Shown: positions 1 through 64,000 of the stretch, piece by piece
Position numbering within the stretch: position 1 is the stretch's first letter
How the letters are laid out: each line of letters opens with the position of its first letter
Assembly: GCA_964653435.1 (NCBI GenBank)
Contig: CAZZFA010000008.1
Span: forward strand, 15,253 to 79,252
Length of the DNA stretch: 64,000 nucleotides
From: an uncultured Planctomycetales bacterium
GTDB taxonomy: Bacteria > Planctomycetota > Phycisphaerae > UBA1845 > PWPN01
Direction: 5' to 3'
Notes under the pieces: generated by a model
Told to the model about the DNA's origin: nothing
The model's input: the letters and a program-made list of their open reading frames with translations, nothing else
Database searches by the model: none
Translations under genes and position numbers: made by a program

Positions 1-747
1 CGCCGTCCAGTCGGCTACAGAGGATGACAGCTCAAGCGAACACCGAGCGGTAGGAGACCATTTCGCGCATCCGCCCATCGACTGCCCGCTGCGCAAGCAG
101 GGCATCGACGATGGGCCGGCCACCCATGGTGCCCTTATTGCCGATAACCAGGGGGGGGAAACACCCGAAAGGAGCCCGCTTGCATGGTTTGGCCCGGTTT
201 GACACGAACTCGAACCCCATCTACAATCCCACCGTATGAAGAGGATGATGGCCATCCTTCTGACTTCTTGGTCCCTGCTCATAGGGCCGTCTCTTTGCAC
301 GGGCAAGATCCTCGCGCACCCGTGCGAGTGTGGCACCACCTGCCAGGAATGTCCGCCCGAGCCCGATACCGATCAGGGTCCGTGTCACGGCGATCCCTGC
401 CGGACAGCGGTTGCGGACAAGCCGTCCGCCAGCCGGGGCGGAAATCCGTCTTCGGTAATACCCCTGTCTCCGACCACACCCGATCTCGCGATCATCCCGA
501 GCGCCTTGACGGCGATGCCCGCAAACGACGCGACCGACTGCTTGCCCGACAGGGCTCAGCGTTGTCGGGATCCTCTGCCTACCGGTCGTGTTCTGCCCCT
601 TTTGATCTGATCCATCCGTCCAATCTGGCCTTACCGGCGTCGGCGTTCTCCTGCGCGCTCGCTCCCCGCCGTGTCTCGGCAAGGAACGATGCGGGCAGGA
701 ACGCGTGGCCTTCGTTGTTGAGTCTACATTCATCGAGACTTGGTCCC

Positions 748-2286
748 ATGAAGACAACCAATCACCTAACGCGCGGTCTTGTGACTGGATTGACATGCAT
801 CTTGCTCGTCGGATGCGCCACCGTGGATCCCAAGCGGGACTACGGTGCAGTGACACAACACGTCGCCGAGGCAACCGGCCAAGACAGCGTGTATCGGCCC
901 GACCAAGAGGACGCTGTTGAGTCCCGTGTCGAGGCCCTGCTTGCTGGCGGCCTGGCCGCCGACGAGGCCGTCCAGGTGTGCCTGTTGAACAACCCCGGCT
1001 TCCAGGCCGCGTGGATGGATGTGGGCATGGCCAAGGCGGACCTTGTGCAGTCAGGTCTGCTGTCCAATCCCTCGCTCGGGGGTTCGTTGCGACTGCCGGC
1101 GGGCGGCGGGCTGGCGAATCTGGAAGTCACCATAGCGCAGAATATCGCCGACCTGTGGCAGATTCCGGTGCGGCAACGTGTGGCCCAGGCGGCTCTGGAT
1201 CAGGCGATCCTGCGGCTTGCCCGCCAGGCGGCGGAATTGGCTGCCGACGCCCGGGCGGCGTACGTGCGCGCGACGGGTACGCAGGAGCTCCACAAGGTGG
1301 CCCTGGATAACCTGGCGATCGCGCGCCAACTGCTGGACCTGGCTATCGGCCGCCAACAGGCCGGAGCGGGCAGCGAACTCGATGTGAACCTGTCACGCAG
1401 CGCCGTGTTGGAGGCGGAACTGTCGGTCGAGTCCGCGAGGCTGGCGGCGTCCGAGGCCAGACGATCGCTCGCCCGGCTACTGGGATTGAGCATTGATGCG
1501 GAGAAGATCGGGCTGTCAGACCCGTTCCCGTCATCGTCGCCGGGTCTTCCCTCGGCAGAGGACCTGATCGCCATTGCTCGGGAGAAGCGACTGGATATCC
1601 GGGCGGCTTCACAGGCTGTTGCCCAAACCGACGCTCGCGTGCGGGAGGAGTACCTCAAGATATTCCCGACGTTGGAGCTCGGTCTGGCGATGGAACGGGC
1701 CCAGCGCCAGGCCCAGCCGGGCCGCAACATCCTCGCGGACACGGCGCGTGCCTCCATCGCCAACGGTGGGTTGACTGCGCCGGAGATCCAGCCTCGTTCC
1801 GAGCGCCGGCAGAACACTGACTTCATCATCGGGCCGAGTTGGGGGCTGGAGTTGCCCATCTTCAACCAGAACCAGGCCCAGATTGCCAAAGCCCAGTATG
1901 CCCGGCAGCAGGCCGAAAAGGCACTTGCGTCGGCCAATCAGAGGATGACACAGGAGGTGCGCAGCGCCAGCGACCAGATGGGGACGGCGTGGCGCATCGT
2001 CAACGCGTACCGAGACCAGTTCGTACCGCTCGCACAGAGCAACCTCGACCTCTCACGGGAGTCATACAAGGCGGGCCGTGCATCGTTTCTGTCCGTTCTT
2101 GAGTCGCAGCGGTTCTTCCTTGACACGCGGCGACGCTCAATCGAGGCGTTGCAGACGGCGGCGGCAGCGGTCCCGGAGTTGGAACGCGCGGTCGGCATCC
2201 CCATGAGGGATCTGCGTAACCTGAACAGCGATCTTCCATCAACACGACCGGCCGCCAGCAAGCCGGCAGGAGGAAACGAACCATGA
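748..2286 (+). CDS. czcC: RND outer-membrane factor (TolC/CzcC family lipoprotein)
   Basis: In frame with track ORF 184..2286. Start moved to ATG 748, which gives the lipoprotein signal MKTTNHLTRGLVTGLTCILLVGC. Long helical OEP-type repeats. First gene of an RND operon. Confidence 0.85.
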   Translation: MKTTNHLTRGLVTGLTCILLVGCATVDPKRDYGAVTQHVAEATGQDSVYRPDQEDAVESRVEALLAGGLAADEAVQVCLLNNPGFQAAWMDVGMAKADLVQSGLLSNPSLGGSLRLPAGGGLANLEVTIAQNIADLWQIPVRQRVAQAALDQAILRLARQAAELAADARAAYVRATGTQELHKVALDNLAIARQLLDLAIGRQQAGAGSELDVNLSRSAVLEAELSVESARLAASEARRSLARLLGLSIDAEKIGLSDPFPSSSPGLPSAEDLIAIAREKRLDIRAASQAVAQTDARVREEYLKIFPTLELGLAMERAQRQAQPGRNILADTARASIANGGLTAPEIQPRSERRQNTDFIIGPSWGLELPIFNQNQAQIAKAQYARQQAEKALASANQRMTQEVRSASDQMGTAWRIVNAYRDQFVPLAQSNLDLSRESYKAGRASFLSVLESQRFFLDTRRRSIEALQTAAAAVPELERAVGIPMRDLRNLNSDLPSTRPAASKPAGGNEP

Positions 2287-2423
2287 ATAGGTGGACCCGA
2301 TTCAATCTGCTCACGGGCACGCTGTTGGCAACGGCCGGCGGGTGCGAGACGAGCCTCCAGCAGCAGTTGGCGGCGTTCCCGAGGGACTTCTTTCTCCAGG
2401 CGCTCGCGGCGTACCTGCTGTAA
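2283..2423 (+). CDS. 46-aa lipoprotein-like small ORF, below the track cut-off
   Basis: The ATG overlaps the czcC stop (ATGA). Product is MNRWTRFNLLTGTLLATAGGCETSLQQQLAAFPRDFFLQALAAYLL, with a signal-like N-terminus ending in Cys. Stop at 2421-2423 lies 15 nt before the czcB ATG and its GGAGG. Confidence 0.35.
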   Translation: MNRWTRFNLLTGTLLATAGGCETSLQQQLAAFPRDFFLQALAAYLL

Positions 2424-2438
2424 ACGGAGGAACCAACC

Positions 2439-3701
2439 ATGCGGAAAGCCATCTTGATCACCATGCTCGTTGTTCTCCCGCTGGGCCTGCTCGGTGGAGC
2501 CGGCGCCATGTACGCCTGGCTGTCGAAAGGAAACACGGAGCCGCACGCGGATGTCCACGCCGGTGAGAAGGACGAGGGTGGGCACGATCACGCCGAAGCG
2601 GGTCATGAGGGCGAAGAAGGGCACGAGGAGCACGGTGAGGGCCGGGTGAAACTCTCCGAGGAGGCTATCCGGCAGTTTGGCGTCCAGGTAGTCGAAGCGA
2701 CCGGCGGCAAGCTGGAGCAGACGCTCAAGCTGCCTGCGGAGATCGTGCTCAACGCTGATCGCGTGGCCCATATTGTGCCGCGGGTGACCGGCATGATCCG
2801 CGAGGTCCGCAAGAACGTCGGTGACAAGGTGGACGCCGGCGAACTCATGGCCGTCATGGAGAGTCGAGAGCTGGCGGAGGCCAAGGCCGCCGACCTGGCC
2901 GCCGAGGCCCGGCTGAAGCTGGCCGAGACCAACTTTAAGCGGATAGAAGGACTGCTCGCGAAGAAGATTTCGCCCGAGCAGGAGTTCTACGAAGCCCGCC
3001 AGAAGCTGGAAGAGTCCCAGATCGCCCATCGCGAGACGATCGCCAAGCTGCACGCGCTGGGCCTTGACCACGACGAGGTCAATGCCGTGGGAAAGCAAGC
3101 CGACGCGGCGTTCTCCCGATACGAAATCCGTGCGCCGTTTGCCGGACACGTCGTGGAAAAACACGTGGCTCTTGGCGAATTGCACGACAGCGGCAGCGAC
3201 GTCTTCGTGGTGGCCGATCTGTCCAACGTTTGGGTGGACATCACCACCTATCCGCACGACGCTGCCCAGGTACAGGTGGGCGCCAAGGTTCGGGTAACCG
3301 CGCCGGGGCCGGGTGGTCAGCCGATCACCGCCGAAGGAACCATCAGCTACGCCAGCCCCATCATCCGTGAATCAACTCGGACGGGGCTGGCCCGTGCGGT
3401 GATCTCCAACGACAAACTCGCCTGGAAGCCGGGCCTCTTCGTGACGGCCGAGATCCTGGTCGGCTCCGAGGAAGTCCCCATCCTCGTGCCGAATGAAGCC
3501 ATTCAGACGATCGAGAACCAGACGGTGGTTTTCGTCGCCGAGGACGGCGAGTTCGAAAAGCGTCCCGTCGTCGTCGGCAAAGTCAATGAGACCCATGCGG
3601 CACTTGTATCCGGCATCAAGCCGGGCGAGCGCTACGTGGCCAAGGGGGCGTTCATTTTGAAAGCGGAACTGAGCAAGGGTACAGGTGAGCACGAACACTG
3701 A
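2439..3701 (+). CDS. czcB: RND periplasmic adaptor (MFP, CzcB-like) with His/Glu-rich N-terminal segment
   Basis: 420 aa with a GGAGG RBS. Signal/TM N-terminus, then HADVHAGEKDEGGHDHAEAGHEGEEGHEEHGEG. Coiled-coil hairpin and beta-barrel MFP layout. Confidence 0.9.
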   Translation: MRKAILITMLVVLPLGLLGGAGAMYAWLSKGNTEPHADVHAGEKDEGGHDHAEAGHEGEEGHEEHGEGRVKLSEEAIRQFGVQVVEATGGKLEQTLKLPAEIVLNADRVAHIVPRVTGMIREVRKNVGDKVDAGELMAVMESRELAEAKAADLAAEARLKLAETNFKRIEGLLAKKISPEQEFYEARQKLEESQIAHRETIAKLHALGLDHDEVNAVGKQADAAFSRYEIRAPFAGHVVEKHVALGELHDSGSDVFVVADLSNVWVDITTYPHDAAQVQVGAKVRVTAPGPGGQPITAEGTISYASPIIRESTRTGLARAVISNDKLAWKPGLFVTAEILVGSEEVPILVPNEAIQTIENQTVVFVAEDGEFEKRPVVVGKVNETHAALVSGIKPGERYVAKGAFILKAELSKGTGEHEH

Positions 3702-3735
3702 TCCCAATGCGACCTTAATCCTGAGGTGCCTATTC

Positions 3736-4197
3736 ATGAGACAACCACATCTATACAGGGCATGCAAGGCGATTGCTGTTGTCGTTGCGACAATACCGGC
3801 ATGGGGTTGTGCTTCCAACCGAATCAACCTTGCACGAGAAGGTATCGTGACGTTCACGGTTGCCGATTGCCACCCCGTAATCATCTCGGCCGTGGCGGAG
3901 CAGGACGGTGATGAAACGATTATCTCGGGCACAATCAGGCGCAGCCCTCCCCTGAGCCCGGGCAATCTGCACATGGATGTGACAATCACGACCCCAGGTG
4001 GCGAGGTCATCGCCGCGGGGACCGCCTTGGCGTATCCGCGGTCCATTACTTATCGCGGAAATCGTGAGCGCCGTTTCGCCATCTGGTTTCCTTTTGTTCC
4101 ACCTCGCGGATCGGTGGTTCATCTTGTATGTGACGCCGAGGTGCATCCGCCCGGAAAGGTTCCCTTGCCGACAGGTGGCAGGACGGATCCTGACTGA
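3736..4197 (+). CDS. Hypothetical secreted/lipoprotein, family A copy 1
   Basis: ATG 3736 is preceded by TGAGGTGCCT. N-terminus ...AVVVATIPAWGC. C-terminal ~75 aa aligns with the 9976..10455 product (G-x-[IL]...P-x-G...F...PP-x-GSV...D). Confidence 0.6.
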   Translation: MRQPHLYRACKAIAVVVATIPAWGCASNRINLAREGIVTFTVADCHPVIISAVAEQDGDETIISGTIRRSPPLSPGNLHMDVTITTPGGEVIAAGTALAYPRSITYRGNRERRFAIWFPFVPPRGSVVHLVCDAEVHPPGKVPLPTGGRTDPD

Positions 4198-4247
4198 CTC
4201 GTCGTTGGCTCAGGAGAGACTGTAGCTTCGCCATAGGAGTGCAGGCG

Positions 4248-4589
4248 ATGAAAGAGATCAAAGCGATCATTCAACCGCACATGTTGGGCAAGGTCATGGA
4301 AGCGCTGCACGCACTGACGCACTTCCCCGGCGTCACCGTAAGCGACTGCCAGGGGCAGGGACGCGGGCGTGGTACCGGCGGCGGCTTCGTGCCGACCGAG
4401 GACAGCATCTTCCTGGCCAAGATGATCAAGCTAGAGATGTTCTGTTCCGACGCGCTCTGCGATCAACTCGTGGCCGCCTTGCAGCAGGCCTCGCACACCG
4501 GCAACCCTGGCGACGGGGTGATCATGGTGGCTGACCTTTCTCGCGTGGTCCGCATTCGCAGCGGTCAGGAGCAGAACGAGGCAGTGTGA
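4248..4589 (+). CDS. P-II (GlnB-like) family signal-transduction protein
   Basis: MKEIKAIIQPHMLGKVMEAL... is a typical P-II N-terminus. ~113 aa with an AGGAG RBS. Its stop overlaps the start of the ATPase gene. Confidence 0.8.
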   Translation: MKEIKAIIQPHMLGKVMEALHALTHFPGVTVSDCQGQGRGRGTGGGFVPTEDSIFLAKMIKLEMFCSDALCDQLVAALQQASHTGNPGDGVIMVADLSRVVRIRSGQEQNEAV

Positions 4590-6766
4590 TGGTTCGGACG
4601 GCGTTTACAGTTCGCGGTATGGATTGTGCGGAAGAGGTGAACACCCTCCGCAGCGAGCTCATGCGCCTCCCGGGCGTCAAGGAATTGGATTTCAACCTCC
4701 TGCAAGGAAGGATGACCGTCACCCACGCCGACGGCGTGGTTGAGCTCCAGGAATTGATCGATGCCGTCGCGCGGACGGGGATGCAGGCCGAGCCGTGGCG
4801 TGGCGGTCGACCGGCGCGGACCGAGGGCGGATCTGTCCTGGCTCGCTGGGGCAAGCTCGTCATGACATGTGCCAGCGGCCTGCTGGTCCTTTCCGGGTTC
4901 CTTGTCCACGGGAGCATGGAGGGATGGCTGACGGCAATGGGCGGGCACGACGTGCTGCCACCGGTGGCCGCGCGCGTCCTCTATCTGATGGCCGCAGCCA
5001 CAGGGGCTTGGTACGTCGTACCGAAGGCCATCCTGGCACTCCGGCGATTGCGCCCCGACATGAATCTGCTGATGATGGTTGCGATCGTCGGGGCCATCGG
5101 CATTGGAGAGTACTTTGAGGCCGCGACGGTCGCCTTTCTGTTTGCGCTGTCGCTCCTCCTGGAATCCTGGAGCGTTGCGCGGGTGCGACGGGCGGTTGAA
5201 TCTTTGCTGGCCCTGACGCCGCCCCAGGCCCAAATCCTCGGCCCCGATGGTCGGGAAGAAACGAAAGACGTCGCCGACGTTCCGGTTGGCAGCCGAATCC
5301 TCGTTCGTCCGGGTGATCGCCTTCCGCTCGATGGCAAGGTGGTACGGGGCAAAACGACCGTCAATCAAGCTCCGATTACCGGCGAAGCGGCACCGGTGTC
5401 CAAGACGGTTGACGATGACGTCTTCGCGGGAACCATCAATGGGGACGGGGCCATCGAAGTGCGGGTCACTAGGCCCGTATCAGACACCACTCTGGCCCGC
5501 ATCATCCGCATGGTCTCCGAGGCCCAGGGCCGCCGCGCTGCGAGCGAACAGTGGGTGGACCGGTTCGCCCGGGTGTACACGCCGGCGGTCATGTCCTTGG
5601 CTGTGGTGGTTGCCATCATTCCGCCGCTGGTTTTCAGCGGGGCTTGGTCGAAGTGGTTCTACGAGGCCCTGGTGCTACTGGTGATCGCCTGCCCATGTGC
5701 ATTGGTCATTTCGACCCCGGTCAGCATCGTGGCCGCGTTGACCGCGGCCGCCAGAAACGGTGTCCTCATTAAGGGGGGCGCCTACGTCGAACTCCCGGCC
5801 AAACTCACCGCGATTGCCCTCGACAAAACCGGCACGCTGACCGAGGGCCGGCCGGCTGTGTGCCAGATTGTGGCCCTGGCCGGTCACACGGAACAGGAAG
5901 TATTGGCGATCGCGGCTGCGATCGAAGCTCACTCCGAACACCCATTGGGACGGGCAATTGTGAGTCACGCACGCTCGATGAGCATTCACGTCCCGCCGGC
6001 GGAGAGTTTCCTTGCCGTGAAGGGCAAAGGCGCGACGGCGGTGCTCGATGGGCGTCCGGTATGGGCGGGCTCGCACAGGTTCATGGAAGAACGGGACCAG
6101 GAGCCGCCGGGCGTCCATGAACAATTGGAGACACTGGCCGCCGCCGGCGCAAGCATCATCGTCATCGGCAACGACGAGCATGTCTGCGGCCTGATCGCGA
6201 TGGGTGATCGCGTTCGCCCTGATGCCCGCGAGGTCGTCGCCGACCTCCACCAGGCTGGAGTTCAGCGAGTAGTCATGCTCACGGGTGACAACGCCGAAAC
6301 GGCCGCCGCCGTGGCCATGGCCACCGGGGTGGACGACGTTCGCGCCGAGCTGCTGCCGGAGGACAAAGTGGCAGCGATTGAGGAACTCGTTGAGCGGTAC
6401 GGGAAGGTCGGTATGGTGGGCGACGGTGTGAACGACGCGCCGGCGATGGCGCGAGCCAGCCTCGGCATCGCGATGGGAGCAATGGGCACGGATGTAGCCA
6501 TCGAGACAGCGGACATCGCTCTGATGACTGATGACCTTTCGCGACTGCCCTGGCTGATTGGCCATTCCCGCCGGACGCTGGCCACCATCCGCCAGAACAT
6601 CGCGGCCTCTCTAAGCGTCAAGGCTGTATTTGTCGGACTCACCTTCCTCGGACATGCCTCCTTGTGGGCGGCGATCACCGCCGACATGGGGGTGTCGTTG
6701 GTCGTGGTATTTAACGCGCTTCGCCTGGTACGTGGGCGAGGCGACCTCAGGAGAAAAAGCACATGA
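4586..6766 (+). CDS. Heavy-metal P1B-type ATPase (Zn/Cd/Pb-type signature)
   Basis: N-terminal HMA-like GMDCAEEV, TM CPC motif (IACPCALVISTP), DKTGTLT, SEHPLG, TGDN, GDGVNDAPA, and TM8 ADMG (equivalent to the ZntA Asp). Confidence 0.92.
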   Translation: MMVRTAFTVRGMDCAEEVNTLRSELMRLPGVKELDFNLLQGRMTVTHADGVVELQELIDAVARTGMQAEPWRGGRPARTEGGSVLARWGKLVMTCASGLLVLSGFLVHGSMEGWLTAMGGHDVLPPVAARVLYLMAAATGAWYVVPKAILALRRLRPDMNLLMMVAIVGAIGIGEYFEAATVAFLFALSLLLESWSVARVRRAVESLLALTPPQAQILGPDGREETKDVADVPVGSRILVRPGDRLPLDGKVVRGKTTVNQAPITGEAAPVSKTVDDDVFAGTINGDGAIEVRVTRPVSDTTLARIIRMVSEAQGRRAASEQWVDRFARVYTPAVMSLAVVVAIIPPLVFSGAWSKWFYEALVLLVIACPCALVISTPVSIVAALTAAARNGVLIKGGAYVELPAKLTAIALDKTGTLTEGRPAVCQIVALAGHTEQEVLAIAAAIEAHSEHPLGRAIVSHARSMSIHVPPAESFLAVKGKGATAVLDGRPVWAGSHRFMEERDQEPPGVHEQLETLAAAGASIIVIGNDEHVCGLIAMGDRVRPDAREVVADLHQAGVQRVVMLTGDNAETAAAVAMATGVDDVRAELLPEDKVAAIEELVERYGKVGMVGDGVNDAPAMARASLGIAMGAMGTDVAIETADIALMTDDLSRLPWLIGHSRRTLATIRQNIAASLSVKAVFVGLTFLGHASLWAAITADMGVSLVVVFNALRLVRGRGDLRRKST

Positions 6767-9700
6767 TCTCCCGACTCTTGGAATTCGCGATTCATCAGCG
6801 ATGGCTTATTGTCCTCGTGACACTCGGAGCTGTGGCGCTGGGCATGTACGACTTCACGCGCCTTCCGATTGACGCCGTGCCGGATATCACCAACAAGCAG
6901 GTACAGATCAACACGGCCGTCACTGGCCTGTCGCCTATCGAGATCGAAAAGCAGATTACCTTCCCGATCGAATGGGCCATGCAGGGCATCCCGGGCGTCG
7001 AGCAGATCCGCTCAATGTCGTTCTACGGCGTCTCGCAGGTGACCGTCATCTTCGACGACGACGTTGACCTCTATCGTGGGCGACAGCTCGTGGCCGAGCG
7101 ACTGGCCGAAGCCAAGGAGGGGCTGCCGGCTGGCGTGGGGACGCCGTTCATGGGGCCAATCTGGACCGGCCTGGGAGAGATTTACTTCTGGAGCGTGGAC
7201 GCGGTTGGCCCCAAGCCCGACGGAACGCCCTACACCCCGATGGACCTCAAGACGATCCAGGAATGGGTCGTCAAGCCGCAGTTGCGGTCGATCCCCGGTG
7301 TAACCGAGGTGAATACCATCGGCGGCTTTGAGAAACAGTACCACGTGCGGCCCGACCCCATGAAGCTGATCTCCTACGGCATCAGCTTCCGCGACGTAAT
7401 GGAGGCCCTGGCAACGAACAACATGAACGTCGGTGGCGGCTACATTGAACACGCCGGCGAACAGTACACCATTCGCTCCACCGGCCAGATCGCCGATATC
7501 GACGACATCCGCAACATCAAACTCGGCACACACGACGGGGTCGCCTACTACATCAAGGATGTTGCGGAGGTCGGGCTGGGCAGCGAGCTTCGCACCGGCG
7601 CGGGAACCGCCAACGGCCAGGAAGCTGTCGTCGGCACCGCCATTCTGCTCTACGGCGAAAACAGCCGAACGGTCGCCCGCCGCGTGGATGACAAGATCAA
7701 GCAAGTCGGCAAGCTGCTTCCCGAAAACGTCAAGGTGACCACGCTATACGACCGTACCTACCTCGTGGACGCCACGCTGCATACGGTGAGCAAGAACCTG
7801 GCCGAAGGCGCGCTGTTGGTGATCGTGATCCTGTTCCTGATGTTGGGCAACATTCGGGCAGCCGTCATCTGTGCGATGGCCATTCCGTTGGTGATGTTGA
7901 TGACCATTACGGGCATGGTTCACGGCAAGATCAGCGCGAATCTGATGAGCCTGGGGGCGATCGACTTCGGGCTCATCGTGGATGGAGCGGTGATCATCGT
8001 GGAGAACTGCCTCCGACATCTGGCGACTCGTCAGCATCAGCTTGGGCGCAAACTGACCTTGGCCGAACGCCTCGAAACGGTCTTCGCCGCCAGCAAGGAG
8101 GTACGTACGGCCACGATGTTCGGCGAGGCGATCATCATCACCGTGTACATTCCCATCCTGGCGCTGACCGGCGTGGAAGGCAAGATGTTTAGGCCGATGG
8201 CCGCAACGGTCATACTCGCCTTGGCAGCGGCATTCGTCCTGTCGCTGACCTTCATACCCGCGATGGTGGCTCTGCTCATTCGCGGCAAGGTCAAGGAGAA
8301 AGAAAACTGGATCGTACGGGCCGCCAAGGTGATCTACGCCCCCGTGCTGCGCGCAGCCGTTCGGTTCCGCTGGGCCGTCGTCATCGGTGCGGTGGCCATC
8401 CTGGTTACGACGGGCTTGATTGCCACGCGGCTCGGCAGCGAGTTCGTGCCGAAGCTCACCGAAGGAGCAATTGCGCTGCAGCCGACCCGCATGCCGAGCA
8501 TTGCCTTGAGCACCAGCGCCCAGATGCAAACCTTGGTCGAGCAGGCTCTCTTGAAAGCCTTTCCGGATGAAATCGAGTCACTCTTCGCCCGCACCGGCAC
8601 GTCCGAGGTCGTCACGGACGTCTGCGGGCCGGAGGTTTCCGACACATACATCATGCTCAAGCCACGGGAGCAGTGGAAGAAGGCCAAGACCCAGCTTGAA
8701 TTGACCGAGGCGATGGAAGAGGTCGTGCGCAAGATCCCCGGCCAGAACTACGAGTTTAGTCAGCCCGTCGAGCTTCGCATGAACGAACTCGTGTCCGGCG
8801 TCCGAAGCGACCTGGCGGTCAAGGTCTACGGGGACGAGATGGAGGTCATGCAGAAGTATGCCGCCATCGTCGCGGAAGAACTCAAGAAGGTCCCCGGTGC
8901 GGAGGACATCAAGGTTGAACAAGTAGCCGGAATGCCGATGGTCACCATCGAGATCAACCGCCAGGCGGTTGCCCGGTATGGGCTGAACGTCAAGGACGTG
9001 CAGGAGGTCATCGAGATCGCCCTTGGCGGCGCCACCGCGGGGCAGGTGATCCAGGGAGACCGGCGGTTTGACCTGGTCGTTCGCTTGCCGGAGAACCTGC
9101 GCGGGAATCTGCAGGCGTTGGGTTCACTGCCGATTCCGCTGCCGAAGGCGGAAGAAGCCCCGGCTCGCATGACACGTGTTGCATACACGGAGAAGCCACA
9201 GGCCGGCTACATCCCGCTCTCGAATATCGCCAAGATCAGCATCGCCGAAGGCGCCCGGCAAATCCGCCGCGAAGACGGCAAGCGCCGCATCGTCGTGCAG
9301 TCCAACGTTCGCGGGCGCGACTTGGGCGGTTTTGTCGCCGAGGCGCAGGCCCGGATCGAGAAGAAGCTTGGCCAACTTCCCGAGGGTTACTGGCTCGGTT
9401 GGGGGGGGCAGTTCGAGCACCTGATCGCTGCCAAGCAACGGCTGGCGGTTGTGGTTCCGCTGGCCCTGGGGCTGATCGCCATTCTGCTGTTCGCCACCTT
9501 CGGCTCGATCCGCCAGGCCTTGCTTGTGTTCACCGGCGTACCCTTGGCGTTGACCGGCGGCGTGGTCGCGTTATGGCTGCGCGACATGCCTCTGTCCATC
9601 TCCGCGGGCATCGGCTTCATTGCCCTCTCCGGTGTCGCGGTGCTGAATGGCTTGGTCATGGTGACCTTCATCAACCAGCTTCGTAAGGAGGGCACCGCCC

Positions 9701-9939
9701 GTGATGAGGCAATCGTGACTGGTGCCATGACCCGACTTCGGCCGGTGTTGATGACCGCCTCGGTTGCCGCTCTTGGCTTCGTGCCGATGGCCCTGGCCAC
9801 CGGCATGGGCGCGGAAGTGCAAAAGCCGCTGGCCACCGTCGTCATCGGTGGCATCATCAGCAGCACGCTGCTGACGCTTGTCGTGTTGCCCGCCTTGTAC
9901 GGCTGGTTCGAGCCGCAAGCAAATGAAGACGGCCAGTAG
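6763..9939 (+). CDS. czcA: HME-RND inner-membrane pump (CzcA-like, divalent-cation type)
   Basis: 1058 aa with 12-TM RND architecture. AIDFGLIVDGAVIIVEN matches the DFG-DGA-VEN signature of divalent HME-RND pumps. ATGA overlap with the ATPase gene. Confidence 0.93.
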   Translation: MISRLLEFAIHQRWLIVLVTLGAVALGMYDFTRLPIDAVPDITNKQVQINTAVTGLSPIEIEKQITFPIEWAMQGIPGVEQIRSMSFYGVSQVTVIFDDDVDLYRGRQLVAERLAEAKEGLPAGVGTPFMGPIWTGLGEIYFWSVDAVGPKPDGTPYTPMDLKTIQEWVVKPQLRSIPGVTEVNTIGGFEKQYHVRPDPMKLISYGISFRDVMEALATNNMNVGGGYIEHAGEQYTIRSTGQIADIDDIRNIKLGTHDGVAYYIKDVAEVGLGSELRTGAGTANGQEAVVGTAILLYGENSRTVARRVDDKIKQVGKLLPENVKVTTLYDRTYLVDATLHTVSKNLAEGALLVIVILFLMLGNIRAAVICAMAIPLVMLMTITGMVHGKISANLMSLGAIDFGLIVDGAVIIVENCLRHLATRQHQLGRKLTLAERLETVFAASKEVRTATMFGEAIIITVYIPILALTGVEGKMFRPMAATVILALAAAFVLSLTFIPAMVALLIRGKVKEKENWIVRAAKVIYAPVLRAAVRFRWAVVIGAVAILVTTGLIATRLGSEFVPKLTEGAIALQPTRMPSIALSTSAQMQTLVEQALLKAFPDEIESLFARTGTSEVVTDVCGPEVSDTYIMLKPREQWKKAKTQLELTEAMEEVVRKIPGQNYEFSQPVELRMNELVSGVRSDLAVKVYGDEMEVMQKYAAIVAEELKKVPGAEDIKVEQVAGMPMVTIEINRQAVARYGLNVKDVQEVIEIALGGATAGQVIQGDRRFDLVVRLPENLRGNLQALGSLPIPLPKAEEAPARMTRVAYTEKPQAGYIPLSNIAKISIAEGARQIRREDGKRRIVVQSNVRGRDLGGFVAEAQARIEKKLGQLPEGYWLGWGGQFEHLIAAKQRLAVVVPLALGLIAILLFATFGSIRQALLVFTGVPLALTGGVVALWLRDMPLSISAGIGFIALSGVAVLNGLVMVTFINQLRKEGTARDEAIVTGAMTRLRPVLMTASVAALGFVPMALATGMGAEVQKPLATVVIGGIISSTLLTLVVLPALYGWFEPQANEDGQ

Positions 9940-9975
9940 ACCTGGTGGCAGGTCACGGGATTGAGGTGCCTGCCG

Positions 9976-10455
9976 ATGAGGAAATCGACCGAGCGCAAGA
10001 TGAATCTCATCGTGCTGGCCATCCTCGCTGTCAATGTGGTGGGTGGCATAGGTGTGGTCGTGCGCCGCTTCACGAGTCACCAGGACCTATTGCTGAAAGG
10101 ACGAGTGACCCTCCAGACATCACCGGCCCCAGGAGTCATTCTGTGCAATGTGCGGACGTGTGCACATCCGCATGAGTTTGTGGTGACGGGCCATCTGGAA
10201 AGTACCGATGAGCACAACACCGGCTGGCAGGGGTCAATCACAGTGGCCATCTTGTCGCCGCAGGGTGCGATGCTCGACCGTAGAAGTGATCGGTATGTTC
10301 TTTCCCCCTCATACAAGCCTGCGGGGATGCATTTTGCCGAACGCTTCCGGACGATCCCGCCGACGGGAAGCGTGTTGCGGATTGAATGGGACCGCCCGGA
10401 ACAGCCCTCAACGCAGCCAACAGCACATGGTACGGTGACCCGCCCTGGGCCATAA
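9976..10455 (+). CDS. Hypothetical membrane-anchored/secreted protein, family A copy 2
   Basis: ATG 9976 is preceded by the same TGAGGTGCCT as copy 1. Hydrophobic N-terminus LIVLAILAVNVVGGIGVVV. C-terminal domain is paralogous to 3736..4197. Confidence 0.55.
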   Translation: MRKSTERKMNLIVLAILAVNVVGGIGVVVRRFTSHQDLLLKGRVTLQTSPAPGVILCNVRTCAHPHEFVVTGHLESTDEHNTGWQGSITVAILSPQGAMLDRRSDRYVLSPSYKPAGMHFAERFRTIPPTGSVLRIEWDRPEQPSTQPTAHGTVTRPGP

Positions 10456-10523
10456 TGCCGGCGGCTTGGGGCGGATCCACTTGGGCGTAGTTCTTGCTTA
10501 CCACCGGCGAGCAACGCGCCGCG

Positions 10524-10718
10524 ATGACCGACGAGAACCAGAAGGCGCGGCTGGCGGATTCTACGAAGACCGTCAAGGGCTGCCCGCCCTGTGCCACATA
10601 CGTTCCCGTCGCCGGCTTTCGCCCACAGTTCTTCAGTCAGAACGAGGGTAGCGACAGAATCCCTGCCGGGTTGGGCTTCACGTGGAGCAACGGGGTCAAG
10701 CTCGGCAAGAACGAATGA
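10524..10718 (+). CDS. Possible small ORF with CPPC motif
   Basis: MTDENQKARLADSTKTVKGCPPCATYVP... By eye, third-codon positions are much more G/C-rich than in the overlapping minus-strand ORF. I see no RBS and recognise no family. Confidence 0.25.
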   Translation: MTDENQKARLADSTKTVKGCPPCATYVPVAGFRPQFFSQNEGSDRIPAGLGFTWSNGVKLGKNE

Positions 10719-11021
10719 AAGCGACTCTCGATACGCCAACATGAACTCGGACGCGTACTCGCTGAGGGCGCACGTTCCCAGGCCGTGGAAGAGGCGGCCG
10801 TCGAGGTGGGAAGGCCGCCCATCTTGTCGAAAGGACTCTTGACCGTGGAGATGACAGCGGCTCGTGTGTGTCTCGTCGCTGGAGGACCACTACAATACCG
10901 TCAGAGGCCCAGACAAGCTGATGCGGTCTGACGGCCGGAAGCACGCCCAGGCGGCATTCCGTTGCCGTCCCGCCGACAAGTGACTTACACCGAGTTGCCT
11001 GCACCTCTTCGGGAGGCTGCC

Positions 11022-11612
11022 ATGAAACTCCGAGAAAGCGGGATGCCCGAAGAGAGCTACTGGGAATCGCTCTTCGATGTGACCTTGATCCTTGAACGCC
11101 TCGATATCGACGACAGGCTGAGCGATGTCATCGAACTGGGTTGTGGATACGGGACATTCACGCTCCCGGTGGCACAACGGATATCCGGTGTCCTCGACGC
11201 GTTTGACATCGATCCGGGAATGATTGAGCGCACTCGGCAGCGCGCTGCTGGGCAGAGGGTACGCAACGTGCGTTATCACGAGCGAGATGTCTTTGCCAAA
11301 GGGTTTGGCATACCGAACGAATCACGCGATGCCTGTCTACTCTTCAACATCCTGCATTGCGAAGAACCCCGGTGGGTCCTGAGCGAGGCAGCCAGGGTGA
11401 CGAGCCCCGGCGGGGTCGTGTACGTCATTCATTGGCGTCGTGATCCGCACACCCCGCGGGGTCCCAGCATGGACATTCGGCCCAGTCCGGAGCAGATTGC
11501 CCTTTGGGCTAAGGAAACCGGCCTCGTGAGTCGAGAGGACGGCGTCATCGACTTGCCGCCATGGCATTACGGTCTGACGTTGACGACGCCACGGCGGAGC
11601 ACCGACCGGTAA
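11022..11612 (+). CDS. Class I SAM-dependent methyltransferase
   Basis: Motif I VIELGCGYGTFT. GGGAGG RBS before ATG 11022. ~196 aa. Confidence 0.7.
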   Translation: MKLRESGMPEESYWESLFDVTLILERLDIDDRLSDVIELGCGYGTFTLPVAQRISGVLDAFDIDPGMIERTRQRAAGQRVRNVRYHERDVFAKGFGIPNESRDACLLFNILHCEEPRWVLSEAARVTSPGGVVYVIHWRRDPHTPRGPSMDIRPSPEQIALWAKETGLVSREDGVIDLPPWHYGLTLTTPRRSTDR

Positions 11613-13232
11613 CTACGCCTGCACCAGATAGTTCCGCATCATGCCCTGGTCCTCGTGTTCGAGGTTGTGGCAGTGGTAGAGATACAAGCCCGCATAGTCG
11701 GAGAAACGCAACATGAGCCTGACTCGCTCGCCTGGCATCAACAGCACAGTGTCCTTCCACCCCTCATCCACATAACCATGCCGAACCGTCTCCCAGCCCG
11801 CTGCGCGGGAAGGCAGAACAGTGCGCTCCACGATCTGAAACTGGACGCCGTGGATGTGAATCGGGTGCATCATTTCCAGCATTCCGATCGTATTGACGAG
11901 TTCCCACGTTTCCAGCGTATCGAGGTGCACAACCTCGTTGGGTGCCACCTGCTCCATCTCGAACGTCCGGCCATTAAGCAGCCACCGCATCATTCCGCCC
12001 GACGACGCGGCAAACGTCCGAGGTGATGCAGCATTCTCGGCGTCCTCTGCGCGGTAGCGGTCGATCGTCGAGAGACGCTCCGGCAGCGTGAGCGGTTCCT
12101 GTTCCTGCCGCTCGATGCGGACTCGCATGACCTCGAACGCCGCTCCGTTGGGCAGCGAGCCGCTACTCATCCCGCCCATGCCGAGGTCGCCGCCCGAGAA
12201 AGGCAAGCTTTGCAGGCTCATCTCCGAGCCTATCTGTCGTTGCGAGAAGTCCGCCCACAGTTCGATCCGCTCCCCTGGCGCGAGCATGACGTAATCGCGC
12301 TGCACGGGAGCTTCCAGCAGGCCGCCATCTGTTGCGATCACCCACAGCGGCGTGCCGTCGCCCCAGGCGAGTTTGTAAACACGCGAGTTGGACCCGTTGA
12401 GCAGCCGCAGTCGGTAGGCACGTGTGGCGACGGACAACGTAAAGGAAGGATGCCCGTTGACGAGAATCTGGTTGCCCAAGACTCCGTCCGAGCCCATCAT
12501 GCCCATCATCATGCCGCCGGCGGCATACACGAACTGATTGTCAGCACTGAATACCCGGTCTTGCAGCACGAGCGATATGTCATGGTCGCCCGAAGGCAGC
12601 GTGACGCCGTCCTCTTCGTCATCCGAGACGAGCAACAGCCCCGCAAGCCCCTGGTACACTTGTCGGCCGGTGCGTCCGTGCGGATGCGGGTGAAACCAGT
12701 ACGTCCCAGCACGGTCGGTCACATCAAACTCATAGATGTACTCTTGTTCAGGGCCGATCGCATACCGAGGATGCCCATCCATGTCGGCAGGAACATGCAG
12801 CCCATGCCAGTGAATGATCGTCGGCTCCGTTAGGCTGTTCGCAAGGCGTAGGCGGAGCCGCTGGCCTTTTCTGGCGCGAATAATCGGTCCGAGATAGGAG
12901 CCTGGCAGCGCTGTCACGCTGGCCGAGTCGCCCGCCAGGACCGATGCCTGGTAGGTGGCGGCACGCGTGGATCCGCCGGGCAGGATAGGAACCTCGATCT
13001 GCACCGCCTGGAGCGTCACATCCAACGCGACGCCGCCTGATCCTGGCTCCGGCCGTGCGGCTTCGTCGCTCAACGGCGGAGACACGGCGGTCCCGCAGCC
13101 GGCCGGACTGAGTGCGGTGCCACCGAGAAGCACCGCAGCGGCGCCTGCCGCCGAGGCGCGTAGAAACTCACGTCGCTGCATGCCGGGACCGGATGATGCC
13201 GTACAGGAACTGGGGACATGATCAGTGTTCAT
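11613..13232 (-). CDS. Multicopper oxidase (CueO/CopA-like), Tat-exported
   Basis: Twin-arginine signal MQRREFLRASAAGAAAV. Copper ligand motifs HWHGLHVP, HPHPHG, HPIHIHG, HCHNLEHEDQGMM. Met-rich inserts GGMMMGMMGSDG and GMGGMSSGS. Start is either 13232 or 13181. Confidence 0.9.
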   Translation of the reverse strand: MNTDHVPSSCTASSGPGMQRREFLRASAAGAAAVLLGGTALSPAGCGTAVSPPLSDEAARPEPGSGGVALDVTLQAVQIEVPILPGGSTRAATYQASVLAGDSASVTALPGSYLGPIIRARKGQRLRLRLANSLTEPTIIHWHGLHVPADMDGHPRYAIGPEQEYIYEFDVTDRAGTYWFHPHPHGRTGRQVYQGLAGLLLVSDDEEDGVTLPSGDHDISLVLQDRVFSADNQFVYAAGGMMMGMMGSDGVLGNQILVNGHPSFTLSVATRAYRLRLLNGSNSRVYKLAWGDGTPLWVIATDGGLLEAPVQRDYVMLAPGERIELWADFSQRQIGSEMSLQSLPFSGGDLGMGGMSSGSLPNGAAFEVMRVRIERQEQEPLTLPERLSTIDRYRAEDAENAASPRTFAASSGGMMRWLLNGRTFEMEQVAPNEVVHLDTLETWELVNTIGMLEMMHPIHIHGVQFQIVERTVLPSRAAGWETVRHGYVDEGWKDTVLLMPGERVRLMLRFSDYAGLYLYHCHNLEHEDQGMMRNYLVQA

Positions 13233-13378
13233 CACACCGTGCCTTCTGTTATCAACAACTGAAGAAGTAATGATTGCATCCAGCGACCTTGTCGTATCCT
13301 GCAACCTCAGGGGATTGACAGACGGCATCGGCGATAGTGTGACACCGTTGTCGTTATCCGCGTGCTTCGCATTGTGTG

Positions 13379-14059
13379 CTACGGCATCATGTTCCCGCCG
13401 CCGGTGTTCCCCATCATGCCGCCGGATTGCATATGAGTTTGCATCGCCTCGCTCATGAGGATCAGTTCATTCGTATTCCCGTTGCCGTTCAGATCGTCCG
13501 TGTCGGGTGTCAGGTACATGTGGTAGGTCGCTCCACACGCATAATCCATGCCCATGAACCCCGGAACCGTCATCATATTGCTGACCTGCTGCCCATCGGC
13601 CAGAACGCAGCCCACGCCGCCGGGTGTATCGAGTGGACCGGCACCGACAATTTCCGCGCACGGGATCTGCACTTCCGTCTCGCCGCCGGCCGGGACATTC
13701 ACGTCCTGAGTCTTCTCGGTCGAGCCATCGAGGCTTGAGAAGTGCGTTACGTGAAAGGTACAGTTCTGAAGAGCCTGATTGTGGAGCATGACCGTCATCA
13801 TGCTGCCCGGGCTGGCCAGATTCGTCTGTGAGTTGAATCCCATGTGTGGCATGCCGTTTTGCAGATAGCCCGACATCTGCATGCCGCCAAAGCCACTCGC
13901 CCCGCCGATTCGGGAAGCCACCTCCGTAGCCTTAGCGGCTACCGTTGCCGCCGAGTCCGAACCATCGCCGGCAGGCAATACCGAACCGGGCGTACATCCC
14001 TGGGCTGCGAGTGACACGACAATAGATCCGACCACGACGAACGATGTCCAGAATTTCAT
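13379..14059 (-). CDS. Met-rich secreted lipoprotein (putative periplasmic Cu/Ag-binding)
   Basis: Lipoprotein signal MKFWTSFVVVGSIVVSLAAQGC and a GGAGAG RBS. Met clusters GGMQMSGYLQNGMPHMG, MMTVM, FMGMDY, MQTHMQSGGMMGNTGGGNMMP. Lies upstream of the MCO on the same strand. Confidence 0.6.
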   Translation of the reverse strand: MKFWTSFVVVGSIVVSLAAQGCTPGSVLPAGDGSDSAATVAAKATEVASRIGGASGFGGMQMSGYLQNGMPHMGFNSQTNLASPGSMMTVMLHNQALQNCTFHVTHFSSLDGSTEKTQDVNVPAGGETEVQIPCAEIVGAGPLDTPGGVGCVLADGQQVSNMMTVPGFMGMDYACGATYHMYLTPDTDDLNGNGNTNELILMSEAMQTHMQSGGMMGNTGGGNMMP

Positions 14060-14601
14060 TTGTTCTCTCCGTGCATACTGAGTGAGTGGCGGCAACGGCC
14101 ACGCCGATGCTCGCATCTCGAAAGTTGGATGCCGGACAGGCAGTGCTTCTTCCCTGAAGTTGCGAAAACCATGCGCGCCATAGCCCTCAATTATAGCGCG
14201 CGGTCCTCAATCCTCAGCCGCAGGCCATGCAGGCCGATGTTCATTTGGAGCCCCACGCGCTAGCCAGCACGGCTGACTTCCGCGATGAAATGTCTCAATT
14301 GCGAGCGCTGTCCCGTCCGTCATCTTCGTGGATGGCTGCGCCCGGGGCCGCCCGAGTAATCCGATATGCCGAAACGAGAACCGCACCGGCGGGTGTCGGC
14401 GTCCCCTGCGCAGAGGCGCAAACACAAACGAGTAGCCGCGCTGACGAACACTCAGCAACGACAACTCGTTCACTTCAAACTGGGCGGCGCTCCGGCGACA
14501 GCATACGCCATATCTGCCCCAACCCGCTCACCGGCCTGAAAGGCGTTTTAGTCGCTGTCTGGCGGGCGGAGGGCGGGCCGTCAACGACGGCATCTGTGAA
14601 C

Positions 14602-14946
14602 TCAGGACTTCGTCTTCGGCGGCAGGCACTTGTCGCACTCGACGCCTTCCGGTGCACACTTAGAGCATTTGAACATCGGCTTGCCATGCTGCGCGTAGAT
14701 CGTCGCCTCGGTATCGCAGTCCGGGCACATGTGCTTCTTGACGATGTGGCTTTGGGACCATTGGGCACCTTTGCCATACTGTTGGCGCACGGTCTTGACC
14801 TGGTCATAGCACTTCTGGCATGCCATCACATGGCCGTCCTGTTGTTTAGCCATCCGGTGGGCACCGGTACTCTCGCATCCGGCAAGCAGGAGGACAGCGC
14901 TACCGGTGAGAGCTGCTACTAACGCGAAGCAGATAGATCGTTTCAT
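14602..14946 (-). CDS. Cys-rich lipoprotein with four CxxC pairs, family B copy 1
   Basis: GGAAGGAG RBS. Signal MKRSICFALVAALTGSAVLLLAGC. Then CQKC...CPDC...CSKC...CDKC. Paralogous to 20403..20780. Confidence 0.7.
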   Translation of the reverse strand: MKRSICFALVAALTGSAVLLLAGCESTGAHRMAKQQDGHVMACQKCYDQVKTVRQQYGKGAQWSQSHIVKKHMCPDCDTEATIYAQHGKPMFKCSKCAPEGVECDKCLPPKTKS

Positions 14947-15012
14947 GAGGAACTCCTTCCGTAAAGGCGAAAGCAGGTAGACCAACACTGTGCTGGCCCA
15001 CCCCTCTTCATA

Positions 15013-15891
15013 TCAGGGATGATGGTCGTGCCCATCGCGTGTGCCGGTGAACTGAGGGGCGACTGCGGCAAACACCGCGGGCAACTCCGATTCGACATTG
15101 AGGGTGCTCAGGATGCAGTGACACGTGGTCGGATCGGTGAAGTGAACGAGCTTCCAGGATCCTATATCGATCCTGTGGCCATAATGGTTTCCAACAAGGC
15201 ACGGCATCTCCTTATGCACCCCCACGTTCTCTCTGTTCACCGGCGTGTGAAAGAAAACAATCAACGGTCCGTTCTCGCCTTGATACCAGGCGGCAACCCC
15301 TGGCGAGACGCCGAACTGAAGCTGGTACACCTTGTCGAGCCGGTATCTCCCGGGTAGCTCGGCGGGGAGCGCGAAGCTCAGACCGGGTGCAACACGGGTG
15401 GCCGCCTTGGGATCGATCTGCTGACCACCGTAGTAGCTGAGGAATCGTTGGAACGACGCCGCAACGTCATTGGTCACTCCATCGAGCAACACGGAATAGT
15501 CGATGGTCGCGGCGCTGGCTGTAGGAGTCTCGGAGGTGAGCCATATGCCTGCAAGAAGTCCACCTCCGATCAGGATTGCTACGCTGGCGGCGGCTGTCAG
15601 GGGCCTGCGAAAGAACTGGAAAACACGGCGACGATGAGGTGTCTGCGGAGCTGGCGCGGACAATCCCTGTTCGATCGCCGACCACAAGGGCGGCGAGGAG
15701 GCGGCCTCGAAGTCCCCGCCGAACGCACGAAGGCGGTCCGCCAGTACCTGCAGCCGCTCCAACTCGGCTGTACAGGAACTACAAGCCCGAAGGTGTTCCT
15801 CCAGCGATGTGCGTTCGTGGACGGACAGTTCGCCATCCAGCAGAGCGCCGATCTTGTCTTGAATTGCCTTGCAGTCCATGGTCGTAGTCAC
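15013..15891 (-). CDS. Anti-sigma factor (zf-HC2 type), single TM, periplasmic C-terminal domain
   Basis: N-terminal H-x3-C-x2-C motif (EEHLRACSSCTAEL). TM segment LTAAASVAILIGGGLLAGIWL. Immediately downstream of the ECF sigma gene. C-terminus ends GTRDGHDHHP. Confidence 0.8.
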   Translation of the reverse strand: MTTTMDCKAIQDKIGALLDGELSVHERTSLEEHLRACSSCTAELERLQVLADRLRAFGGDFEAASSPPLWSAIEQGLSAPAPQTPHRRRVFQFFRRPLTAAASVAILIGGGLLAGIWLTSETPTASAATIDYSVLLDGVTNDVAASFQRFLSYYGGQQIDPKAATRVAPGLSFALPAELPGRYRLDKVYQLQFGVSPGVAAWYQGENGPLIVFFHTPVNRENVGVHKEMPCLVGNHYGHRIDIGSWKLVHFTDPTTCHCILSTLNVESELPAVFAAVAPQFTGTRDGHDHHP

Positions 15892-15948
15892 TTCGACCGC
15901 ATGGGTCGTTAGCGAATGCCTACCGCCTCGTCGTTCGTTTCTGACGCC

Positions 15949-16527
15949 TCAACCACCTTCCTCAGTATTGGATGCCGGCGACCCGTCGTCTCTTCCGGTG
16001 GTTATCGGTGCTTCCGGAGCCAGGATATCGCGCAGCTTCCGCCGCGTACGGTTCAATTCGGAGCCAATGGTCCCGGATGGCTTGCCAAGAACATCGGCCA
16101 TCTCCGCATAGCTCAGTCCCTCGAAATAACGCAGTACAATCAGGGCTCGCTCGTCGCCGGACAATCGCGCCAAGGCATCCGCAACGTCCAGCTTGGCGTT
16201 GGAAATCGCCGTCGCGGAGTTCACGACGATGTCTTGCCTTGCCTCCATCTCTCGTCTGCCGCGCCTCTTCTCCTGGCGAAGGAACTGCAACGCCTCGTTG
16301 ACCGCAACTCGGTAAACCCATGTTGCCACGCGAGATGCGCCGTCAAACTGATCGATGTTCTGAAAGACCCGGATATAGGTCCCCTGCGTCAGGTCCGAAG
16401 CGTCTTCCTGGTTGTGGGTCATCTTCAGGAGAAGGCGATAGATACGATCGCACGTTTGCGCATACAGCTCGCGCTGGGCGTCCCGATCGCCTTGACGACA
16501 GCGTTCGACGAGCTGGCTCTCGGTCAT
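15949..16527 (-). CDS. ECF-type RNA polymerase sigma-70 family factor
   Basis: Start moved to MTESQLVERCRQGD. Region 2 (DLTQGTYIRVF..., WVYRVAVNEAL) and region 4 HTH (LSYAEMADVLGKPSGTIGSELNRTRRKL). Confidence 0.88.
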   Translation of the reverse strand: MTESQLVERCRQGDRDAQRELYAQTCDRIYRLLLKMTHNQEDASDLTQGTYIRVFQNIDQFDGASRVATWVYRVAVNEALQFLRQEKRRGRREMEARQDIVVNSATAISNAKLDVADALARLSGDERALIVLRYFEGLSYAEMADVLGKPSGTIGSELNRTRRKLRDILAPEAPITTGRDDGSPASNTEEGG

Positions 16528-16577
16528 AAGACCTCGGCGAAGTTGGCAGGCCTGCGTCCTGCCGACGGTGAACCCGC

Positions 16578-18071
16578 TCAGGGTTCTCGCCGAAAGATTA
16601 CCAGCGTTACGTCGTCTGGGGAAGCGGGGCATCCCCGGAAGGCATCGATCTGGCCGAGCACCGTCTCGATCTGGACGGAGGGGCATTCACCGGCCGTTGC
16701 CCGAATCGATTCTGCAAGGCGGTCTCGACCGAAGAGGACGCCATCGGACGCCGGGGTCTCGGCCAGCCCGTCGGTGAACAGATAGAGGCGGTCTCCGGGG
16801 GCGAGTCGGACCCTTCCAGTCTCCCAACTCGAGTCGGCGGAAACACCCAGCGGGAGGCCCGAACTTTCCAGCTTGTCTTTAAGGCTGCCGTGAGTATCCA
16901 AGATCAGGCCCGGTTCATGGCCGCAGTTCACGTACTCGAAGGACGAGGCCGTGGGATCATAAAGGCCCAGCAGGCCTGTCACGAAATGCTCTGCTCCCAG
17001 CAATGATTCCAAGTCGCTGTTGATCACCTGGGCAATCGCTTCGGGGCATTGCAGACCTTGGCGCACCTGCTGGCGGACTTCCGCCTTCAGTATTGCCGTC
17101 ACGAGGGCGGCGGAGAGGCCATGCCCGGAGGCGTCCGCAATTATCAGAAGCCACCGCCCATCAGCGAACTGGACAGCGTCATGGTAGTCGCCGCCCACGC
17201 TGTCGGCAGATACGTATTTTGCGTCCATACTCAGGCGGGGTATCTCGATATCTGGTGGCGGCAGCAAGTCGCGATGGATCTTTCTGGCCTTCGCCATTTC
17301 GAACTGCCGGACACGCTCGGTGTGCCCCAGGGATTCAGCCATCCGGTTAATCCCCTCGGCGAGGCGCGCCATCTCGGTGGTATGAAAGGGCTCGATGCGA
17401 ACGCCAAACCGTCCTTGTCCGATTGCCCCTACACCCGCGACAAGTCTGCCGATCGGACGACGAACCCACCGCACCAGGAGGACGTTCATAGCAGCCAGAA
17501 TCAGGGCAACCAGCACGGTCATGCCGGCGGCGCGGCTGAGGAATTGCCCGCGGATCAAACGTTGTACGGAGGCCAGAGATTGGGCGACCACGATCATTCC
17601 TCCCCCCGAGCGCGGCTCGCCTGCCATCATGAATTCCTGACCGTCATGACTGAAAAGCCTGGTTTGGCCTGGTTTGAGCGTAACCAACACTTGGTCCAGC
17701 TCATCTTCCTTGCCGGCCATCATGCTCTCGATGATCCGTCCGTTCAGATCTGTCACAACGATATGATGAGCTGGGGAGACGCTCGGCAGCATCTGTCGGC
17801 AGTAGTTTTCAATGAAGCGGTGAAAAGCCGCCGGTTCTGCGAACACCTGTTCGGCCAGGCGTACCACCTTTGCCTCCTCCTGCAGTCGCTCTGTTTGGGC
17901 CTTGAGGTGAAAGCCACGTTCGCGCCGGTAATCGACCGCCCCGAAGACTATAAGGACCAGGATCGCGATGAGATTGATCGCCAGAGCAAGGCGCAGCGAC
18001 ATGGACCCGCGCCAGGGGATGGAGACAGGGGCAGCGACGACCGGTATCGAGGCAGGCTTTGTCTTGTTCAA
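16578..18071 (-). CDS. Membrane HAMP-domain PP2C/SpoIIE-family serine phosphatase
   Basis: Two TM segments flank a periplasmic region. HAMP-like linker (RRPIGRLVAGVGAIGQGRF). C-terminal SpoIIE/PP2C block (GGDYHD..., IADASGHG..., LYLFTDGL). Confidence 0.8.
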   Translation of the reverse strand: MNKTKPASIPVVAAPVSIPWRGSMSLRLALAINLIAILVLIVFGAVDYRRERGFHLKAQTERLQEEAKVVRLAEQVFAEPAAFHRFIENYCRQMLPSVSPAHHIVVTDLNGRIIESMMAGKEDELDQVLVTLKPGQTRLFSHDGQEFMMAGEPRSGGGMIVVAQSLASVQRLIRGQFLSRAAGMTVLVALILAAMNVLLVRWVRRPIGRLVAGVGAIGQGRFGVRIEPFHTTEMARLAEGINRMAESLGHTERVRQFEMAKARKIHRDLLPPPDIEIPRLSMDAKYVSADSVGGDYHDAVQFADGRWLLIIADASGHGLSAALVTAILKAEVRQQVRQGLQCPEAIAQVINSDLESLLGAEHFVTGLLGLYDPTASSFEYVNCGHEPGLILDTHGSLKDKLESSGLPLGVSADSSWETGRVRLAPGDRLYLFTDGLAETPASDGVLFGRDRLAESIRATAGECPSVQIETVLGQIDAFRGCPASPDDVTLVIFRREP

Positions 18072-18316
18072 CGTCCGTAGACCTCGCGATAGCCATCTGG
18101 TCCTCCTCAGAGGACTTGCTCATTTGTATTGGATGACGCCGGTATGCAGCTTCTTCATCCATCCTCCGGACCCTGTGAACGCGGTTGCTGTTTCTCGGTC
18201 AACACTCGGAAGAAGGAGACGGATCGCGGCATCCAACCAAGAAGGACAACCGCACAGATGTCATGCGCACGGGCGGGGCAAGAAGGCGCAGTGCCGTGCA
18301 GTAGCAGGAGGTAACC

Positions 18317-19291
18317 GTGAGCCGGTTATATGACGACATCACGAAAACAATCGGGAATACCCCGCTTGTGCGAATCAATCGCATCATCCCAACCGCGGCA
18401 ATCGTCTACGCGAAGCTGGAGTTCTTCAATCCGCTTTCCAGCGTCAAGGATCGAATCGGCGTCTCGATGATCGCGGCCGCGGAGTCCGCCGGCAGGATTA
18501 CCAAGGATACGGTTCTGATCGAACCGACGTCTGGCAATACGGGGATCGCCTTGGCCTTCGTGTGCGCGGCCAGAGGTTATCGGCTTGTCTTGACCATGCC
18601 GGAGAGCATGTCAGTCGAGAGAAGGGCTCTATTGAAAGCCCTTGGCGCCGAGCTCGTCCTCACGCCGGCATCCGAAGGCATGAAAGGTGCACTGATCCGG
18701 GCTGAGCGTCTTGCCCAGGAGATTCCCAATGCCCTCGTTCTTCAACAGTTCGAAAACCCCGCCAACCCAGACATCCATCGCAGAACCACCGCGGAGGAGA
18801 TTTGGGGAGACACCGATGGCAAGGTGGACATTCTGGTCAGCGGAGTCGGAACCGGCGGGACGATCACCGGCGTGAGCGAGGTCATCCGAAAACGCAAGCC
18901 TTCTTTTCAGGCGATTGCGGTTGAGCCGAGCGATTCACCGATAATCACGCAAAGACGAGCGGGACGGGAACCCAGGCCCGGTCCGCATCGGATTCAGGGC
19001 ATCGGTGCCGGCTTCGTGCCTCCGGTGCTGAACCTCGACAGCATCGAGGATGTTGTGCAGGTCACAAACGACGACGCCTTCGCCTGGGCCCGCCGCGCGG
19101 CGAAGGAGGAAGGCATTCTATGCGGGATCTCTTCCGGTGCGGCGCTTTGCGCATCCAGTATCATTGCTCAGCGGCCCGGGAACACGGGCAAGTTGATTGT
19201 CGTGATCCTGCCGGACTCCGGGGAACGGTATCTCTCCACCCCGCTGTTCTCGCCGGAAGGCGATATCGTTCCGGAGACCTACTTCGGATGA
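18317..19291 (+). CDS. cysK: Cysteine synthase A (O-acetylserine sulfhydrylase)
   Basis: GTG start after [21 protein letters not shown]-lysine motif [23 protein letters not shown]. Confidence 0.92.
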
Positions 19292-19316
19292 GGTCGGCGG
19301 ACAACGGAGCAGCAGA

Positions 19317-20291
19317 ATGACGCGCGTACGCCTTGCCATCCTGGCCTCATCCATCCTCTTGTTGACCGCCGTGCACTTCACGGTGGGCACCTACAGCCAC
19401 CCGCTTCACGTCATCCACGTGGTCTTCGGCGGCTTGTATCTTGTGCCCATCATCGCCGCTGCAATCTGGTTCGGTCTCAGGGGCGGCATCGCGACGTCAA
19501 TAATCGTCGCGGTCGTCTACTTTTTGCACATGCGTGTGTCCTGGCCAAACCGACCGATGGAGAACATCAACCAGTTGGTAATGATAGGCGTCTACTTGCT
19601 CGTTGGGAGCGTTTCCGGCGCGTTGGTCAATCTTCAGAATCTCGAAAGACGCCGCCGCGTGGAGAGCGAGCAGCGTGGCCAACGCGAAATCATTATCCAG
19701 GGGTTCTCAGGGCTGTGCAACGCGCTGGAGTTCCGAGATGAGTACACCCGTCAGCATAGTGAGCAGGTGTCACGGCTTGCCGTGGGAATAGGTACCCGGC
19801 AGGGGTTACCCGCGGACAGGCTGGATCTGCTTCGCCTGGCAGCTATCGTTCACGACATCGGAAAGATCGGCATTCGCGACGATATCCTGTACAAGCCAGA
19901 TCAACTCACCCCCGAGGAGCGAAATCGCATGGAACAGCACTCGGTGATTGCGGCTGCCATTCTGCGTCCGATCCAAGGTGCCGAGGAGATTGCGGACATC
20001 GTCTCAGCCCATCACGAATGCCCGGACGGTTCCGGCTACCCCAGGGGTCTTACTGCCGAACAGATCCCACCGGAGGCCCTCATCCTCAGCGTCGCGGATG
20101 TGTACTCGGCGCTGACGGAGCACCGCCCATACAAGCCTGCGATGGCAGGAGGAAGGGCACTGGAAATCATCAAAACGATGGCGGGCACGAAGCTTGATAG
20201 AACGGCTGTGTATACGTTATCGCAATGGCTCGCGGAAGGTTGCGACGAAGAAGGCCATACACAGCCGACTTGCGTGGGAATCCGTGCATGA
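19317..20291 (+). CDS. Membrane-anchored HD-GYP domain protein (c-di-GMP phosphodiesterase family)
   Basis: Four hydrophobic N-terminal segments, then HDIGKIGI and HHECPDGSGYPRGL. Confidence 0.85.
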   Translation: MTRVRLAILASSILLLTAVHFTVGTYSHPLHVIHVVFGGLYLVPIIAAAIWFGLRGGIATSIIVAVVYFLHMRVSWPNRPMENINQLVMIGVYLLVGSVSGALVNLQNLERRRRVESEQRGQREIIIQGFSGLCNALEFRDEYTRQHSEQVSRLAVGIGTRQGLPADRLDLLRLAAIVHDIGKIGIRDDILYKPDQLTPEERNRMEQHSVIAAAILRPIQGAEEIADIVSAHHECPDGSGYPRGLTAEQIPPEALILSVADVYSALTEHRPYKPAMAGGRALEIIKTMAGTKLDRTAVYTLSQWLAEGCDEEGHTQPTCVGIRA

Positions 20292-20402
20292 CGCCGAGAC
20301 CCAGCCACCGGAGCGACGCAGGCGACTATGCCAGTCGGCGGCAGGGGTTGACGCGCCTCCCTGCAAGGCGGACAATTGCGGTCGAGTGATCAGGAGCAAG
20401 CG

Positions 20403-20780
20403 ATGAGACATCCTGCTGCAACAACCATCTTCTACGCGGTAACGTGCGTGTGGGCCGCTGGTTGCACCACCTCTCACACGATGGGAACTCATCAACGCGT
20501 GGATCAGCCGGCCGGTCATGTGCTGCAGTGCCGGAAATGTTATGACCAGGTCGTCGAGACAGTAAGGAAGGTTCACCGATTCAAGGGGCGAACGCGAGCC
20601 GTCGTTAAGAAGCACATGTGTCCAGACTGCAACACCGAGGCCGTGATCTACGGGGAAAACGATACACTGATGTTCCAGTGTGCTCGGTGCGTGCCTGAGG
20701 GCGTGCCGTGCGACCTGTGCCGACCGCCCGCAACGACGTCACAACCTGGCGTATCGTCCCCACGCCCACAGTCGAAGTAA
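20403..20780 (+). CDS. Cys-rich lipoprotein with four CxxC pairs, family B copy 2
   Basis: AGGAG RBS. Signal ...AVTCVWAAGC. Then CRKCYDQV...VKKHMCPDCNTEAVIY...MFQCARCVPEGVPCDLCRPP, colinear with 14602..14946. Confidence 0.7.
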   Translation: MRHPAATTIFYAVTCVWAAGCTTSHTMGTHQRVDQPAGHVLQCRKCYDQVVETVRKVHRFKGRTRAVVKKHMCPDCNTEAVIYGENDTLMFQCARCVPEGVPCDLCRPPATTSQPGVSSPRPQSK

Positions 20781-21007
20781 GCACTCGGACTGCTCGCAAT
20801 CCTCTCCTTCTCGTAACCGCGCCTCCGGGTGGAACCTCTTCGGCATCCGGGCTTGCCTCATGATTCGGCTCTGGCCAGGCCACGCCCTGGCTCAGGAACC
20901 TCCGCTTGTTTTCGGACGTCGGTCGATCACGCCGCGCGTTTTGAGGGAATACTCTGCCGCCGACGGGCATCGAATAAGAAGGAAGACGCTATTGAAGAGG
21001 TGTTCTT

Positions 21008-21799
21008 ATGATGATGCCGCTCATCCTGATGCTGACCACCACGATTCCTAACGCCGCCCCTCCCGCCTCCGCTCCGGCAATCAACGAATGGTGTCCCGTT
21101 CTGACAGGCGAGAAAGCGGATCCCCAAATCACAACGACGTATCGTGGCCGGACGGTCGCGTTCTGCTGCGATCGATGCCTCGCGAAGTTCAAGGCCAGCC
21201 CTGAGGAATATCTGCACAGGCTGCCCCAGTTCTCAGCCGGCGCAGCGACCACCCAGCCGGGGGTGGTGTCATCCCATGATCATGCCGCAGCCGCAAACGT
21301 CTCGCCCGTATCGGCAACCGAGGAGCACCATGGCGGTGCTTCCCATCAGCACGGCGCGGGCGAAGAACGGAAGCCTTTCTTGGGCAGGCTTCATCCGGCC
21401 ATCGTGCATTTCCCCATCGCGGGAATCATTCTGGCTTTCCTCAGCTTTGCGGTGTGGATCGTGACGGGACGGGACGCTTTCGCCCGAGCAGACGCGGTGC
21501 CGCTACTGGTCGGCACGCTGGCGGCCGTGGCGGCGGTGATTACTGGCAACATCGCTCACAATTCGATGCGATTCAGCACATCCCTGCACGCGATCCTGGA
21601 ACGCCACCAGACGGCTGGGACCGCGGTCATGATTCTCGCCTTGTGCCTGTCCGGCCTGCGGATATGGCGATGGAACCATATGATCGGGCCATGGCGTTGG
21701 CTTTATGGGGTCGGCCTGTTTGCGGCCGTCATTCTTGTAGGCGTAACGGGCTTCCTTGGCGGCAGCGTGGTGTTCGGGCCGGACCACCTCAAGTGGTGA
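21008..21799 (+). CDS. TRASH/YHS-type metal-binding domain fused to DUF2231-like membrane domain
   Basis: CPVLTGEKADPQITTTYRGRTVAFCCDRCLAKFKASPEEYL fits C-x~20-CC-x2-C. His-rich linker HHGGASHQHG. Then HPAIVHFPIAG and four TM segments. Confidence 0.75.
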   Translation: MMMPLILMLTTTIPNAAPPASAPAINEWCPVLTGEKADPQITTTYRGRTVAFCCDRCLAKFKASPEEYLHRLPQFSAGAATTQPGVVSSHDHAAAANVSPVSATEEHHGGASHQHGAGEERKPFLGRLHPAIVHFPIAGIILAFLSFAVWIVTGRDAFARADAVPLLVGTLAAVAAVITGNIAHNSMRFSTSLHAILERHQTAGTAVMILALCLSGLRIWRWNHMIGPWRWLYGVGLFAAVILVGVTGFLGGSVVFGPDHLKW

Positions 21800-21946
21800 C
21801 TCCCCTGGCCAGGACACTACCGGCAACGGCTTTCCCCGCTTGACTTCCCGACATGGGAAGAATCGTCCGACTCACGGCATCAAACAGGTATTAGACATCC
21901 GGACGTATCCGGTGTCGTGGTATCGCTTAAGCGAAAGGATGTTGCC

Positions 21947-22894
21947 ATGAGGAATCTCTGGTTTGCGATGGCGTCTGTGTTGATCGGGGCTGCTCTGTCG
22001 TTTGCGGCCGAACACGATCAGCACGATCACTCGGCGGTGAGCGGAGCACCCAAAGCGGCGGTTGCCCCCGCGCTCGCCCCAAGAACCTGTCCGGTTACAG
22101 GCGAGCCGATCCAACAGGATGTGTATACAGATTACGACGGATCACGAGTCTACTTCTGCTGCTCAGCGTGTATCGCGAAGTTCAAGGCAAGCCCTATGAA
22201 GTACCTGCCAGCTGTCTACCAGCAGGCGTATCCGCAGACAGTCCAGGTTACGTGCCCAGTGATGGGCGATTCCGTTGATGGCAAGACGTTCGTTGATTTC
22301 AAAGGGCAACGCGTTGGGTTCTGCTGCAACGATTGCCCGAACAAGTTCAACGCCGACCCGACCAAGTACATGGAGAAACTGAAGAAGGCTTCGACCGACC
22401 AGGTGCACGACCCGGTTACGGGTAAGGGCATCGACCTGAGGTTCAACGTCGAGCACGAAGGCAAGATCGTCTTCTTTAGCAGTGAGGATGCCCTTGCCAA
22501 GTTCAAGGCCGATCCTGGCACGTACACCGCTGCGCTGCGGACCGAAGCGGGGGTAGTAGCCCGTGGACCAACCGCGAACGACGATCTGTTCCTAGCCCTC
22601 TCTCCCGCGGGGGAAGCGAGCGTATACAAGCGCAAGGACTTGAAAGCGGTAGCTTACGAAGGCAAGACCTTCCTCCTGCGCGGTGACGACGGCGTGAAGA
22701 GCTTCCAGGCAAATCCAGCCAAGTACGCCAAGGCTCTTGACGCGGAGATGCAGAAACGCGCGAAATCACAAAGCGGCCCCATGCCTGGAATGGGCGACGA
22801 TACCATGCATGGCGGCAACATGAATCATGCGGGGATGAACCACGGCGGCATGAAACATGGATCGCAGAATGACGGTCATGCCGGCCACCACTGA
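21947..22894 (+). CDS. Secreted protein with four tandem TRASH/YHS-like modules and a Met/His-rich tail
   Basis: Signal MRNLWFAMASVLIGAALSFAAEHDQHDH. Modules 1-2 keep CPV...FCCxxC. Modules 3-4 keep the KF-x-A-[DN]P-x-Y scaffold but have lost the Cys residues. Tail is MPGMGDDTMHGGNMNHAGMNHGGMKHGSQNDGHAGHH. Confidence 0.75.
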   Translation: MRNLWFAMASVLIGAALSFAAEHDQHDHSAVSGAPKAAVAPALAPRTCPVTGEPIQQDVYTDYDGSRVYFCCSACIAKFKASPMKYLPAVYQQAYPQTVQVTCPVMGDSVDGKTFVDFKGQRVGFCCNDCPNKFNADPTKYMEKLKKASTDQVHDPVTGKGIDLRFNVEHEGKIVFFSSEDALAKFKADPGTYTAALRTEAGVVARGPTANDDLFLALSPAGEASVYKRKDLKAVAYEGKTFLLRGDDGVKSFQANPAKYAKALDAEMQKRAKSQSGPMPGMGDDTMHGGNMNHAGMNHGGMKHGSQNDGHAGHH

Positions 22895-23252
22895 TGCTGC
22901 TCCCCATTTGTGGACAGATGACGCGATTTCGCCTCCGGGATGCTGGCCGCGATCGAGGTGAGCGAAACGGTGTCGGGCAGCGGTCGTACGGAACAAGTCG
23001 CCTGATGATGATGGATAGGACTACGGGACGACGGGCGGCCAGGGTTACCGCTGCCATTGACGCGAGAGGACAGTTTGCCGGCAACGCCAACCCCGGGGCG
23101 AATCCCCCGAGCGTCTGCAACTCCTTTTATTGCAGATGGTTATTGGCATTGCCGATAATCATTGTGAGGTCAGACGCCCCGTCCTTACATGCTTTCTCCC
23201 TGGCGCGGCAATCCCGGCTGTCCTTAGGCCAGCCGACGAGGAGACACTTCTG

Positions 23253-24938
23253 ATGAGTGGAAGACTCTTGTTTGTGGCGAGCTTGGTGATTGTCATGACG
23301 ACCAGTTGTGCAAGCCTTAAACCGGACGCCAAAGTGAACGAAGCCATCGACCTCGTGGAGAAGCACACAGGTCAGCGACCGGAGTGGATAACACCGTGGG
23401 ATGAGCAACCACCGCTGTGGAATGGCAAAGCCGTCCTGACCCTTGAGCAAGCCTTGGGACTTGCTTTGCGCAATAATCGCGAGCTTCGGGCCGACGTCGA
23501 GATGATCGGCCAAGCCAACGCCGACCTCGTCCAGGCCGGGCTCCTGCAAAACCCGACGTTCGACTTCATGCTCATGTTTCCCAGCGGCGGCGGCAGGACC
23601 ATGCTTCGGAGCAACGCGCTACCCATGATGCCCTTGCAGGACTTGTGGTTGATTCCGGCCCGACAGGAGGTGGCCCGCGCCCAGTTGCAGCAGGCTGTCC
23701 TGCGGGTTGCTGATCGAGCGATCGAGACTGCGGAAGCCGTGAAGAAGGTTTACGCCCGCCTGCAGTACACACAACGTGCCATCGATCTGATCAAGGACAA
23801 CATGCAAGTCGTGAACCAGTCCACCCAGATCATCAAGGTTCGGCAGGCGTCCGGCAAGGCTACGCAGGTGGAGGTCAACCTGTCGCAGATTCGCTACCTC
23901 AAGCTCCGGTCGGAAATCGTTGCGATGGAGGCCGAGCATCGCGGTGCCCAGCGCGAGATGTTGATGCTGATGGGGGTGGCGGGCGCGACGGACGAATGGA
24001 GCGTCCACCCGGTCCACGAAGTCAAGGAGCCGTTGACCGCTCCGGCTGACGAAACAGCGATGCTTGCGGTGGCGTCCGAACGGCGGCTGGATCTGAAGGC
24101 CGCGGAATGGAATGCGACAGCGGCCGAACGACGGATCACCTTGATGGCCAGGGAGGGGTGGCCGGATCTGGCGATGGGATTGACATTCGAGCGCTCGCCG
24201 GCCCCGCCGTCGCAGAACCAGCGTTTTGCCGGAAAAGTTGGCAATGCCGCGGCCCAGGGTGTCGTGGATGGAATCACGGGGATGTCGTCACCGGGGCCGA
24301 TGGTTGCACCATTCAGCCCCAAGATGCGCGAGGTCAAATACACCCTCGGGCCGATGATCCAGATGGAGATCCCTATCTTCGACTACAACCAGGCCCAGGT
24401 CGCCAAGGCGTTGCACGAGCATCGTCAACGCATCGCGGAATACGAAGCCCGTCTCCAGGAAATCACTCGCATGGTGCGCGAAACACGGGTGATGCTCCAA
24501 CAAACGTACGACCAGGTCACGTTCTACCGCCGGGAAATCCTCCCCGCAGTCGAACGCAACCTGACCGTCGCCCGACAGGCATACGTGGCCGGGCAGGAGG
24601 ACCTGACCGTCTACCTGCAGGTCCAGGAGGATGTCCTGATGACGAAGCTGAAAACGCTGGAGTACTACCGCGATTGGCTGGTGCGGAGGGCTGAGCTTGA
24701 AAGACAGGTTGGAGGACGGCTTGAGGTTGCGGCCCCAGACACTCAGCCGGCGGCGTCCGAGCTGCGGCCCGACGGACCGGCCGCGAAGCAGCCGGCCCAT
24801 GCATACTACGTCTGCCCGATGCATCCGGACGTACGACAGGACGCTCCGGGGAAATGTCCGAAGTGTGGCATGAATCTCGTCCTGGAGAAACCGACCGAGC
24901 CGTCGTCAACACAGCCGGCGGCATCGAAGACATCCTGA
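23253..24938 (+). CDS. cusC: RND outer-membrane factor (CusC-like lipoprotein) with C-terminal heavy-metal-binding domain
   Basis: Start at ATG 23253 gives MSGRLLFVASLVIVMTTSC. TolC/OEP body. The last ~60 aa contain YYVCPMHPDVRQDAPGKCPKCGMNLV (HMBD-type CPMH...CPxCGM motif). Confidence 0.85.
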   Translation: MSGRLLFVASLVIVMTTSCASLKPDAKVNEAIDLVEKHTGQRPEWITPWDEQPPLWNGKAVLTLEQALGLALRNNRELRADVEMIGQANADLVQAGLLQNPTFDFMLMFPSGGGRTMLRSNALPMMPLQDLWLIPARQEVARAQLQQAVLRVADRAIETAEAVKKVYARLQYTQRAIDLIKDNMQVVNQSTQIIKVRQASGKATQVEVNLSQIRYLKLRSEIVAMEAEHRGAQREMLMLMGVAGATDEWSVHPVHEVKEPLTAPADETAMLAVASERRLDLKAAEWNATAAERRITLMAREGWPDLAMGLTFERSPAPPSQNQRFAGKVGNAAAQGVVDGITGMSSPGPMVAPFSPKMREVKYTLGPMIQMEIPIFDYNQAQVAKALHEHRQRIAEYEARLQEITRMVRETRVMLQQTYDQVTFYRREILPAVERNLTVARQAYVAGQEDLTVYLQVQEDVLMTKLKTLEYYRDWLVRRAELERQVGGRLEVAAPDTQPAASELRPDGPAAKQPAHAYYVCPMHPDVRQDAPGKCPKCGMNLVLEKPTEPSSTQPAASKTS

Positions 24939-24968
24939 GCTCGTTGCGAACGATGACGGAGGTTTATC

Positions 24969-26978
24969 ATGGCTGATCAATCGGAACACATCCAAACTGG
25001 CCCCCCACATTCCACAGGCAGAAGAATCTGGACGTTTGTGCGGATCATGAATGTCCGGTTGCGATTCATCTTCCTGATGGTGCTTGTGGGCCTGATCGTG
25101 GGCTATTGGGAAAACATCAGCAACTACTATGACCGCTGGACGCGCCCAGCGCAGGCCTCGGAGATGGTGCAATCCCAGGAGACGGAATACTACTGTGCGA
25201 TGCACCCGAACATCGTGCGCGCCGAGCCCGGCAAGTGCCCCATCTGCGGTATGCCGCTGGTCAAGCGGGCGAAAACGGCCCGGCAGGCCTTGCCCGAGGG
25301 GGTGCTTTCCCAAGTCCAGATGACGCCGATGAAACTGCATATGGGGCGCATCGCGACGACGCCCGTAGCGTATCAGTTGCTGAGCCAGGAAGTCCGCACC
25401 GTGGGCATCGTAGACTACGACGAGACCCGCCGTGCATTTATCGCGGCTCGCATCAAAGGTCGCATTGACAAGCTCTTCGTCAACTACACAGGCGAGATGG
25501 TGAAGAAGGGCGACCCGTTGGTCTCGATCTACAGTCCGGACCTCCTGGTGGCGCAGGAGGAACTCCTGACGTCCGTGCGCAGCCTGAAGGAGCAGAAGGA
25601 TGTCGGCGAAGCCGCGCGGGATGCGGCCCAAACGCTCGTCGCCGCCTCCCGCAAGAAACTCCTTCTGTGGGGCCTGACTGAGGAGCAGGTAAATCAGATC
25701 GTGGAACGCGGCCAGCCCGAGACCCATGTCACCGTCTTCTCGCCGATGGCCGGAATCGTCACAGAGAAGAAGGTGCTGGCGGGACACTATGTCGATGAAG
25801 GCGCCGACCTCTATACCGTTGCGGACCTGAGCCGGGTGTGGATGCAGGTCAAGGTCTTTGAGGATCAGATCGAGGGGGTGAAAATCGGCACGGCGGTAGA
25901 GGTGACGAGCACGGCCTATTCCAGGGACGTATTCGCCGGCAAGATCACGTTTATCGCCTACACCGTAGACTCGGCAACGAGAACCGTGTCGGCTCGCATC
26001 GAGATCGACAACCCTGATCTCAAACTGAAGCCCGGCATGTACGCGCGGGCCGTGATACGCACCCCGGTCGGGACGGTGATCGAAGTCGCGGCTACTCAAT
26101 CCATGCCGGTGGAACATGCCGAACACGCTGGGCATACGACCGCCTCCGCTCCCGGCAAGCATGCGGCTGCCGATACCGCTGGTGTCGCCCGGTCCTACCT
26201 CGCCTTGGTGACGGCGTATGCGCAAGACAAGACCGACGATACGGCCGCCAGCGACCTCGAAAAGGGTGCAAGAATGCTGGCTGAACACAGCGATGAGCCC
26301 CTCCGCGCTACGGCCATCGGCCTGGCGGAGCAGGCGGCCCAGCTCAAGGGCAAGGATCTTAAGGGTCAGCGCGGAGTCCTCAAGACGCTGAGCGCACGGG
26401 TCATCGAGTTGATGCGGGCAAGTCCCCCTGCGGAACAGTCGCTGTTCGTCGCGCACTGCCCCATGGCCAAGGCGGACTGGCTCCAGACCTCGAAGACAAT
26501 CAACAACCCCTACTACGGGCAGGACATGCTCGGTTGCGGGGAGATTACTGGGACACTCGCCGCAGGCGCCGCGGCGGCGGATGAGCGGTTCGCGACTGGG
26601 TACTACTGCCCCGTCTATCCTGATCGCCTTTATGAGAAGGCGGAGATGTGCCCGCTGGAGAAATTCCCGATGAAGTACGCGAAGGTCGAGAAGATTCTGG
26701 CTGTCCCGGCCTCCGCCGTGGTGGACACCGGAACGCGAAAGGTCGTGTACCGGGAGAGTGCGCCAGGAACCTTCGACATGATCGAGGTCCAACTGGGGGC
26801 CAAGGCGGGAGAATACTTCCCCGTCTTGTCTGGCGTGAAGAGTGGCGATCAGGTTGCGACCGCGGGGGCGTTTCTTGTGGATGCTGAGAACCGTCTGAAC
26901 CCGGCCGCGGGTGCCCAGTTCTTCGGGGCGAGCGGCGGTCCCCAGGGAGGCAAGCCAGCGGGCGGGCACCAGCATTGA
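24969..26978 (+). CDS. cusB: RND periplasmic adaptor (CusB-like) with N-terminal HMBD and internal DUF3347-like insert
   Basis: GGAGG RBS. YYCAMHPNIVRAEPGKCPICGMPLV. MFP hairpin/lipoyl/beta-barrel segments. Insert with HCPMAKADWLQTSKTINNPYYGQDMLGCG (DUF3347-like). 669 aa against ~400 for plain CusB. Confidence 0.88.
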   Translation: MADQSEHIQTGPPHSTGRRIWTFVRIMNVRLRFIFLMVLVGLIVGYWENISNYYDRWTRPAQASEMVQSQETEYYCAMHPNIVRAEPGKCPICGMPLVKRAKTARQALPEGVLSQVQMTPMKLHMGRIATTPVAYQLLSQEVRTVGIVDYDETRRAFIAARIKGRIDKLFVNYTGEMVKKGDPLVSIYSPDLLVAQEELLTSVRSLKEQKDVGEAARDAAQTLVAASRKKLLLWGLTEEQVNQIVERGQPETHVTVFSPMAGIVTEKKVLAGHYVDEGADLYTVADLSRVWMQVKVFEDQIEGVKIGTAVEVTSTAYSRDVFAGKITFIAYTVDSATRTVSARIEIDNPDLKLKPGMYARAVIRTPVGTVIEVAATQSMPVEHAEHAGHTTASAPGKHAAADTAGVARSYLALVTAYAQDKTDDTAASDLEKGARMLAEHSDEPLRATAIGLAEQAAQLKGKDLKGQRGVLKTLSARVIELMRASPPAEQSLFVAHCPMAKADWLQTSKTINNPYYGQDMLGCGEITGTLAAGAAAADERFATGYYCPVYPDRLYEKAEMCPLEKFPMKYAKVEKILAVPASAVVDTGTRKVVYRESAPGTFDMIEVQLGAKAGEYFPVLSGVKSGDQVATAGAFLVDAENRLNPAAGAQFFGASGGPQGGKPAGGHQH

Positions 26979-27048
26979 GGGCGAAACGCATGCATACAGC
27001 GAACACCTGGCTGCAACGAGTCCCGTGTTCCACGAGTGAGATCATTCC

Positions 27049-30000
27049 ATGATTCCACACTTGATCGAGTTCTGCGTCCGTAACCGGTACATCGTGCTTC
27101 TGTTGACCGCGGTGGTGGCCGTGTGGGGCGTCTACTGTGTCCTCAAGACGCCGATCGACGCCATCCCCGACCTTTCCGAGAACCAGGTCATCGTGTTTAC
27201 GGACTGGATGGGTCGGTCTCCCAAGGAGATCGACGATCAGATCACCTATCCGTTGTCGGTCAATCTCCAGGGGCTGGCGGGCATCAAGGCCATTCGGTCA
27301 TCGAGCGAGTTCAACTTCTCGATGATCAACATCATTTTCGATGAGAAGGCCGACTTCTACTTCGCGCGTACGCGGGTGCTGGAGCGATTGAACATCGCCA
27401 GCACGTTTCTACCGCCAAGCGTCGTGCCCTATCTTGCCCCCGACGCCACCGCCCTTGGCCAGATCTTCTGGTACACCGTCGAAGGGGAAGGCCACAGCCT
27501 GGATGAACTGAGGGCTATTCAGGACTGGTACGTTCGCTATCAGCTCTACGTGCCGGGCGTGGCCGAGGTAGCCAGCGCCGGCGGATTCGTGCGCGAATAC
27601 CAGATCGACGCGGATCCCGAGAAGCTGCGGGCATACGACATTCCACTCGGACAGGTGTTCAATGCCGTCGCTCGGAGCAACATTGCGGTCGGCGGCAAGG
27701 TATTCTTCGAGAACAAGGCGGAGTATCTCATCCGGGGCGTGGGCTGGCTACGCGGGGTCGGCGATCTTGAGAACGTGGTAGTCGCCGAGCGCAACGGCGT
27801 GCCGATCTATGTCCGCAACCTCGCCACCGTCCAACTGGGGCCCGAGTACCGACGCAGCATGCTGGAGAAGAACAATCGCGAAGCCGTCGGCGGCGTCGTC
27901 ATGATGCGGTACGGCGAGAATCCCTTGACGGTCACGAGAGCCATCAAAGACCGCATCGAACAGCTTCAAGCCGGGTTGCCACAGGGGGTACGCATCGTCC
28001 CGTTCTATGATCGGACACGCCTCATCGAGGGTGCCATTCACACGCTGACGGGAACACTCAAGGAAGAGCTGATCGTTGCCAGCATCGCGATCCTGCTGAT
28101 CCTTACCCACATTCGCAGCGCGATCGTGGTCTGCAGCACGCTTCCGTTGGCCGTCCTCGTCGCATTCATTCTCATGTACTACCTTGGTATCCCCAGCAAC
28201 ATCATGTCGCTCTCTGGGATAGCTATTTCCATCGGCATCCTGGTCGATGCCGCGGTGGTCATGGTCGAAAACGCCACGCATGAACTCACCCGGCATTTCG
28301 GTCACGAGAAGGTCCGCGGCGATACCACGGAGATCGTGGTCCAGGCATGCCGCCTCGTGGGTAAGCCGATCTTCTTCGCCGTGGTGATCATGCTGATCTC
28401 GTTCCTGCCCGTCTTCGCCCTCGGCGGCCAGGAAGGCAAGATGTTTCACCCGTTGGCGTTCACCAAGAGCTTCGCCATGATCGGCGTGGCCCTGCTGGCG
28501 GTGACCTTTGTGCCGGCCATTATCCCGATTCTCATCAAAGGGCGTCTGAAGCACGAAGAGGACAATTGGATCGTCCGAAGCTTCATCAATATCTACAAGC
28601 CGGTGCTGACCTGGCTGATGAACGTACCCGCAGCCGGCCTGTGGTTCATGGGTCTCCTGTTTATCATCGGAGCGGGGTTTGTGGGCAGTCGCACCCTCTT
28701 TGTTGGAGTCCTGGCCATCGCCCTGTTCTTCGGATCCGTGTTCTTTTCCCGGCTATGGAGCAAGGGACTCGCGTTCATGCTTCTGCTGGCAATGGCCTTG
28801 TGGGCCGATCGCTTCCCCAAGCTGGGGCGCGAGTTCATGCCTCCGCTCGATGAAGGCAGCATCCTGGACATGCCGGTGACCGTGCCTCGCGTGTCGATTG
28901 CCGAAGCGAGTGACGACATCCGTGTTCGCGACGAAGTCATGGCCCACTTCCCGGAGGTGGACCAGGTCGTCGGCAAGGTCGGACGCGCAGATACACCGAC
29001 CGATCCCTCCGGAATCGATATGGTTGAGACGATCGTCACCTTGCGCCCCAAAGAATGGTGGCCCAAGCGCAAAGTGCGCTTTGAGGATGCAATGGTCGAA
29101 GCGGGCGAGTTGATACGTCTCCTTCAGGATCGCGGGTATTTGAAGAAGGACATGAAGCCTGACGTGGTGGAGTCCCTGGCCAATAATGCGGCCATGGAAG
29201 CCAGCGTACAATTCGACCGCTCTATGCGCGATTTGGCCTTTCGGCGCCAGGTAGAGTACGAGCCGGTTATCGCCAAGACTCTACTGGCAGCGACGATAAC
29301 CGATCTGCTCGATGTGTTCCGAGACAAGGGTGCTATCAAGAATCAACCGACAGCTACGCAGATCGACCGAATCGCGGACGATCTCGTCAAGTCTCATGGC
29401 TTGTTGCTGGTCGAGGTCCCTCGGCGGGAGGAGTTGGTTGCCCTGGTATCTGCGGTCGCGGATCGCTTGGCAGAACTTGGCGACGTGGTCAAAACGCCAG
29501 ATCTCCTTGTGCTACCCGAGTCGTGGTGGCTTGACGTTAAGGACGCCGTCACGACTGCCGTCGGCGGCGAGAAGACGACACTTGCGAGCCTGCTCTTTGA
29601 CCGGTTCGAGCAGCGACTTCATGACGAGTGGGTCAAACGTGTCAGGATGCTGAACTGGGAACTTGAAGACCACGCCGGCAACGCAATGGTGTGGTCACTG
29701 CTGGACGCTCTGCGGAGCAACGCCGATGCTACAGGTATTCTGCAGAAGAAACCCACCGACGAAGAGCTCCAAGCCGTGCGGGACGAGCGAGGGAAAGCGT
29801 TTACCAAGAGGTTCTTCTTATGGCATAAGCTCAAGCCGGACATCGTCAAGGAGATGGACAGCGAGCTGCAGATGCCGGGTTGGGGCAACATCTGGACGCA
29901 GCCAATCATTAACCGCGTTGACATGCTGGCCACGGGTGTACGGACGATGATCGGCGTGAAGGTCTTTGGCCCGCGGCTTGAGGATCTGACCGAAGAGCGA

Positions 30001-31224
30001 GTCGAAAACGGGGTCAAACAGACCGTGGTCAAAGAGCGCGGCATCCAGAGCGTTTCCAACGAGGTCGCGGGAGTGCTCCGGGGCATCCGTGGCGCCGTGG
30101 ACGTGTTTCCAGATCAGGTTGTGGGCCGCAGCTACCTTCAGATAGACATCGATCGCGAGAAGGCGGCGCGATATGGCGTCAACGTCGCGGACATTCAGGA
30201 GGCGATTGAGGTGGCCATGGGCGGCAAGACGATTACGACCACGGTCGAGGGTCGCCGCCGGTTCCCTGTGCGCGTCCGCTACGCACGCGACTTCTGGCAG
30301 ACGCAGGAGTCGCTGAAACGCATCCTTGTGACCGGCCGCCGTGGCGGTGGTGCCGCACAGGCTGAGACTGTCGGAGCGATGGGCGCTGCGGCCGCAGGTA
30401 TGTCCACAGACTCCGGCGGCGAGGCGATGCCTGGCGGTGAGTCATTCCAGATCCCCATCACCGAAGTGGCGGACATCAAGGTCGTCGAGGGGCCGAGCGT
30501 GATCAAGAGCGAGAACGGCATGCTGCGTTCCTATGTGCAGCTCAATGTCCGCGACCGCGACATCGTCGGGTTTGTCGAGGAGGCGCAGCAGGCGGTGGCC
30601 GAGAAGGTCAAGCTGCCAGCGGGCTTCTACATCGAATGGAGCGGGCAGTTTGAACATCAGGTCAGGGCAAAGAAGACGCTTCAGATTATCTTCCCCATGG
30701 TGATCCTGCTGATCTTCGTCATCCTCTACATGACCTTCAACGATGTCCGCGATGCCATTCTCATCATCCTGGCGGTCCCGGGCGCCCTCATCGGAGGCGT
30801 CATCTTCCAGAGCCTGTTCGGGTTTAACTTCAGCGTCGCCGTATGGGTCGGCTATATTGCCTGCTTCGGCATGGCAACCCAGACGGGCATCGTCATGCTG
30901 GTCTATCTCCATGACGCGATCAACGCCCGCGGTGGGCTCGCCAAGATCAGCTCCCTCAAAGAGCTTACCGACGCGATCATCACAGGAGCCGTGCATCGGT
31001 TGCGTCCCAAGCTTATGACCGAAGGTGTGGCCATCATCGGCTTGATGCCGATGTTGTGGGCCAGCGGTGTAGGCGCCGAGGTCATGAAGCCCATGGCCGC
31101 CCCAGTCCTGGGCGGCTTGCTGGTCGCCGATGAGGTCATCGATCTGCTTCTACCGGTCATCTTCAACTGGTATCAGTCGCGTCGGTGGCGTAGGCTGCAC
31201 GCAACGTCGGCAGCATCGGCTTGA
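27049..31224 (+). CDS. cusA: HME-RND pump (CusA-like, Cu/Ag type), 1391 aa with large insertions
   Basis: GIAISIGILVDAAVVMVENA is CusA-type rather than DFG-DGA. The CusA Met-triad contexts are conserved (LDMPVT, IDMVET, RVDMLATG). ~260-aa helical insert at about residues 676-935 (nt ~29074-29853), plus extra hydrophobic segments near residues 525-585. Confidence 0.9.
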   Translation: MIPHLIEFCVRNRYIVLLLTAVVAVWGVYCVLKTPIDAIPDLSENQVIVFTDWMGRSPKEIDDQITYPLSVNLQGLAGIKAIRSSSEFNFSMINIIFDEKADFYFARTRVLERLNIASTFLPPSVVPYLAPDATALGQIFWYTVEGEGHSLDELRAIQDWYVRYQLYVPGVAEVASAGGFVREYQIDADPEKLRAYDIPLGQVFNAVARSNIAVGGKVFFENKAEYLIRGVGWLRGVGDLENVVVAERNGVPIYVRNLATVQLGPEYRRSMLEKNNREAVGGVVMMRYGENPLTVTRAIKDRIEQLQAGLPQGVRIVPFYDRTRLIEGAIHTLTGTLKEELIVASIAILLILTHIRSAIVVCSTLPLAVLVAFILMYYLGIPSNIMSLSGIAISIGILVDAAVVMVENATHELTRHFGHEKVRGDTTEIVVQACRLVGKPIFFAVVIMLISFLPVFALGGQEGKMFHPLAFTKSFAMIGVALLAVTFVPAIIPILIKGRLKHEEDNWIVRSFINIYKPVLTWLMNVPAAGLWFMGLLFIIGAGFVGSRTLFVGVLAIALFFGSVFFSRLWSKGLAFMLLLAMALWADRFPKLGREFMPPLDEGSILDMPVTVPRVSIAEASDDIRVRDEVMAHFPEVDQVVGKVGRADTPTDPSGIDMVETIVTLRPKEWWPKRKVRFEDAMVEAGELIRLLQDRGYLKKDMKPDVVESLANNAAMEASVQFDRSMRDLAFRRQVEYEPVIAKTLLAATITDLLDVFRDKGAIKNQPTATQIDRIADDLVKSHGLLLVEVPRREELVALVSAVADRLAELGDVVKTPDLLVLPESWWLDVKDAVTTAVGGEKTTLASLLFDRFEQRLHDEWVKRVRMLNWELEDHAGNAMVWSLLDALRSNADATGILQKKPTDEELQAVRDERGKAFTKRFFLWHKLKPDIVKEMDSELQMPGWGNIWTQPIINRVDMLATGVRTMIGVKVFGPRLEDLTEERVENGVKQTVVKERGIQSVSNEVAGVLRGIRGAVDVFPDQVVGRSYLQIDIDREKAARYGVNVADIQEAIEVAMGGKTITTTVEGRRRFPVRVRYARDFWQTQESLKRILVTGRRGGGAAQAETVGAMGAAAAGMSTDSGGEAMPGGESFQIPITEVADIKVVEGPSVIKSENGMLRSYVQLNVRDRDIVGFVEEAQQAVAEKVKLPAGFYIEWSGQFEHQVRAKKTLQIIFPMVILLIFVILYMTFNDVRDAILIILAVPGALIGGVIFQSLFGFNFSVAVWVGYIACFGMATQTGIVMLVYLHDAINARGGLAKISSLKELTDAIITGAVHRLRPKLMTEGVAIIGLMPMLWASGVGAEVMKPMAAPVLGGLLVADEVIDLLLPVIFNWYQSRRWRRLHATSAASA

Positions 31225-31616
31225 GGTCTGACCTCGTGCAATGCCGCCGTCCATCAAATCCGGAGCGTCATGCCGGATGGTGCTGCTACCGGGAGACGAC
31301 GTCCAGCCTGGTAAGCTGAGCGTTGGGACCCCGGAACGTCAGTGTTTCCGATGTATCAGCGGCACCATGGTCACACCCGCCAAGCCTAGTGCTCGCCTTC
31401 GTAAGTGGCGTGTCCACAAGGTCCTGTCACGGTCTGGCAACGTGATGACCCGCCGCTGGCAACATGCGCCCGCCGCCCCAGCCGGCGGCCCTTGCCGAGA
31501 GGCATCCGGACCAGCCGGTTACCTGCCGCGAAACCCGCCTCGTCAGGCGGCCCACACCGCCTCGTTGGCGTGATTCTCGACCAACCAAGAGGTGACCAAC
31601 CTCGATGGTGCCGGAG

Positions 31617-31697
31617 GGCGCGCGCCTCGCGCAAGCGAAACCCTGCCAGGAGCCTGCGCTGCGTTGCGCCGAGATGGCGTCGTTGATTGGTCCAGCC
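31617..31697 (+). repeat. 81-bp dispersed repeat, copy 1
   Basis: ggcgcgcgcctcgcgcaagcgaaaccctgccaggagcctgcgctgcgttgcgccgagatggcgtcgttgattggtccagcc. Matches copy 2 at 73/81 positions in direct orientation. Confidence 0.8.
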
Positions 31698-31835
31698 GGG
31701 CTGAAATGGGACTCCCGATCCGACCGCATAATAGGTAAGCGAGAATTGTGCCATGCTGCGGTCTCGATCTCGGGATCGCATAGGAGACCATGCAAAAGGC
31801 GTGAGACATGTATCGATCGAAAGGAGCGATGAGAC

Positions 31836-32051
31836 ATGGCTGATTTCTTTGGAACTGACAAGAACGAAATCACGCTGGAGGCATACCAGCTGCGTCAGGA
31901 GATGCTTGAGCAGGCTCGCAAGGCGGAGGAGGCCATGTGGAATTGGGGTTTTGATGACAGCCAAGCCGGTCGCATGCCCCGGTTCACATCAGGTAGCTAC
32001 AAGAAGGGGTATGATACGGCTGGCCGTTTCAGACTCGACAACAGCATCTGA
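31836..32051 (+). CDS. Hypothetical small protein (71 aa)
   Basis: AGGAG lies 9 nt upstream of the ATG. Product MADFFGTDKNEITLEAYQLRQEMLEQARKAEEAMWNWGFDD... No recognised family. Confidence 0.4.
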   Translation: MADFFGTDKNEITLEAYQLRQEMLEQARKAEEAMWNWGFDDSQAGRMPRFTSGSYKKGYDTAGRFRLDNSI

Positions 32052-32331
32052 CAGCCGGTAGTGTCGGTCGTCAACGCGATAAAGCGTTAATGGTGGTGTC
32101 ACGAGAACGAGGATGCGCAATCGGCTGGCACTGATTTTCGAATCAGATGATGCTGGCGTGGTGTGGCAAGCGGTCGCTCTCGATCGTCGCATTGTCTCAG
32201 CGAGTGGAGCATGTCAGCAATGCGCCGATCTCGGGTGAGTATGAACCTAAGCTCAGACATCGTCCGCCATCAGATCTCATCCTTGAAATGGATAGCCTGA
32301 TGGAAAGTCGTGCTACCCGGGGGAAGGAGCG

Positions 32332-32958
32332 ATGATTATGGCTCATCATTTCAGCGGACGAAGGGTATTGCTCGTGGGCAGATGCTCGAGGTCGGAAGAA
32401 GCACATTTCATGATGGCCCGGAGGAGCACGCTTCTCATCAAGAATCAAGCCGAGGGGCGAGCACGCTGGCCTGATTGGTTTGTCCGCACCATCTGCGAGT
32501 GGATCTACCAGCAGACTGGTCTCGAGCATGGCGGTCCTCGCGCGCTTATCCTTCGTCCGGCCGATCCCGAACGACCGGATTATCTGGGAGGCGTGAGCGA
32601 TCCGCTGCACGGGCGGATCGAGATCATCCTGCACCGACGCGTCTCAGATTTCAAACCAAAGAAATCCCACCGCCATTGGGCCAGGATCCTCGATATTCGC
32701 TGTCGAGTGGAGTTCTTCGTTTTTCTGATTGCCCACGAAATGAGGCACTGGATGCCGGAAAACACCGGGCAATTCCCGGGTCGAGCGCACAAAGACCGAT
32801 GGCACCGAGTGCGTGCCGAGTTCGATGCGGACCAGTATGCTCAATGCATAGTCGACAAGTTCCGTCGCGAGTGGCCCATGATACGGGCCAGCGCCATACG
32901 GACGCTCCGCGAGGGACGCCTGCAAGAGCAACGCTTGCGGGAGAGGCCGATCCGGTAG
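32332..32958 (+). CDS. Hypothetical protein with HExxH motif (putative zinc metallopeptidase-like)
   Basis: FLIAHEMRHWMPEN. GGAAGGAG lies upstream, so the start is 32332 or 32338. No recognised family. Confidence 0.5.
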   Translation: MIMAHHFSGRRVLLVGRCSRSEEAHFMMARRSTLLIKNQAEGRARWPDWFVRTICEWIYQQTGLEHGGPRALILRPADPERPDYLGGVSDPLHGRIEIILHRRVSDFKPKKSHRHWARILDIRCRVEFFVFLIAHEMRHWMPENTGQFPGRAHKDRWHRVRAEFDADQYAQCIVDKFRREWPMIRASAIRTLREGRLQEQRLRERPIR

Positions 32959-32979
32959 TCCTGAGAGCGGAGGGCTCGC

Positions 32980-33930
32980 ATGACAACCTACGAGACCAGA
33001 CTGACGGCCGGCATCACTCGTACGAAGGAGTTTGAGCGCAAGCGGCTGGCGCGTTTCGCGGTCAACATCGGAACCAAATGTGGACACGGATGTGCTTACT
33101 GCAGCACGGGGGCACTGTTGCGGATGCACCGGTCGTTTGTGCAGGCCGGTCGCAGCTCCTTTGAACAGGGCTTCTCGATCGTGGATCCTAACACGCCGGA
33201 GCGCGTGGCACGCGATGCTCGCCGCATTCGTCGACGGGGCATGGTACAGCTCTGTACCACTGTAGATGCATGGTCGCCCGAGGCCCAGAAACACAATCTG
33301 GGCCGACGGTGCCTGGAGGCCATCCTCTCCGAGCCCGGATGGACCGTCCGCATCCTCACAAAGAACGCCGCGGTCGCTCGCGATTTCGACCTGGTGAGTG
33401 AGCACAGGGACCGTGTTCTGGTCGGGCTCAGCATGACTGCCCCGGCAAAAAGGGCGGCCGTTATGTCGGCAATTGAGCCCAACGCCTCGCCGCTGGAGGA
33501 CCGCGTGGCGGCTTGGCGGGAGGCACATGCACGTGGCCTGCGTACGTATGCGATGTTCTGCCCCTTGCTGCCTGGCATCGCTGATGCTCCAGAAGATGTC
33601 GACCAGTTGGTGAGGCTCGCGGTGAAACATGGGGCGGAGGAGCTTTTCACAGAGCCGGTGAATGCACGCGGCCCCGGGCTTCGATTGACGCAGGAGGCGT
33701 TGCAGGAACACGGGTTTGAAGCTGAAGCCCGCGTGGTAGGACAGATCCGTCACGCTGAGGCTTGGTCTGAGTACGTCGCGCGTCTCATTGCCAACGTGCA
33801 ACGCGGCATGCGGGCGCACTGGGACATCGATAAGCTCCGCATCCTGCTGTATCCATCGCGCGTCCGAGAAGCACACCGGGAACAAATACGCCGAGATGAT
33901 GCTGGCGTAGTGTGGCTGGGCAAGGACTGA
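32980..33930 (+). CDS. Radical SAM protein (SPL/DNA-repair-photolyase-like family)
   Basis: CxxxCxxC cluster motif NIGTKCGHGCAYCSTG near the N-terminus. ~316 aa TIM-barrel-sized protein. Its layout resembles the SplB/COG1533-type family. Confidence 0.7.
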   Translation: MTTYETRLTAGITRTKEFERKRLARFAVNIGTKCGHGCAYCSTGALLRMHRSFVQAGRSSFEQGFSIVDPNTPERVARDARRIRRRGMVQLCTTVDAWSPEAQKHNLGRRCLEAILSEPGWTVRILTKNAAVARDFDLVSEHRDRVLVGLSMTAPAKRAAVMSAIEPNASPLEDRVAAWREAHARGLRTYAMFCPLLPGIADAPEDVDQLVRLAVKHGAEELFTEPVNARGPGLRLTQEALQEHGFEAEARVVGQIRHAEAWSEYVARLIANVQRGMRAHWDIDKLRILLYPSRVREAHREQIRRDDAGVVWLGKD

Positions 33931-34048
33931 CGACATATCAGGCTACTCTGCCCGGCCAGCTTTCGCCGCCGTGACAGTTCGCTTCGGACGAGCAGGGTCG
34001 TCACCGGACGCGACTGACCAAGGCGTGAGCAACTCCAACTTAACCCAA

Positions 34049-34129
34049 GGCGCGCGTCTCGCGCAAGCGACACCCTGCCAGGAGCCTGCCCCGCGTTGCG
34101 CCGAGCCGGCGTCGTCGATCGGTCCAGCC
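34049..34129 (+). repeat. 81-bp dispersed repeat, copy 2
   Basis: ggcgcgcgtctcgcgcaagcgacaccctgccaggagcctgccccgcgttgcgccgagccggcgtcgtcgatcggtccagcc. Same orientation as copy 1, 2432 bp downstream. Confidence 0.8.
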
Positions 34130-34416
34130 TGGCCAACCGGACATCGTGTTTGACGTCACAGCGATGCTCCCTCGCCCGGATCAAATCTGACTGACCGGCT
34201 TTAACCGGTTCATGGATGAGCCGCACTCGCGCTGCCTGGCGGATATCTACCTGCGCCATGTTCAAGACGTGGCCGACCGGTTGGACAAGGCGTTTCCCGA
34301 TTAGTACAAGGATGCCGTCAAGACGATGCGAGACAACATCACGGTCGTGATAGAGTCCTAAACGACCAGGTATCGCTGACGAGGCGTACGGGTCGGTTTG
34401 GTACGGTGTAACCAGC

Positions 34417-35694
34417 ATGAAACATCTTGTACCGAATGTCGGCGCGGCAGGCATCCTGCTGGCAGTTCTCCCGGTGTGCGGCACCGTGGCGGCATCTTCG
34501 GAACCCGCCGCTTCGTCACGCCCTCAGGTGATGGTGGTTGAAGGCGGCGAGTCAAAGGCGCGGCCCGAAGATTGTCGGGCGATCCTCGTCGGCCCCCAAA
34601 TCAATCAACCCGACCCATTCCCCGGCTACGGCGGCTTCGTGGGCTGGGAATCCCCGGTGAGTCTCAAGAGCGGTGATTGGCTCGTGGGATTCAACGCGGG
34701 ATACTGGCATGCCTCGGCGCCCACGCCGCTGCGTTATCCGGCCAAGATGCTCGACGAATACCGCAAGCTGGGGCTGCCGGCCGGGATTGTCGCGCCAACC
34801 GGTGGCCGGGCGATGATCATGCGATCGAAGGACCAGGGCAAGACCTGGAGTAAGCCCGTGACGCTGATCGACACGCCGGCCGATGACCGACACCCGGCTT
34901 TCGTGGAACTGAGTGACGGGACGTTGCTCTGCTCTTTCTTCTCGTACATGGGCGAACCGGAGGGCGGTGAATGGAAGGATCCGACGCTGGCCGTGCGCGT
35001 TCACTTCATCCGTTCCTTCGACGGCGGCCGCACCTGGGAGAAGAAACCCATTCTGCTGCGCACCCCTTTCTCGTATGACGAGACCGACGGCCCGCTGGTC
35101 AGGTTGAAGGATGGCTCGGTACTCGTCGCGATCAATGGCCGGCCCGCCAGCGGACCGCCGGACCAGGCGGCCGTGCTCCGTTCCGCCGACCGTGGCCAGA
35201 CGTGGACAATGCTCGGGACGGTTCGAGCCTCGCATGCTCTGCAGGAGGTGACCGTGGCGGAACTGCCCGGCGGCGAATGGGTGATGATGGCACGGCCTGA
35301 AGGTGATATCAGTTGGTCGCGCGACCGGGGCCGAACGTGGACCACGCCGGTCACCTTCGGGATGAGAATGTTCGCTCCGAGTCTTTATGTGCTGCGGGAC
35401 AGGACCCTTCTTTGCCTGCACGGTTCCTACGGGCGTGGAGGGCTGCGTGTGATCTTCAGCCGGGATGGCGGCCACACTTGGATCGCGCCGGGAAAGGATT
35501 ACGGCTTCCTGGTGGACCAATCCTATGGCTATGGCAAGGCGATGGAACTGCCCGACGGCTCGATGTTCGTGACGTACCTGGCCACCGGAGGTCACCAGAC
35601 CTCGGACGCACAAGGAAACGCCATCCGCTGCATCCGGTTCCGGGTGCGCCCCGATTACTCGGGCATTGATCTGCTCCCCGCACCGAACCGATGA
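34417..35694 (+). CDS. Secreted BNR-repeat (sialidase/exo-alpha-sialidase-like) beta-propeller protein
   Basis: Signal peptide. Five SxDxGxTW repeats (SKDQGKTWS, SFDGGRTWE, SADRGQTWT, SRDRGRTWT, SRDGGHTWI). Confidence 0.8.
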   Translation: MKHLVPNVGAAGILLAVLPVCGTVAASSEPAASSRPQVMVVEGGESKARPEDCRAILVGPQINQPDPFPGYGGFVGWESPVSLKSGDWLVGFNAGYWHASAPTPLRYPAKMLDEYRKLGLPAGIVAPTGGRAMIMRSKDQGKTWSKPVTLIDTPADDRHPAFVELSDGTLLCSFFSYMGEPEGGEWKDPTLAVRVHFIRSFDGGRTWEKKPILLRTPFSYDETDGPLVRLKDGSVLVAINGRPASGPPDQAAVLRSADRGQTWTMLGTVRASHALQEVTVAELPGGEWVMMARPEGDISWSRDRGRTWTTPVTFGMRMFAPSLYVLRDRTLLCLHGSYGRGGLRVIFSRDGGHTWIAPGKDYGFLVDQSYGYGKAMELPDGSMFVTYLATGGHQTSDAQGNAIRCIRFRVRPDYSGIDLLPAPNR

Positions 35695-35700
35695 CCTTGG

Positions 35701-38463
35701 ATGACGCGTTTTCAGAGGCGCTCAATGAACAGGCGAATCACGCAGATGAAAGTGGCGGCCGGGTTGGCCATGGTGGGTGTCGGTGTTGCGCTCGCGACGG
35801 AATCGCTGGGTTCCCCGCCGACGATGACGGAGGCTGCCGAGTTGGACAAACTGGCGGGCCAACCGCTGGATATCGCCCCCTGGGCCTATGAGTGGCGGGC
35901 CGACGTGGCTGTCCAGAAGCAGCCGGAAGCCTACTTCATCCCGCGGCGCCTCGACAGGATGGACAAGGTCTACCGAACTGCCTGCCGCGAGCTTCCGCGG
36001 GATCAACTGAAGAGTATCTTCTACGACTCAACTGATTTGATGAATCCTCTTCTCCCGAAGCCTAAAGGCGAGTTGATCGCCGGACTGCTTTGGACGGGAA
36101 GACTAACGGACTACAAGGTAGAGCTGCGCTGGCCCAAGGGCGTCCCGATTCCCTCGCCCGAATCGGTGGAGGTGAGGGATTACCCGACACCGTTCGGCTG
36201 GTTCGGATGGACCGTGGATAGAATCCTCGCCAATCCTGAGATCGCGGAGGATGGCAGGAAGTGGACCTACAAGAGCGCCCCGGGCGGCCGGATGAACAGC
36301 GCCTACAACGTGCGCGTCCCTGCGGCGACGGAGATGGTCGCCGTCTTTTGCACAGAGAAGCCTGGCGGCAAGCCAGCCGTGCCGGCCATCGGCGTGACCA
36401 GCCCGGAGGTTGGGTCCTGGAGCCGGATGAGGCTGGAGATCGAGTGGGGCTTTCAGTCCAGAAAGTCGCTGCAGCCATTTGACGGCAGGATCGAGCCTTC
36501 ATTTGCGATGGTCGGCGAGGTTGCTCCACTTCCCGGAGACAAGGGGACCACCATAACCCGCAGCGGATGGCGTTCGCAGGCTGGGGACGGCGCAAGGAGA
36601 GGCGTGACCGTGGAGGTGCTCTACGCGCCTCAGGCCAAGCTCGCGCTCGATAGCCGCATCACGATATGGACCAAGTCCACCGGCTTCACCTTCCGCATCA
36701 CCGATCTCGAGAAGGGCCCGATCTACATCCCTTGCCACGACGTCCTCATCGTGAAGGCCGGCAGCGGGATCATCGCGAAGCAGTTCGTCAAGGACCTTGC
36801 CGCAAAGAACCTGAAGAGCGTTCGGCAGATGACTCGCGAGCATCCCGAAGCGGCGTCCTGGGATCAGTTGATGCAGGAGGTCCGGTTCTGGACCTGCCCG
36901 GAGAAGCCGGAAGTCGCGCCTTTCCCGCACGTTCAGGATCCGGTCATGCGAGTGCAGGTTCCGGATCAGAAATGGACAGACGCCTGGCGAGCAAACTCAG
37001 CCCAGTTGCAGGGGCCGCATCTTTGGGGAACGCTCGCCTTCGAGGTCGGCCGTGTCGCTCGTGACATGGAGCTGATAGGCCTGCATCCGGAGGCCGATCG
37101 CGTATACGAGTTGTTTCTCGGCAATCCCGGCACCAGGTCCGATGGTGATTTCGTGGATGGCGATGGTGCACTTGAGGTCGCGAGGGGCATGCGGCATGAC
37201 ATGGGCTACAGTCACGAAGGCACCCATGCCTCCACCGGGCGGCTTCTGCTGGCCATGTCCGAGCGCTATTTCCTGACGGGTGACAAGGAGTGGTTTCTGA
37301 AGAACCGGGCACGGCTCCAGGCTGCCGCGGATTGGATCATCCGCCAGCGCACGCAGTACCTGAAGGAGATCCCGAATCGCAATGATCTCCTGGTTGCGGG
37401 CCTGATGCCCCCTCAGATGCTCGGGGACTACTTCCTCCCAGCCTGTGACTGGCGTTGGTACTACGCCGCAAACGCCCTGGATCTGCAGGGGCTCCAGCGG
37501 TTTGCGGATGTCTTGATGGAACTCGACCCGGAGACCGGACGGAAGTACCAGGCGGAGGCCGAGGCATTCCGAAAAGACATAAGACGGGTGGTTGAGAGGG
37601 ACGTGACGCTCTCGCCCGTTCGTCTCGGGCGCGACGGAGCGTACCATAGCTTCATACCGAGAATGCCGTACGCACGGGGGCTGACCGGGCCCGAGCTCGA
37701 AGCGCCGGAATTTCCTGACACAGACCTCTTCTGCATTCAAAACGTACTGGCTGAGCCCTTTGCGGCCTACGACCCGAACGACGTTCGCATCGCCGACACC
37801 GCTGATATGCTCGATGAGCTCGGGACCTATGCCAAGGCAGCGCAGGAGAAGATGGAACAGCGTAAAACGAAGGGGCTGCCGACAGACGATGCCTGGTTCT
37901 GGACTCCCTTCCTGATCCTTCCCAAGGCCTCGCTCAACGCCAACACCTACCTGTTGCAGGACGACGTTCCGAACTTCCTCCGGTTCTTCGGCAACCACTA
38001 CGCAACGGTAACCGGCTCAGATGGCAGGTTGTGGGAGCATTCTCACCTCGGTCAGTTCACCAAGTGCGAGACCCCGGACAACGGAACGGCCGGTTGGTTT
38101 GTTGAGAACTTTCGCAACATGCTGGTCACGGAGGAGGGGCAGTCCCTCTGGATAGCGCGGGGGACCCCCAGGGCGTGGCTGGGGCAAGGCAAGAGGATTG
38201 CGGTCGGGAACGCGCCGACTTACTTCGGGGCTGTGGCGTACGAAATCGTGTCAGACGCGGACAACGGCAGGATCGCCGCCACCGTCGAGATTCCGAGCCG
38301 GCGGCCGCCCGCGCGCGTTCTCGTTCGCTTCCGTCATCCCAGGGCGGCGCCGATCAAGAGCGTGATGGTCAACGGCCAGTTGTGGACCCGATTCAACAGG
38401 GACAAAGAGGTCATCGAGTTGATGGGGTTGACGGGCAAGGTGTCTGTTGCTGCCAGTTATTGA
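35701..38463 (+). CDS. Large secreted hypothetical protein, possibly a glycoside-hydrolase-like (alpha/alpha) toroid protein
   Basis: 920-aa ORF with a signal-like N-terminus (MKVAAGLAMVGVGVALA, possible start at 35746). Sits between two glycan-active genes. No diagnostic motif recognised. Confidence 0.55.
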   Translation: MTRFQRRSMNRRITQMKVAAGLAMVGVGVALATESLGSPPTMTEAAELDKLAGQPLDIAPWAYEWRADVAVQKQPEAYFIPRRLDRMDKVYRTACRELPRDQLKSIFYDSTDLMNPLLPKPKGELIAGLLWTGRLTDYKVELRWPKGVPIPSPESVEVRDYPTPFGWFGWTVDRILANPEIAEDGRKWTYKSAPGGRMNSAYNVRVPAATEMVAVFCTEKPGGKPAVPAIGVTSPEVGSWSRMRLEIEWGFQSRKSLQPFDGRIEPSFAMVGEVAPLPGDKGTTITRSGWRSQAGDGARRGVTVEVLYAPQAKLALDSRITIWTKSTGFTFRITDLEKGPIYIPCHDVLIVKAGSGIIAKQFVKDLAAKNLKSVRQMTREHPEAASWDQLMQEVRFWTCPEKPEVAPFPHVQDPVMRVQVPDQKWTDAWRANSAQLQGPHLWGTLAFEVGRVARDMELIGLHPEADRVYELFLGNPGTRSDGDFVDGDGALEVARGMRHDMGYSHEGTHASTGRLLLAMSERYFLTGDKEWFLKNRARLQAAADWIIRQRTQYLKEIPNRNDLLVAGLMPPQMLGDYFLPACDWRWYYAANALDLQGLQRFADVLMELDPETGRKYQAEAEAFRKDIRRVVERDVTLSPVRLGRDGAYHSFIPRMPYARGLTGPELEAPEFPDTDLFCIQNVLAEPFAAYDPNDVRIADTADMLDELGTYAKAAQEKMEQRKTKGLPTDDAWFWTPFLILPKASLNANTYLLQDDVPNFLRFFGNHYATVTGSDGRLWEHSHLGQFTKCETPDNGTAGWFVENFRNMLVTEEGQSLWIARGTPRAWLGQGKRIAVGNAPTYFGAVAYEIVSDADNGRIAATVEIPSRRPPARVLVRFRHPRAAPIKSVMVNGQLWTRFNRDKEVIELMGLTGKVSVAASY

Positions 38464-38681
38464 CCCGGGATTCGAGGAGCGATGGACCGCGCCGGAAGAG
38501 GGTTCCGTCGAGTTCGCGGCCGTGTTCACTAACACTGGTGGCGACGCGACGACGGACGTTCACGTGTACGGCGCTTCCTCGTGATACTTCGATGCGGTGT
38601 CATTCTGATTCCTGCTCAGGCTTCGACAGAGACCGCTGAGAGATTGGTGCCGAACCCAATGCAGTGCTAAAATCGGCTCGC

Positions 38682-41420
38682 ATGAAGCGCAGTTACAGGG
38701 TGTTCCTCGGCGTGGTCTTGGGCGGTGTTGCCCTGGCATTCGTTCAGGTTGCCCAGGGCGGCGAAGCCGGAACCAACGGGTCGGTCAACTATGCGCGGCC
38801 CTTCGAGCCGCCGGCCCATCCGGCGTTCCTCCCGCTGCCTCCCGGCGCGGTGGAACCCGCCGGTTGGCTGCGTGACTGGTGCCTGGCTGCGCGCGACGGT
38901 TACACCGGCCACATGGACGAGTACGACGATGAGTTCAAGCGGGCCTGGGCGCCCGATCACAAGATGACCGGCGAAGGACTCCTTTGGTACAAAGGCGCCT
39001 GGCCCTACGAAGGAGGCGGATACTGGTTTGACGGCCTATCCCGTCTGGGCTTCGCCCTGCACGATGAGGCGCTGATCCAGCAGGCGAAGAGGCGCCTCTA
39101 CGCGGTGGCCGACCACATGAATACCAACGGCCTGCTCTTCCTCTGGTGGCTCGACAGGAACAATCCCGGCGACCGGAAAGCGGTCACCGCCGCTTTGGAG
39201 GGCTGGCCGCTCTGGGCCTGCGGCCTGCTGGGGCGTGCCATGACCGGCTTCTACGCGGGGTCCGGCGACAAGCACATTCTGGAGGCGATGGAGAAGGCGT
39301 ACGGCTCCGACCCCGACTGTCTCCGGTGGATCACCGGCAGCATGTCGAACGAATGGCCGGCCTACGATGCCTACAGATGGAGCGGCAACAAGGGCATCGC
39401 CGACGCTCTGGACGCCATGTTCAAGAAGGAAGGGACATCGCTGGTGCCGACCCTTATCCGCTACCGAAAAGCGCCGGATCTGAAGCCGGGCACAATGGTG
39501 GACAACGAACACGTGGTCGGATTCATCGAGTGCACCACGCCCTGGGCGGTCGGCTATCTGTGGACGGGCGACGCGAGCTACCTGCAGGCGGCCGTCGGCT
39601 GGCACGACTTGCTCGAACGCATCGCCATGCAACCCCACGGCGTCCCTGTCTCCGACGAGTGGTATGGGCCCACGGGCGCGTTCCGGGGCAGCGAGACCTG
39701 CGACGTGGCGGGCTACGTGTGGAGTCAGGTCTGCCTGCTTTCCGTGACCGGCGAAGGCCGGATGGCGGATCGGCTCGAGCGGGCGTTCTTCAACGCGGGG
39801 CCGGCCACCGTGTCGCGCGATTTCAAGACCCACGTCTATTTCCAGAGTCCCAACCGGTTCGCCAACCTGTCGCCGGACTTTCCGCACGGCCCCAGGGCCG
39901 GAGGCGGCGCCTATCAGCGGAAACACTCACCGCTCTGTTGCACCGCCGCGCTCAACCGCATCGTGCCGTGGTATGTCACGCACATGTGGATGGCCACCTG
40001 GGACAACGGCCTGGCGGCAACCTGCTACGGCCCCTGCAAGGTGTCCGCGCTGGTGGCCGACCGCGTGCCGGTGGTGATCGCCTGCAAGACCGACTACCCC
40101 TTCAACGAAACGATCGAGATGTCCGTGCAACCCGCGCGCGAGGCGGTCTTCCCGCTCGACTTCCACGTTCCCGGCTGGTGCACCGTTCCCTCCCTGAGCG
40201 TCAACGGCTCACCCGTAACCGTCGAGCGCAACGCCAGGGGATTCGCGCGCATCAGCCGAAGCTGGAAGCCGGGCGACACCGTCCGGCTGCACCTTCCGAT
40301 GACCGCAAGTCTCAGGACTGGACGCGACGCCGCATCGGGCCCGCCTTATGACGGCGCCCACAGGGCCACACCGGTGACGATACCGGAGGAAAACAGCATT
40401 CGGGGCGTGCCTTACGCCTCCGTTTCGTATGGCCCGCTGCTCTTCGCACTGCCCATCGCGGACACGACCGACGCCAACACGCCCGATCCGTCCGCCCGGT
40501 GGCAATTCGCGCTGGACGTGCAGGCCCCCGGCTTGACCGTGGAGCGCACGGCGATGCCCGACAGATGGGATTGGCCGCTGGCAGCGCCCCTGAAGCTGCG
40601 GGCCAACGCGGTCGAAGTCGCCTGGAACCCCGACTCGAAAGCCCCCCGGCTGCCGCTGCTGCCGACTCCAAAATCGAAACCGGTCGAACCAGTCACGCTC
40701 GTTCCATATGGCTGCACCAAGTTCCGGATCTCGATGTTCCCTGTCACCGCCGAGCCGGAGGTCAGGCCGTCGGCCATCCGCCGGATTCTGTTTCTGGGTA
40801 ACAGCATTACCTTTCACGCGCCCAAAGAGGAGATCGGCTGGACCGGGAACTGGGGCATGGCAGCCAGTTCCGAGGACAAGGATTACGTCCACCTTGTCAC
40901 CCGCGCCATCGCTCACCATACCGGTTCGACGCCCCAGATCAGGGTTAGGAACATCGCGGATTTTGAGCGCAACTACGCGACCTACGACGTGGCCGGACAA
41001 TTGAAGGACCTCTTCGCGTTCGACCCTGACCTGGTGGTCCTAGCCATCGGCGAGAATGTACCGGCGTTGGGTTCCGAGGACATCAAGGCGCAATTCAAGG
41101 CTGGAGTGATGAAGATCCTGGGATGCGCCCTGGCGAAGCGCCATCCGCTCGTCGTTGTGCGCGGTTGTTTCTGGGCCGATGCCGCCAAGGACCAGGTGCT
41201 CAGCCAGGCCTGCCGGGAAGCGGGCGGCATTTTCGTCGACGCCGGCCCGCTCGGCCGCGATGCCGCCAACGCCGCGCGTGCGGAACGAACCTTTGCGCAC
41301 GACGGAGTGGCCGGGCACCCTGGCGACCGGGGGATGCAAGCCCTCGCTGACGCGATCACTCAGGCCGTCCTCCGGCGCGCCGTAGGTGAAGGCACGCAGC
41401 CGGCAGCAGCGACACGATGA
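38682..41420 (+). CDS. GH127-like (beta-L-arabinofuranosidase family, DUF1680) fused to C-terminal SGNH/GDSL hydrolase domain
   Basis: Signal peptide. GSETCDVAG and HSPLCCTAALNR match the Glu/Cys and Cys-Cys zinc/nucleophile motifs of GH127. C-terminal ILFLGNSITFHAP is SGNH block I. Confidence 0.8.
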   Translation: MKRSYRVFLGVVLGGVALAFVQVAQGGEAGTNGSVNYARPFEPPAHPAFLPLPPGAVEPAGWLRDWCLAARDGYTGHMDEYDDEFKRAWAPDHKMTGEGLLWYKGAWPYEGGGYWFDGLSRLGFALHDEALIQQAKRRLYAVADHMNTNGLLFLWWLDRNNPGDRKAVTAALEGWPLWACGLLGRAMTGFYAGSGDKHILEAMEKAYGSDPDCLRWITGSMSNEWPAYDAYRWSGNKGIADALDAMFKKEGTSLVPTLIRYRKAPDLKPGTMVDNEHVVGFIECTTPWAVGYLWTGDASYLQAAVGWHDLLERIAMQPHGVPVSDEWYGPTGAFRGSETCDVAGYVWSQVCLLSVTGEGRMADRLERAFFNAGPATVSRDFKTHVYFQSPNRFANLSPDFPHGPRAGGGAYQRKHSPLCCTAALNRIVPWYVTHMWMATWDNGLAATCYGPCKVSALVADRVPVVIACKTDYPFNETIEMSVQPAREAVFPLDFHVPGWCTVPSLSVNGSPVTVERNARGFARISRSWKPGDTVRLHLPMTASLRTGRDAASGPPYDGAHRATPVTIPEENSIRGVPYASVSYGPLLFALPIADTTDANTPDPSARWQFALDVQAPGLTVERTAMPDRWDWPLAAPLKLRANAVEVAWNPDSKAPRLPLLPTPKSKPVEPVTLVPYGCTKFRISMFPVTAEPEVRPSAIRRILFLGNSITFHAPKEEIGWTGNWGMAASSEDKDYVHLVTRAIAHHTGSTPQIRVRNIADFERNYATYDVAGQLKDLFAFDPDLVVLAIGENVPALGSEDIKAQFKAGVMKILGCALAKRHPLVVVRGCFWADAAKDQVLSQACREAGGIFVDAGPLGRDAANAARAERTFAHDGVAGHPGDRGMQALADAITQAVLRRAVGEGTQPAAATR

Positions 41421-41442
41421 CGGAGGAAAGGATAAGCGAGGT

Positions 41443-41464
41443 GGCGTTGTTGATCGGTCAAGCC
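41443..41464 (+). repeat. Partial third copy (3-prime 22 nt) of the 81-bp repeat
   Basis: ggcgttgttgatcggtcaagcc matches ggcgtcgttgattggtccagcc at 19/22 positions. Lies 23 nt after the GH127 stop. Confidence 0.5.
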
Positions 41465-42015
41465 TGATCGACGGGCATTCGCTCACCCCCACCAGGAATC
41501 CCAGCTCGTCATACCGGATGTCGGGCGGGTTACGCCGGCACACTCCGAACGGATCAAACGACGGCCAGCCTGACCGGCTGGCAGTCGTCCATCCCCATCG
41601 CGACTCACGGCTCGTCAGGCTGGGCGTCGCGATCGTTCAGCGTCCGGTTGATGGGCGCTGCGTTACGGCAGCGGCGATGTTGGATCGGCAAACGCGACTG
41701 CCATAAGCCTGTGCCGAAAACGCGGACGACCGACAGAGGAGCAGTGGTATTTCGGCACCGCTCGGTGTTCAGTAACTCGTTATCTGAAAAGGTGTTAGCT
41801 CCTATGCCGTAAATCGACTATATAGACAATTGTGATCAGTGACCAAGTGGTCGTCCTTGATGGGCAAGGCGGTTCGTGGCTGGCGTAAGTACCGACGTAA
41901 ACGGACGGCGAGGAGCGAAGCCGCCCCGGTGGTGACGTAGGTAATTTGATCTTCCCAGGATTCCCCGGGGGATCGGGGCATTGGATGGTCGCATTCACTT
42001 GAGGAGGTTACGCCT

Positions 42016-42045
42016 GACGGCTCGTTGACGAGGGAACGAGCCGTC
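42016..42045 (+). promoter_or_regulatory. Perfect 11-bp-stem hairpin upstream of the first island ORF
   Basis: gacggctcgtt-gacgaggg-aacgagccgtc, 31 nt before the ATG at 42077. Confidence 0.4.
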
Positions 42046-42076
42046 ACGCGAACGGTGGTCGTTCGGAGGTATCACC

Positions 42077-42298
42077 ATGAATCCATACAAGCTCAGAGCC
42101 ATCGTCGAGCTGGTCCGGCGCCAAGGCAAACTGCCGACGGATCGTTGGGGGTGTGTATTGAGCCCTGATGATCTGCTCGTCTGGTTCGGGTTGAACAGCG
42201 ATCTGAGCCCGGAGGAGCAACGTGAGGTGAAGCGGGAGTTGGCCGCGCTGGCTGATGCAGAAGCCCTCGTGGATCGTCTGCGATCGGTACGGCCGTGA
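42077..42298 (+). CDS. Hypothetical protein (73 aa)
   Basis: GGAGG RBS. No recognised family. Confidence 0.5.
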   Translation: MNPYKLRAIVELVRRQGKLPTDRWGCVLSPDDLLVWFGLNSDLSPEEQREVKRELAALADAEALVDRLRSVRP

Positions 42299-42379
42299 AC
42301 GATTTCATCGATCATGTGGATTGTTCGGGATAGCGCCGGCAGCCAGCGGTTTGCGGGGGGCGGAGGTCGTCAGACTTCG

Positions 42380-42425
42380 TAAATGTTTTCCCCGCCGGGG
42401 ACCGGTCTCACGCCCTAAACATTTA
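42380..42425 (+). promoter_or_regulatory. Inverted repeat TAAATGTTT / AAACATTTA flanking a GC-rich near-palindrome
   Basis: 9-bp arms at 42380-42388 and 42417-42425. The spacer contains ccccgccgggg. Lies in the 230-bp gap before the 42529 ORF. Confidence 0.4.
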
Positions 42426-42528
42426 GCGATTCTGCCGACCGGCGGCCCCCCGCTGACCATTCGCTCTCTGACGGTTCGCAGACAAGCGTGCGAACCGCCG
42501 ATGAGCGGCGTCGCCGGAGGTAGTCGAA

Positions 42529-43122
42529 ATGGAAATACGAGAAGCGAGTGTACAGGAAATGGTGTGTGCGGCCAGCGAGGGGCGAGGCATCAGCGACGGA
42601 GTTGAGATTGCCGAGTCTTCTCTGCTACGGGTGGAGCGCGACAGGGGCTACGGCAGCGTGCCCGGCCTGGACGATGATGAGCTGGCGGACTCCGCGGAGC
42701 TTGAGCAACAGGTCTTCCTGGCAGACTGGGGTCCGATCCTTGCGTTGCCTTGCAGGGGCTTCGACGGCGGGATTCGGCCTGTCATCGACGAGTTTGGGAA
42801 ACTCGACTGGGGCGCCTTCGGTACCTGGGATTACGAGCGCCTCAAGGGGCCATTCGACAAGGCGAGATACAAAGCCGACAAGCTCCAGGAGCAGCTCCAG
42901 TGGGCGCTCATCATGTTCAGCATGGTGCAGGAACGGTTGTCGGTGCAGGCCAGGGTGGATGTGGCGGTCCGCATCCGTGGCGGCGTGGATCTTGACGACT
43001 TCGAGGACATGAACGAACACGCATACGCCCGCTGGTATCTTCGATCGCGACGCCTTCGCAACGAGATTCGGAGGCTCCGGGCGGCGAGCTGGCGCCGGCG
43101 GTACGGGAAGCACGATGCCTGA
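42529..43122 (+). CDS. Hypothetical protein (197 aa)
   Basis: GGAGG RBS. Acidic N-terminal half and basic C-terminus (RRLRNEIRRLRAASWRRRYGK). No recognised family. Confidence 0.55.
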   Translation: MEIREASVQEMVCAASEGRGISDGVEIAESSLLRVERDRGYGSVPGLDDDELADSAELEQQVFLADWGPILALPCRGFDGGIRPVIDEFGKLDWGAFGTWDYERLKGPFDKARYKADKLQEQLQWALIMFSMVQERLSVQARVDVAVRIRGGVDLDDFEDMNEHAYARWYLRSRRLRNEIRRLRAASWRRRYGKHDA

Positions 43123-43203
43123 GGGCATCGGCTTGGCTGCCTCGGGTCGGGTCGCTCAGACGCGGGCGACCCAACCCAAAGCGGTCGCACCGGAGGTACG
43201 AAA

Positions 43204-43461
43204 ATGAAGACAACAGATAAACGGTTCTTGGTCTATAACCTGACCGATGCGGTACTGGCTTGCCCGGAACTGCTGACCTTGGCTGAGGCGCGGAGCTTCA
43301 TCAGGAGCTTCCCGGAGAGGTTCGCTCAGCAGGGATACTACCTGACAGCAACCGGCGAGAGGATCAGGCCGGAGCTCGTCGAGTTCGACATGGTGGACGT
43401 GGGGGCAGACCCACCCCTCGGCCTCAGATCGATGGCCCAAGCAACTCATTGGGGGTGGTGA
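43204..43461 (+). CDS. Hypothetical protein (85 aa)
   Basis: GGAGG RBS. Overlaps the next gene start. No recognised family. Confidence 0.5.
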   Translation: MKTTDKRFLVYNLTDAVLACPELLTLAEARSFIRSFPERFAQQGYYLTATGERIRPELVEFDMVDVGADPPLGLRSMAQATHWGW

Positions 43462-44303
43462 AGACGAATGGCTCCCAAACACGGCAAATCATCCGGCAGG
43501 CTCTCGATGACCTGGCGGCCGCCTTGGAGGCGGGCGAGAGCGATCGCCTGCGGATTTACCTGGCCAGCATGGCCAGGTTCCATCGGTACAGCCTCGGCAA
43601 CATCTTCCTGATTCACATGCAGTGCCCGCGGGCCTCGCGAATTGCGGGTTACGGGACCTGGCAAAGACTCGGTCGGCACGTGCGGCGAGGCGAAAAGGCG
43701 ATTCGCATCCTGGCGCCTGTCGTCTGGAAGGACCCCGACGACAAGGACGACAAGGCCCACCTTGTGGCGTTCAAGACGACCTGCGTGTTCGACATCTGTC
43801 AGACGGAGGGCAAACCGCTCCCCGCCTTCGCCACCGTCGCCGGCAACCCGGGTGGCCATCTGGCGCGCCTGAAAGACTTCGTTCGGGAAAGCCGCATCTC
43901 GCTGGAATACTCAGATCGGACCGGCGCCGCCGAGGGGATGTCCCTCGGCGGCAGGATCGTGATGAAGTCCGGCCTGAAGCCGGCGGAGGAGTTCGCCGTG
44001 CTCGCGCACGAAGCCGCTCATGAACTCCTGCACGCAAAGGCGGAGTCTCGACCGGAAGAGAAAGCCGTTCGCGAGACCGAGGCAGAGGCGGTAGCCTTCG
44101 TGGTCTGCCAGGCAGTCGGGCTGGACACCAATACGGCCGCCTCCGATTACATTCAGCTTTACCAGGGAGACAAGGACACGCTGTTGGCGTCGCTGGAACG
44201 GATCCAGCGAACCGCCGCCACGATCATTCACGGCGTTTTGGACGCTGATCGGCGCGCTGATGATGAGGCGACCGACGCGATCGTGCCTCTTCCCGGGGTG
44301 TGA
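43449..44303 (+). CDS. ardC: ArdC-like antirestriction protein (ssDNA-binding N-domain plus HExxH metalloprotease domain)
   Basis: YSLGNIFLIHMQCPRASRIAGYGTWQRLGRHVRRGEKAIRILAP is the ArdC-N/DUF1738 type. C-terminal LAHEAAHELLH. Confidence 0.8.
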   Translation: MGVVKTNGSQTRQIIRQALDDLAAALEAGESDRLRIYLASMARFHRYSLGNIFLIHMQCPRASRIAGYGTWQRLGRHVRRGEKAIRILAPVVWKDPDDKDDKAHLVAFKTTCVFDICQTEGKPLPAFATVAGNPGGHLARLKDFVRESRISLEYSDRTGAAEGMSLGGRIVMKSGLKPAEEFAVLAHEAAHELLHAKAESRPEEKAVRETEAEAVAFVVCQAVGLDTNTAASDYIQLYQGDKDTLLASLERIQRTAATIIHGVLDADRRADDEATDAIVPLPGV

Positions 44304-44335
44304 AGAGGCTCGCCGCGTAAGACGGCGGGCCCAAG

Positions 44336-44626
44336 GTGAAAAACATGCAAACACAAAAACCAGTTGCAAGATTCCGCGCAGGTCAGGTGAGCTGCGCGTT
44401 GTGGGAGAACGAGATCACCGTCGGCGGCAAGCGCCAGGTGGTGCTCAGGGCCACAGTCGACCGACGCTACAAGGATCGGGAAGGCGTCTGGAAGACCTCG
44501 CAGAGCTTCTCGCGGAACGAGATCCCGTTCGCGATCTACGTTCTGCAGAAGGCGTTTGAGTCAATGGTGAGCAAGCCGGATGAACAGGATGCGCCAGAGG
44601 TTGTCGAGGAGGAGCGGGTGATATGA
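44336..44626 (+). CDS. Hypothetical small protein (96 aa), possibly nucleic-acid binding
   Basis: ARFRAGQVSCALWENEITVGGKRQVVLRATVDRRYKDREGVWKTSQSF... with an acidic tail. Any resemblance to PC4/YdbC-like ssDNA binders is weak and unverified. Confidence 0.45.
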   Translation: MKNMQTQKPVARFRAGQVSCALWENEITVGGKRQVVLRATVDRRYKDREGVWKTSQSFSRNEIPFAIYVLQKAFESMVSKPDEQDAPEVVEEERVI

Positions 44627-44679
44627 GCGCGCCCGAGTCGCCGGCGGAAGCGCCGGGGATGCCATCCCCGGCAACCCCT

Positions 44680-45927
44680 CTATCCGCGAATCTCGAAGTT
44701 CATCCGGACGGCCTGGTAGATCTTCTCGACCAATTCCTCGGAGAGGTCGAGGGTGATCTCCCGGGTCCGGCCGTAGCGGCCGTGGGAGACGACCCGCGTG
44801 CGGGCCAACCCGTACATGTCCAACTCGTCGAGGAGATCCCCGAAGGCACGGCCGGTCATCGTGCGCATGCCGGTCCGGTCGCAGAAAGACTTGTAGGCAT
44901 CATAAGCATCGCCGGTGCCGACGGGCGCGCCCTTGGCTCGGCTCGTCGCCTCGATGACGGCAGCCATGGCGGCCTGCAACTGCACCGGGGCCGAACGAAG
45001 CAATGTGAGGTAGCGGTCCCGGTCGAGTTCCAGGGCGGCATCATCCACGAGGGCCAGGGTGAGCTTGCTTCCGGCCTTCTCGGCCAGGTACGCGCTCTTG
45101 CCCAGCAGGGCGACCGCCTGGCGGGCATCGCCGTGGTCCTGGCTGGCCATGGCCGCGATCTTCTCGACGACGCCGGGGTCCACGCTGCCGGGAGTCAGCG
45201 CCTTCTCTACGCGGATGCGGAGGATGTGCTGGAGGTCCATGGCATCGTAGGGCTTGAAGATCAGTTCGTTGAGCTTGAGGAAGGACTTTGCCCGCGGGTC
45301 CATGTGATCGGGCCAGTTCAGCTTGTTCGAGACGAAAACAAGGATCAGTTTGACCTGGATGCGCTGAGGGAGCCGACGCACGAGGAAGGTCAGGAATGCG
45401 TCGCGGTCGCGCCGGACGTTGTCCACTTCATCGACGAACAGAATCAGATAGCCTCGGTACTCGCCCAAGGCGGCCTCGATTCGGAGCATGAGCTCCTCGA
45501 GCGAGATGCCCTTCTTGTAGCGCTTGCTTGCGTTGAAAAGACACGCCAGGTCGTTGAGAGCCCGGAAGCACGGCCGCGGCGTGGACAGGTCCAAGTGCTC
45601 ATGCCGCACAGGCACGTTCTTGGCGCGGGCCATCTCCGCGAGCAGGTTCAGGAAGAAACTCAGCGTGAGTGTCTTGCCGGTTCCGGTCTTGCCCCAGATC
45701 GCCAGATGGCATGGGTGATCACCGCGCAGCACGCCGGCAAAATGGCTGCTGAGCTCCTGAATTTCGGCATCGCGGACATTTGCATTGAAGATCTCTTCCA
45801 GGACCGCCAGCTGCTCCGACCGGATGAGTTGCTCGTCATCCAGGAAGCGCCGGTCCTTGATGATTGCGTTGCCGACCATGTGCTGGATGCGGCTGGCGAT
45901 CTTGGATCGCACGGTTGTTGGTTCCAT
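44680..45927 (-). CDS. Orc1/Cdc6-type AAA+ initiator-like ATPase with C-terminal winged helix
   Basis: GGAGGTG RBS before ATG 45927. Walker A LAIWGKTGTGKT, Walker B LILFVDEVDNV, PRAKS, KPYDAMDLQHIL, HGDARQAVALL. WH domain GDLLDELDMYGLARTRVVSHGRYGRTREITL. Confidence 0.88.
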   Translation of the reverse strand: MEPTTVRSKIASRIQHMVGNAIIKDRRFLDDEQLIRSEQLAVLEEIFNANVRDAEIQELSSHFAGVLRGDHPCHLAIWGKTGTGKTLTLSFFLNLLAEMARAKNVPVRHEHLDLSTPRPCFRALNDLACLFNASKRYKKGISLEELMLRIEAALGEYRGYLILFVDEVDNVRRDRDAFLTFLVRRLPQRIQVKLILVFVSNKLNWPDHMDPRAKSFLKLNELIFKPYDAMDLQHILRIRVEKALTPGSVDPGVVEKIAAMASQDHGDARQAVALLGKSAYLAEKAGSKLTLALVDDAALELDRDRYLTLLRSAPVQLQAAMAAVIEATSRAKGAPVGTGDAYDAYKSFCDRTGMRTMTGRAFGDLLDELDMYGLARTRVVSHGRYGRTREITLDLSEELVEKIYQAVRMNFEIRG

Positions 45928-46113
45928 TGGAAAACCACCTCCAGATGTGTCCAGTGGAAGCACATGTATAAAAAGCTTTCGGCCGCCAGACGGAGTGACG
46001 TTCGAGTGGAACATCGCCGCAGGCCGCGGATGCGTCCCTTTGTTTCTGGTGTTTTTCCAGAAGGTGCCGGGGCCTGCGAGGCCCGGGGTAAGGTTTATAA
46101 ACGTCGTACCTGT

Positions 46114-46168
46114 GTAGTAGTAGTTAGTAGTAGAAAAAGAGAAGAGAAAGAGAAGAGAAAGAGAAGAG
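46114..46168 (+). repeat. (GTA)n-like tract followed by three perfect tandem 11-mers AAAGAGAAGAG on a 37-nt all-purine run
   Basis: gtagtagtagttagtagtag at 46114-46133. 11-mers at 46136-46146, 46147-46157 and 46158-46168. Lies in the intergenic region upstream of the Orc1/Cdc6 gene. Confidence 0.9.
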
Positions 46169-46289
46169 GCGCTGCAGTGGAAAACTACTCACACTGACAG
46201 CACGGGATCGATTCCCGTGATCGGTCCAGGCGGCGGTTCACCGGACAGCGAGCGAACCGCCGCAAGCGCGGTTGGCTGGAGGAAACACA

Positions 46290-46556
46290 ATGTGCAGAAA
46301 CAAAGATGCCGCGACGGTGATACGAGCCCTCGACACGGCCCTTCTGGAACAGGCCAGACGGTGGCAAGCCTTCATTTCGAGATGCGGCGCTGCGAGTGAT
46401 ACCCCTGGGGGGGATTGGGCGGAGGAGTTTTGCCTGGTCGTCCACAACCGGCTGGCCAAGCTACGGACACAGCAGACGCCGGCACAGGTGTGCCGGGCGA
46501 GCCCTGGAAGGCGCCAAGAGGAGAAGGCGCCTGACGGCGAAACGGAGGATTCGTGA
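46290..46556 (+). CDS. Hypothetical protein (88 aa)
   Basis: GGAGGAAACACAATG start context. No recognised family. Confidence 0.5.
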   Translation: MCRNKDAATVIRALDTALLEQARRWQAFISRCGAASDTPGGDWAEEFCLVVHNRLAKLRTQQTPAQVCRASPGRRQEEKAPDGETEDS

Positions 46557-46707
46557 ATCCCGCAAAACTGGAAGCTCCTGAAACTCTGAGCCCCTTTCAC
46601 CCGCATACAGTAATGAGAGACATGAAAGGCGCCCGTACTCAACTCACCGGCGGATCGCTCACCAGCGGGCGACCCGCCGGGAGGGCGGTGGCCTGGAGGC
46701 AAAACAA

Positions 46708-47046
46708 ATGGAACACACACCCAATATCGACGCAGCGGCGATGGAGAAGCTGATGGCCGACAGAAGGCAGATGGCCGATGTGGTATTCGACCGGCTTCTG
46801 CTGTCGCGATATCACCGCAGCTTGGCTGACTTGGAGCTCCTTCCGGACCCGGAGGGGAGGCAGGAAGCGGATCATGTGGCCGAGTTCTGCTATGAAATCG
46901 AGGACCATCTGCGGGCTCTGCTACGCGAGCATCGCGGGGAAAGCCCGGAACAACTCCAGCGAAGGAAAGCGGCAATGGAAACGGGGGATGACGGAGTCTC
47001 ATTAGATCCAGCATCTGACCCGGCGCAAGAGCCGGGCCAACCGTAA
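46708..47046 (+). CDS. Hypothetical acidic protein (112 aa)
   Basis: GGAGG lies 8 nt before the ATG. No recognised family. Confidence 0.55.
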   Translation: MEHTPNIDAAAMEKLMADRRQMADVVFDRLLLSRYHRSLADLELLPDPEGRQEADHVAEFCYEIEDHLRALLREHRGESPEQLQRRKAAMETGDDGVSLDPASDPAQEPGQP

Positions 47047-47078
47047 ACTATTTATAGAGGGGCCGCCATTAAGGCCCC

Positions 47079-48167
47079 ATGCCCTTCGCAGATCCACTTT
47101 CGCTCTTTCCAATCGGCCAGTTCTTCGAGTCCCTGCTACCAGACTTCATTCTGGCCTTCACGTTCTTCACCGCGTTAGTCTACGCGGTGCTGGGGAGACG
47201 CTTTGATCACCAGCGCTCGGCCGTGGCCATGGCCGCGGCCGTCGGCCTGGCCCTCAGCCTGGGCCTCGTCTGGTGGGAAGCGCAAACCGGCCTGTCTGTC
47301 AGAAACCTCGGCCCGCTGGCAATCGGCTTTGCCGTCATTCTCCTGGGCATGATCATGTTTCAGGGGATCCGTCAGACCGGCGGGTCCTGGGCAGGCGCCG
47401 GCATCGCCATGGGCGCCAGCATCCTCATCGCCTGGATCCTCGGCGTGGACTGGCCTGTTGCACCGGCGGTCGTCCAGTCGCTCGCGATCGTGGGCCTGCT
47501 CGCCGGCATCATCGCGTTCTTTCTGCATCGGCATGTACCCTCGTCGGGCTATCACTGGGCCCCGGCCAACGTTCAGCCTGAACTGGCGGGCGTTCGACAC
47601 GACATGAGCGATCTTTACGAGGATCGCCGGATGGACCAGCGGATCGGGGGCGCCCTCGCACACCTCCGGGCCCGGACTGATTCGCTGTCCGTCCATCGTG
47701 AGGAGGCCCCGGACTTCATGGCTCAGCTCCGGCGGATCCTGCCGGCAGAGGGTTGGCTGACGGAACGGCTCGCCGCCCTGCGGGCGCGGGCCCACGTGAC
47801 CCGCAAGGCACACCTGGATCGGATCGATGAACTGCGCCACGTAATGGGCAAGCTTCCGCGGGACGTCCGAAAGAAAGCCGAGGACGAGCTGGCCGCCCGT
47901 TACGAAGAACTGAACATGGACAAACGGCTGGAGCGGCTGGACGCCGCCGTGGCCGAGAACGAGCGCCGCATCCGGGACCTGATACGGGAAGCCGAGGCCG
48001 CGGTCGTCCACAACGATTACCGAAAGCTTGCGGACCTGCTCGACGCCGCCCGCAAGCTGCAGGCGCACAACGGCAAGTTGTTCACGCTGATCGAGCGGGG
48101 GGAACACAGGTTGATCGAGGCGGCACAACGAGTCGCCAAGGATGTATCCGCGGTGAACGATGCGTGA
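47079..48167 (+). CDS. Hypothetical membrane protein with C-terminal coiled-coil region
   Basis: ~5 hydrophobic segments in residues 1-160, then a charged helical region (RKKAEDELAARYEELNMDKRLERLDAAVAENERRIRDLIREAEAA). Confidence 0.65.
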   Translation: MPFADPLSLFPIGQFFESLLPDFILAFTFFTALVYAVLGRRFDHQRSAVAMAAAVGLALSLGLVWWEAQTGLSVRNLGPLAIGFAVILLGMIMFQGIRQTGGSWAGAGIAMGASILIAWILGVDWPVAPAVVQSLAIVGLLAGIIAFFLHRHVPSSGYHWAPANVQPELAGVRHDMSDLYEDRRMDQRIGGALAHLRARTDSLSVHREEAPDFMAQLRRILPAEGWLTERLAALRARAHVTRKAHLDRIDELRHVMGKLPRDVRKKAEDELAARYEELNMDKRLERLDAAVAENERRIRDLIREAEAAVVHNDYRKLADLLDAARKLQAHNGKLFTLIERGEHRLIEAAQRVAKDVSAVNDA

Positions 48168-48619
48168 AGGTGGGCGCATCGCGGCTCGAAGACCGCCTGG
48201 CACCCTGGGAACCCCCGTACAAGTCCCGCGGGGAAGCGCAAGTAGGCCGGCTCCTTGACCGGTACGGGATACCCTTCTTCTACGAGAGCCCGTGGACCGT
48301 TCAAGACCAGGGGCGGCAGCGCACGTGGCATCCCGATTTCGCCTTGTTCTCCTATCGTGGGCTTGTGCTCGAGTACGCCGGCATGCCGGATCGTCCCGAT
48401 TACATGGAGGGCATTCGTAAGAAAGAGCGTGTGTACGCGCAAAACAGAATCCCGGCCGTGTTCGTGTATCCGCAGGACCTCCGCGGGCCGTGCTGGCCCG
48501 CACAGGTAATCGAGCGGATACGGGACACGTATCACGCAAGTTTCGGCCGGAAGAGTTACGGGGGTGCGGGGCACAGGTGGTACGCGTGCGGCGCACCGGC
48601 ACGCGCGAGGTACCGCTGA
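48164..48619 (+). CDS. Hypothetical protein, possible restriction-endonuclease-fold (PD-(D/E)xK-like) domain
   Basis: 4-nt overlap with the previous gene. The pattern E..VGRLLDRYGIPFFYE...HPDFALF...LVLEYAG resembles Vsr/DUF559-type cores. Unverified. Confidence 0.4.
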   Translation: MKVGASRLEDRLAPWEPPYKSRGEAQVGRLLDRYGIPFFYESPWTVQDQGRQRTWHPDFALFSYRGLVLEYAGMPDRPDYMEGIRKKERVYAQNRIPAVFVYPQDLRGPCWPAQVIERIRDTYHASFGRKSYGGAGHRWYACGAPARARYR

Positions 48620-48636
48620 TCTGATGACCGGCGGAC

Positions 48637-50763
48637 TCACGCCCTGAGGTCGAGCCAGGTCAGTAGCTCGACGGGCGTGCGTGCGCTCGATCCCGCGGCC
48701 GCTATGGCCTTCTGGCAGGCGCCGACGGCCTCGGGACAGGTCGCCAGGAGGATGATCCTGTCGAAACCGGCGTTCTTGAGCTTCGTGATGTTTTCTTTGA
48801 TGTCAGATTTGCCGGTCTCGATTTCGAGGGCGACTCGCGCTCCCGGCCGCTCGGCCAGGAGATCAACAATGCCGTCGCCGGGTACGGGGTACTCGTGGGT
48901 GACCTCGTAGCCTTCGGACTCCAGATACTCGGCTGCCCGCTGAGCCCAGAACTGGTGCTGCAGGCTGGCGCGGGGGACAGTGCCGGGGTCAATGCCCATC
49001 TCGTCACACAGGGACCGGCCGTACTCCGTCAACTGGTAGAGCACGACCTGGCCGGAGCGCGTGGCGATGGTGGTGGCCTCGATGAAGCCGCCGGCGGCGA
49101 GCTGCTGCCGGACGGCGTTGCCTTTTCGTCGCGACAGATTCAGCCGCTGATATCGTGAGACGGTGGTGGACAGCGGCCTGGCCGCCACGTCGGCCAGGAA
49201 CCGGATCTCTTCCCGAGACATCTCGGGAAGAGTCTTGGGCGGTTGGCTATTTGGATCATCAGATGAATCATCTACTGGATATGGTCCGGATGAAGTCATC
49301 TGTGATTCAATGGGGGATGGTGGGTGGGGATTATTCTCTTGATATTCATCCGGGGCCGGAACGGGAGTGATCGGTGCCCATAAGGCCAGCGCGGGGCTAT
49401 TCGGTCCGGAATCACCGGAACAGGTCCCCATCCGGTCCCGAACCTGGTCATCCGAGACCGAGCCCTCTTGGATCGGAAACAACGGGACTCGGACCAGGAA
49501 GGGTTCGGGGTGTTCGTCCGCCAGGCGCACGATCGCGGTACCGATGGGCAACGTGCTGAGGGCCTCTTTCTGTTCCTCAGTCAGGTTCATGGCCCCGGCA
49601 ATGGTCTGGATGTCGCCGCGCAGCTTCTGGCTCAAGGCCAGGGTGGCATACGAGTTGGCAAAGGCGACCTTGCTCAAGAGGGATGCGGACTGATCGACAA
49701 AGACGTAACCCATGCCGTACTGGCGGATCATTCGGATTGAATTCTCCAGCACGGATTCCTTGGCTTCGGCGGCCTTCTGCAGCAGAAGGTTGTGCGCCTC
49801 CTCCAGAACGATCAGGTTGGTCAGTTTGGTTTGGGGCCCCTGGGCCAGGCGATAGCGGTACAGGTATAGCGTGAGGGCCTCCGAGAACATGGTTCGGTCG
49901 GAGTTGCTGGACAGGCCGTCCATCTCCAGGACCACGTTGTGGTTCAGCAGATCGCGGACGTGGCTGTTGTTCTGCGTGTTGACCACGGAACCGAACTCGC
50001 CATAGGTCATGGCAAGCAGGATCCTCTCGGCCGAAGCCTGCCACATGGCGGCTCGGCCTCGAAGCTTGTTGGATTGGAGCCAGATCAGAAGATCATGAAC
50101 TGTGGGCCATCGGGTCGGGTGTCCATCGAAGACGCCGGCGTCGCGGAACAGCTTGTCCAGCCCGGCGACCAGAAGGCTGATGACGCCCTCGCCGCCGAGG
50201 TAAGCGGCGGCGATGACGTCAACGATCAGCTTGATCCAGACGTTCGGCTCGCAGCCTGGCGGCGGGATCAGGGGGTTGAATCGGAAGGGAGAAACGTCCC
50301 GCCCGATGGTGTACACGTGAAGATCGGATTGGACGGCCATGAGGTCGCGGTACCCTCGCTTCCAGTCGAGGGCCAGCACGTTGATGCCGCGGGCCATGAT
50401 CCCCTTCATAAGAACGAAGGTCAGGTTGGTCTTCCCGGAGCCGCTTCGGCCGGCCACGAGGATGTGTTCTTTCAGCCTGGCGCTTTTGAGGAAGAAGGGG
50501 TAGAGCTCACGCTGGCCGTAAGAGACGTTGCCGACCTGAATGTCGCCGGCCAAGGCAAAGGTTCGCTCTGGCGGCGGGAACGGCGATCGGTCGGGCATGT
50601 AGTTCTGACCGAGATGGCGTGCGGCCAGCAGCTCGAGCATCTGCTCGATGTCGGCCTTGCCAGCTGGATCCGACTCGGACAGGTACACCGCCCAGAGTCG
50701 ATCGACTTTGGGGCCCAGGACAGGTTTGAGCTTACGACATAGTTCCTGAACACGAAGCATCAT
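48637..50763 (-). CDS. HerA/FtsK-superfamily (DUF87-like) ATPase fused to wHTH and C-terminal PD-(D/E)xK nuclease-like domain
   Basis: Walker A ILVAGRSGSGKTN and Walker B NLIVLEEAHNLL. Pro/Ser-rich linker. wHTH-like RRKGNAVRQQLAAGGFIEA...VVLYQLTEYG. Terminal GYEVTHEYPVPGDGIVDLLAERPGARVALEIETGKSD. Confidence 0.75.
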   Translation of the reverse strand: MMLRVQELCRKLKPVLGPKVDRLWAVYLSESDPAGKADIEQMLELLAARHLGQNYMPDRSPFPPPERTFALAGDIQVGNVSYGQRELYPFFLKSARLKEHILVAGRSGSGKTNLTFVLMKGIMARGINVLALDWKRGYRDLMAVQSDLHVYTIGRDVSPFRFNPLIPPPGCEPNVWIKLIVDVIAAAYLGGEGVISLLVAGLDKLFRDAGVFDGHPTRWPTVHDLLIWLQSNKLRGRAAMWQASAERILLAMTYGEFGSVVNTQNNSHVRDLLNHNVVLEMDGLSSNSDRTMFSEALTLYLYRYRLAQGPQTKLTNLIVLEEAHNLLLQKAAEAKESVLENSIRMIRQYGMGYVFVDQSASLLSKVAFANSYATLALSQKLRGDIQTIAGAMNLTEEQKEALSTLPIGTAIVRLADEHPEPFLVRVPLFPIQEGSVSDDQVRDRMGTCSGDSGPNSPALALWAPITPVPAPDEYQENNPHPPSPIESQMTSSGPYPVDDSSDDPNSQPPKTLPEMSREEIRFLADVAARPLSTTVSRYQRLNLSRRKGNAVRQQLAAGGFIEATTIATRSGQVVLYQLTEYGRSLCDEMGIDPGTVPRASLQHQFWAQRAAEYLESEGYEVTHEYPVPGDGIVDLLAERPGARVALEIETGKSDIKENITKLKNAGFDRIILLATCPEAVGACQKAIAAAGSSARTPVELLTWLDLRA

Positions 50764-51359
50764 GGTTGGTCACCTCCTTCATCCCCGAGGATCTGCAGCT
50801 TTCGAAAAGCAGACAGATACTGCTGAGCGGATTCAGGCAGGCGTTCACGGATTCGGGACACGTCGCGCCAGAAGGTCACTCGCTCCGCGCGCTGTTCGGC
50901 GCGCAGGTCGTGCATGCGTTTTTCGTAGACGGCATAGGCTTCCTCTGTCGCGGGGTTAGCGTTTCGGGCGAGTTCGTTGAAGGCGTAGCACTGGGACCAC
51001 TGGATATCGAGCATGTTCTTCTTGTAGATCTCCTCTCGCTGTTTGATCTGGCCAAGGACATCGTCAAGGGCCATCCAACTGGTGTGCTTGCGATCGAACA
51101 AAACCGCGGTCTCCGGCTCATGGTCCGGGACCGCGAAGTAGCCCTCTTGAACGAGATCTTCGACGGTCTGCGGACCGTCATCGATTCCAGCGACGTCTTC
51201 GTCGGCAGGAGAAGCGGGCTTGGCGGTCCAATAGGGTCGGACACCGTACCGCGGCAACGACGGCGTACGGCCATACTGATGATGCCTGCCGTACAGGTAC
51301 TGGTAGGCAATGGAGCCGTACGGAGTACCTGCGGCGGGACTTGTTGTTGATGGATTCAT
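50760..51359 (-). CDS. Hypothetical protein (199 aa), translationally coupled to the HerA-like gene
   Basis: GAGGTG RBS before ATG 51359. ATGA overlap with the downstream ATPase start. No recognised family. Confidence 0.6.
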   Translation of the reverse strand: MNPSTTSPAAGTPYGSIAYQYLYGRHHQYGRTPSLPRYGVRPYWTAKPASPADEDVAGIDDGPQTVEDLVQEGYFAVPDHEPETAVLFDRKHTSWMALDDVLGQIKQREEIYKKNMLDIQWSQCYAFNELARNANPATEEAYAVYEKRMHDLRAEQRAERVTFWRDVSRIRERLPESAQQYLSAFRKLQILGDEGGDQP

Positions 51360-51404
51360 GGGATCACCTCGGATGTGACTATTGCGCAGTGGTAATACGT
51401 TCGA

Positions 51405-51507
51405 GTTTATATGTGTTTCGGTCTGGCCGATGCGGCCGGGCGGCCTGCCGCCGGTTGGGTAGGCCGCCGCGGGGGTGTCACGAGGCCGTGGTGGCAAAGG
51501 TTTATAT
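51405..51507. promoter_or_regulatory. Divergent control region: two GTTTATAT boxes flanking an 8-bp-stem inverted repeat
   Basis: GTTTATAT at 51405-51412 and 51500-51507. ggcggcct (51439-51446) pairs with aggccgcc (51461-51468). Lies between the divergent starts at 51359 (-) and 51545 (+). Confidence 0.45.
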
Positions 51508-51544
51508 TCTCAGGCCTCTTCCGGGTACCGCGAGGTGATCATCC

Positions 51545-51712
51545 ATGGGAAGACCATTCAAGTGCCCGTACTGCGGATCCAACGAGACCGTCAGCAAGGG
51601 CGTGCGCCGCAACAAGACCGTCGGCGATCGCAAGGTGCGTCGGTGCAAGAAATGCCATCGCAAGTTCACGCCAAAGAACCAGCTATCGGTGAAGGCGGAG
51701 GACGAGGATTAG
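51545..51712 (+). CDS. 55-aa zinc-ribbon protein, below the track cut-off
   Basis: GAGGTG RBS. Product MGRPFKCPYCGSNETVSKGVRRNKTVGDRKVRRCKKCHRKFTPKNQLSVKAEDED, i.e. CxxC...CxxC with a basic loop. Confidence 0.6.
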   Translation: MGRPFKCPYCGSNETVSKGVRRNKTVGDRKVRRCKKCHRKFTPKNQLSVKAEDED

Positions 51713-51824
51713 CGGAGACCCCACGCAATGGACTCGCGACCGCGAGATCATTCGTCTGGCGTTCGAGCTGGCCCGCGCCGTCGATGCCCTGGTCGAGCAT
51801 ACGAGGGCATTCTGCTACGAGGTC

Positions 51825-52478
51825 ATGCTCTCGGCCCACGGCTGCCCAAAGTGCGGCGGCTCGCTGAAGATGATCGGCGAGAGCAGGTGTGCTTGCCGCG
51901 AGTGTTTGTACGAGTTCGACCCGACCGTCCACTTTCAGCGGTGTCCGGCCTGCGAAGGCCGGCTGCGGCTGCGGATCTGCCGGTACGTCTGCCAGAAGTG
52001 CGGGGCAGACGTACCGTCCCGCTTCGTGTTCGACGGGGTCGTCTTCGATCACGAGTACTTCCGCCGGAAGATGGCGGAGTCGCGTGAGCGGCAGCGGGAA
52101 CAGCGTGCCGAGCGCCAACAGCAGGTGGCGGAGAACCGGTCAGCGTCGGCGGAACCTCCGCCGGTGGACCTGGCTTCCGTGCCCGGTCTGCTGCAGGCGT
52201 TGAACGGCCTGACCGCGATTCCCGATCTGGCGGCTTGGGCGCCCCTGATCCAGGGTTTCGACTTGCAGCGCTACGAGGCGCATTTGCAGGCCCATATCGG
52301 GGCGACCGAACGCCGGTTCGATGATCTGCCAGCCCTGGACGAAAACCCTCGCCTGGACCGCATCTGGCGGTTCATCGCGATCATCTTCATGGCCCATGCC
52401 GGCCGTATCCGGGTCCGGCAACAGGGGCCGACCATTCTGGTGGCGAAAGTACATGAGACTGACACAGAAGGACCGTGA
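51825..52478 (+). CDS. Multi-zinc-ribbon protein (217 aa)
   Basis: CPKCGG, CACREC, CPACEG and CQKCG pairs in the first 70 aa. The frame is open from 51693 with no canonical start before 51825, so the true start is uncertain. Confidence 0.6.
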   Translation: MLSAHGCPKCGGSLKMIGESRCACRECLYEFDPTVHFQRCPACEGRLRLRICRYVCQKCGADVPSRFVFDGVVFDHEYFRRKMAESRERQREQRAERQQQVAENRSASAEPPPVDLASVPGLLQALNGLTAIPDLAAWAPLIQGFDLQRYEAHLQAHIGATERRFDDLPALDENPRLDRIWRFIAIIFMAHAGRIRVRQQGPTILVAKVHETDTEGP

Positions 52479-52809
52479 GTTCCTGGAAACACTCAAACGG
52501 CTCATGGAGTCGAAGGACCTGTGGGTGGACTTCGCGTCGGGCCACCCAGGTTACATGGTCCTGCGGGGTACTTACGGCGACAAAGTCCATCAGGCCTTCC
52601 GCATGAGCCGTCAGGGCGTCCGCTGGCGTTTTCAACGTCTGTTCAACGAGGTGTACGTCAATGCGTTCGAGACCATCCTGTTCATCGAGAAGATCTTCGG
52701 TCCGCAGCTCCGCGAGCACGCCGTACGAATCAGCCAGGAGCGGTACACGAACCGCCAGCAGCATCGACAAGCCGGGTTCCGATCGGCCAGCGAGGTGAAC
52801 CGCGAGTGA
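52453..52809 (+). CDS. Hypothetical protein (118 aa)
   Basis: MRLTQKDREFLETLKRLMESKDLW... Overlaps both neighbours. No recognised family. Confidence 0.5.
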   Translation: MRLTQKDREFLETLKRLMESKDLWVDFASGHPGYMVLRGTYGDKVHQAFRMSRQGVRWRFQRLFNEVYVNAFETILFIEKIFGPQLREHAVRISQERYTNRQQHRQAGFRSASEVNRE

Positions 52810-53297
52810 CCGATTCAACCAAGATCGACTACCGGTACCGTCGTATCAGCCAGATCGGGGATGTAACCGACCTGGTCACCATGCTGTTTCCGGGAAACCG
52901 AAACCAGCAGCACGCGGCGGCGCGGATTCTTCTCGTGTTGCGCGATGCCGAGGATCTGCGGGACAAGCTCAACGACCTGCAGCGGCGTTATGGTATCTCA
53001 CGGAGGACGCTGGAACGGACTCGGGCCAAGCTTGTCCGCCTGGGCCTCATCGAGCGCATCAGTTGGATGAACACCCGCTACGGTGGCCGGGAGGGTTGGA
53101 AGCTGTCTAGCCGGATGAGTTCATCGTTGCGCCAGCTGGCGGATCGGATTGATACTTGGCGAGCAGACCAGCGGCCGGAGGGTGCTCGGAAAGAGCAGGC
53201 GCTGATCGAGCTGTTGCGGCCTGCTGCGGCGGCGAGAAAGGAATTGCCTGAAGTGCGACGACCTGATGAGCGAATCGAAAGCCGGTCGTCTTCATGA
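52806..53297 (+). CDS. Putative winged-helix DNA-binding protein (163 aa)
   Basis: GTG start in a GTGA overlap. YGISRRTLERTRAKLVRLGLIERI is HTH-like. Confidence 0.5.
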   Translation: MTDSTKIDYRYRRISQIGDVTDLVTMLFPGNRNQQHAAARILLVLRDAEDLRDKLNDLQRRYGISRRTLERTRAKLVRLGLIERISWMNTRYGGREGWKLSSRMSSSLRQLADRIDTWRADQRPEGARKEQALIELLRPAAAARKELPEVRRPDERIESRSSS

Positions 53298-53401
53298 TCC
53301 ACAATCATCAGTAAACCTTATGACAAGATGTGTCCGGTCGGTGATGGCACGTTCAGCGTTGTGGAACGTGCCATCACAGGCACGGACCGGAGGAAAAGAA
53401 C

Positions 53402-53806
53402 ATGACATGGAGACCCAATGCATATCTATTGGAAGGCCAACTCGATAACACGCAGCCCGGCAGGATTACCGGCTGGATGCGGTTTGCGGGCCTTCCGCAG
53501 AAGGTAACCCTTGAACTGGAGGGGGATTTCGACCCGGATATCCGCGGACGGAGAATCGCTTTTCGGAATGCCTACTCCGGCAGATCTGCCGACGCCGAAG
53601 AGTACATGGACGGCTTCCAGCCGCGACAAGTCGGCAAGGTCGGCCACATCACGCTGGGCGGACCACCGCAATCCTGGACCGATTTCCCGTACATCGAGTG
53701 GATTTCGACCGAGAATGACCGTGTGGTCATGTACCTGGAGCCACACCAAGTGGCCGTGATTGATGAGTCGATCGAGGTTGTAGCCGCGGAACCTGGGCTT
53801 GGGTAG
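53402..53806 (+). CDS. Hypothetical protein, family C copy 1 (single domain)
   Basis: MTWRPNAYLLEGQLDNTQPGRITGWMRFAGLPQKV... aligns with the N-terminal ~125 aa of the 56982..57653 product, roughly half identical by eye. Confidence 0.65.
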   Translation: MTWRPNAYLLEGQLDNTQPGRITGWMRFAGLPQKVTLELEGDFDPDIRGRRIAFRNAYSGRSADAEEYMDGFQPRQVGKVGHITLGGPPQSWTDFPYIEWISTENDRVVMYLEPHQVAVIDESIEVVAAEPGLG

Positions 53807-53821
53807 CCCGGGGCCTAGCTT

Positions 53822-53852
53822 GGCCGGGACCCAAAGCCTTATAAACCCGGCC
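53822..53852 (+). terminator. Hairpin after family C copy 1 (7-bp GC stem, 17-nt loop containing TTATAAA)
   Basis: ggccggg...cccggcc, 16 nt after the stop. There is no U-tract, so its function is uncertain. Confidence 0.3.
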
Positions 53853-54169
53853 GTATTACCACTGGCCAATCCTCACAATGAGTGCACGTAATGTGCCCAC
53901 TGGCGAGCCGTATCGGCTCTGCCTGAGGACTCCTGAGCACGTGACAGCACGGACGCACCGCGTTCAGTCATCACGAAGCCGGTCCTCGACGAGAAACCGG
54001 GATTGGCCGAGAGCCAGCCCATGTTTGACGTAGTCTTCCCGCTCTTCTCGACAGACCGCCGTTTTGGGGCGGTTTGATGATCGTGTTCTGAAATCCGTAG
54101 ACCCCGAGCCCCGCTATTGGAGTGAGGCCCGGGGTCGTTGTGTCTCTGGATCGAAAGGAGGTTCTGCAT

Positions 54170-54424
54170 ATGTCCTACCGCAAAGGCCGCGTGACCGCGG
54201 TCCACCACCACAGTGGATGCTGGGAAGTAGTTGTTGAAGGTGAACGCCCCGGGTCCTTCCACATCGACAACATCTTCATTTGGTCGATGGTAGACGCCTA
54301 CGGCGCCGACTGGATCGGCCGCGAGGTGGAGTACAAAGATGGCTGGATGCAATTCCTGGACGCCGTCTCTGATGGTCCCACCTTGCATCCCGCCCCGATA
54401 TCCCGCCCGTTCCCCCTCTCGTAA
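54170..54424 (+). CDS. Hypothetical small protein (84 aa)
   Basis: AAAGGAGG RBS before ATG 54170. No recognised family. Confidence 0.55.
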   Translation: MSYRKGRVTAVHHHSGCWEVVVEGERPGSFHIDNIFIWSMVDAYGADWIGREVEYKDGWMQFLDAVSDGPTLHPAPISRPFPLS

Positions 54425-54563
54425 CGGTCGCTCCCGAAGCTTCTTCGCGTGAGAACATCGCCCAGGCGACGAACCCGCGCGCGTGCGCGGGCGCCCGTGT
54501 TTATCAAGTATCCGCGGTCTCACGCCGGCGATGGCATGAGACCCACCTTGCAAGGAGAAGGTT

Positions 54564-55052
54564 ATGTCTGAACGATATGCCGCAAGCATCACGATCGGCG
54601 GCCAGATCAAGCAGAGCGATCTGGCTGCGTTGCTGGAGGCCATCACACAAGCGTCGGCCTGTCACGACTGGGGCGAACCGCCGTTCGAGCCGAAGTCGGC
54701 TCAGGATCTGGCGGCAGCAACCCGTGACGGCCATCTCTTTCTGTGCGACGACCAGACCCGGTACGGCGAATTCCCAGAGCTGGAGACGGCCTGCCGCGAG
54801 CTGGGCCTGTCGTACACCCGCTGGTGCGAGGGTTACTGCGAGTATGACGCCGAGGTCGTCGACTGGCGACCGGGCATGAACGAGCCCCTCTGCCGCGCTG
54901 GCAGCAACTCGGGCGATGCCACCTTCGTGCCGGCAGATGAGGTCCGCAAGGCCCTCAAGCACCTCGAATCCAACCACATCGGCAGAGCGAGAGAACTCGT
55001 GCGAAAGCTCTGCCCCGACATCCCCGATCTCCCGCCGTTTACGATCGTCTGA
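54564..55052 (+). CDS. Hypothetical protein (162 aa)
   Basis: AAGGAG RBS. No recognised family. Confidence 0.55.
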   Translation: MSERYAASITIGGQIKQSDLAALLEAITQASACHDWGEPPFEPKSAQDLAAATRDGHLFLCDDQTRYGEFPELETACRELGLSYTRWCEGYCEYDAEVVDWRPGMNEPLCRAGSNSGDATFVPADEVRKALKHLESNHIGRARELVRKLCPDIPDLPPFTIV

Positions 55053-55209
55053 TCCCCTCAGCTCACTCACAGGTGTCTTGAGTCAGGCCCGCTGTCCGGA
55101 TTCACGGTGGTTCCGCGCGCTCGCGTGGGCCGTGGCGCCGGCATCTGAAGAGCGACCCCATGACCCGTGTGGCATGGTGTCGCACGCATCAACCATGTTG
55201 GAGGAAACC

Positions 55210-56829
55210 ATGAGAACGATTCAAGCAACGGTCAACCCCCGGCTTCTGACCAAAGCCAATCGCCTGTTTACCGGCACGCTGCAGGGCCGGATCATCGAGA
55301 TCCTGCAGAATGCCCGCCGGGCAGGCGCTACAAGAGTCGAGATCACGAACAGCAACGGCTGGATCACTGTCCGTGATAACGGCGAAGGTATCGACGACTT
55401 CCAGCGGCTGCTCGATCTGGGCGGTTCCGGCTGGGACGATTCCCTGGAGGCAAGCGAGGATCCCGCGGGTGTGGGCCTGTTCTGCCTGGCGCCGCGCGAG
55501 GTCACCATCCGGAGCCGCGGACAGATCGCGGTGATTCATAAGGACGGCTGGACCGGCGAAGCCGTCAGGATCATCACTGATCCTGAACCATGCGAGGGAA
55601 CGGTTCTGGCGTTCCAGGATGAGCCTTGGACATCGTCCGAGGTCGATCGGAACGCCGTCTTCACCGGCATGGACGTTACCGTGGACGGCACCGCCTGTCC
55701 TCGCGAGCCATTCGCTTCGGATCAGGCCACGGCGTACCCCGATCTGGGCTGCCGCATCGAAGTCCGCGAGTACACGGACCTGCATCCCTGGCACCGTTCC
55801 TGCCACCGTGGGCACTACGGCGACAACGTCCTGGTCAACTTCCACGGCCAGGTTGTACCGTTCCACCATTGTCCGTTGAGCGAGCACCACCTGCACTTCC
55901 TGATCGACATGACCGGCGAGCCTACGGGCATCCGGCTCATGCTGCCGGCACGAACGTGCCTGGTTCAGAATGAGTCGTACCAGGCGCTGCTGGTGGCCAT
56001 GGAACTGGAAGCGTTCCGCTACCTCCAGCACCGCGGTCACCATCGACTGGCCTACAAGGAATACCTTCGGGCCCGGCAACTGGGCATCATGCTGCCGGAG
56101 GCAACACCGACGTTCCGCGTCGGGCTCCTCAGCGGCGATACGCCCGAGCCGATCGAAGTGACCAAGCCCGACAACGTGCCGTTGTCCAGCTGTTATCGCA
56201 TGAACCTGGATCCTGCCCTTGGCGATGAGACCGACGAGGCCAACGTGCACCTGCTGGCGGCATTGGGCAAGTTTGCAGAGCCCTTTGTGCCCGTGGATGT
56301 CCGCAGTGAGTACGACGGCTATTCCTGGGCCAAGCTGCCAACGGTCGACAAGGTCGAGTTTGAGGCCGGTAAGGTTATGCGGGAGTCATGGCTCTGGTCG
56401 GGGAAGATCGTGTGCGTCAAGCGGCTTCAGATCACTGCGCACACCAGCGATGGTCGAGTCTTCAGTTCGCCGGTCTGCATGGGTATCCCGCCGGTGGGCA
56501 AGTCCGAGGAGAACCGGTACCGCGAGGATACCGTTTACGTAACGCCGGAAGCCCAGGAGAGCCTGGCGCCGGCGCACATCTGGTTCCATCTGGGTGGCTG
56601 GAGCGACGACGGGGATACCTACGACACCCAGGAACATGAGTTTACCGAGAACCTCGATCGCTTCTGGGCGCTCCTGGTCGGCCCCGACGAGCAGCTTCGG
56701 CGTGATCTCATGGCGGCCGCCGATGGCATCAAACCGAGGTGGAAGGCTGTAACACTGTCCGCGAACGGCACCGTTCGGATCCGGTTCAGGAGGGGCAAGG
56801 CCAAGGTCGTTCGACCGCCTGTCTGCTGA
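55210..56829 (+). CDS. GHKL-superfamily (HATPase_c-like) ATPase with large unknown C-terminal region
   Basis: GGAGG RBS before ATG 55210. N-box IIEILQNARRAGATRVEI, G1 VRDNGEGI, G2-like DPAGVGLF. ~400 aa of unrecognised sequence follow. Confidence 0.7.
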   Translation: MRTIQATVNPRLLTKANRLFTGTLQGRIIEILQNARRAGATRVEITNSNGWITVRDNGEGIDDFQRLLDLGGSGWDDSLEASEDPAGVGLFCLAPREVTIRSRGQIAVIHKDGWTGEAVRIITDPEPCEGTVLAFQDEPWTSSEVDRNAVFTGMDVTVDGTACPREPFASDQATAYPDLGCRIEVREYTDLHPWHRSCHRGHYGDNVLVNFHGQVVPFHHCPLSEHHLHFLIDMTGEPTGIRLMLPARTCLVQNESYQALLVAMELEAFRYLQHRGHHRLAYKEYLRARQLGIMLPEATPTFRVGLLSGDTPEPIEVTKPDNVPLSSCYRMNLDPALGDETDEANVHLLAALGKFAEPFVPVDVRSEYDGYSWAKLPTVDKVEFEAGKVMRESWLWSGKIVCVKRLQITAHTSDGRVFSSPVCMGIPPVGKSEENRYREDTVYVTPEAQESLAPAHIWFHLGGWSDDGDTYDTQEHEFTENLDRFWALLVGPDEQLRRDLMAAADGIKPRWKAVTLSANGTVRIRFRRGKAKVVRPPVC

Positions 56830-56981
56830 GTATTCCCATTTACCCAGTTCATGAGATTCACCGGCGTTCCAGTGGAGATTCTGCGCGTGTGCGCGGAGCT
56901 GGAGGCCGGAGTCAGTGGCCCACGGGCACGCCCTGGGCTTGAGGCGTGCCCGCAGAGGCACCTAATCGGAGGTATCGAACC

Positions 56982-57653
56982 ATGGCATGGAGACCAACAG
57001 AGCATCTGATCGAAGGCGAACTGGACAACACCAACCCCGGCAAGGTCACGGGCTGGATGCGGTTCGCCGGCATGACCGAGAAGGTCATCTTCGACCTTCA
57101 GGGCAACTTTCACCGCGACATCCGCGGCGCCAAGATCCACCTGACCGGCGAAGGTCAGGCGGACGACCCGGAAGCGGGCTCATACATGGCCAGCTTCTCA
57201 CCCCGGCAGACCGGCGAGGTCGGCGACATCACCGCTGGATTGCCGCCTGCTGACTATGTGGCCGGCTACTGCTATGTCGAGTGGTTCTCGGAGGAGAATG
57301 GCCGCGTCGTGATTGAACTCTCACAGGACCAGGTGAAGGTCATCGGCCGGCCGATCCCGGCGTGCGAGTCCGATCCGATCTCGCGCGAGGACCAAGCGCG
57401 GAAGATGGCCGGCTTCTTGGCGGGATTAAGCCAGGCCGCCGGCGTGGTTGCGATTGCACCGGCCCAGCGGCTGGTCTCCGATCCGGCGTTCAGCCACTGG
57501 GTTGTCGTGGACGGCAAGATCGCCGGCGAAGCCCATTCGGTCGAACCCGGCGGGAACGGTCAGAGCTTCGCGTTTGTCCGGCTGTTCAACATGCCGGAAG
57601 GCGCGGAGTACGGTTGCATCGAGACGGCGTACCTTCGCTGGAAGGGCGCCTGA
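56982..57653 (+). CDS. Hypothetical protein, family C copy 2 (family C domain plus ~100-aa extension)
   Basis: GGAGG RBS. MAWRPTEHLIEGELDNTNPGKVTGWMRFAGMTEKV... is paralogous to 53402..53806. Confidence 0.65.
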   Translation: MAWRPTEHLIEGELDNTNPGKVTGWMRFAGMTEKVIFDLQGNFHRDIRGAKIHLTGEGQADDPEAGSYMASFSPRQTGEVGDITAGLPPADYVAGYCYVEWFSEENGRVVIELSQDQVKVIGRPIPACESDPISREDQARKMAGFLAGLSQAAGVVAIAPAQRLVSDPAFSHWVVVDGKIAGEAHSVEPGGNGQSFAFVRLFNMPEGAEYGCIETAYLRWKGA

Positions 57654-57787
57654 CACGTCTTAAGCACGGTCCGAAAGCAGCCTCGCTCGGCGAGGCGCGC
57701 TCCCGGGCATTCGTGCGAATACCCGTGTTTCATGAAACCAGTGCGCGGCCTTGAGTGGTCAAGCTGCGCCGAAGGAGGTGTTATCAC

Positions 57788-58006
57788 ATGTTCGAGTCAT
57801 TGAACAAGGTCGATTGGGACCTGTTGCATGCGCAGAAGCTCACGTTGCTGGTGATACGAAGTCGGCAGCGCGATGGCTCACGCGAATTCGAGGCCCTGTC
57901 GGGGATCATCCATCTGCTGGATGCCCTGCAGGATGATGCCGTCGCCGACGGCCGTTGGAGGTTTCCGAATGAGAACGACGAGGAGGTGCACGATGTCAAA
58001 GCATAG
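57788..58006 (+). CDS. Hypothetical small protein (72 aa)
   Basis: GAAGGAGG RBS before ATG 57788. No recognised family. Confidence 0.5.
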   Translation: MFESLNKVDWDLLHAQKLTLLVIRSRQRDGSREFEALSGIIHLLDALQDDAVADGRWRFPNENDEEVHDVKA

Positions 58007-58568
58007 CGAATGGTCTGAAGTAGCCCCCCACATCATCTACGAGGCCTATCCGGATCACGACCTGCTGCCGATCGAACCCCCGCACGCCGGCGAGACCATC
58101 GGCGAGTTCTCGGCCAGGGCCGAGAATGCCGCGGACACGTTGTTCTTGTTTCTCTGCCGCGAGGCGGATGATGAGATCGATGTCCTTGAGTACTGGGCGC
58201 GACTGGATCGGGCGACTGGTGATATACAGAGCATACGGGATGCGCTCCGGGAGATCCCGTCCCCTCGATCGTCTGATCCCGGAACCGACAAGCGGGATGT
58301 GACCATCCGGCTCTCGCTTGATGCGGACTGGATCGAGCTGCTGCTGACGTACGCGGATGCGCGGGGCCGCCGATCTGGGAGCGTCGCGTCCACGCTGCAC
58401 ACATCCGAAGAGGACGCAGAAGAGTTCAACGCGGCGATGGATGCAGTTGAGTCCATGGTCCTCGGACACGCCTGCGCTGGGATCGACGTGACCGATCCCC
58501 GGTACGTCGAGGGCCTGCGCACGTGCATCGACGCGTGCGCGAACAACCTGCCGGGAGGTGATGCATGA
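57993..58568 (+). CDS. Hypothetical acidic protein (191 aa)
   Basis: GAGGAGG RBS. Overlaps both neighbours. No recognised family. Confidence 0.55.
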   Translation: MSKHSEWSEVAPHIIYEAYPDHDLLPIEPPHAGETIGEFSARAENAADTLFLFLCREADDEIDVLEYWARLDRATGDIQSIRDALREIPSPRSSDPGTDKRDVTIRLSLDADWIELLLTYADARGRRSGSVASTLHTSEEDAEEFNAAMDAVESMVLGHACAGIDVTDPRYVEGLRTCIDACANNLPGGDA

Positions 58569-58936
58569 TGATGCCCGAATACGAGTGTGACTGCTGCGGA
58601 GCCTGTTGTCGGGGTACGTTGATCGTCGAGGCGTACTACCTTGACGTGGTTCGCGAGCCCAGGCTCCTGGAGGCGGATGTGTGCGGTCGGCGTCCCACGA
58701 TGGCCGAGTTGTCTGATGACGACGGCCGGTGCATCGTGCTGGCCGCGAACCGGCCTTGCCGGTTTCTCTCCCCTGACGGTCGATGCACGATCTACCCCAC
58801 CCGCCCCAACAACTGCGTCGGCATGGAGGCGGGCGACGAGCAGTGCCAGGAGGCTAGAAGCCAACTGGACCTGCTGCCCCTCCAACCATCTCAACCCTCC
58901 CAATCGCCCGCACAGAACCCGCCACGCGTGTCCTGA
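58565..58936 (+). CDS. YkgJ-family Cys-cluster protein (CxxCxxCC, putative Zn/Fe-chelating)
   Basis: ECDCCGACCRG near the N-terminus, and PCRFLSPDGRCTIYPTRPNNC later. This is the UPF0153/YkgJ pattern. Confidence 0.7.
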   Translation: MMMPEYECDCCGACCRGTLIVEAYYLDVVREPRLLEADVCGRRPTMAELSDDDGRCIVLAANRPCRFLSPDGRCTIYPTRPNNCVGMEAGDEQCQEARSQLDLLPLQPSQPSQSPAQNPPRVS

Positions 58937-58962
58937 AGGGCCCGGTATGGGCCTTCTGTCTA

Positions 58963-58968
58963 TATAAT
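58963..58968 (+). promoter_or_regulatory. Consensus TATAAT hexamer, possible internal promoter
   Basis: tctaTATAATccc lies 28 nt upstream of the ATG at 58996 and upstream of the GAGGAG RBS. No clear -35 element. Confidence 0.3.
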
Positions 58969-58995
58969 CCCAACAGCAAAGAGGAGATTCAAGAG

Positions 58996-60084
58996 ATGTC
59001 AGACCAACTGACGTGCCCACTCTGCGCGCACAGCGCGCCGTTTACGTTGATTCCCCACCTGCGCACGGAGCACAAGATCGAACCCGAGGTGTTTCGCGTG
59101 CGCTTCCCCGAACAGCCCTTGTCCACGCCCACGTTCGGCGAGTTCCTGCGAGACCACCAGGTCCGTCGCATGAACGACATCCTGCATTACCAGCTGGATG
59201 TGGCCGGAACGCGGATGACCGCCCGGCATGGTGTGGACCACCCCCTGATCCCCGAGCCCGATCCGACGTTTGTCTGGACCGAACCCGCCCGGGATGTGGC
59301 GGAGGCGATCGAGCATAACGAGCGGGTCTTCCTCTACGGTCCGAGCGGCACGGGTAAGAGTTCGCTTGTCCGCCAGATCGCAGCGACGGTCAAACGGCCT
59401 GTCCGCCGCGTCTCGCTCAACGGCGAGACCAGCGTCGCCGACTTCATCGGCCATTGGACCGTCAACCAGAGCAAGGAGACGGTCTTCGTCAAGGGCATTC
59501 TGCCCCAAGCCATGCTGGAGGGCTACATCCTCCAGATGGATGAGGTGGATGCCATGCAACCGGAGGTCGGGTTCATCCTTCAGCAGATCCTCGAGCCGCA
59601 TGGCCATCTGCTGCTGACCGACACCGGTGACGATATCACGCCGCACGCCGACTTTCGGCTGGTGGCCACGGCCAACACGCTGGGATTCGGCTCAGACTCC
59701 GGGCTGTACGCCAGCGGCACTCACGTCCTGAACTTCTCCTGGCTGGACCGGTGGGACATTGTCGTCCACATCGACTACCTGCCCGGCGAAGATGAAGTAC
59801 GGTTGCTGCACAGCCGATTTCCGGCCGTCAAGAAGGACCTGCTCAAGTGCATGGTCAAAGCGGCCGGTGATCTGCGGCGGGCCCACGCCAACGAGGAGCT
59901 GACGACGGTCCTCACGACCCGCCGCCTCCTGGCCTTGTGCGCTCGGCTGGAACGCGGCAACGAGTTCCCACGGGCGTTGCAGGTCTGTGTGTTGAACAAG
60001 GTTCCGTCCGAGGACGTCCGCGTCATCCGCGAGACGTTCGAGCACCACGTGGGCCCCTTGGCGCAGGCCAAGACCGGCCCCTGA
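58996..60084 (+). CDS. AAA+ ATPase of the MoxR/CobS (AAA_5) type with N-terminal C2H2-like zinc finger
   Basis: CPLCAHSAPFTLIPHLRTEH. Walker A VFLYGPSGTGKSS and Walker B ILQMDEVDAM. LVATANT. Confidence 0.8.
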   Translation: MSDQLTCPLCAHSAPFTLIPHLRTEHKIEPEVFRVRFPEQPLSTPTFGEFLRDHQVRRMNDILHYQLDVAGTRMTARHGVDHPLIPEPDPTFVWTEPARDVAEAIEHNERVFLYGPSGTGKSSLVRQIAATVKRPVRRVSLNGETSVADFIGHWTVNQSKETVFVKGILPQAMLEGYILQMDEVDAMQPEVGFILQQILEPHGHLLLTDTGDDITPHADFRLVATANTLGFGSDSGLYASGTHVLNFSWLDRWDIVVHIDYLPGEDEVRLLHSRFPAVKKDLLKCMVKAAGDLRRAHANEELTTVLTTRRLLALCARLERGNEFPRALQVCVLNKVPSEDVRVIRETFEHHVGPLAQAKTGP

Positions 60085-60175
60085 ATTCGTTCTTCGTCGC
60101 AGGACAGGTCACGCTCGTCACAGCGATGCGGCGGGCGTGGCCTTTTTCTTTGCGCATCGCGGAAAGGATACGCAT

Positions 60176-62077
60176 ATGCGTGCAAACCCATTTGAAGGCC
60201 AGTTGGAACGGCTGGCCCGAACACTCACCGAGCAATTCGGCGTGAAGGTCATCTGCCAGGGTGACAACGCCTGGACCGACGGGCGGCAGATCGTCCTGCC
60301 GTCCTTGCCTGAGCCCATCAACGAGAATCTGGAGAAGATGATGGTGGGTTACTTGGATCATGAAATGGCGCATGTGGCGTTCTCGGATTTTAAGGTGGCC
60401 GAGGAGTTCGCTAAGAAGCATCCCGGCTTCGAGGGCATGCTGAATGTCGTGGAAGACGCCCTGATCGAGCAGCGGGCGATGCAACGATGGCCGGGTGTCC
60501 GCGCCAATCTGGATGCCATGTTCGCGCAGGTACGGGATCGGATCGTGCAGTTGATTGCTCAACGCGGGCCGTTCGACCGGCTTTGCACGGCGGTCTACCT
60601 GAAACTGGCCCACTACAACGATCTGATGGGGCTCGATCGTGAGCTGGCCGGATATGAGGATCTGCTGGATCGCTTCGCAGCGGTTCGGACGACCCATGAC
60701 GCCGGTGACCTGGCCGAGCAGCTTCTTGGCCGGTGGTTGAACCGCCATCCACCCAAGCCCCGGCCGTCCAGCCAAGGCCAGCGCTCAAACGGTAACCCTT
60801 CGAACACGAAAGGCGGCCCAAGCAACCCTGGCACCGATTCGGGCTTGGAACAGCAGTCCGGCGACACTGATTCAACGGAAAGCGACCCGCAAGACGGATC
60901 GGAGGCATCGGGTGACAACGCGCCGGCGGACACCCCGAATGCTCAGCAACCCGATACGGAGCCCGACCAACCAGACGCGGATGCGGCATCCGATGCCCGG
61001 CCGACCCGTGGGCCGCGGCGAACGCGCAAACGACGGCGGTGCGGTACCACAGCGCCCACCGATGATCAGGACAACCGCTCTGCCGGCGGGCAGGCCGTTG
61101 CGCCCAACGGCGGCACGCTCATCGGCGAGGCGCTGGCTGAGGCCATCGCCGAAGCGGTTGCCGGCTTGAACAACTCGGGCGAGTACCGGGCCTTTACGAA
61201 GCAGTACGATCGGATCGATGCGGTGGCCGCAGCCAACGAATCCGATGTGCAAGCCTTGTTGGCGACCGGTGTGGATGTGGTGCGCCGATTGCGGCGGGGC
61301 TTGGCCAATGCCCTGCGATCGGCCGAGAAACGCTGGTGGCGGGATGATCAGTTTCGGGGATCCTTGTCACCGCGGACCCTCTACCGATTATGCACGGACC
61401 GGCGCCTGCTGGACGTGTTCCGCATTCACTCGACGGTTCAGGGGCGATCCACTGCGGTATGTGTCGTGCTGGATGCCTCGGGCAGCATGACATCTCGCAA
61501 GATGGACGTGGCCCGTCAGGCCATGCGGGTATTGCTGGAATCGCTGGCGGACTTGAAGATCGCCACAGAGGCGTTCACATTCACGACCGGTGACCGGTTC
61601 AGCCTGGCCGAGGCCTGCAAGCTCACCGGCCATGAGCACACCCAGCTTCAGACCCGATTCAGCCGCTTCGGTAACCTGGAGATCGGGCTCATCAAGCGAT
61701 TTGAAGAGCCGGTCAAGCCTGCGCTGCGTCGCCTGCCCACCATTCGCGGAACTGGCCTCACGCCGCTGGGTGAGGCGATGCAGGTCGGCGCCTCGCGGCT
61801 CACCTCTCGGCCCGAGTCCCGCAAGATCATGCTCGTGCTCACGGACGGCCGTGCCGGTTGTGAATGTGGTGATACGGCGGCGGCGCTTCATGCCACGCAT
61901 GTTGCCGGGCTTTGTCGCAAGGCCGGCCTCGAATTGATCGGTGTCGGAATTCAAGATGACAGCCTGCGTGCGATCGTTGCGGATACGATCGTGATTCACG
62001 CACTGGCGGAACTTCCGGCTCAGCTCTGCAAGCTGCTGGGCCGCACATTGAAAAAGGGAGTATGCCGTGTTGGATAA
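60176..62077 (+). CDS. VWA-domain protein with N-terminal HExxH putative metallopeptidase domain and acidic disordered linker (CobT/DUF2201-like partner of the AAA+)
   Basis: AWTDGRQIVLPS...YLDHEMAHVAF. ~130-aa Asp/Ser/Pro/Gly-rich linker. MIDAS-type VVLDASGSM and LVLTDGRAG. Confidence 0.78.
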   Translation: MRANPFEGQLERLARTLTEQFGVKVICQGDNAWTDGRQIVLPSLPEPINENLEKMMVGYLDHEMAHVAFSDFKVAEEFAKKHPGFEGMLNVVEDALIEQRAMQRWPGVRANLDAMFAQVRDRIVQLIAQRGPFDRLCTAVYLKLAHYNDLMGLDRELAGYEDLLDRFAAVRTTHDAGDLAEQLLGRWLNRHPPKPRPSSQGQRSNGNPSNTKGGPSNPGTDSGLEQQSGDTDSTESDPQDGSEASGDNAPADTPNAQQPDTEPDQPDADAASDARPTRGPRRTRKRRRCGTTAPTDDQDNRSAGGQAVAPNGGTLIGEALAEAIAEAVAGLNNSGEYRAFTKQYDRIDAVAAANESDVQALLATGVDVVRRLRRGLANALRSAEKRWWRDDQFRGSLSPRTLYRLCTDRRLLDVFRIHSTVQGRSTAVCVVLDASGSMTSRKMDVARQAMRVLLESLADLKIATEAFTFTTGDRFSLAEACKLTGHEHTQLQTRFSRFGNLEIGLIKRFEEPVKPALRRLPTIRGTGLTPLGEAMQVGASRLTSRPESRKIMLVLTDGRAGCECGDTAAALHATHVAGLCRKAGLELIGVGIQDDSLRAIVADTIVIHALAELPAQLCKLLGRTLKKGVCRVG

Positions 62078-62669
62078 GAAGCTGAATCTGATGCTGGAGA
62101 CCGCGGCCGCACTGACCGCAGATGATCTCGATTGCCTTCGGGGCGTCGCGTTTGGCGCAGCGACGGAGTTGCCCGATGAGGAAAACGAGGTGGCAACGCC
62201 AACCTCCCCGGACGTCGCTGAAGAGTCCTCTTCAGACGACCACGCTGAGGCAGACGGAGCGCCACCGTCACGCCAAGCCCCGCGGAACGCTCAAGCCGTT
62301 AACCGCCGGCGTGCTGCTGCGCCCTCGTCAGGTGTGTCGGCAGGCGAGTACGAACGTCAGCGGACTCGCGAGTCGAAGGTTTCGACGGCCTGCATCGGTC
62401 ATGAACGCGAGAAGCATGACTGGTGGCCGATCGGCACGACGCTTGTCGGCCAGATCGGCTCCGAGACCTTTACCGCGACCGTGGTGGAGAACACAAGCGT
62501 CAAGAGCAACCGGAGCCTGCTGATCACATCAGGCGCCGCGAGCGGACGCGTCTGCATCACGCCCACGCGGGCGGCGATGGAAGCCACGGAAGCCTATCGT
62601 CAGGCCCACAACCTCGGTCGAGGGGGTGGTGTCACGAACGGATGGGAGTTTTGGAAAGCGCAAGCGTGA
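62067..62669 (+). CDS. Hypothetical protein (200 aa) with acidic disordered N-half
   Basis: GTG start after AAGGGAG. The C-terminal ...ITPTRAAMEATEAYRQAHNLGRGGGVTNGWEFWK loosely resembles the SPSxAA...NGWxxWK motif of DUF4357-type domains. Unverified. Confidence 0.5.
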   Translation: MLDKKLNLMLETAAALTADDLDCLRGVAFGAATELPDEENEVATPTSPDVAEESSSDDHAEADGAPPSRQAPRNAQAVNRRRAAAPSSGVSAGEYERQRTRESKVSTACIGHEREKHDWWPIGTTLVGQIGSETFTATVVENTSVKSNRSLLITSGAASGRVCITPTRAAMEATEAYRQAHNLGRGGGVTNGWEFWKAQA

Positions 62670-62925
62670 GCCTGCGTGTCCTTCCTCTCCTCTTCTCACA
62701 TCTTTCTCCTGCGCCCAAGCCTTGGGCGCATTTTTCCCCCTGAGCCAGCGACAGCTCCGTTCGACGCGGGTCCCGCGGGACATCATGACACAAACACATG
62801 AGCGTAAGTGTGCGCTGGCGCGCCACTTATGGGCTGTCGCAGAATTCCTGCGGGAAACCACTTGCGCCCTGCCCCGCTGTGCGCTATGTTGGATATGAAG
62901 TCTGTGACTCGAAAGGAGGTTTCGC

Positions 62926-63222
62926 ATGACTCTCGGAATTCGAAAACTGATCGTTCTGTCATTGGTTGCCAGCGTGTTCCTCCTCGGGAACCTGTGGTTG
63001 GTCGTGGGCTGGCTCCAGAATCACGGCGTCATCGACGGAGCCCGTTACGTGCGGGCGGAGTACCTGACCGGTACGGCCATCACGATTATCGTCGTGCTGC
63101 TGATTCTGCTGGCTCGTTCGAACGCAGAGCGGCCGGCATGGTTACGCCGGTGCTCTGTTTGCGATCACGTGCTGGTCACGCGAGGCCGGTACTGCGCCGA
63201 TTGCGGCAGCAAGGTAAGCTGA
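62926..63222 (+). CDS. Small membrane protein with C-terminal zinc ribbon
   Basis: AAAGGAGG RBS. Two TM segments, then CSVCDHVLVTRGRYCADCG. Confidence 0.6.
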   Translation: MTLGIRKLIVLSLVASVFLLGNLWLVVGWLQNHGVIDGARYVRAEYLTGTAITIIVVLLILLARSNAERPAWLRRCSVCDHVLVTRGRYCADCGSKVS

Positions 63223-63272
63223 AGGCCTGCGGTGAAGGCACAACTGGCGGTGAGTGAGTGCTCGTCGCAGAC

Positions 63273-63521
63273 CTAGCCGCGATGGTCTCGCATGAGCTTG
63301 TCGAACAGCTTTTGGCTCATCAGGCCATCCTCGTAACGAGGAAGCCGCGGCGGTTCGGGTCGAGGCTCATTGAATCGCGGCGCGATCGGCTGCGGTGTTG
63401 GGACCCAGGGCTGCTCCCAGTGGTACGGTGTGTAAGAGGATGCCGGCCCGGCCAGGCCCGGCTCGGTTCGGCGCACGAGATCATCGAGAGACGAAGGGCG
63501 AAGCGGATCGATCGGATTCAT
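63273..63521 (-). CDS. Hypothetical Pro-rich small protein (82 aa)
   Basis: GGAGG lies 6 nt before ATG 63521 (MNPIDPLRPSS...). No recognised family. Confidence 0.4.
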   Translation of the reverse strand: MNPIDPLRPSSLDDLVRRTEPGLAGPASSYTPYHWEQPWVPTPQPIAPRFNEPRPEPPRLPRYEDGLMSQKLFDKLMRDHRG

Positions 63522-64000
63522 GTCAACCTCCATGACCGTTCCTCGGGAAGATATCCCCAAGACGGTGAAGCCTCTGTTCGAGAGCAACGATTGCCCTCTC
63601 ACCCTTCATACGGGCCTTTTGGATTGCCGATTTCATCCTGACGATTCCCAGAGGCGTTCGCGGACCCTCGGCTAACGTCTCGTTGTTCCCAGTGCGAGAA
63701 ACATATGTGCAGGAGGGGGCACCGTCGACCAACGGGGCCCGATGGGCAGATCTGGCATGGGGGAACATTGACAAGGGAAACGCCCTCCGAAACGATTCCG
63801 TCGAAGCCACGCGGAACCTCCCATCCGGTAAGCCAGTTTTGCGTTGAATGGGATGTCCCGGATGCGTGCCGGCCGTGTTGGCCGTGTTTTTGGTGCGGGC
63901 GTATCCCGCCGTTCATCCGCGCGCCGAGTTTTAACACTCCAGTCGCGTCCATACCCCGCGTCGATGCCACTCTTCCATCCATCAGGAGCGGCCTCTCGCC

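Follow-up and report, generated by a model that had tools for sequence, protein, structure and literature searches.

Small elements that integrate at tRNA genes (10–25 kb) encode their own initiator, replicate after excision, and use a single translocase of the FtsK/HerA superfamily in place of a type IV secretion system (T4SS). For this class, a review supports both tRNA-gene integration and conjugative transfer. IMEs with MOBC relaxases, the class that PF13814 represents in CONJscan, have been described from Firmicutes (PMC5357655). Planctomycete plasmids carry RPA-family Rep proteins, ParAB partition systems, and MOBF or MOBP relaxases, and neither Cdc6/Orc1 nor ArdC appears in the text of the preprint that describes them (10.1101/2024.01.22.576637). 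Origins with ORB or mini-ORB boxes adjoin orc1/cdc6 genes on archaeal chromosomes, plasmids, and integrated elements. The archaeal ORB consensus is CTTCCAGTGGAAACGAAAGGGGT (PMC4153887).

The locus described here, at 42.0–63.86 kb of a 64-kb window (the whole stretch of DNA analysed), is one ~22-kb copy of a widespread planctomycete mobile-element family, apparently without earlier description. The family resembles the small tRNA-integrating elements in its size range of 10–25 kb, its tyrosine integrase and Xis, its own initiator, and its one candidate translocase. It differs in host phylum, planctomycetes being diderm, in having Orc1/Cdc6 and ORB-like boxes instead of a RepSA-type protein, and in the presence of a Replic_Relax/MOBC-class protein; no sequence resemblance to TraB or Spd was found, its transfer is putative, and the window copy has neither int nor xis. 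Full members with an integrase also share with the IMEs a PF13814 protein, an FtsK/HerA-type ATPase, and a lack of recognised mating-pore genes, whereas the window copy has no relaxase gene and no oriT is defined in the family. The likeness to planctomycete plasmids lies in the phylum and in a GC content that matches the host.

A recurrent backbone and its limits in the window

The backbone was found in more than 80 related loci and matches window positions 42.0–63.2 kb. The proposal of the first-pass annotation that the block is a mobile-element-derived unit is supported. The same annotation considered a new type of element devoid of mobility genes, a description that does not fit the family. 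About 20 relatives carry a tyrosine integrase and an Xis-like gene (63–84 bits against a cut-off of 27.1 in 19 loci), and a Replic_Relax relaxase-like gene is present in 22 loci, sister copies included (61–76 bits against a cut-off of 25.3; no NCBIfam match). The integrase lies beside a tRNA gene in 17 loci, representing seven species (tRNA-Phe, Met, Arg with two anticodons, Pro, Asp, and Val). L014 and L102 together form a whole collinear element of 19.4 kb; one MAG contains two whole copies and another has four CobS–CobT modules. Integrase-less copies are often bounded at both ends by accessory or defence genes (NACHT, RND pumps, a Gabija-like pair, SIR2-Piwi), so where the mobile unit begins and ends in this subgroup is uncertain.

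Two sister copies, L015 and L016, share 96% identity, and each matches the window at ~89%. Their flanks differ: L015 is bordered by a CusA-like pump, L016 by a WD40 protein, and the window copy by GH127. Comparison of presence and absence among relatives, proposed earlier as a check, thus finds one element in different contexts, both in these flanks and in the seven tRNA species. At the precise position of the window's 426-bp filler, L015 and L016 carry ~1.9 kb with the Replic_Relax gene. The window copy has lost its integrase, Xis, and relaxase genes; within the block no integrase, relaxase, T4SS, or virion gene was detected by Pfam, PHROGs, or NCBIfam, as the first-pass annotation had stated, and tblastn with five family integrases, Xis, and the relaxases as queries gave no match with E below 0.2, either in the window or in the 1.6 kb that follow it.

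The abrupt change reported at the block start is seen in gene content and not in composition: GC is 0.62 on either side, and tetranucleotide profiles of the block and its surroundings (r=0.93–0.97) are no less alike than those of other window parts. The junction itself lies close to the site first suggested, and the AT-rich dip there is real (GC 0.44 at 41750–41849). Homology between L015 and L016 ends at L015:15847, and the 89-bp stretch at the left edge (Table 1) is probably flanking DNA, because it lies outside the region common to both. At the right end, which is fixed by the closest relative there, L107, the conserved gene set stops at 63222 and the conserved non-coding tail at ~63858, so the whole backbone is contained in the window. 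The suggestion that the window ends inside a partial element was mistaken for the backbone, since L014+L102 and L107 stop after the same last gene. Window positions 63223–63719, which include a minus-strand ORF of 82 aa, are absent from L107, and variable cargo might continue past 64 kb. A search for an integrase or recombinase and a direct repeat past 64 kb, also advised at first pass, yielded none in the adjoining 1.6 kb apart from a 9-mer, CCAGCTCGT, common to 41501 and 64020 and at chance level. Neither the window copy nor the L014/L102 copy shows att direct repeats at its ends; the sequence analysed for integrase-bearing relatives stopped short of their far end.

Gene content of the block

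Pfam recovered the ArdC-like, Orc1/Cdc6, HerA-like ATPase, CobS-like AAA+, and CobT/VWA genes where they had first been placed (Table 1). The impression of strong ribosome-binding sites and recurrent 4-nt overlaps was also correct: among 29 called genes, GGAGG precedes 16, a Shine-Dalgarno match of at least a 4-mer precedes 25, and four overlaps are present.

Table 1. Features of the block and its edges (window coordinates).
Feature	Position	Strand	Description
Flank-like stretch	41500..41588		89 bp; 89% identity to L015 15916-16004
Junction filler	41589..42014		426 bp, includes AT-rich dip; no homologue in any relative (blastn, tblastn)
p73	42077..42298	+	Small conserved backbone protein; 38 gene calls in related loci, always near orc1/cdc6; GGAGG RBS
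p197	42529..43122	+	Conserved backbone protein; 35 gene calls in related loci
p85	43204..43461	+	Small protein, only in window's subgroup; no family match
ArdC-like antirestriction protein	43449..44303	+	PF08401 (ArdcN) 41 bits, cut-off 22.6
p93	44345..44626	+	Conserved backbone protein; 36 gene calls in related loci
Orc1/Cdc6 initiator homologue	44680..45927	-	Walker A GKTGTGKT intact, lid domain, C-terminal winged helix
Candidate replication origin	45922..46182		Four mini-ORB-like boxes (TTCCANTGGAA) around AT-rich tract, upstream of orc1/cdc6
Mini-ORB-like box	45922-45932		TTCCATTGGAA
Mini-ORB-like box	45950-45959		TCCAGTGGAA
Mini-ORB-like box	46001-46011		TTCGAGTGGAA
AT/purine-rich tract	46096-46169		11-bp repeats at 46129-46168
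Mini-ORB-like box	46173-46182		TGCAGTGGAA
p112	46708..47046	+	Variable small acidic protein; 88% identical to L016 112-aa protein
TM362	47079..48167	+	Membrane protein; 22 gene calls in related loci
nuc151	48164..48619	+	Small, PD-(D/E)xK-like nuclease domain; 4-nt overlap with TM362
HerA/VirB4-superfamily ATPase	48637..50763	-	708 aa; DUF87 34.5 bits, HerA_C 28.8 bits, both above cut-off
h199	50760..51359	-	ATPase partner gene, co-transcribed (4-nt overlap)
Small DNA-binding-looking genes	51545..53297	+	Collinear in L008, L010, L102, L103
Zinc ribbon	51545-51712	+	55 aa
p217	51825-52478	+	Zinc ribbons
p94	52525-52809	+	
wH163	52806-53297	+	MarR-like
Accessory module	53402..57653	+	F2a, p84, p162, GHKL-like ATPase, F2b
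F2a	53402-53806	+	Paralogue of F2b (repeat D1)
p84	54170-54424	+	
p162	54564-55052	+	
GHKL-like ATPase	55210-56829	+	
F2b	56982-57653	+	Paralogue of F2a (repeat D1)
p72, p199b, CxxCxxCC protein	57788..58936	+	Collinear in L107
CxxCxxCC zinc/iron-chelating-domain protein	58565-58936	+	PF03692 30 bits
CobS-like AAA+ (AAA_5)	58996-60084	+	77 bits
CobT-like VWA	60137/60176-62077	+	
F3	62067-62669	+	200-aa partner
F8	62926..63222	+	98 aa, hydrophobic stretch, CxxC...CxxC motif
Conserved non-coding tail	63720..63858		73% identity over 140 bp to L107 8522-8660; L107 homology stops there

No Pfam match was obtained for p73. The 116 database homologues of p197 have no Pfam domain, and its AF2 model, helical with a pLDDT of 75.6, gave no Foldseek match in the PDB below E=1. 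A single-sequence AF2 model of p93 predicts four beta strands and a C-terminal helix (pLDDT 81) and has no significant PDB match, the best being SsbA at E=0.16. The ArdC-like protein has an HExxH motif (HEAAH) in a metalloprotease-like part, with a weak Peptidase_M78 match; it matches the PHROG anti-restriction protein at 6e-13 and has no solved relative by sequence search. Its pairing of the ArdC N-terminal domain, an ssDNA-binding type, with a metalloprotease-like part places it among ArdC antirestriction proteins. For TM362, which has neither a family nor a PDB match, the sequence predicts a hydrophobic N-terminal region of ~160 aa, probably with several helices, followed by a long cytoplasmic coiled coil. 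The nuc151 protein matches the C-terminal domains of PADLOC HEAT_CxxC_PD-DEXK and PDC-S68 (6e-8 to 8e-5).

The ATPase half of an initial assignment as a HerA/FtsK-like ATPase-nuclease holds. Its nuclease tail comes down to a D...ExK-like motif and a single match at E=0.009, in a C-terminal extension that looks like a winged helix with a D..ExK nuclease-like motif. Among solved structures the protein matches HerA 4d2i (E=0.006), and its best NCBIfam matches, CedD, TraC, and VirB4, are all far under cut-off, as is the TraG P-loop. A role as DNA translocase or coupling protein is a candidate function; none of the block genes scores above cut-off for a T4SS or coupling-protein family, so transfer is conjectural. 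Upstream of the ATPase gene, h199 recurs in 16 gene calls in related loci and always in that position.

Zinc-ribbon and MarR_2 matches among the small genes that follow are weak (Pfam, NCBIfam). The GHKL ATPase named at first pass scores 21.5 bits for HATPase_c, below the Pfam cut-off of 26.4, whereas E30/N34 and D56-x-G58-x-G60 are invariant in six family members. CobS-like, CobT-like, and F3 genes stand side by side wherever a related locus extends that far. As in aerobic cobaltochelatase, an AAA_5 ATPase is followed by a CobT/VWA protein; the block pair differs in that no CobN-like gene lies in or beside the block, F3 always follows, and scores are far under the equivalog cut-offs (TIGR01650, CobS, 141 bits against 558; TIGR01651, 63 bits against 759), which rules out a true cobaltochelatase. 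Such pairs also occur on other mobile elements and phages. The final conserved backbone gene is F8, the last collinear gene in L008, L102, and L107.

Orc1/Cdc6 and a candidate origin

The Orc1/Cdc6 protein combines AAA+, lid, and winged-helix domains (Pfam AAA_22 40 bits, Cdc6_lid 57 bits, Cdc6_C 75 bits). Among solved structures the closest are archaeal ORC1 2v1u (A. pernix, E 8.5e-54) and Orc1-1 2qby (S. solfataricus), the archaeal initiators crystallised on origin DNA, and it aligns full-length to both (E 1e-51 to 1e-54). The best 120 of its 822 homologues are 73–100% identical to it, and every match with a source name is from Planctomycetota/Phycisphaerae.

The most unusual feature of the block, an archaeal-type ORB-like candidate origin beside orc1/cdc6, was missed by the first-pass annotation. 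In this region, with a GC content of 0.42, ORB-type boxes surround an AT-rich putative unwinding region. Across related loci, the 500 bp upstream of orc contain 199 occurrences of the dyad, as opposed to 12 in all the remaining sequence of the 764 kb. Most of these loci have the boxes at conserved positions and the same AT trough, and GC drops to 0.35 at −250 to −176 (51 loci). The boxes at −3 and −32 might be no more than operators for autoregulation.

This arrangement resembles archaeal orc1/cdc6-adjacent origins in its three-domain initiator, whose closest solved relatives are archaeal, and in an orc gene that adjoins an AT-rich tract with TTCCANTGGAA dyads matching the core of the ORB consensus. 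It differs in its bacterial host, the absence of MCM, and the lack of the G-rich extension of full ORB boxes. Haloarchaeal plasmid Orc1 is just 25–30% identical to the block protein, which therefore belongs to an old bacterial branch and does not stem from recent transfer. On sequence grounds, replication in this family seems to depend on an initiator and origin sequences otherwise known from archaea.

We tentatively propose, at somewhat less than an even chance, that in a large family of bacterial elements without MCM, the Orc1/Cdc6 encoded by each element fires its mini-ORB origin. Archaeal Orc1 loads MCM, and neither MCM nor another recognised replicative helicase is encoded by the element; Orc1 replication in a bacterium is consequently without a known mechanism. 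Orc1/Cdc6 would need to recruit a bacterial helicase, and could do so directly or via p73, p93, and p197, its conserved, constant companions.

Proposed cycle, alternatives, and implications

In our preferred reading, which we consider probable, the window copy retains the complete backbone of an element that is integrative, self-replicating, and mobilisable, but it no longer moves on its own; the family is abundant in Phycisphaerae. Full members run from a tRNA gene through genes for a tyrosine integrase, an Xis-like protein, and a Replic_Relax (MOBC-class) protein to Orc1/Cdc6 with the origin, conserved small proteins, membrane protein, small nuclease, and HerA/VirB4-type ATPase, to which the window's subgroup adds the accessory GHKL, CobS-like, and CobT-like module. 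Int and Xis would excise the element from the tRNA gene, and the circle would replicate from the mini-ORB-like dyads around the AT-rich tract once recognised by its own Orc1/Cdc6. The relaxase-like protein and the HerA-type ATPase would then process and move the DNA, probably through the pore of a helper element, as mating-pore genes are absent, and ArdC would shield incoming DNA from restriction. In the window copy, the filler occupies the place of int, xis, and the relaxase gene, and orc1/cdc6, the origin boxes, and the ATPase are retained intact; it is therefore a stranded copy, movable at most in trans.

An unlikely but substantial alternative is that the block serves a plasmid or megaplasmid as its backbone for replication and maintenance, in which case the source contig (86 kb; 86,217 bp) would be extrachromosomal, Orc1/Cdc6 would be its Rep, metal-resistance, glycosidase, and defence genes would be cargo, and no integrase would be needed. 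Intact orc1/cdc6 and origin boxes suit this account, and so does the rest of the window, which is all accessory (two RND efflux operons, a heavy-metal P-type ATPase, a multicopper oxidase, YHS proteins, and GH127) and has no tRNA, rRNA, or other Rfam match in its 64 kb. RND pump genes also flank L014 and L015, and planctomycete plasmids are reported to match host GC (10.1101/2024.01.22.576637). However, a ParA-type Walker motif is missing from the entire window, the block genes match no partition family, and PLSDB contains no related plasmid, its best Orc1 matches being the haloarchaeal ones. Relatives are clearly chromosomal, embedded in contigs of 5.6 Mb and 298 kb or lying beside PriA, a ClpB-like ATPase, or tRNA genes, and a 10-kb insertion relative to L015, beside shared flank DNA, fits a fixed locus.

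We consider it much less probable that the block is a long-fixed, domesticated island, immobile and put to use by the host, perhaps for defence or in response to stress, with a mobile look that reflects ancestry only. The uniform composition, the missing int, xis, and relaxase genes, and the lack of att repeats would all be expected of such an island; ATPase genes are broken in L016, L024, and L033, and defence-type genes adjoin many copies. Against this stand the 96%-identical L015 and L016 in different flanks, the presence of several copies per genome, and the window backbone genes, including orc1/cdc6 and the 708-aa ATPase, which look intact by length when compared with the sister copies. 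PADLOC matched no defence system, returning only weak single-domain matches (mad8, HerA, IetA, PD-DEXK). A provirus of a new kind that packages its genome with a HerA/FtsK-type ATPase is highly improbable: the ATPase does belong to the FtsK-HerA superfamily, with one weak PHROG terminase large subunit match confined to the P-loop region (3e-7), and many ORFs have no assigned family, but Pfam and PHROGs gave no match to families of capsid, portal, terminase, tail, or lysis proteins, IMG/VR contains no relative, phage genomes gave no megablast match, and the relaxase-class gene of relatives points to conjugative mobilisation.

The mobile DNA of Planctomycetota is poorly known, and the single survey found lists only RPA-type plasmids and MOBF/MOBP relaxases. 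With hundreds of database copies, the mobilisable family proposed here would be a major, still unnamed part of the planctomycete mobilome, and its neighbours include metal-resistance and defence genes. Annotations of "Cdc6" and "CobS/CobT" in planctomycete genomes would be markers of mobile elements, not of cell-cycle or cobalamin genes. A strongly conserved Orc1/Cdc6 with ORB-like boxes in bacteria would offer a natural system for studying how an initiator of archaeal/eukaryotic type works with a bacterial replisome.

Extent and gene content of the block

Comparison with related loci places the predicted backbone of the element at ~42.0–63.86 kb, wholly inside the window. At the left end, homology to two sister copies (L015 and L016, ~89% identical to window 43146–53224 in DNA and 96% to each other) starts at 42015. 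A stretch further out (41500–41588) is probably a flank shared with L015 and not element, because its L015 match lies outside the region common to L015 and L016. At the right end, 80% identity over 8.4 kb links the window to the related locus L107, whose gene order matches as far as the F8 stop codon (63222); beyond this the two share a 140-bp non-coding stretch (63720–63858), which is followed in L107 by a Gabija-like gene pair. In the window's own strain, for which locus L020 extends 1.6 kb past the window, the next gene (start ~64240) encodes an XRE-HTH plus SNF2 helicase (L020 1645–2979, ~64240–65574 in window coordinates). SRR12969846 and SRR12976788 contain contigs with 100% identity to the window. 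L014 and L102, which come from the same 139-kb contig and have an exact overlap, combine into a whole 19.4-kb element, collinear with window 42077–63222 and with unrelated genes on either side. The first-pass annotation had the window ending inside the block; the L107 and L014/L102 comparisons argue that the backbone stops before that. As to a direct repeat joining 41.5–42.0 kb to the far end, only chance-level 9-mers are shared between the two ends, both in the window copy and in the L014/L102 copy; the 9-mer common to 41501 and 64020 is as expected by chance.

Relative to L015, the window has a 10-kb insertion at 31.56–41.5 kb, which separates two stretches that adjoin each other in L015. 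It encodes radical SAM and BNR proteins, a 913-aa unknown protein and the GH127 protein with its GDSL domain, and contains no recombinase gene. The junction seen after GH127 at ~41.5–42.0 kb is therefore a real element edge and doubles as the end of an unrelated insertion. The latter is flanked by an imperfect direct repeat of 13 bp (CCCGCCTCGTCAG / CCCAGCTCGTCAT, 31534–31546 and 41500–41512), where L015 has a single uninterrupted copy, and an 85-bp direct repeat, 89% identical, lies within it (31617–31701 and 34049–34133). Further out, window 184–31224 is a heavy-metal resistance island with two OEP-HlyD-ACR_tran efflux operons, one having HMBD domains, together with an HMA P-type ATPase, a multicopper oxidase, YHS-domain proteins, a zf-HC2 anti-sigma factor and a SpoIIE phosphatase. 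The heavy-metal operons of the window and L015 were rejected as orthologues, their pumps being only 34% identical; a ~290-bp non-coding stretch after the CusA-like RND pump gene is nevertheless kept at ~75% (window 31267–31555, L015 16283–15990). Rfam at a permissive threshold gave no match for conserved non-coding DNA at 31.2–31.8 kb.

Genes in the window, which has a G+C content of 62%, were called from codon-position GC and ribosome-binding sites. Pfam recovers the ArdC-like, Orc1/Cdc6, HerA-like, CobS-like AAA+ and VWA genes just where the first-pass annotation had put them (see table). Its GHKL ATPase scores below the Pfam cut-offs, but the ATP-binding residues are invariant across six relatives.

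Coordinates of genes and origin-type boxes in and beside the block
Feature	Position	Strand	Sequence	Basis or location
GH127 with GDSL domain	38682–41420			immediately upstream of block
ArdC-like protein	43449–44303			Pfam
Orc1/Cdc6	44680–45927	minus		Pfam
Box 1	45922–45932		TTCCATTGGAA	overlaps orc1/cdc6 start codon
Box 2	45950–45959		TCCAGTGGAA	upstream of orc1/cdc6
Box 3	46001–46011		TTCGAGTGGAA	upstream of orc1/cdc6
Box 4	46173–46182		TGCAGTGGAA	upstream of orc1/cdc6
HerA-like ATPase	48637–50763	minus		Pfam
GHKL-like ATPase	55210–56829			Pfam, below cut-offs
CxxCxxCC-domain protein	58565–58936			Pfam
AAA_5 CobS-like ATPase	58996–60084			Pfam
CobT/VWA protein	60137–62077			Pfam

The strong GGAGG ribosome-binding sites noted earlier precede 16 of 29 called genes (25 of 29 have a Shine-Dalgarno match of at least 4 nt), and 4-nt overlaps number four in all. 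An AT-rich dip near the junction is likewise real (GC 0.44 at 41750–41849). The abrupt change reported after GH127 holds for gene content but not for composition, as block and rest of the window are alike in GC and tetranucleotide profiles (r = 0.93–0.97), with no break at 42 kb; a haloarchaeal-type amino-acid composition was not seen. Within the block, PHROGs revealed no virion genes, PADLOC matched no defence system and NCBIfam had no match for the unknown ORFs. Profile searches with the p93, p197, TM362 and GHKL protein families against PDB sequences gave nothing meaningful, and Rfam at the gathering threshold had no match in the window or in four related loci. The overall observation of a mobile-element-like block devoid of recognisable mobility or virion genes is upheld.

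Two kinds of repeat lie in the block. A GC-rich hairpin, CGGTTCGC...GCGAACCGCCG, is present in four copies (42472–42500, 43148–43172, 46234–46262 and 46651–46679), three of them ~30–60 bp upstream of called gene starts (p197, p85 and p112) and one upstream of an uncalled ORF; two copies are followed by a common RBS-containing 20-mer. The hairpin may be a common operator or 5′-UTR element. A 50-nt inverted repeat, 78% complementary, has one arm (51374–51423) in the divergent promoter region next to the ATPase operon and its other arm (53828–53877) after the F2a gene; the arms may be shared promoter or operator sequences.

Mobility genes in relatives and their absence from the window copy

L015 and L016 each encode, just outside the gene for the conserved protein p73, a 311-aa Replic_Relax protein (PF13814; 76 bits against a cut-off of 25.3), for which NCBIfam offered nothing. 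CONJscan assigns PF13814 to the MOBC relaxase class (PMC5357655). At this position the window has 426 bp (41589–42014) that include the AT-rich dip and have no homologue anywhere. A different subgroup of the family carries an Xis-like gene and a tyrosine integrase gene after the relaxase gene; the clearest such integrase (L042 4600–5883) has an HDIRRT...GH...Y motif and scores 63 bits to Phage_integrase. Tyrosine integrases occur in 19 loci, and 17 of those examined have an adjoining tRNA gene (Phe, Met, Arg with two anticodons, Pro, Asp or Val). In most of these loci the tRNA 3′ end points towards the integrase, the usual layout of tRNA-targeting integrative elements, with the exception of the oppositely oriented tRNA-Arg of L044 and L058. 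In the retrieved DNA of integrase-bearing loci, which does not include their far ends, the tRNA 3′ end was not found a second time.

With such genes present in its relatives, the block is not a new type of element in the sense of one that lacks them, which was one of two alternatives in the first-pass annotation. Queried by tblastn with five integrases, three relaxases and Xis from the family, the window and the 1.6 kb beyond it yielded nothing better than E = 0.2; the window copy is therefore without integrase, Xis and relaxase. This agrees with the first-pass annotation's failure to recognise an integrase or relaxase, and the recombinase that it suggested looking for beyond 64 kb does not appear in those 1.6 kb.

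The 708-aa HerA-like ATPase belongs to the HerA/VirB4 superfamily. Its highest-scoring NCBIfam models are CedD, TraC and VirB4, none of which comes near its cut-off. DNA import in Sulfolobales requires CedD, itself a HerA/VirB4-like ATPase (PMC11868833). The ATPase gene is always preceded by that of its partner h199, and genes for a membrane protein and a small nuclease adjoin; together with the relaxase-class gene, this group looks like a mobilisation module that lacks a mating pore. The CobS-like and CobT-like proteins, which form a trio with F3, fall far below cobaltochelatase equivalog scores in NCBIfam, and no CobN-like gene was found in or beside the block.

A candidate origin beside orc1/cdc6

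Along its full length, the Orc1/Cdc6 protein matches Aeropyrum pernix ORC1 (2v1u, E 8.5e-54) and S. solfataricus Orc1-1 (2qby), two archaeal initiators whose crystal structures were obtained on origin DNA. Four boxes lie at and upstream of its start codon, and two of them, TTCGAGTGGAA and TGCAGTGGAA, bracket an AT/purine-rich tract (46096–46169, GC 0.42) with 11-bp repeats. The core of the boxes agrees with the archaeal origin recognition box (ORB) consensus CTTCCAGTGGAAACGAAAGGGGT (PMC4153887), and the G-rich extension of full ORBs is missing. Across 83 loci (764 kb scanned overall), CCANTGGAA/TTCCANTGG dyads number 199 in the 500 bp upstream of orc and 12 in all other sequence, with conserved positions at about −3, −32, −84 or −112, and −245 or −290. 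A GC trough of 0.35 spans −250 to −176 in 51 distinct loci, and at least two exact boxes are found in 38 of the 69 loci that have enough upstream sequence.

The candidate origin thus shares its layout with orc-adjacent archaeal origins, and this layout is conserved across a bacterial element family. Autoregulation may be a further role of the boxes at −3 and −32. The element codes for neither an MCM nor another recognised replicative helicase.

The element family and the status of the window copy

A reference-genome scan with the CobT-like protein found 11 loci, of which 10 belong to Planctomycetota MAGs and the last to a MAG with the label Pseudomonadota. Four copies, each on its own contig, come from a single MAG, and a 5.6-Mb contig contains one. 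The relatives come from Planctomycetota MAGs, most of them Phycisphaerae. A metagenome scan added 80 loci. One relative, L008, is collinear with window 47079–63222. Orc1/Cdc6, with 822 database homologues of which the best 120 are 73–100% identical, is much more conserved than the remaining block genes. Clustering the genes of the metagenome loci defined a recurring backbone of the Replic_Relax gene, p73, p197, sometimes ArdC, p93 and Orc1/Cdc6, followed by membrane protein TM362, a small PD-(D/E)xK nuclease and the HerA-like ATPase with its 199-aa partner; the window's subgroup extends it into zinc-ribbon and wHTH proteins, the GHKL protein, CobS-like, CobT-like, F3 and F8.

Individual copies vary. 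F2a (53402–53806) and F2b (56982–57653) are paralogues whose first ~130 residues are common (~47% identity), and relatives have one or both. In some relatives (L014 1242–1574, L102 5404–5736, L103 5834–6169) the accessory module includes a DUF2958 protein, roughly where the window has p162. A p197 homologue (P0251, 340 aa, 74% identical) also has a ThiF domain (PF00899), which may reflect a fusion or an error in gene calling. In several relatives (L016 1037–3162, L024, L033 5649–7706) two ORFs stand in place of a single HerA-like ATPase gene, which suggests decay of these copies; the window's gene is intact. Another copy, on JGI and ENA contigs (L019/L022/L029), has a 91%-identical Orc1 and is invaded and rearranged, with an IS91-type Y2 transposase, integrase fragments, a group II intron reverse transcriptase and FGE-sulfatase genes around orc1/cdc6.

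Integration of the relatives is supported by copies within 5.6-Mb and 298-kb contigs and by PriA, ClpB-like ATPase or tRNA genes in the flanks. That the source contig is instead a plasmid using the block as its backbone seems unlikely. Copies of the integrase-less subgroup, the window's among them, are repeatedly bordered on either side by accessory genes (NACHT-HEAT proteins, RND pumps, defence systems), and accessory genes alone fill the whole window, 1–31 kb being the heavy-metal island, so the contig could be a plasmid; however, no partition gene or ParA motif is present, and megablast of the 22-kb block against PLSDB plasmids and phage genomes retrieved no related plasmid or phage. An IMG/VR scan with the ATPase also found nothing.

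Defence-type genes at the F8 end differ by copy, with the XRE-HTH plus SNF2 helicase gene in the window's strain, a Gabija-like OLD/AAA_15 plus UvrD pair in L107 (8829–12421) and AAA_15, DUF2130 and SIR2 plus Piwi (short Argonaute) genes in L102 (13203–21884); this end could be a cargo hotspot or merely a defence island. At the p73/relaxase end, the integrase-less subgroup repeatedly has a large NACHT (often NACHT-HEAT) NTPase gene (L014 14339–19396, L104 3848–8686, L085 9461–13015, L082), which the window lacks.

The closest functional analogues of the family are the actinomycete AICEs, which integrate in tRNA genes (PMC2440964). AICEs encode Int and Xis, replicate on their own and use one FtsK-type translocase. 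IMEs with MOBC relaxases are also close (PMC5357655), and the replication module is nearest to archaeal orc1/cdc6–ORB origins. A survey of planctomycete plasmids found only RPA-type Rep proteins and MOBF or MOBP relaxases, and mentions neither Cdc6/Orc1 nor ArdC (10.1101/2024.01.22.576637). No description of Cdc6/Orc1 in planctomycetes or Phycisphaerae was found in the literature searched, an absence that does not prove novelty.

The first-pass interpretation is partly right, in that the block is a mobile-element copy with no mobility genes of its own; its whole backbone, however, lies in the window. Judged from these comparisons, the window copy appears to be a decayed or stranded member of an otherwise conventional tRNA-integrating, relaxase-bearing family, whose unusual feature would be its conserved archaeal-type initiator and putative origin.

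What the first reader, a model, noticed from the sequence alone, without database searches (positions are those of the whole stretch)
44680..46289. Archaeal/eukaryotic-type Orc1/Cdc6 initiator next to an iteron-like polypurine repeat: candidate element-borne replication origin
The minus-strand gene 44680..45927 carries the full Orc1/Cdc6 signature set. These are Walker A GKTGTGKT, Walker B FVDEVD, HGDARQAVALL, and the C-terminal winged helix ending RVVSHGRYGRTREITL. It does not look like a DnaA, RepA/RepB or primase-type initiator.

The ~360-bp non-coding stretch directly upstream (46015-46289) is unusually structured for this GC-rich DNA:
- a 10-bp palindrome GTTTATAAAC (46093-46102);
- a (GTA)n-like tract (46114-46133);
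- three perfect tandem 11-mers AAAGAGAAGAG (46136-46168) on a 37-nt all-purine strand, a period close to one helical turn;
- two hairpins (46201-46219; 46230-46263 with a perfect 10-bp stem).

In archaea, origins typically lie next to orc1/cdc6. The hypothesis is that this bacterial element replicates, or once replicated, from an Orc1/Cdc6-dependent origin.
Basis: partly seen in the sequence, partly recalled or inferred. Interest (0 to 1): 0.85.

Follow-up and report, generated by a model that had tools for sequence, protein, structure and literature searches.

The report
Archaeal-type Orc1 replication origin in bacteria
A mobile element integrated in a Planctomycetota (bacterial) genome carries a genuine archaeal-type Orc1/Cdc6 replication initiator next to conserved archaeal-style origin-recognition boxes; bacteria are not known to start replication this way, and no archaeal-type helicase was found nearby.

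Summary
The minus-strand gene 44680-45927 is a true Orc1/Cdc6 protein: TIGR02928 scores 240 bits, the Cdc6 lid and Cdc6_C winged-helix domains are present, and the best solved structures are the archaeal Orc1-DNA complexes. The upstream repeats are at the stated coordinates.

The polypurine 11-mer array occurs only in the window and its two closest relatives, so it is not an iteron set.
- two inverted ~28-bp boxes with the core TTCCA(C/G)TGGAA, identical to the Pyrococcus mini-ORB;
- a constant ~55-nt, low-GC, T-rich spacer between them, which in the window is the polypurine array plus the (GTA)n tract;
- the motif GACGACGCTTATAAA;
- two more half-boxes over the orc1 promoter and start codon.

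This is archaeal origin architecture. In relatives the module lies beside a tyrosine integrase and a tRNA gene, with ArdC and a VirB4/HerA-like ATPase, so it belongs to an integrative element. No MCM or DnaB was found nearby.

Best reading (confidence ~0.6): this is an Orc1/ORB replicon transferred across domains. Replication itself is inferred, not shown.

The parts
44680..45927 (-). orc1/cdc6 gene, 415 aa: AAA+ domain, Cdc6 lid and Cdc6_C winged helix. Catalytic and DNA-contact residues K85, D166/E167, ISM G140-I141, R212, R269, HTH R360 and wing R384 are all intact.
   Evidence: Purifying selection: 30 of 34 nt differences from L003 are at third codon positions, giving only 2 aa changes.
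45921..45933 (-). Mini-ORB-like half-box TTTCCAATGGAAC overlapping the orc1 start codon; putative autoregulatory site.
   Evidence: 1 mismatch to TTTCCACTGGAAC. TTCCAATGGAA sits at -5 in 9 related loci.
45935..45942 (-). Shine-Dalgarno sequence GGAGGTGG of orc1.
   Evidence: Read from the sequence; conserved in alignment A1.
45948..45960 (-). Mini-ORB-like box CTTCCACTGGACA at -32, between the TATA-like element and the Shine-Dalgarno sequence.
   Evidence: family consensus GCTTCCAsTGAAC.
45966..45976 (-). Conserved TTTATATA-type promoter-like element (GCTTTTTATAC on the orc1 strand).
   Evidence: Conserved column block in A1. It does not match the sigma-70 consensus scan.
45985..46012 (-). Proximal extended ORB-like box. 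On the orc1 strand it reads GTTCCACTCGAACGTCACTCCGTCTGGC; the family consensus is GTTCCACTGGAAAACTACTCTCACTGAC.
46013..46091 (.). Variable GC-rich segment with nested inverted repeats. Its sequence is not conserved across the family.
   Evidence: I4, I13; GC 0.65 in the window.
46092..46108 (-). Conserved motif TACGACGTTTATAAACC (family consensus GACGACGCTTATAAAyC).
   Evidence: The ACG.TTATAAA columns are invariant in A1. Present in 22 of 26 loci with at most 3 mismatches.
46114..46133 (.). (GTA)n tract, which is (TAC)n on the orc1 strand. It is a conserved part of the spacer.
   Evidence: There are 2-9 TAC units at this position in 17 loci.
46133..46170 (.). Polypurine tract with 3 perfect AAAGAGAAGAG units and a 30-nt perfect mirror repeat (46139-46168). 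It is a lineage-specific filling of the low-GC, T-rich (on the orc1 strand) unwinding-element-like spacer.
   Evidence: Not conserved in relatives.
46171..46198 (+). Distal extended ORB-like box GCTGCAGTGGAAAACTACTCACACTGAC, an inverted copy of the proximal box.
   Evidence: DNA similarity to L003 on this side of the non-similar gap (46197-46638) begins at 46196.
46201..46263 (+). Two hairpins (46201-46219 and 46230-46263) outside the origin block, in the leader of a divergent transcript. The second belongs to a recurrent GGCGGTTCG...CGAACCGCC hairpin family.
42529..44626 (+). Conserved element genes downstream of orc1: a 197-aa protein (14 loci), the ArdC-N antirestriction protein at 43449-44303, and a 96-aa protein (15 loci).
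   Evidence: The 197-aa model gave no fold match.
47079..51497 (.). Conserved neighbouring module: a 362-aa polytopic membrane and coiled-coil protein (+), a 151-aa PD-(D/E)xK-like protein (+), a 708-aa HerA/VirB4-like ATPase (-) and a 245-aa protein (-).

Best explanation
The locus is the replication module of a family of integrative, probably conjugative or mobilisable, elements of Planctomycetota. It consists of an archaeal-type Orc1/Cdc6 initiator gene and, directly upstream, its cognate ORB-type origin.

Proposed mechanism:
- ATP-bound Orc1 binds through its winged helix and initiator-specific motif to two inverted ~28-bp ORB-like boxes (45985-46012 and 46171-46198).
- These boxes bracket a ~55-nt low-GC, strand-asymmetric spacer. 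In this element the spacer is the (GTA)n tract plus the polypurine mirror repeat. Next to it lies the conserved GACGACGyTTATAAA motif.
- Orc1 binding bends and underwinds the DNA, the spacer melts, and a replicative helicase is loaded.
- Two further half-boxes at -32 and over the start codon let Orc1 repress its own gene.
- The origin would fire when the element is excised. While the element is integrated it stays silent or repressed.

Shown: the protein family, its intact catalytic and DNA-contact residues, conservation of the box/spacer architecture, its similarity to archaeal ORBs, and the mobile-element context.

Inferred: binding, melting, replication, and which helicase is used. No MCM is encoded nearby, so the helicase is presumably host DnaB or an unknown partner.
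For: Protein identity:
- TIGR02928 scores 239.6 bits against a cut-off of 181.3.
- Pfam finds Cdc6_C at 4e-21 and Cdc6_lid at 2e-15.
- The best solved-structure sequence matches are Aeropyrum ORC1-DNA (2v1u, 8.5e-54) and Sulfolobus Orc1-1 (2qby_A, 2.3e-51).
- All top 50 PDB fold matches of the predicted model are Orc1/Cdc6/ORC chains.

Functional residues:
- Walker A/B, the arginine finger and sensor 2 are conserved.
- So are the residues shown by mutagenesis to matter for origin binding in Sulfolobus Orc1-1, namely ISM G-L, HTH R341 and wing R365 (PMC3089459). Here they are G140-I141, R360 and R384.
- Selection is strongly purifying.

Cis-elements:
- TTCCAsTGGAA with at most 1 mismatch occurs 51 times in 11.5 kb of orc1-upstream DNA. 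It occurs 5 times in the remaining 420 kb of the 26 sequences scanned (25 loci plus the window).
- The family consensus TTTCCACTGGAAC equals the core of Pyrococcus furiosus ORB1 and the mini-ORB (PMC1904270).

Architecture:
- The boxes are inverted, 159-207 bp apart in 18 of 20 loci.
- The spacer is 49-62 nt in 17 of 20 loci, with mean GC 0.36 against 0.57 for the loci. It is T-rich and G-poor on one strand.
- Aeropyrum Orc1 preferentially binds T-rich single-stranded DNA of its unwinding region (PMC8287685).

Co-variation: a 42%-identical Orc1 relative (L029) has both boxes changed in the same way, to TTCCGATGGAA / TTCCATCGGAA, around a low-GC spacer.

Element context:
- The window has ArdC, DUF2958-like genes and a VirB4/HerA-like ATPase.
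- Relatives have a Replic_Relax gene, a tyrosine integrase and a tRNA gene (six different tRNAs) 2-4 kb downstream of orc1.
- Copies are integrated in 5.4- and 6.5-Mb chromosomes, and two MAGs each carry two copies.
Against: - There is no direct evidence of replication or of DNA binding.
- No free circular form was found. IMG/VR gave no relative, and PLSDB holds only haloarchaeal Orc1 below ~31% identity.
- GC skew does not switch sign at 46 kb.
- Archaeal Orc1 works by recruiting MCM. No MCM or DnaB-type helicase scored at E<1e-32 among 98 representative ORFs within 10 kb of orc1 in related loci, and none was found in the window part of the element.
- The G-string part of canonical archaeal ORBs is absent.
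- The window copy has no integrase, Replic_Relax gene or tRNA within the 64 kb, so it may be immobilised.
- The window boxes deviate from the family consensus by 2-5 positions.
- Half-boxes over the promoter fit a purely regulatory role equally well.
Confidence: 0.6

Rival explanations
1. The Orc1 homologue is only a transcription factor of the element. It would be an autorepressor and a switch for the divergent operons, as Orc1-2 paralogues regulate transcription in some archaea (my own background knowledge). On this view the ORB-like boxes are operators, and the element replicates only passively or by another mechanism.
For: - Two half-boxes lie at -32 and over the start codon.
- The boxes sit in a divergent promoter region.
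- No MCM or other helicase is nearby.
- No GC-skew switch and no plasmid form found.
Against: - All ATPase motifs and the arginine finger are strictly conserved.
- The distal box lies 250-430 bp from the orc1 start.
- The boxes are inverted around a length-constrained (49-62 nt), low-GC, strand-asymmetric spacer plus a conserved extra motif. That is origin architecture and is not required of an operator.
- Autoregulation and initiation coexist in known initiators.
Confidence: 0.2
2. Orc1 is part of a defence or conflict system together with the neighbouring HerA-like ATPase, PD-(D/E)xK nuclease and membrane protein. It would sense or act on foreign DNA rather than initiate replication.
For: - The HerA-like ATPase and the 151-aa protein give weak PADLOC matches: mad8 at 2e-11, HerA at 7e-10, and PDC-S68 / HEAT_CxxC_PD-DEXK.
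- The genes are syntenic with orc1 in 7-13 loci.
Against: - Orc1 has no PADLOC match.
- Its nearest relatives are chromosomal archaeal initiators.
- It has a conserved cognate DNA motif set immediately upstream, which is typical of an initiator/origin pair.
- The ATPase matches conjugation and DNA-translocation ATPases better: CedD 8e-21, TraC 4e-8.
Confidence: 0.07
3. One reading: an iteron-type origin in which the three 11-bp polypurine repeats are the initiator-binding sites.
For: The array is real, is the strongest tandem repeat in the window, and has a period near one helical turn.
Against: - The array is absent from 17 of 20 related origins.
- The two closest relatives have CT tracts with different periods.
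- It bears no resemblance to the boxes near the orc1 promoter.
- Orc1-family winged helices recognise the TTCC...GGAA dyad (PMC1904270).
Confidence: 0.03
4. The conserved repeats are a transfer origin (oriT) or a partition site of the element, used by the Replic_Relax or ATPase proteins. Their position next to orc1 would then be coincidental.
For: - Inverted repeats next to a Replic_Relax gene in 8 relatives.
- Conjugation-like genes nearby.
Against: - The box sequence matches archaeal ORBs and co-varies with Orc1.
- The Replic_Relax gene is missing from the window although the boxes are kept.
- No ParA/ParB was detected.
Confidence: 0.05

Closest known systems
Archaeal chromosomal origins with adjacent orc1/cdc6 (Pyrococcus oriC, Sulfolobus oriC1/oriC2, Aeropyrum ori1)
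   Same: - Same initiator family: 30-37% identity to archaeal Orc1-1-type proteins, with the same DNA-contact residues.
- Same TTCCA-N-TGGAA dyad core. The family consensus is identical over 13 nt to the Pyrococcus ORB1/mini-ORB core.
- Inverted boxes flank an AT-rich unwinding element.
- The origin lies immediately upstream of the initiator gene.

   Different: - The host is a bacterium (Planctomycetota).
- The module is on an integrative mobile element, not a chromosome origin.
- The G-string half of the ORB is replaced by AAACTACTCTCACTGAC.
- It carries an extra conserved GACGACGCTTATAAA motif and a (TAC)n tract.
- No MCM gene lies in the neighbourhood.
Orc1/Cdc6-encoding archaeal plasmids, viruses and integrated elements (for example haloarchaeal megaplasmids)
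   Same: The initiator is carried by a mobile element and presumably serves the element's own replication. The PLSDB matches are all annotated orc1/cdc6 replication initiators on haloarchaeal plasmids.
   Different: Identity to these is only 25-30%. They live in hosts that supply MCM, GINS and an archaeal replisome, whereas here the host replisome is bacterial.
Bacterial iteron plasmids, such as RepA-type plasmids and the RPA-family replicons reported for Planctomycetes plasmids
   Same: - The initiator gene lies next to repeated binding sites and an AT-rich unwinding region, with autoregulation through sites at its own promoter.
- The RepA WH1 domain has been proposed to be related to the Orc1 winged helix (preprint 10.1101/2024.09.03.610885).
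   Different: - The initiator here is a full AAA+ Orc1/Cdc6, not a winged-helix-only Rep.
- The sites are two inverted boxes rather than a direct iteron array.
- The Planctomycetes plasmidome survey reports RPA and HTH_36 initiators and never mentions Cdc6/Orc1.
Integrative conjugative or mobilisable elements that replicate after excision (ICEs; actinomycete AICEs with an FtsK-like transfer ATPase)
   Same: - Relatives insert at tRNA genes using a tyrosine integrase.
- ArdC and DUF2958 are present.
- There is a single large HerA/FtsK/VirB4-class ATPase.
- The element has its own replication module.

   Different: The replication initiator is of archaeal type. No relaxase or full type IV secretion gene set was recognised. 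The ATPase matches the archaeal CedD model best.

Membership tests
Orc1/Cdc6 replication initiator family (TIGR02928; Pfam Cdc6_lid + Cdc6_C) | Whole-protein profile match above the curated cut-off | tested here: met
   TIGR02928 scores 239.6 bits against a cut-off of 181.3, E 4.5e-71, covering residues 51-393. The species-level equivalog models are not reached, as expected for a divergent clade.
Orc1/Cdc6 replication initiator family (TIGR02928; Pfam Cdc6_lid + Cdc6_C) | AAA+ core with Walker A, Walker B, arginine finger and sensor 2 | tested here: met
   K85, D166/E167, R212 and R269 are present. They are conserved in 41-48 of 48 aligned bacterial and archaeal relatives.
Orc1/Cdc6 replication initiator family (TIGR02928; Pfam Cdc6_lid + Cdc6_C) | C-terminal winged-helix domain with the DNA-contacting HTH arginine and wing arginine | tested here: met
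   Cdc6_C at 4.3e-21, 75 bits against a cut-off of 25. R360 and R384 align with Sulfolobus Orc1-1 R341 and R365.
Orc1/Cdc6 replication initiator family (TIGR02928; Pfam Cdc6_lid + Cdc6_C) | Initiator-specific motif (ISM) with a conserved glycine | tested here: met
   G140-I141 aligns with Orc1-1 G120-L121.
Orc1/Cdc6 replication initiator family (TIGR02928; Pfam Cdc6_lid + Cdc6_C) | Three-domain fold superposable on solved Orc1-DNA complexes | tested here: met
   The AF2 model has moderate confidence (pLDDT 69). The Foldseek top hits are 2v1u_A (2e-22), 2qby_A and 2qby_B, and all top 50 are ORC/Cdc6 chains.
Orc1/Cdc6 replication initiator family (TIGR02928; Pfam Cdc6_lid + Cdc6_C) | Recruits or loads an MCM helicase at the origin | tested here: inconclusive
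   No MCM or DnaB family scored at E<1e-32 among 98 representative ORFs within 10 kb of orc1 in related loci, and none was found in the window part of the element. Whole host genomes could not be searched, and the biochemistry cannot be tested here.
ORB-type (archaeal) replication origin | Repeated boxes with the TTCC-N-GGAA dyad core recognised by the Orc1 winged helix | tested here: met
   There are four boxes in 45921-46198. The family consensus TTTCCACTGGAAC equals the Pyrococcus ORB1/mini-ORB core. Boxes are about 370-fold enriched upstream of orc1.
ORB-type (archaeal) replication origin | Boxes in inverted orientation flanking an AT-rich unwinding element, next to the initiator gene | tested here: met
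   The spacer is 49-62 nt with GC 0.36 against 0.57. In the window GC falls to 0.33-0.38 at 46100-46160.
ORB-type (archaeal) replication origin | G-rich 'G-string' element in the long ORB | tested here: not met
   The tail of the bacterial box is AAACTACTCTCACTGAC. The archaeal comparators have ...GGGG(G).
ORB-type (archaeal) replication origin | Mapped initiation of DNA synthesis or autonomous replication | not testable with these tools
   This needs 2D gels, marker-frequency analysis or a plasmid replication assay. The only indirect data are negative: no GC-skew switch and no free plasmid or virus records.
   The 11-mer array is confined to the window. L003 and L023 have CT tracts of other periods, and 17 other loci have none. 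It does not resemble the promoter-proximal boxes.
tRNA-integrating mobile element (ICE/IME-like) | Tyrosine integrase next to a tRNA gene at one element end | tested here: inconclusive
   Met in relatives: integrase adjoins tRNA in L008, L011 and L012, and tRNA genes occur in six loci. Not found in the window itself. The right end of the element lies beyond 64 kb.

The most novel reading that the evidence does not exclude
A complete archaeal initiator-plus-origin cassette was captured by bacterial mobile elements and has been kept under strong selection across Planctomycetota. There it fires without MCM. That would mean an Orc1/Cdc6 protein has been rewired to load a bacterial DnaB-type helicase or some other non-MCM helicase, perhaps through its clade-specific invariant N-terminal segment. 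This would be a hybrid archaeal/bacterial initiation pathway not described before, and a ready-made replicon for planctomycete genetics.
Probability: 0.35. Interest if true: 0.9.

Novelty: new variant of a known kind. Interest (0 to 1): 0.78.

Why it matters
- **Textbook divide.** Replication initiators are the standard example of the split between bacteria and archaea/eukaryotes: DnaA and Rep proteins on one side, Orc1/Cdc6/ORC on the other. A widespread, strongly conserved Orc1/ORB module on bacterial mobile elements would show that this machinery can cross domains.
- **A testable question.** It asks which helicase an Orc1-type initiator loads in a cell that has a DnaB/DnaC replisome.
- **Phylum of interest.** The host phylum, Planctomycetota, is one whose 'eukaryote-like' traits are often debated.
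- **Practical use.** The lack of replicative vectors is stated to limit planctomycete genetics (preprint 10.1101/2024.01.22.576637). A compact 1.6-kb orc1-plus-origin cassette is an obvious candidate vector backbone.
- **Prior description.** I found none in the searchable literature. Databases merely label the protein 'AAA family ATPase' or 'Cdc6/Cdc18 family protein'.

Tried and rejected
- **Window from an archaeon?** Rejected. The flanks carry AcrB, BNR and GH127 genes, and all 24 genome loci are Planctomycetota MAGs, two of them complete chromosomes.
- **Polypurine 11-mers as iterons.** Rejected by comparison with ~20 related origins.
- **Known defence system.** PADLOC gave nothing for Orc1.
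- **Known RNA in the intergenic hairpins.** Rfam gave no match in 41-64 kb.
- **Sigma-70 promoter or intrinsic terminator.** None was found in 45.8-47.2 kb.
- **Viral or plasmid form.** IMG/VR gave no relative. PLSDB gave only haloarchaeal matches.
- **The 362-aa divergent neighbour as a replication partner.** Its alignment shows a polytopic membrane protein with a coiled-coil tail, and it has no PDB, Pfam or PHROG match.
- **The 197-aa conserved protein.** The AF2 model (pLDDT 76.5) is a helical bundle with no significant PDB fold match.
- **Walking beyond 64 kb.** Exact-protein look-ups failed or returned only a 4.9-kb contig, so the right end of the element is undefined.
- **MCM, DnaB, primase or polymerase near orc1 in relatives.** None was found among the strong hits. 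That output lists only the 25 top families, so weak matches cannot be excluded.
- **Secondary structure of the origin strand.** Not significantly stable (z = -1.85).
Full report
**1. Observation**

- The minus-strand ORF 44680-45927 translates to a 415-aa protein containing GKTGTGKT, FVDEVD, HGDARQAVALL and RVVSHGRYGRTREITL.
- The upstream region contains the following features:
  - GTTTATAAAC at 46093-46102;
  - a (GTA)n tract at 46114-46133;
  - three perfect AAAGAGAAGAG units at 46136-46168 within a 38-nt purine run;
  - hairpins at 46201-46219 and 46230-46263.
- The 11-mer array is the highest-scoring tandem repeat in the whole window: TRF score 67, with only three arrays reaching 50.
- It sits at the local GC minimum, 0.33-0.38 in a 62% GC sequence.
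- It also contains a 30-nt perfect mirror repeat.

**2. The protein**

- Curated profiles place it squarely in the Orc1/Cdc6 initiator family. TIGR02928 scores 239.6 bits against a cut-off of 181.3. Pfam finds Cdc6_C (4e-21), Cdc6_lid (2e-15) and AAA_22.
- The best solved-structure relatives are the archaeal Orc1-DNA complexes: Aeropyrum ORC1 2v1u at 8.5e-54 and Sulfolobus Orc1-1 2qby_A at 2.3e-51.
- A moderate-confidence AF2 model (pLDDT 69) retrieves only ORC/Cdc6 chains among the top 50 PDB fold matches, led by the same three archaeal chains.
- The ATPase residues K85, D166/E167, R212 and R269 are intact.
- Dueber et al. showed by mutagenesis that three sites matter for origin binding in Sulfolobus Orc1-1: ISM G120/L121, HTH R341 and wing R365 (PMC3089459). 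The window protein keeps all three as G140-I141, R360 and R384.
- There is no PADLOC match.

**3. Host and distribution**

- The window is bacterial. AcrB, BNR and GH127 genes lie to the left of the locus.
- A search of 5.8 billion proteins returned hundreds of clusters. The best 120 are 73-100% identical, and those with names come from Phycisphaerae, Tepidisphaeraceae or Planctomycetota MAGs.
- A scan of one genome per species found 24 loci, all in Planctomycetota MAGs (Phycisphaerae, Sedimentisphaerales, Pirellulales, Planctomycetales).
  - Two of them lie inside complete 5.4- and 6.5-Mb chromosomes.
  - Two MAGs each carry two copies.
- An exhaustive representative search shows three tiers of relatives:
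  - the tight Planctomycetota clade;
  - a few unnamed relatives at 40-57% identity, at least one on a contig with a bacterial HU gene;
  - archaeal chromosomal Orc1 proteins at 37% or less, namely a contig with intein-bearing PolB, arcTGT and NAC, plus Acidilobus at 34%, Micrarchaeota at 32% and a Hodarchaeales cluster at 30%.
- A crude NJ tree groups the bacterial sequences apart from the archaeal ones.
- Selection is strongly purifying. Against L003, 30 of 34 nucleotide differences are at third codon positions, with only 2 amino-acid changes. The surrounding DNA is only ~90% identical.

**4. What is really conserved upstream**

I aligned the orc1-upstream DNA of the related loci. The 11-mer array is not conserved. 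The window, L003 and L023 have CT/GA-rich tracts with different periods. All other loci have a TATATA-type AT-rich stretch at the same place.

The conserved elements, read on the orc1 strand, are:

- (a) a distal box, CAGTGAGAGTAGTTTTCCACTGGAAC;
- (b) a spacer that is 49-62 nt long in 17 of 20 loci. Its mean GC is 0.36 against 0.57 for the loci. It is T-rich and G-poor on this strand and ends in a (TAC)n tract;
- (c) the nearly invariant motif GACGACGCTTATAAA;
- (d) a variable GC-rich segment;
- (e) a proximal box, GTTCCACTGGAAAACTACTCTCACTGAC, which is the inverted copy of (a);
- (f) a TTTATATA element;
- (g) two half-boxes, at about -32 and overlapping the start codon.

In the window these map to 46171-46198 (distal box), 46109-46170 (spacer), 46092-46108 (motif), 45985-46012 (proximal box), 45948-45960 and 45921-45933 (half-boxes).

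The core TTCCAsTGGAA with at most 1 mismatch occurs 51 times in 11.5 kb of orc1-upstream sequence. It occurs 5 times in the other 420 kb of the 26 sequences scanned, 25 loci plus the window. DNA similarity between the window and L003 is interrupted between 46197 and 46638 and, on the orc1 side, begins at 46196, the outer edge of the distal box.

**5. Comparison with archaeal origins**

- The oligonucleotides used to show Cdc6/Orc1 binding in Pyrococcus are ORB1 ...AGAGTTTCATTTCCACTGGAACC... and the 13-bp mini-ORB TTCCAGTGGAACT, with 'TTCC' and 'GAA' perfectly conserved (PMC1904270). The planctomycete consensus TTTCCACTGGAAC is identical to the ORB1 core.
- The archaeal chromosomal orc1 fetched here (L031) is preceded by GTTCAACTGGAAAATGAGGAGATGGAGGGG and by inverted copies of it.
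- The bacterial boxes lack the G-string.
- A 42%-identical relative (L029) has both boxes altered in the same way, TTCCGATGGAA / TTCCATCGGAA, around a low-GC spacer. L030 also has boxes. So boxes and initiator co-vary.
- Inverted boxes around an AT-rich unwinding element, directly beside orc1, is the standard archaeal origin layout.
- Aeropyrum Orc1 preferentially binds T-rich single-stranded DNA from that region (PMC8287685).

**6. The element**

- Genes syntenic with orc1 in 7-15 of the loci are:
  - a 197-aa protein;
  - a 96-aa protein;
  - a 362-aa polytopic membrane/coiled-coil protein;
  - a 151-aa PD-(D/E)xK-like protein;
  - a 708-aa HerA/VirB4-class ATPase, whose best NCBIfam match is the DNA-translocating ATPase CedD (8e-21), followed by TraC and VirB4;
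  - a 245-aa protein.
- The window also has ArdC, DUF2958-related genes and a CobS/CobT-like pair.
- Relatives carry a Replic_Relax gene (8 loci) and a tyrosine integrase abutting a tRNA gene. tRNA genes lie 2-4 kb downstream of orc1 in six loci, and they are six different tRNAs.
- This is the signature of an integrative, probably transferable, element with orc1 and the origin near its integrase end.
- The window copy lacks integrase, Replic_Relax and tRNA within the 64 kb. Its left edge is at about 42.0 kb, and its right end is beyond the window.

**7. Interpretation**

The best-supported reading is an Orc1/ORB replication module of archaeal ancestry serving an integrative element, with autoregulation through the promoter-proximal half-boxes. 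The polypurine array is this lineage's version of the easily melted spacer and is not a binding array.

The weak points are these:

- Nothing shows replication.
- No free form was found in IMG/VR or PLSDB.
- GC skew does not switch at the locus.
- No MCM or other replicative helicase appears near orc1.

The main rival is a purely regulatory Orc1. The length-constrained, strand-asymmetric spacer, the distant inverted box and the extra conserved motif are more than an operator needs. I therefore put about 0.6 on the origin reading and about 0.2 on the regulator-only reading.

**8. Novelty**

- Full-text searches found no description of a bacterial Orc1/ORB module.
- A survey of the Planctomycetes plasmidome reports RPA and HTH_36 initiators and never mentions Cdc6/Orc1.
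- A large survey of bacterial plasmid initiators cites Orc1/Cdc6 only as an archaeal/eukaryotic comparator.
- Database annotation already labels some members 'Cdc6/Cdc18 family protein', so the existence of the protein is not new. The conserved ORB-type origin, the mobile-element context and the missing-helicase problem are new.
- I rate it a new variant of a known kind, of high interest.

Noticed in passing
window 47079-51497; L001, L002, L014 and others: Next to the origin lies a conserved four-gene module. It comprises a polytopic membrane/coiled-coil protein, a PD-(D/E)xK-like protein, a 708-aa HerA/VirB4-class ATPase and a 245-aa protein. The best curated match of the ATPase is the DNA-translocating ATPase CedD (7.7e-21), ahead of TraC and VirB4. 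It may be an unusual DNA-transfer apparatus, possibly also of archaeal type.
   Followed up: partly
window 42473-46263 (copies at 42473-42496 and 46230-46263); 12 related loci: A hairpin of the form GGCGGTTCG-N(8-14)-CGAACCGCC recurs about 30-50 nt upstream of start codons. It precedes the 197-aa gene and the divergent transcript next to the origin, in the window and in most related elements. It is probably an operator or a leader RNA structure of the element.
   Followed up: partly
window 56866-56878 (-): An isolated ORB-like 13-mer, TCTCCACTGGAAC, with 1 mismatch lies in the intergenic gap after the HATPase gene. By my own estimate about 0.08 such sites are expected by chance in 64 kb. It could be a second Orc1 site or a coincidence.
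   Followed up: no
window 45780-45927 (Orc1 residues 1-50): The bacterial clade has an N-terminal segment, with R27 and L29-I35 invariant, that lies outside the region matched by archaeal Orc1 profiles and structures, which start at about residue 51. It is more conserved than the protein average but is modelled with low confidence. It is a candidate adaptor for a bacterial partner.
   Followed up: no
window 41421-42528: This copy of the element has no integrase, Replic_Relax gene or tRNA at the end where relatives have them. Similarity to L003 stops at about 42015, next to a GH127 gene. The copy may be truncated or immobilised.
   Followed up: partly
L025 (CP070782.1, 6.5-Mb chromosome) 10001-10506: This chromosome holds only the first 174 codons of orc1. 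It keeps the GACGACGCTTATAAA motif and the proximal box but has no recognisable distal box. It looks like a decaying copy.
   Followed up: no
L008, L015, L020 (contig starts): Three independent assemblies break 195-276 nt upstream of orc1, inside the origin region. This suggests assembly-graph tangles caused by the shared low-complexity origin, or by several related elements in one sample.
   Followed up: no
window 51825-53297: A zinc-ribbon protein and a winged-helix protein of the element give only weak matches. These are mostly to archaeal families: rubrerythrin-like archaeal domain at 3e-5, TFS4, HVO_2523, and Sta1/Lrs14 (E 0.05-0.07). The evidence is too weak to use, but it fits an archaeal flavour for the whole element.
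   Followed up: no
window 53402-57653 (genes at 53402-53806 and 56946-57653): Two paralogous genes resemble the N-terminal part of the DUF2958 protein of L001 (54% and 37% identity). A 637-aa HATPase-domain protein lies between them.
   Followed up: partly
window 58996-62077: A CobS-like AAA_5 ATPase (phrog_249, 5e-55) is followed by a CobT/VWA protein (phrog_1576, 5e-59). This pair is common in phages and mobile elements. Its role here is unknown.
   Followed up: no

What the first reader, a model, noticed from the sequence alone, without database searches (positions are those of the whole stretch)
48637..51359. HerA/FtsK-like ATPase fused to a wHTH and a PD-(D/E)xK nuclease-like domain, coupled to an unknown 199-aa partner
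The 708-aa protein has a HerA/DUF87-type P-loop core (GRSGSGKTN; LIVLEEAHNLL). A ~90-aa Pro/Ser/Asp-rich linker follows, then a wHTH-like segment. The C-terminus (GIVDLLAERPGARVALEIETGKSD) has the D...E-x-K spacing of restriction-endonuclease-fold nucleases (Hjc/DUF234-like).

HerA-type translocases usually work with a separate nuclease such as NurA. A covalent translocase-nuclease fusion with an ATGA-coupled unknown upstream gene is unusual. It could serve DNA transfer, partition/resolution or defence.
Basis: partly seen in the sequence, partly recalled or inferred. Interest (0 to 1): 0.65.

Follow-up and report, generated by a model that had tools for sequence, protein, structure and literature searches.

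The report
Fused DNA pump and MobC-like relaxase
This gene encodes a HerA/VirB4-type DNA-pumping ATPase joined to a DNA-recognition and DNA-cutting module of the MOB_C plasmid-relaxase type; it is a conserved core gene of a large, undescribed family of mobile elements in Planctomycetota and other poorly studied phyla, and probably prepares and pumps the element's DNA for transfer.

Summary
ORF 48637-50763 (-) encodes 708 aa: a HerA/VirB4-clade P-loop ATPase, a disordered Pro/Ser/Asp linker, a winged helix, and a restriction-endonuclease-fold domain. A 199-aa gene overlaps its start by ATGA.

The C-terminal wHTH + nuclease module is homologous to MOB_C (Replic_Relax, PF13814) conjugative relaxases. 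hhalign against CloDF13-type MobC gives 97% probability, E 5e-11. It lacks the Tyr that is essential in TraX.

Reference MOB_C systems place a coupling-ATPase gene directly upstream of the relaxase gene. Here the two are fused in the same order.

The fusion is an old, broad family: 280 loci in species-representative genomes, down to 28% identity. The partner gene is almost always present. Common neighbours are a 5-TM protein, Orc1/Cdc6, tyrosine integrases, ArdC, SSB and RadC. No T4SS or capsid genes recur.

Best reading (confidence about 0.55): a combined relaxase and translocase of integrative mobile elements. Rivals are defence, element replication or maintenance, and virus packaging.

Novelty: new variant of a known kind.

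The parts
48637..50763 (-). 708-aa ATPase-linker-wHTH-nuclease fusion protein (whole ORF including stop)
50611..50763 (-). N-terminal three-helix domain (aa 1-51), no known family
   Evidence: AF2 secondary structure; conserved across the family
49429..50547 (-). HerA/VirB4-clade P-loop ATPase core (aa ~73-445)
   Evidence: Pfam DUF87 + HerA_C; Foldseek: HerA 4d2i E 2e-15, DndH-C 7es4 TM 0.74, VirB4 4ag5 TM 0.72, TrwB 1e9s rank 44
50425..50451 (-). Walker A GRSGSGKTN (aa 105-113); G108, G110 and K111 invariant in 49/49
49783..49815 (-). Walker B LIVLEEAHNLL (aa 317-327); E322 invariant. R347 and Q358 further downstream are also invariant.
49231..49428 (-). Disordered, hypervariable Pro/Ser/Asp-rich linker (aa ~446-511)
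   Evidence: pLDDT below 50 for residues 456-510; composition P15 S10 D7 of 73; variable in length and sequence
48982..49230 (-). Winged helix-turn-helix (aa 512-594); D525 and R537 invariant
   Evidence: AF2 pLDDT 90.9; MarR-type Foldseek hits with probability 1.0; hhalign wHTH-only vs MobC 78%
48640..48981 (-). MOB_C-relaxase-like PD-(D/E)xK-fold nuclease domain (aa 595-708), alpha-beta-beta-beta-alpha-beta-alpha-beta
   Evidence: hhalign nuclease-only vs MobC family 92.4%, E 5e-7
48805..48864 (-). Active-site stretch D634...E647-x-E649-T-G-K652-S653 (the D-E-E motif). H603 upstream and N658/K661 downstream are also conserved.
   Evidence: D-E-E defines MOB_C (PMC6736028)
50760..51359 (-). 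199-aa partner: disordered Tyr/Pro-rich N-terminus and a conserved helical C-terminal ~130 aa; translationally coupled to the ATPase
   Evidence: present in 70/86 loci, 4-nt overlap in 46
47079..48167 (+). 362-aa protein with ~5 TM helices and a long C-terminal coiled coil, convergent to the ATPase; candidate membrane partner
   Evidence: hydropathy; present in 42/86 loci
48164..48619 (+). 151-aa gene, start overlapping the 362-aa gene's stop; PD-(D/E)xK-like; member of a family found convergent to the ATPase in 23+8 loci
51360..51544 (.). Divergent intergenic region holding the only two ATATAAAC octamers of the window (51405-51412, 51500-51507), flanking a GC-rich hairpin (51439-51468); candidate promoters or protein-binding site
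44680..46014 (-). Orc1/Cdc6-type initiator gene of the same island (context: element replication module)

Best explanation
The protein is a single-chain mobilisation enzyme of an integrative mobile element. It combines a MOB_C-type relaxase module (wHTH plus D-E-E nuclease) with a coupling-type or translocase-type ATPase of the FtsK-HerA superfamily.

Inferred mechanism:
1. The ATPase domains assemble into a ring, as HerA, VirB4 and TrwB do.
2. Each subunit carries a wHTH-nuclease module on a flexible ~60-aa tether.
3. The winged helix recognises a specific site on the element (an oriT-like site).
4. The two-metal D-E-E centre cuts there. Cutting is probably hydrolytic and without a covalent intermediate, because the Tyr essential in TraX is absent.
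5. The ring then engages the cut DNA and pumps it out of the cell. The route is either a channel supplied by a helper conjugative system, or the conserved 5-TM/coiled-coil neighbour.
6. The 199-aa translationally coupled partner acts as a stoichiometric accessory factor.

Shown here: the domain identities, their homology to MOB_C and to HerA/VirB4, conservation of the catalytic residues, and the mobile-element context. Inferred: ring assembly, site-specific nicking, pumping, the transfer route and the partner's role.
For: Relaxase module:
- tblastn of the 197-aa module against 72,556 plasmids hit 'MobC family replication-relaxation protein' of CloDF13-like plasmids in 348 of 349 records.
- hhalign of the module profile vs one MobC: 94.2%, E 1e-7. 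Vs a 4-member MobC profile: 97.2%, E 4.6e-11, 139 columns. Nuclease-only part: 92.4%.
- Negative controls against another PD-(D/E)xK-like family gave 0.5% or less.
- That MobC is a bona fide PF13814 member (E 1.7e-22).
- Motifs align residue for residue: LEH/LpH, iDllAe/pDalAe, EVETGKS/EVERtvKS.
- MOB_C relaxases are defined by an N-terminal wHTH, a restriction-endonuclease fold and a D-E-E motif (PMC12857230; PMC6736028; PMC3424549).
- D634 49/49, E647 48/49, E649 49/49, H603 49/49.

Gene-order logic:
- A T4CP gene sits directly upstream of the MOB_C relaxase gene in CloDF13-type plasmids (stop/start overlap), in pYptb32953 and in pTEF1.
- An unfused MobC-like relaxase + archaeal-TraG-like ATPase + membrane-anchor operon exists in phages 0305phi8-36 and SPO1 (PMC3357382).

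ATPase:
- The best named sequence match is CedD, a VirD4-like HerA/FtsK ATPase needed for archaeal DNA import (E 7.7e-21; PMC11823120).
- Fold matches to HerA, DndH-C, VirB4 and TrwB all have probability 1.0.
- Walker A, Walker B, R347 and Q358 are invariant.

Context:
- 280 loci in species-representative genomes, several copies per genome, some inside complete chromosomes.
- Neighbours include tyrosine integrases, Orc1/Cdc6, ArdC-N, SSB, RadC, a DUF932-like protein and stand-alone Replic_Relax.
Against: - No T4SS or mating-pore genes recur within 10 kb in 86 loci, and none is in the 64-kb window. The exit route is therefore unknown.
- The module does not reach Pfam PF13814 (no hit even at E up to 10). 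The NCBIfam MobC_subf hit is E 0.09.
- The Tyr equivalent to TraX Y181 (essential for pAD1 transfer) is absent: KSDIKEN here against K[ST]RRRY in MOB_C.
- The ATPase is soluble. It is not specifically related to the T4CP MobB and is structurally nearest to HerA and DndH, which are repair and defence translocases.
- This window's copy has no integrase or separate relaxase within 64 kb, and no element boundaries were found.
- No oriT was identified.
Confidence: 0.55

Rival explanations
1. Anti-phage or anti-plasmid defence effector: a HerA-type ATPase ring that activates or feeds DNA to a covalently attached nuclease. This would be a fused version of the DUF4297-HerA or Sir2-HerA supramolecular defence complexes, with the wHTH acting as a sensor.
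For: - The closest folds include Sir2-HerA, DUF4297-HerA, TdpAB and DndH-C defence ATPases.
- PADLOC gives weak hits to mad8 (E 2e-11), HerA models and DndH.
- The island also carries GHKL, MoxR and VWA genes, and NACHT genes in relatives. These are typical of conflict islands.
- The lack of the relaxase Tyr fits a purely degradative nuclease.
Against: - The nuclease module is specifically MOB_C-like (97%), not Cap4/DUF4297-like.
- The gene is among the best-conserved genes of the island, alongside Orc1/Cdc6 (74% vs 80% identity to L001).
- It travels with replication, integration and anti-restriction genes.
- It is present in several diverged copies per genome. That pattern suits an element backbone gene rather than cargo.
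Confidence: 0.13
2. Element replication or maintenance enzyme. In this reading it is a helicase-nuclease that works with the Orc1/Cdc6 initiator. It could nick the origin for rolling-circle-type or sigma-type replication of the excised element. Alternatively it could act like FtsK to resolve or segregate element copies.
For: - Orc1/Cdc6 lies within 10 kb in 32 of 86 loci, and in 18 of 37 loci with full flanks.
- The elements carry no recognisable replicative helicase.
- PF13814 was originally named for plasmid replication and relaxation (PMC3424549).
- Relaxases of other families double as replication initiators (PMC5357655).
- HerA is a DNA translocase/helicase.
Against: - About half of the fully flanked loci lack Orc1/Cdc6 nearby, and divergent members occur with other backbones (L008).
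- The closest characterised homologues of the nuclease module are transfer relaxases, and they are consistently paired with coupling ATPases.
- The FtsK_SpoIIIE Pfam model is below threshold (16.5 bits against a cut-off of 24).
Confidence: 0.17
3. Genome-packaging enzyme of an unrecognised virus or virus-like particle. It would be an all-in-one terminase analogue: DNA recognition, nuclease and an FtsK/HerA-type packaging motor.
For: - FtsK-HerA ATPases package DNA in several virus lineages (established knowledge).
- ATPase plus nuclease is the logic of terminases.
- Many island genes have no known function and could hide structural proteins.
- MobC-like relaxase and TraG-like ATPase operons do occur in phages (PMC3357382).
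Against: - Only 1 relative was found in 2.9 million IMG/VR viral contigs, against 280 in 185,579 species genomes.
- There is no capsid, portal or tail hit in PHROGs or Pfam for island genes.
- The PHROGs 'terminase' hit covers only the P-loop (aa 98-141).
Confidence: 0.05

Closest known systems
CloDF13-type MobB (T4CP) + MobC (MOB_C relaxase) mobilisation module
   Same: The order is the same: ATPase first, then wHTH + D-E-E restriction-endonuclease-fold relaxase. In CloDF13-type plasmids the two genes overlap stop/start. The module aligns to MobC at 97% hhalign probability with H, D, E-x-E and K-S matching. MobC leaves no covalent intermediate (PMC6736028), which fits the missing Tyr here.
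   Different: Here the two are one polypeptide joined by a disordered linker. The ATPase is HerA/VirB4-clade, soluble, and not MobB/VirD4-like. It has no TraG-D_C domain. The R-R-R-Y segment of MOB_C is replaced by D-I-K-E-N. The hosts are Planctomycetota and other phyla, and the carrier is an integrated element rather than a small ColE1-type plasmid.
pAD1/pTEF1 TraX relaxase (prototype MOB_C) with its upstream T4CP
   Same: N-terminal winged helix, catalytic D-E-E centre and a K-[ST] following the E-x-E strand. The T4CP gene lies just upstream (PMC12857230).
   Different: TraX Y181, essential for transfer, has no equivalent here. Direct hhalign of the module to TraX is not significant (0.8%); the link runs through proteobacterial MobC.
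'DNA translocation operon' of Bacillus phages 0305phi8-36 / SPO1 (MobC-like relaxase + Sulfolobus-pING-TraG-like ATPase + membrane anchors)
   Same: It is the same three-part logic: a MobC-like HTH-nuclease, an archaeal-type (HerA-like) coupling ATPase and membrane proteins, with no T4SS (PMC3357382). A 274-aa Bacillus phage JL protein is among the top two-domain fold matches to the module.
   Different: The genes are separate and in relaxase-then-ATPase order. They are non-essential phage cargo, and their function is also unproven.
CedD/TedD (archaeal VirD4-like HerA/FtsK ATPase for DNA import)
   Same: It is the best named sequence match to the ATPase core (NCBIfam NF053655, E 7.7e-21). Some CedD orthologues also lack a TM domain and are thought to dock on a polytopic membrane protein (PMC11823120).
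   Different: The score (74 bits) is far below the family cut-off (600). The match covers only aa 259-424. CedD has no wHTH-nuclease extension and is chromosomal and archaeal.
HerA-NurA and DUF4297-HerA / Sir2-HerA complexes
   Same: The ATPase fold matches (4d2i E 2e-15; 8zit, 8wld and others), and the translocase-plus-nuclease pairing is the same.
   Different: In those systems the nuclease or effector is a separate protein of a different family (NurA, Cap4-like DUF4297, Sir2). The HerA HAS-barrel is not evident here. All NCBIfam HerA equivalogs score far below cut-off.
Streptomyces TraB (FtsK-like conjugative dsDNA translocase with C-terminal wHTH)
   Same: It is a single ATPase with a C-terminal winged helix that reads a site on the element. 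It belongs to integrative elements that lack a T4SS (established knowledge of AICEs).
   Different: TraB has an N-terminal membrane domain and no nuclease. It belongs to the FtsK branch, and the FtsK_SpoIIIE model is below threshold here.

Membership tests
FtsK-HerA superfamily of P-loop ATPases (HerA/VirB4 branch) | Walker A and Walker B with a conserved acidic pair | tested here: met
   GRSGSGKTN and LEEAH are present. G108, G110, K111 and E322 are invariant in 49/49.
FtsK-HerA superfamily of P-loop ATPases (HerA/VirB4 branch) | Conserved Arg finger and polar sensor (Gln) after the core strands | tested here: inconclusive
   R347 and Q358 are invariant in 49/49. Their assignment as Arg finger and sensor is by position only and was not checked in a hexamer model.
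FtsK-HerA superfamily of P-loop ATPases (HerA/VirB4 branch) | Family profile above curated threshold, and matching fold | tested here: met
   Pfam DUF87 scores 34.5 bits (cut-off 23.2) and HerA_C 28.8 bits (cut-off 22). Foldseek matches to HerA, DndH-C and VirB4 have probability 1.0 and E 1e-15 to 1e-12.
FtsK-HerA superfamily of P-loop ATPases (HerA/VirB4 branch) | Hexameric ring with a DNA-sized central pore | not testable with these tools
   Only monomer prediction was available.
HerA proper (HerA-NurA repair helicase) | Equivalog-level sequence match, HAS-barrel N-domain, adjacent NurA gene | tested here: not met
   NCBIfam HerA models score 19-21 bits against cut-offs of 800. No NurA-like neighbour appears in 86 loci. 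The N-terminus is a three-helix bundle followed by a short beta-hairpin.
VirD4/TraG/TrwB type IV coupling proteins | N-terminal TM anchor, TrwB_AAD_bind/TraG-D_C domains, T4SS genes nearby | tested here: not met
   There is no TM segment. TrwB_AAD_bind scores 13.5 bits (cut-off 20.5) and P-loop_TraG 18 bits (cut-off 25.8). hhalign to CloDF13-type MobB aligns only the P-loop (3%). TrwB is fold-search rank 44. No T4SS cluster was found.
MOB_C relaxases (Replic_Relax, PF13814) | Winged HTH immediately N-terminal to a PD-(D/E)xK-fold catalytic domain | tested here: met
   The AF2 model (pLDDT 90.9) shows wHTH followed by alpha-beta-beta-beta-alpha-beta. MarR and YraN/restriction-endonuclease fold hits support this. 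The architecture is as described in PMC3424549 and PMC12857230.
MOB_C relaxases (Replic_Relax, PF13814) | D-E-E metal-binding motif (BamHI-like) instead of D-E-K | tested here: met
   D634, E647 and E649 are conserved in 49/49, 48/49 and 49/49. They align to the D...E-x-E of MobC and of the TraX homologue. The motif definition comes from PMC6736028.
MOB_C relaxases (Replic_Relax, PF13814) | Significant profile-profile similarity to bona fide members | tested here: met
   hhalign gives 97.2% and E 4.6e-11 for the module, and 92.4% for the nuclease part alone. Controls gave 0.5% or less.
MOB_C relaxases (Replic_Relax, PF13814) | Match to the curated family models above threshold | tested here: not met
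   PF13814 is not reported for any of 25 members at E up to 10. NCBIfam MobC_subf scores 12 bits against a cut-off of 200.
MOB_C relaxases (Replic_Relax, PF13814) | Conserved R-Y after the K-[ST] (TraX Y181, essential for transfer) | tested here: not met
   MobC and TraX read K[ST]xxRY. This family reads KSDIKEN, and there is no conserved Tyr in the nuclease domain.
MOB_C relaxases (Replic_Relax, PF13814) | Site- and strand-specific nicking at an oriT, and dependence of transfer on the protein | not testable with these tools
   This needs biochemistry and genetics. No oriT was identified.
MOB_C relaxases (Replic_Relax, PF13814) | Genetic coupling to a coupling-type ATPase | tested here: met
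   Here the coupling is a covalent fusion. Reference systems have the T4CP gene directly upstream.
DUF4297-HerA / Sir2-HerA defence systems | Match to system models and a separate effector gene (DUF4297 or Sir2) next to HerA | tested here: not met
   PADLOC HerA hits are partial (E 7e-10 to 1e-3, C-terminal half only). The neighbours are a 199-aa unknown protein and a membrane protein, not DUF4297 or Sir2.

The most novel reading that the evidence does not exclude
The fused relaxase-translocase, its 199-aa partner and the conserved 5-TM/coiled-coil protein together form a minimal DNA export (or import) machine that does not depend on a T4SS. It would let Orc1/Cdc6-replicating integrative elements move between diderm bacteria such as Planctomycetota. 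This would be a bacterial counterpart of the archaeal Ced/Ted or actinomycete TraB routes, and a new mode of conjugation-like transfer.
Probability: 0.15. Interest if true: 0.9.

Novelty: new variant of a known kind. Interest (0 to 1): 0.66.

Why it matters
Standard tools that find conjugative and mobilisable elements rely on curated relaxase and T4CP profiles. This family fails those profiles: PF13814, NCBIfam MobC and the T4CP models are all below threshold. Hundreds of elements in Planctomycetota, Verrucomicrobiota-related lineages, Acidobacteriota, Chloroflexota, Zixibacteria, Omnitrophota and others would therefore be scored as non-mobile.

If the reading is right, it has four consequences:
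- It provides a marker gene for a large hidden class of integrative mobile elements in phyla where horizontal transfer mechanisms are almost unknown.
- It is a natural Rosetta-stone fusion, giving independent support that MOB_C relaxases work in physical contact with their coupling ATPase.
- It offers a Tyr-less MOB_C variant that bears on the open question of how MOB_C and MOB_H relaxases transfer DNA without a covalent intermediate.
- It shows that a HerA/VirB4-branch ATPase, rather than a VirD4 type, can occupy the coupling-protein role in bacteria, as proposed for archaeal CedD.

Tried and rejected
- Hjc/DUF234/YraN assignment: these gave only weak generic PD-(D/E)xK hits. They are superseded by the specific MOB_C match.
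- Comparison with the stand-alone Replic_Relax proteins of related loci: weak. A single sequence gave 6%; a profile gave 38-57% over the wHTH and first helix only, and the core did not align. MobC itself matches those proteins only at 78%.
- CloDF13 RefSeq record NC_002119: mobB and mobC are not annotated and could not be recovered with my local profile. I used Klebsiella CloDF13-like plasmids instead.
- The TraX paper (PMC3746933) is not held. Its features were taken from papers that cite it.
- The nearest plasmid relatives of the ATPase core are ~1,050-aa DUF87 proteins on Streptomyces and Embleya linear plasmids. Their context was uninformative.
- Partner protein: no Pfam, NCBIfam, PHROGs, PADLOC or PDB match.
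- Element boundaries: no tRNA, no Rfam hit, no att-like terminal direct repeats, and no integrase in the window.
- oriT: only a suggestive AT-rich box pair and hairpin upstream of the operon.
- Literature searches found no description of this fusion.


Full report
**1. Observation**

Its codon-position GC (0.64/0.44/0.77) is that of a real gene in this 62% GC window. The upstream ORF 50760..51359 encodes 199 aa from its ATG. Homologues are also about 199 aa, which fixes the start. On the minus strand the junction reads GAAGGAGGTGACCAACCATGATGC. The partner's TGA overlaps the ATPase ATG, and a GGAGG lies just upstream. The window is bacterial and diderm: it carries RND/OEP/HlyD metal-efflux operons at 0-31 kb. 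The closest homologues come from Phycisphaerae/Planctomycetota.

**2. Domain anatomy**

- **ATPase sequence matches.** Pfam places aa 76-159 in DUF87 and aa 317-426 in HerA_C, both above gathering score. TraG, FtsK and TrwB models are below threshold. NCBIfam's best hit is CedD (E 7.7e-21, partial), followed by TraC/VirB4 and HerA models, all far below their cut-offs.
- **Full-length model.** An AlphaFold model built on a 49-sequence alignment has pLDDT 87.6, with only residues 456-510 disordered.
- **ATPase fold matches.** Foldseek against the PDB puts the ATPase with HerA (4d2i, E 2e-15), DndH C-domain (7es4, TM 0.74), VirB4 (4ag5, TM 0.72) and the defence HerAs. TrwB comes only at rank 44.
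- **ATPase catalytic residues.** Walker A (G108, G110, K111), Walker B E322, R347 and Q358 are invariant in 49 sequences that diverge to 29% identity.
- **Solubility.** There is no membrane segment.
- **C-terminal module.** The C-terminal 197 aa, modelled alone, give pLDDT 90.9. The model shows a winged helix followed by an alpha-beta-beta-beta-alpha-beta-alpha-beta unit, the restriction-endonuclease core.
- **Fold support for the module.** Fold searches return MarR-type winged helices (probability 1.0), YraN/UPF0102 (3fov, probability 0.99) and many viral proteins annotated as restriction endonuclease, Vsr or DUF2726.
- **Pfam on family members.** Scans of 25 family members hit Mrr_cat in 21, UPF0102 in 18, and also Hjc, AHJR-like and NucS_C. 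All of these hits are weak.

**3. The nuclease module is MOB_C-relaxase-like**

The first lead was a weak NCBIfam MobC_subf hit, together with a Replic_Relax gene in a related locus. The literature shows the following:
- PF13814 (Replic_Relax) is a PD-(D/E)xK family usually fused to an HTH (PMC3424549).
- PF13814 is the MOB_C relaxase superfamily (PMC5357655).
- The prototypes TraX (pAD1) and MobC (CloDF13) have an N-terminal winged helix and a restriction-enzyme-like active site, and no detectable covalent DNA intermediate (PMC12857230).
- The metal motif is D-E-E, BamHI-like, and TraX Y181 is essential (PMC6736028).

An unbiased tblastn of the module against all 72,556 plasmids returned one gene family in 348 of 349 records. 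That family was the 'MobC family replication-relaxation protein' of CloDF13-like plasmids (27.5% identity over 124 residues; each hit has E 0.9 and is individually non-significant). That MobC is a true PF13814 member (E 1.7e-22).

Profile-based results:

| Comparison | hhalign probability | E-value |
|---|---|---|
| Module profile vs one MobC | 94.2% | 1e-7 |
| Module profile vs 4-member MobC profile (139 columns) | 97.2% | 4.6e-11 |
| Nuclease part alone vs MobC profile | 92.4% | 5e-7 |
| wHTH alone vs MobC profile | 78% | 1.8e-5 |
| Controls vs another PD-(D/E)xK-like family of the same islands | 0.5% or less | - |
| MobC vs the Planctomycete stand-alone Replic_Relax proteins | 78% | 1.8e-5 |

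The motifs line up: sLEHryW with hLpHrla; iDllAe with pDalAe; AiEVETGKS with afEVERtvKS. K652-S653 aligns to the MOB_C K-[ST].

There is one clear difference. MOB_C continues K-[ST]-x-x-R-Y, and the pTEF1 TraX homologue has Y181 exactly there. This family reads K-S-D-I-K-E-N, with N658 invariant and K661 conserved in 46/49, and has no conserved Tyr in the domain. The family also does not reach the PF13814 or NCBIfam thresholds. I therefore file it as a MOB_C-related but distinct subfamily.

**4. The fusion mirrors a conserved gene pair**

- In CloDF13-type plasmids the T4CP gene mobB (654 aa) ends where mobC begins.
- In Yersinia pYptb32953 a T4CP gene directly precedes mobC.
- In pTEF1 the T4CP gene lies just upstream of the TraX-type gene.
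- Streptococcal IMEs have the compact order CP, MobC relaxase, integrase (PMC5357655).
- Bacillus phages 0305phi8-36 and SPO1 carry an unfused MobC-like relaxase next to an ATPase related to Sulfolobus plasmid TraG, plus membrane anchors, without a T4SS (PMC3357382).

The present protein has the same two functions in the same order in one chain. The ATPase half, however, is not MobB-like: hhalign aligns only the P-loop. It belongs to the HerA/VirB4/CedD side of the superfamily. CedD is a VirD4-like HerA/FtsK ATPase required for DNA import in Sulfolobales, and some of its orthologues also lack a TM anchor (PMC11823120).

**5. Distribution and context**

- The first protein search returned more than 100 full-length homologues at 68-87% identity.
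- An exhaustive profile search with the C-terminal module found 1,730 cluster representatives. All of the top 150 are collinear with the query. The full-length ones (640-800 aa) are only 28-43% identical, and the short ones are truncated gene calls. The fusion is therefore old.
- Among one-genome-per-species contigs there are 280 loci. Most are in Planctomycetota (Phycisphaerae, Pirellulales, Sedimentisphaerales). Others are in Victivallales, Hydrogenedentota, Elusimicrobia, Ignavibacteria, Aminicenantes, Zixibacteria, Omnitrophota, Calditrichota, Chloroflexota, Nitrospiraceae and Thermodesulfobacteriota.
- Some genomes have up to three copies, and some copies lie inside complete chromosomes.

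Census of 86 loci:

| Neighbour | Loci of 86 |
|---|---|
| ~200-aa partner, same strand, immediately upstream (4-nt overlap in 46) | 70 |
| 362-aa 5-TM/coiled-coil protein | 42 |
| Orc1/Cdc6 | 32 |
| 217-aa Zn-ribbon protein | 31 |
| 197-aa protein | 30 |
| Small convergent PD-(D/E)xK-like gene | 23 + 8 |
| GHKL-type ATPase | 17 |
| ArdC-N protein | 11 |
| Stand-alone Replic_Relax | 11 |
| Tyrosine recombinases | 11 + 3 |

Most loci that lack the partner are truncated contigs or contain broken genes. The tyrosine recombinases were identified from their catalytic signature. SSB, RadC and a DUF932-like protein appear in divergent loci. No VirB4-type second ATPase, other T4SS part or capsid-like cluster recurs. 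Only one relative exists among 2.9 million IMG/VR viral contigs. In this window the island spans at least 42.5-62 kb. Its copy has no integrase or separate relaxase within 64 kb, and I found no tRNA, Rfam element or att-like repeats.

**6. Mechanism**

Shown:
- The ATPase has an apparently intact catalytic centre: Walker A, Walker B, R347 and Q358 are invariant.
- It is tethered by a flexible linker to a sequence-reading winged helix and a conserved two-metal D-E-E nuclease homologous to MOB_C relaxases.
- It is encoded in a two-gene, translationally coupled operon.
- It sits in the backbone of integrative, replicating elements rich in genes typical of conjugative elements.

Inferred:
- The ATPase forms a ring.
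- The wHTH docks on a specific element site.
- The nuclease nicks or cuts there without a covalent adduct. The Tyr is absent here, and none was seen for MobC either.
- The ring threads and pumps the DNA. The route is either the mating channel of a co-resident conjugative system (the CloDF13 and IME model) or the conserved 5-TM/coiled-coil protein.
- The 199-aa partner is an accessory subunit.

I put this at about 0.55.

Rivals:
- **Replication or maintenance enzyme working with Orc1/Cdc6 (0.17).** Orc1 is missing from about half of the fully flanked loci.
- **Defence effector of the HerA-nuclease type (0.13).** The fold neighbours and weak PADLOC hits support it. The specific MOB_C homology and the backbone-like conservation argue against it.
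- **Virus packaging enzyme (0.05).** The family is nearly absent from viral contigs, and there are no structural-gene hits.

**7. Known versus new**

Each domain belongs to a known superfamily, and the pairing of a coupling ATPase with a MOB_C relaxase is known. The following are new:
- the covalent fusion;
- the use of a soluble HerA/VirB4-branch ATPase in that role in bacteria;
- the Tyr-less MOB_C variant;
- the partner protein, which has no detectable relatives outside the family;
- the association with Orc1/Cdc6-bearing integrative elements in phyla where mobilisation systems are essentially uncharted.

Four literature searches found no description of it. I rate it a new variant of a known kind, interest about 0.66. 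The most novel reading still open is a T4SS-independent transfer machine built from this protein, its partner and the membrane protein (probability about 0.15).

Noticed in passing
window 44680-46014 (-), and 46015-47078: An Orc1/Cdc6-type initiator gene (TIGR02928, 239 bits) sits in a bacterial island and recurs in 32 of 86 related loci. It is preceded by about 1 kb of non-coding DNA with a purine tract (AGAAGAGAAAG x3 at 46129-46168). This may be the element's origin.
   Followed up: partly
window 48164-48619 (+): A 151-aa gene whose start overlaps the stop of the 362-aa membrane-protein gene. It gives PADLOC hits to PD-DEXK-type models. It belongs to a family found convergent to the ATPase in 23+8 loci, so the module carries a second nuclease-like protein.
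   Followed up: partly
window 51360-51544: The octamer ATATAAAC (minus-strand sense) occurs only twice in the 64 kb. Both copies (51405-51412, 51500-51507) are in the divergent intergenic region upstream of the partner gene, flanking a GC-rich hairpin (51439-51468). A [AT]TATAAA[CT] box lies upstream of the partner gene in 20 of 64 loci, against about 0.02 expected per 260 nt. It could be a promoter or a binding/oriT-like site.
   Followed up: partly
window 51545-51712 (+): A conserved 55-aa CPxC...CxxC zinc-ribbon gene transcribed divergently from the partner-ATPase operon. It is followed by a 217-aa Zn-ribbon protein (51825-52478) that recurs in 31 loci.
   Followed up: no
window ~55200-56829, 58996-60084, 60137-62077 (+): A GHKL-type ATPase (~542 aa), a MoxR-like AAA_5 ATPase and a CobT/VWA protein recur with the element (17, 7 and 6 loci). 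Their function in the island is unknown.
   Followed up: no
window 43449-44303 (+): An ArdC-N (ssDNA-binding anti-restriction) domain fused to an HExxH metalloprotease-like region. It is present in 11 related loci.
   Followed up: no
window 53401-53547 and 56981-57127; 54142-54169 and 62900-62927: A 147-nt repeat (71% identical) marks paralogous N-termini of a 134-aa and a 235-aa gene. A 28-nt repeat containing AAGGAGG precedes two gene starts 8.8 kb apart.
   Followed up: no
window 184-31224: Two RND/OEP/HlyD efflux sets with heavy-metal-binding (HMBD) domains, a P-type ATPase with an HMA domain and a TAT-signal multicopper oxidase together form a large metal-resistance region next to the island. 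The 1,391-aa AcrB-like protein (27049-31224) is unusually long, and its ACR_tran match is split into three stretches.
   Followed up: no
L061 (JAQTNH010000001.1) and L099 (IMGVR_UViG_3300036781_000821): One 36%-identical family member lies on a 956-kb contig labelled Candidatus Nanoarchaeia. That size is implausible for that group and suggests mis-binning. The single viral-contig relative (29% identity) sits near the end of a 92-kb UViG.
   Followed up: no
L092/L093, L096, L100 (reference plasmids): In all three MOB_C reference systems inspected, the T4CP gene lies directly upstream of the relaxase gene. pTEF1 is typed as carrying two MOB_C relaxases.
   Followed up: yes
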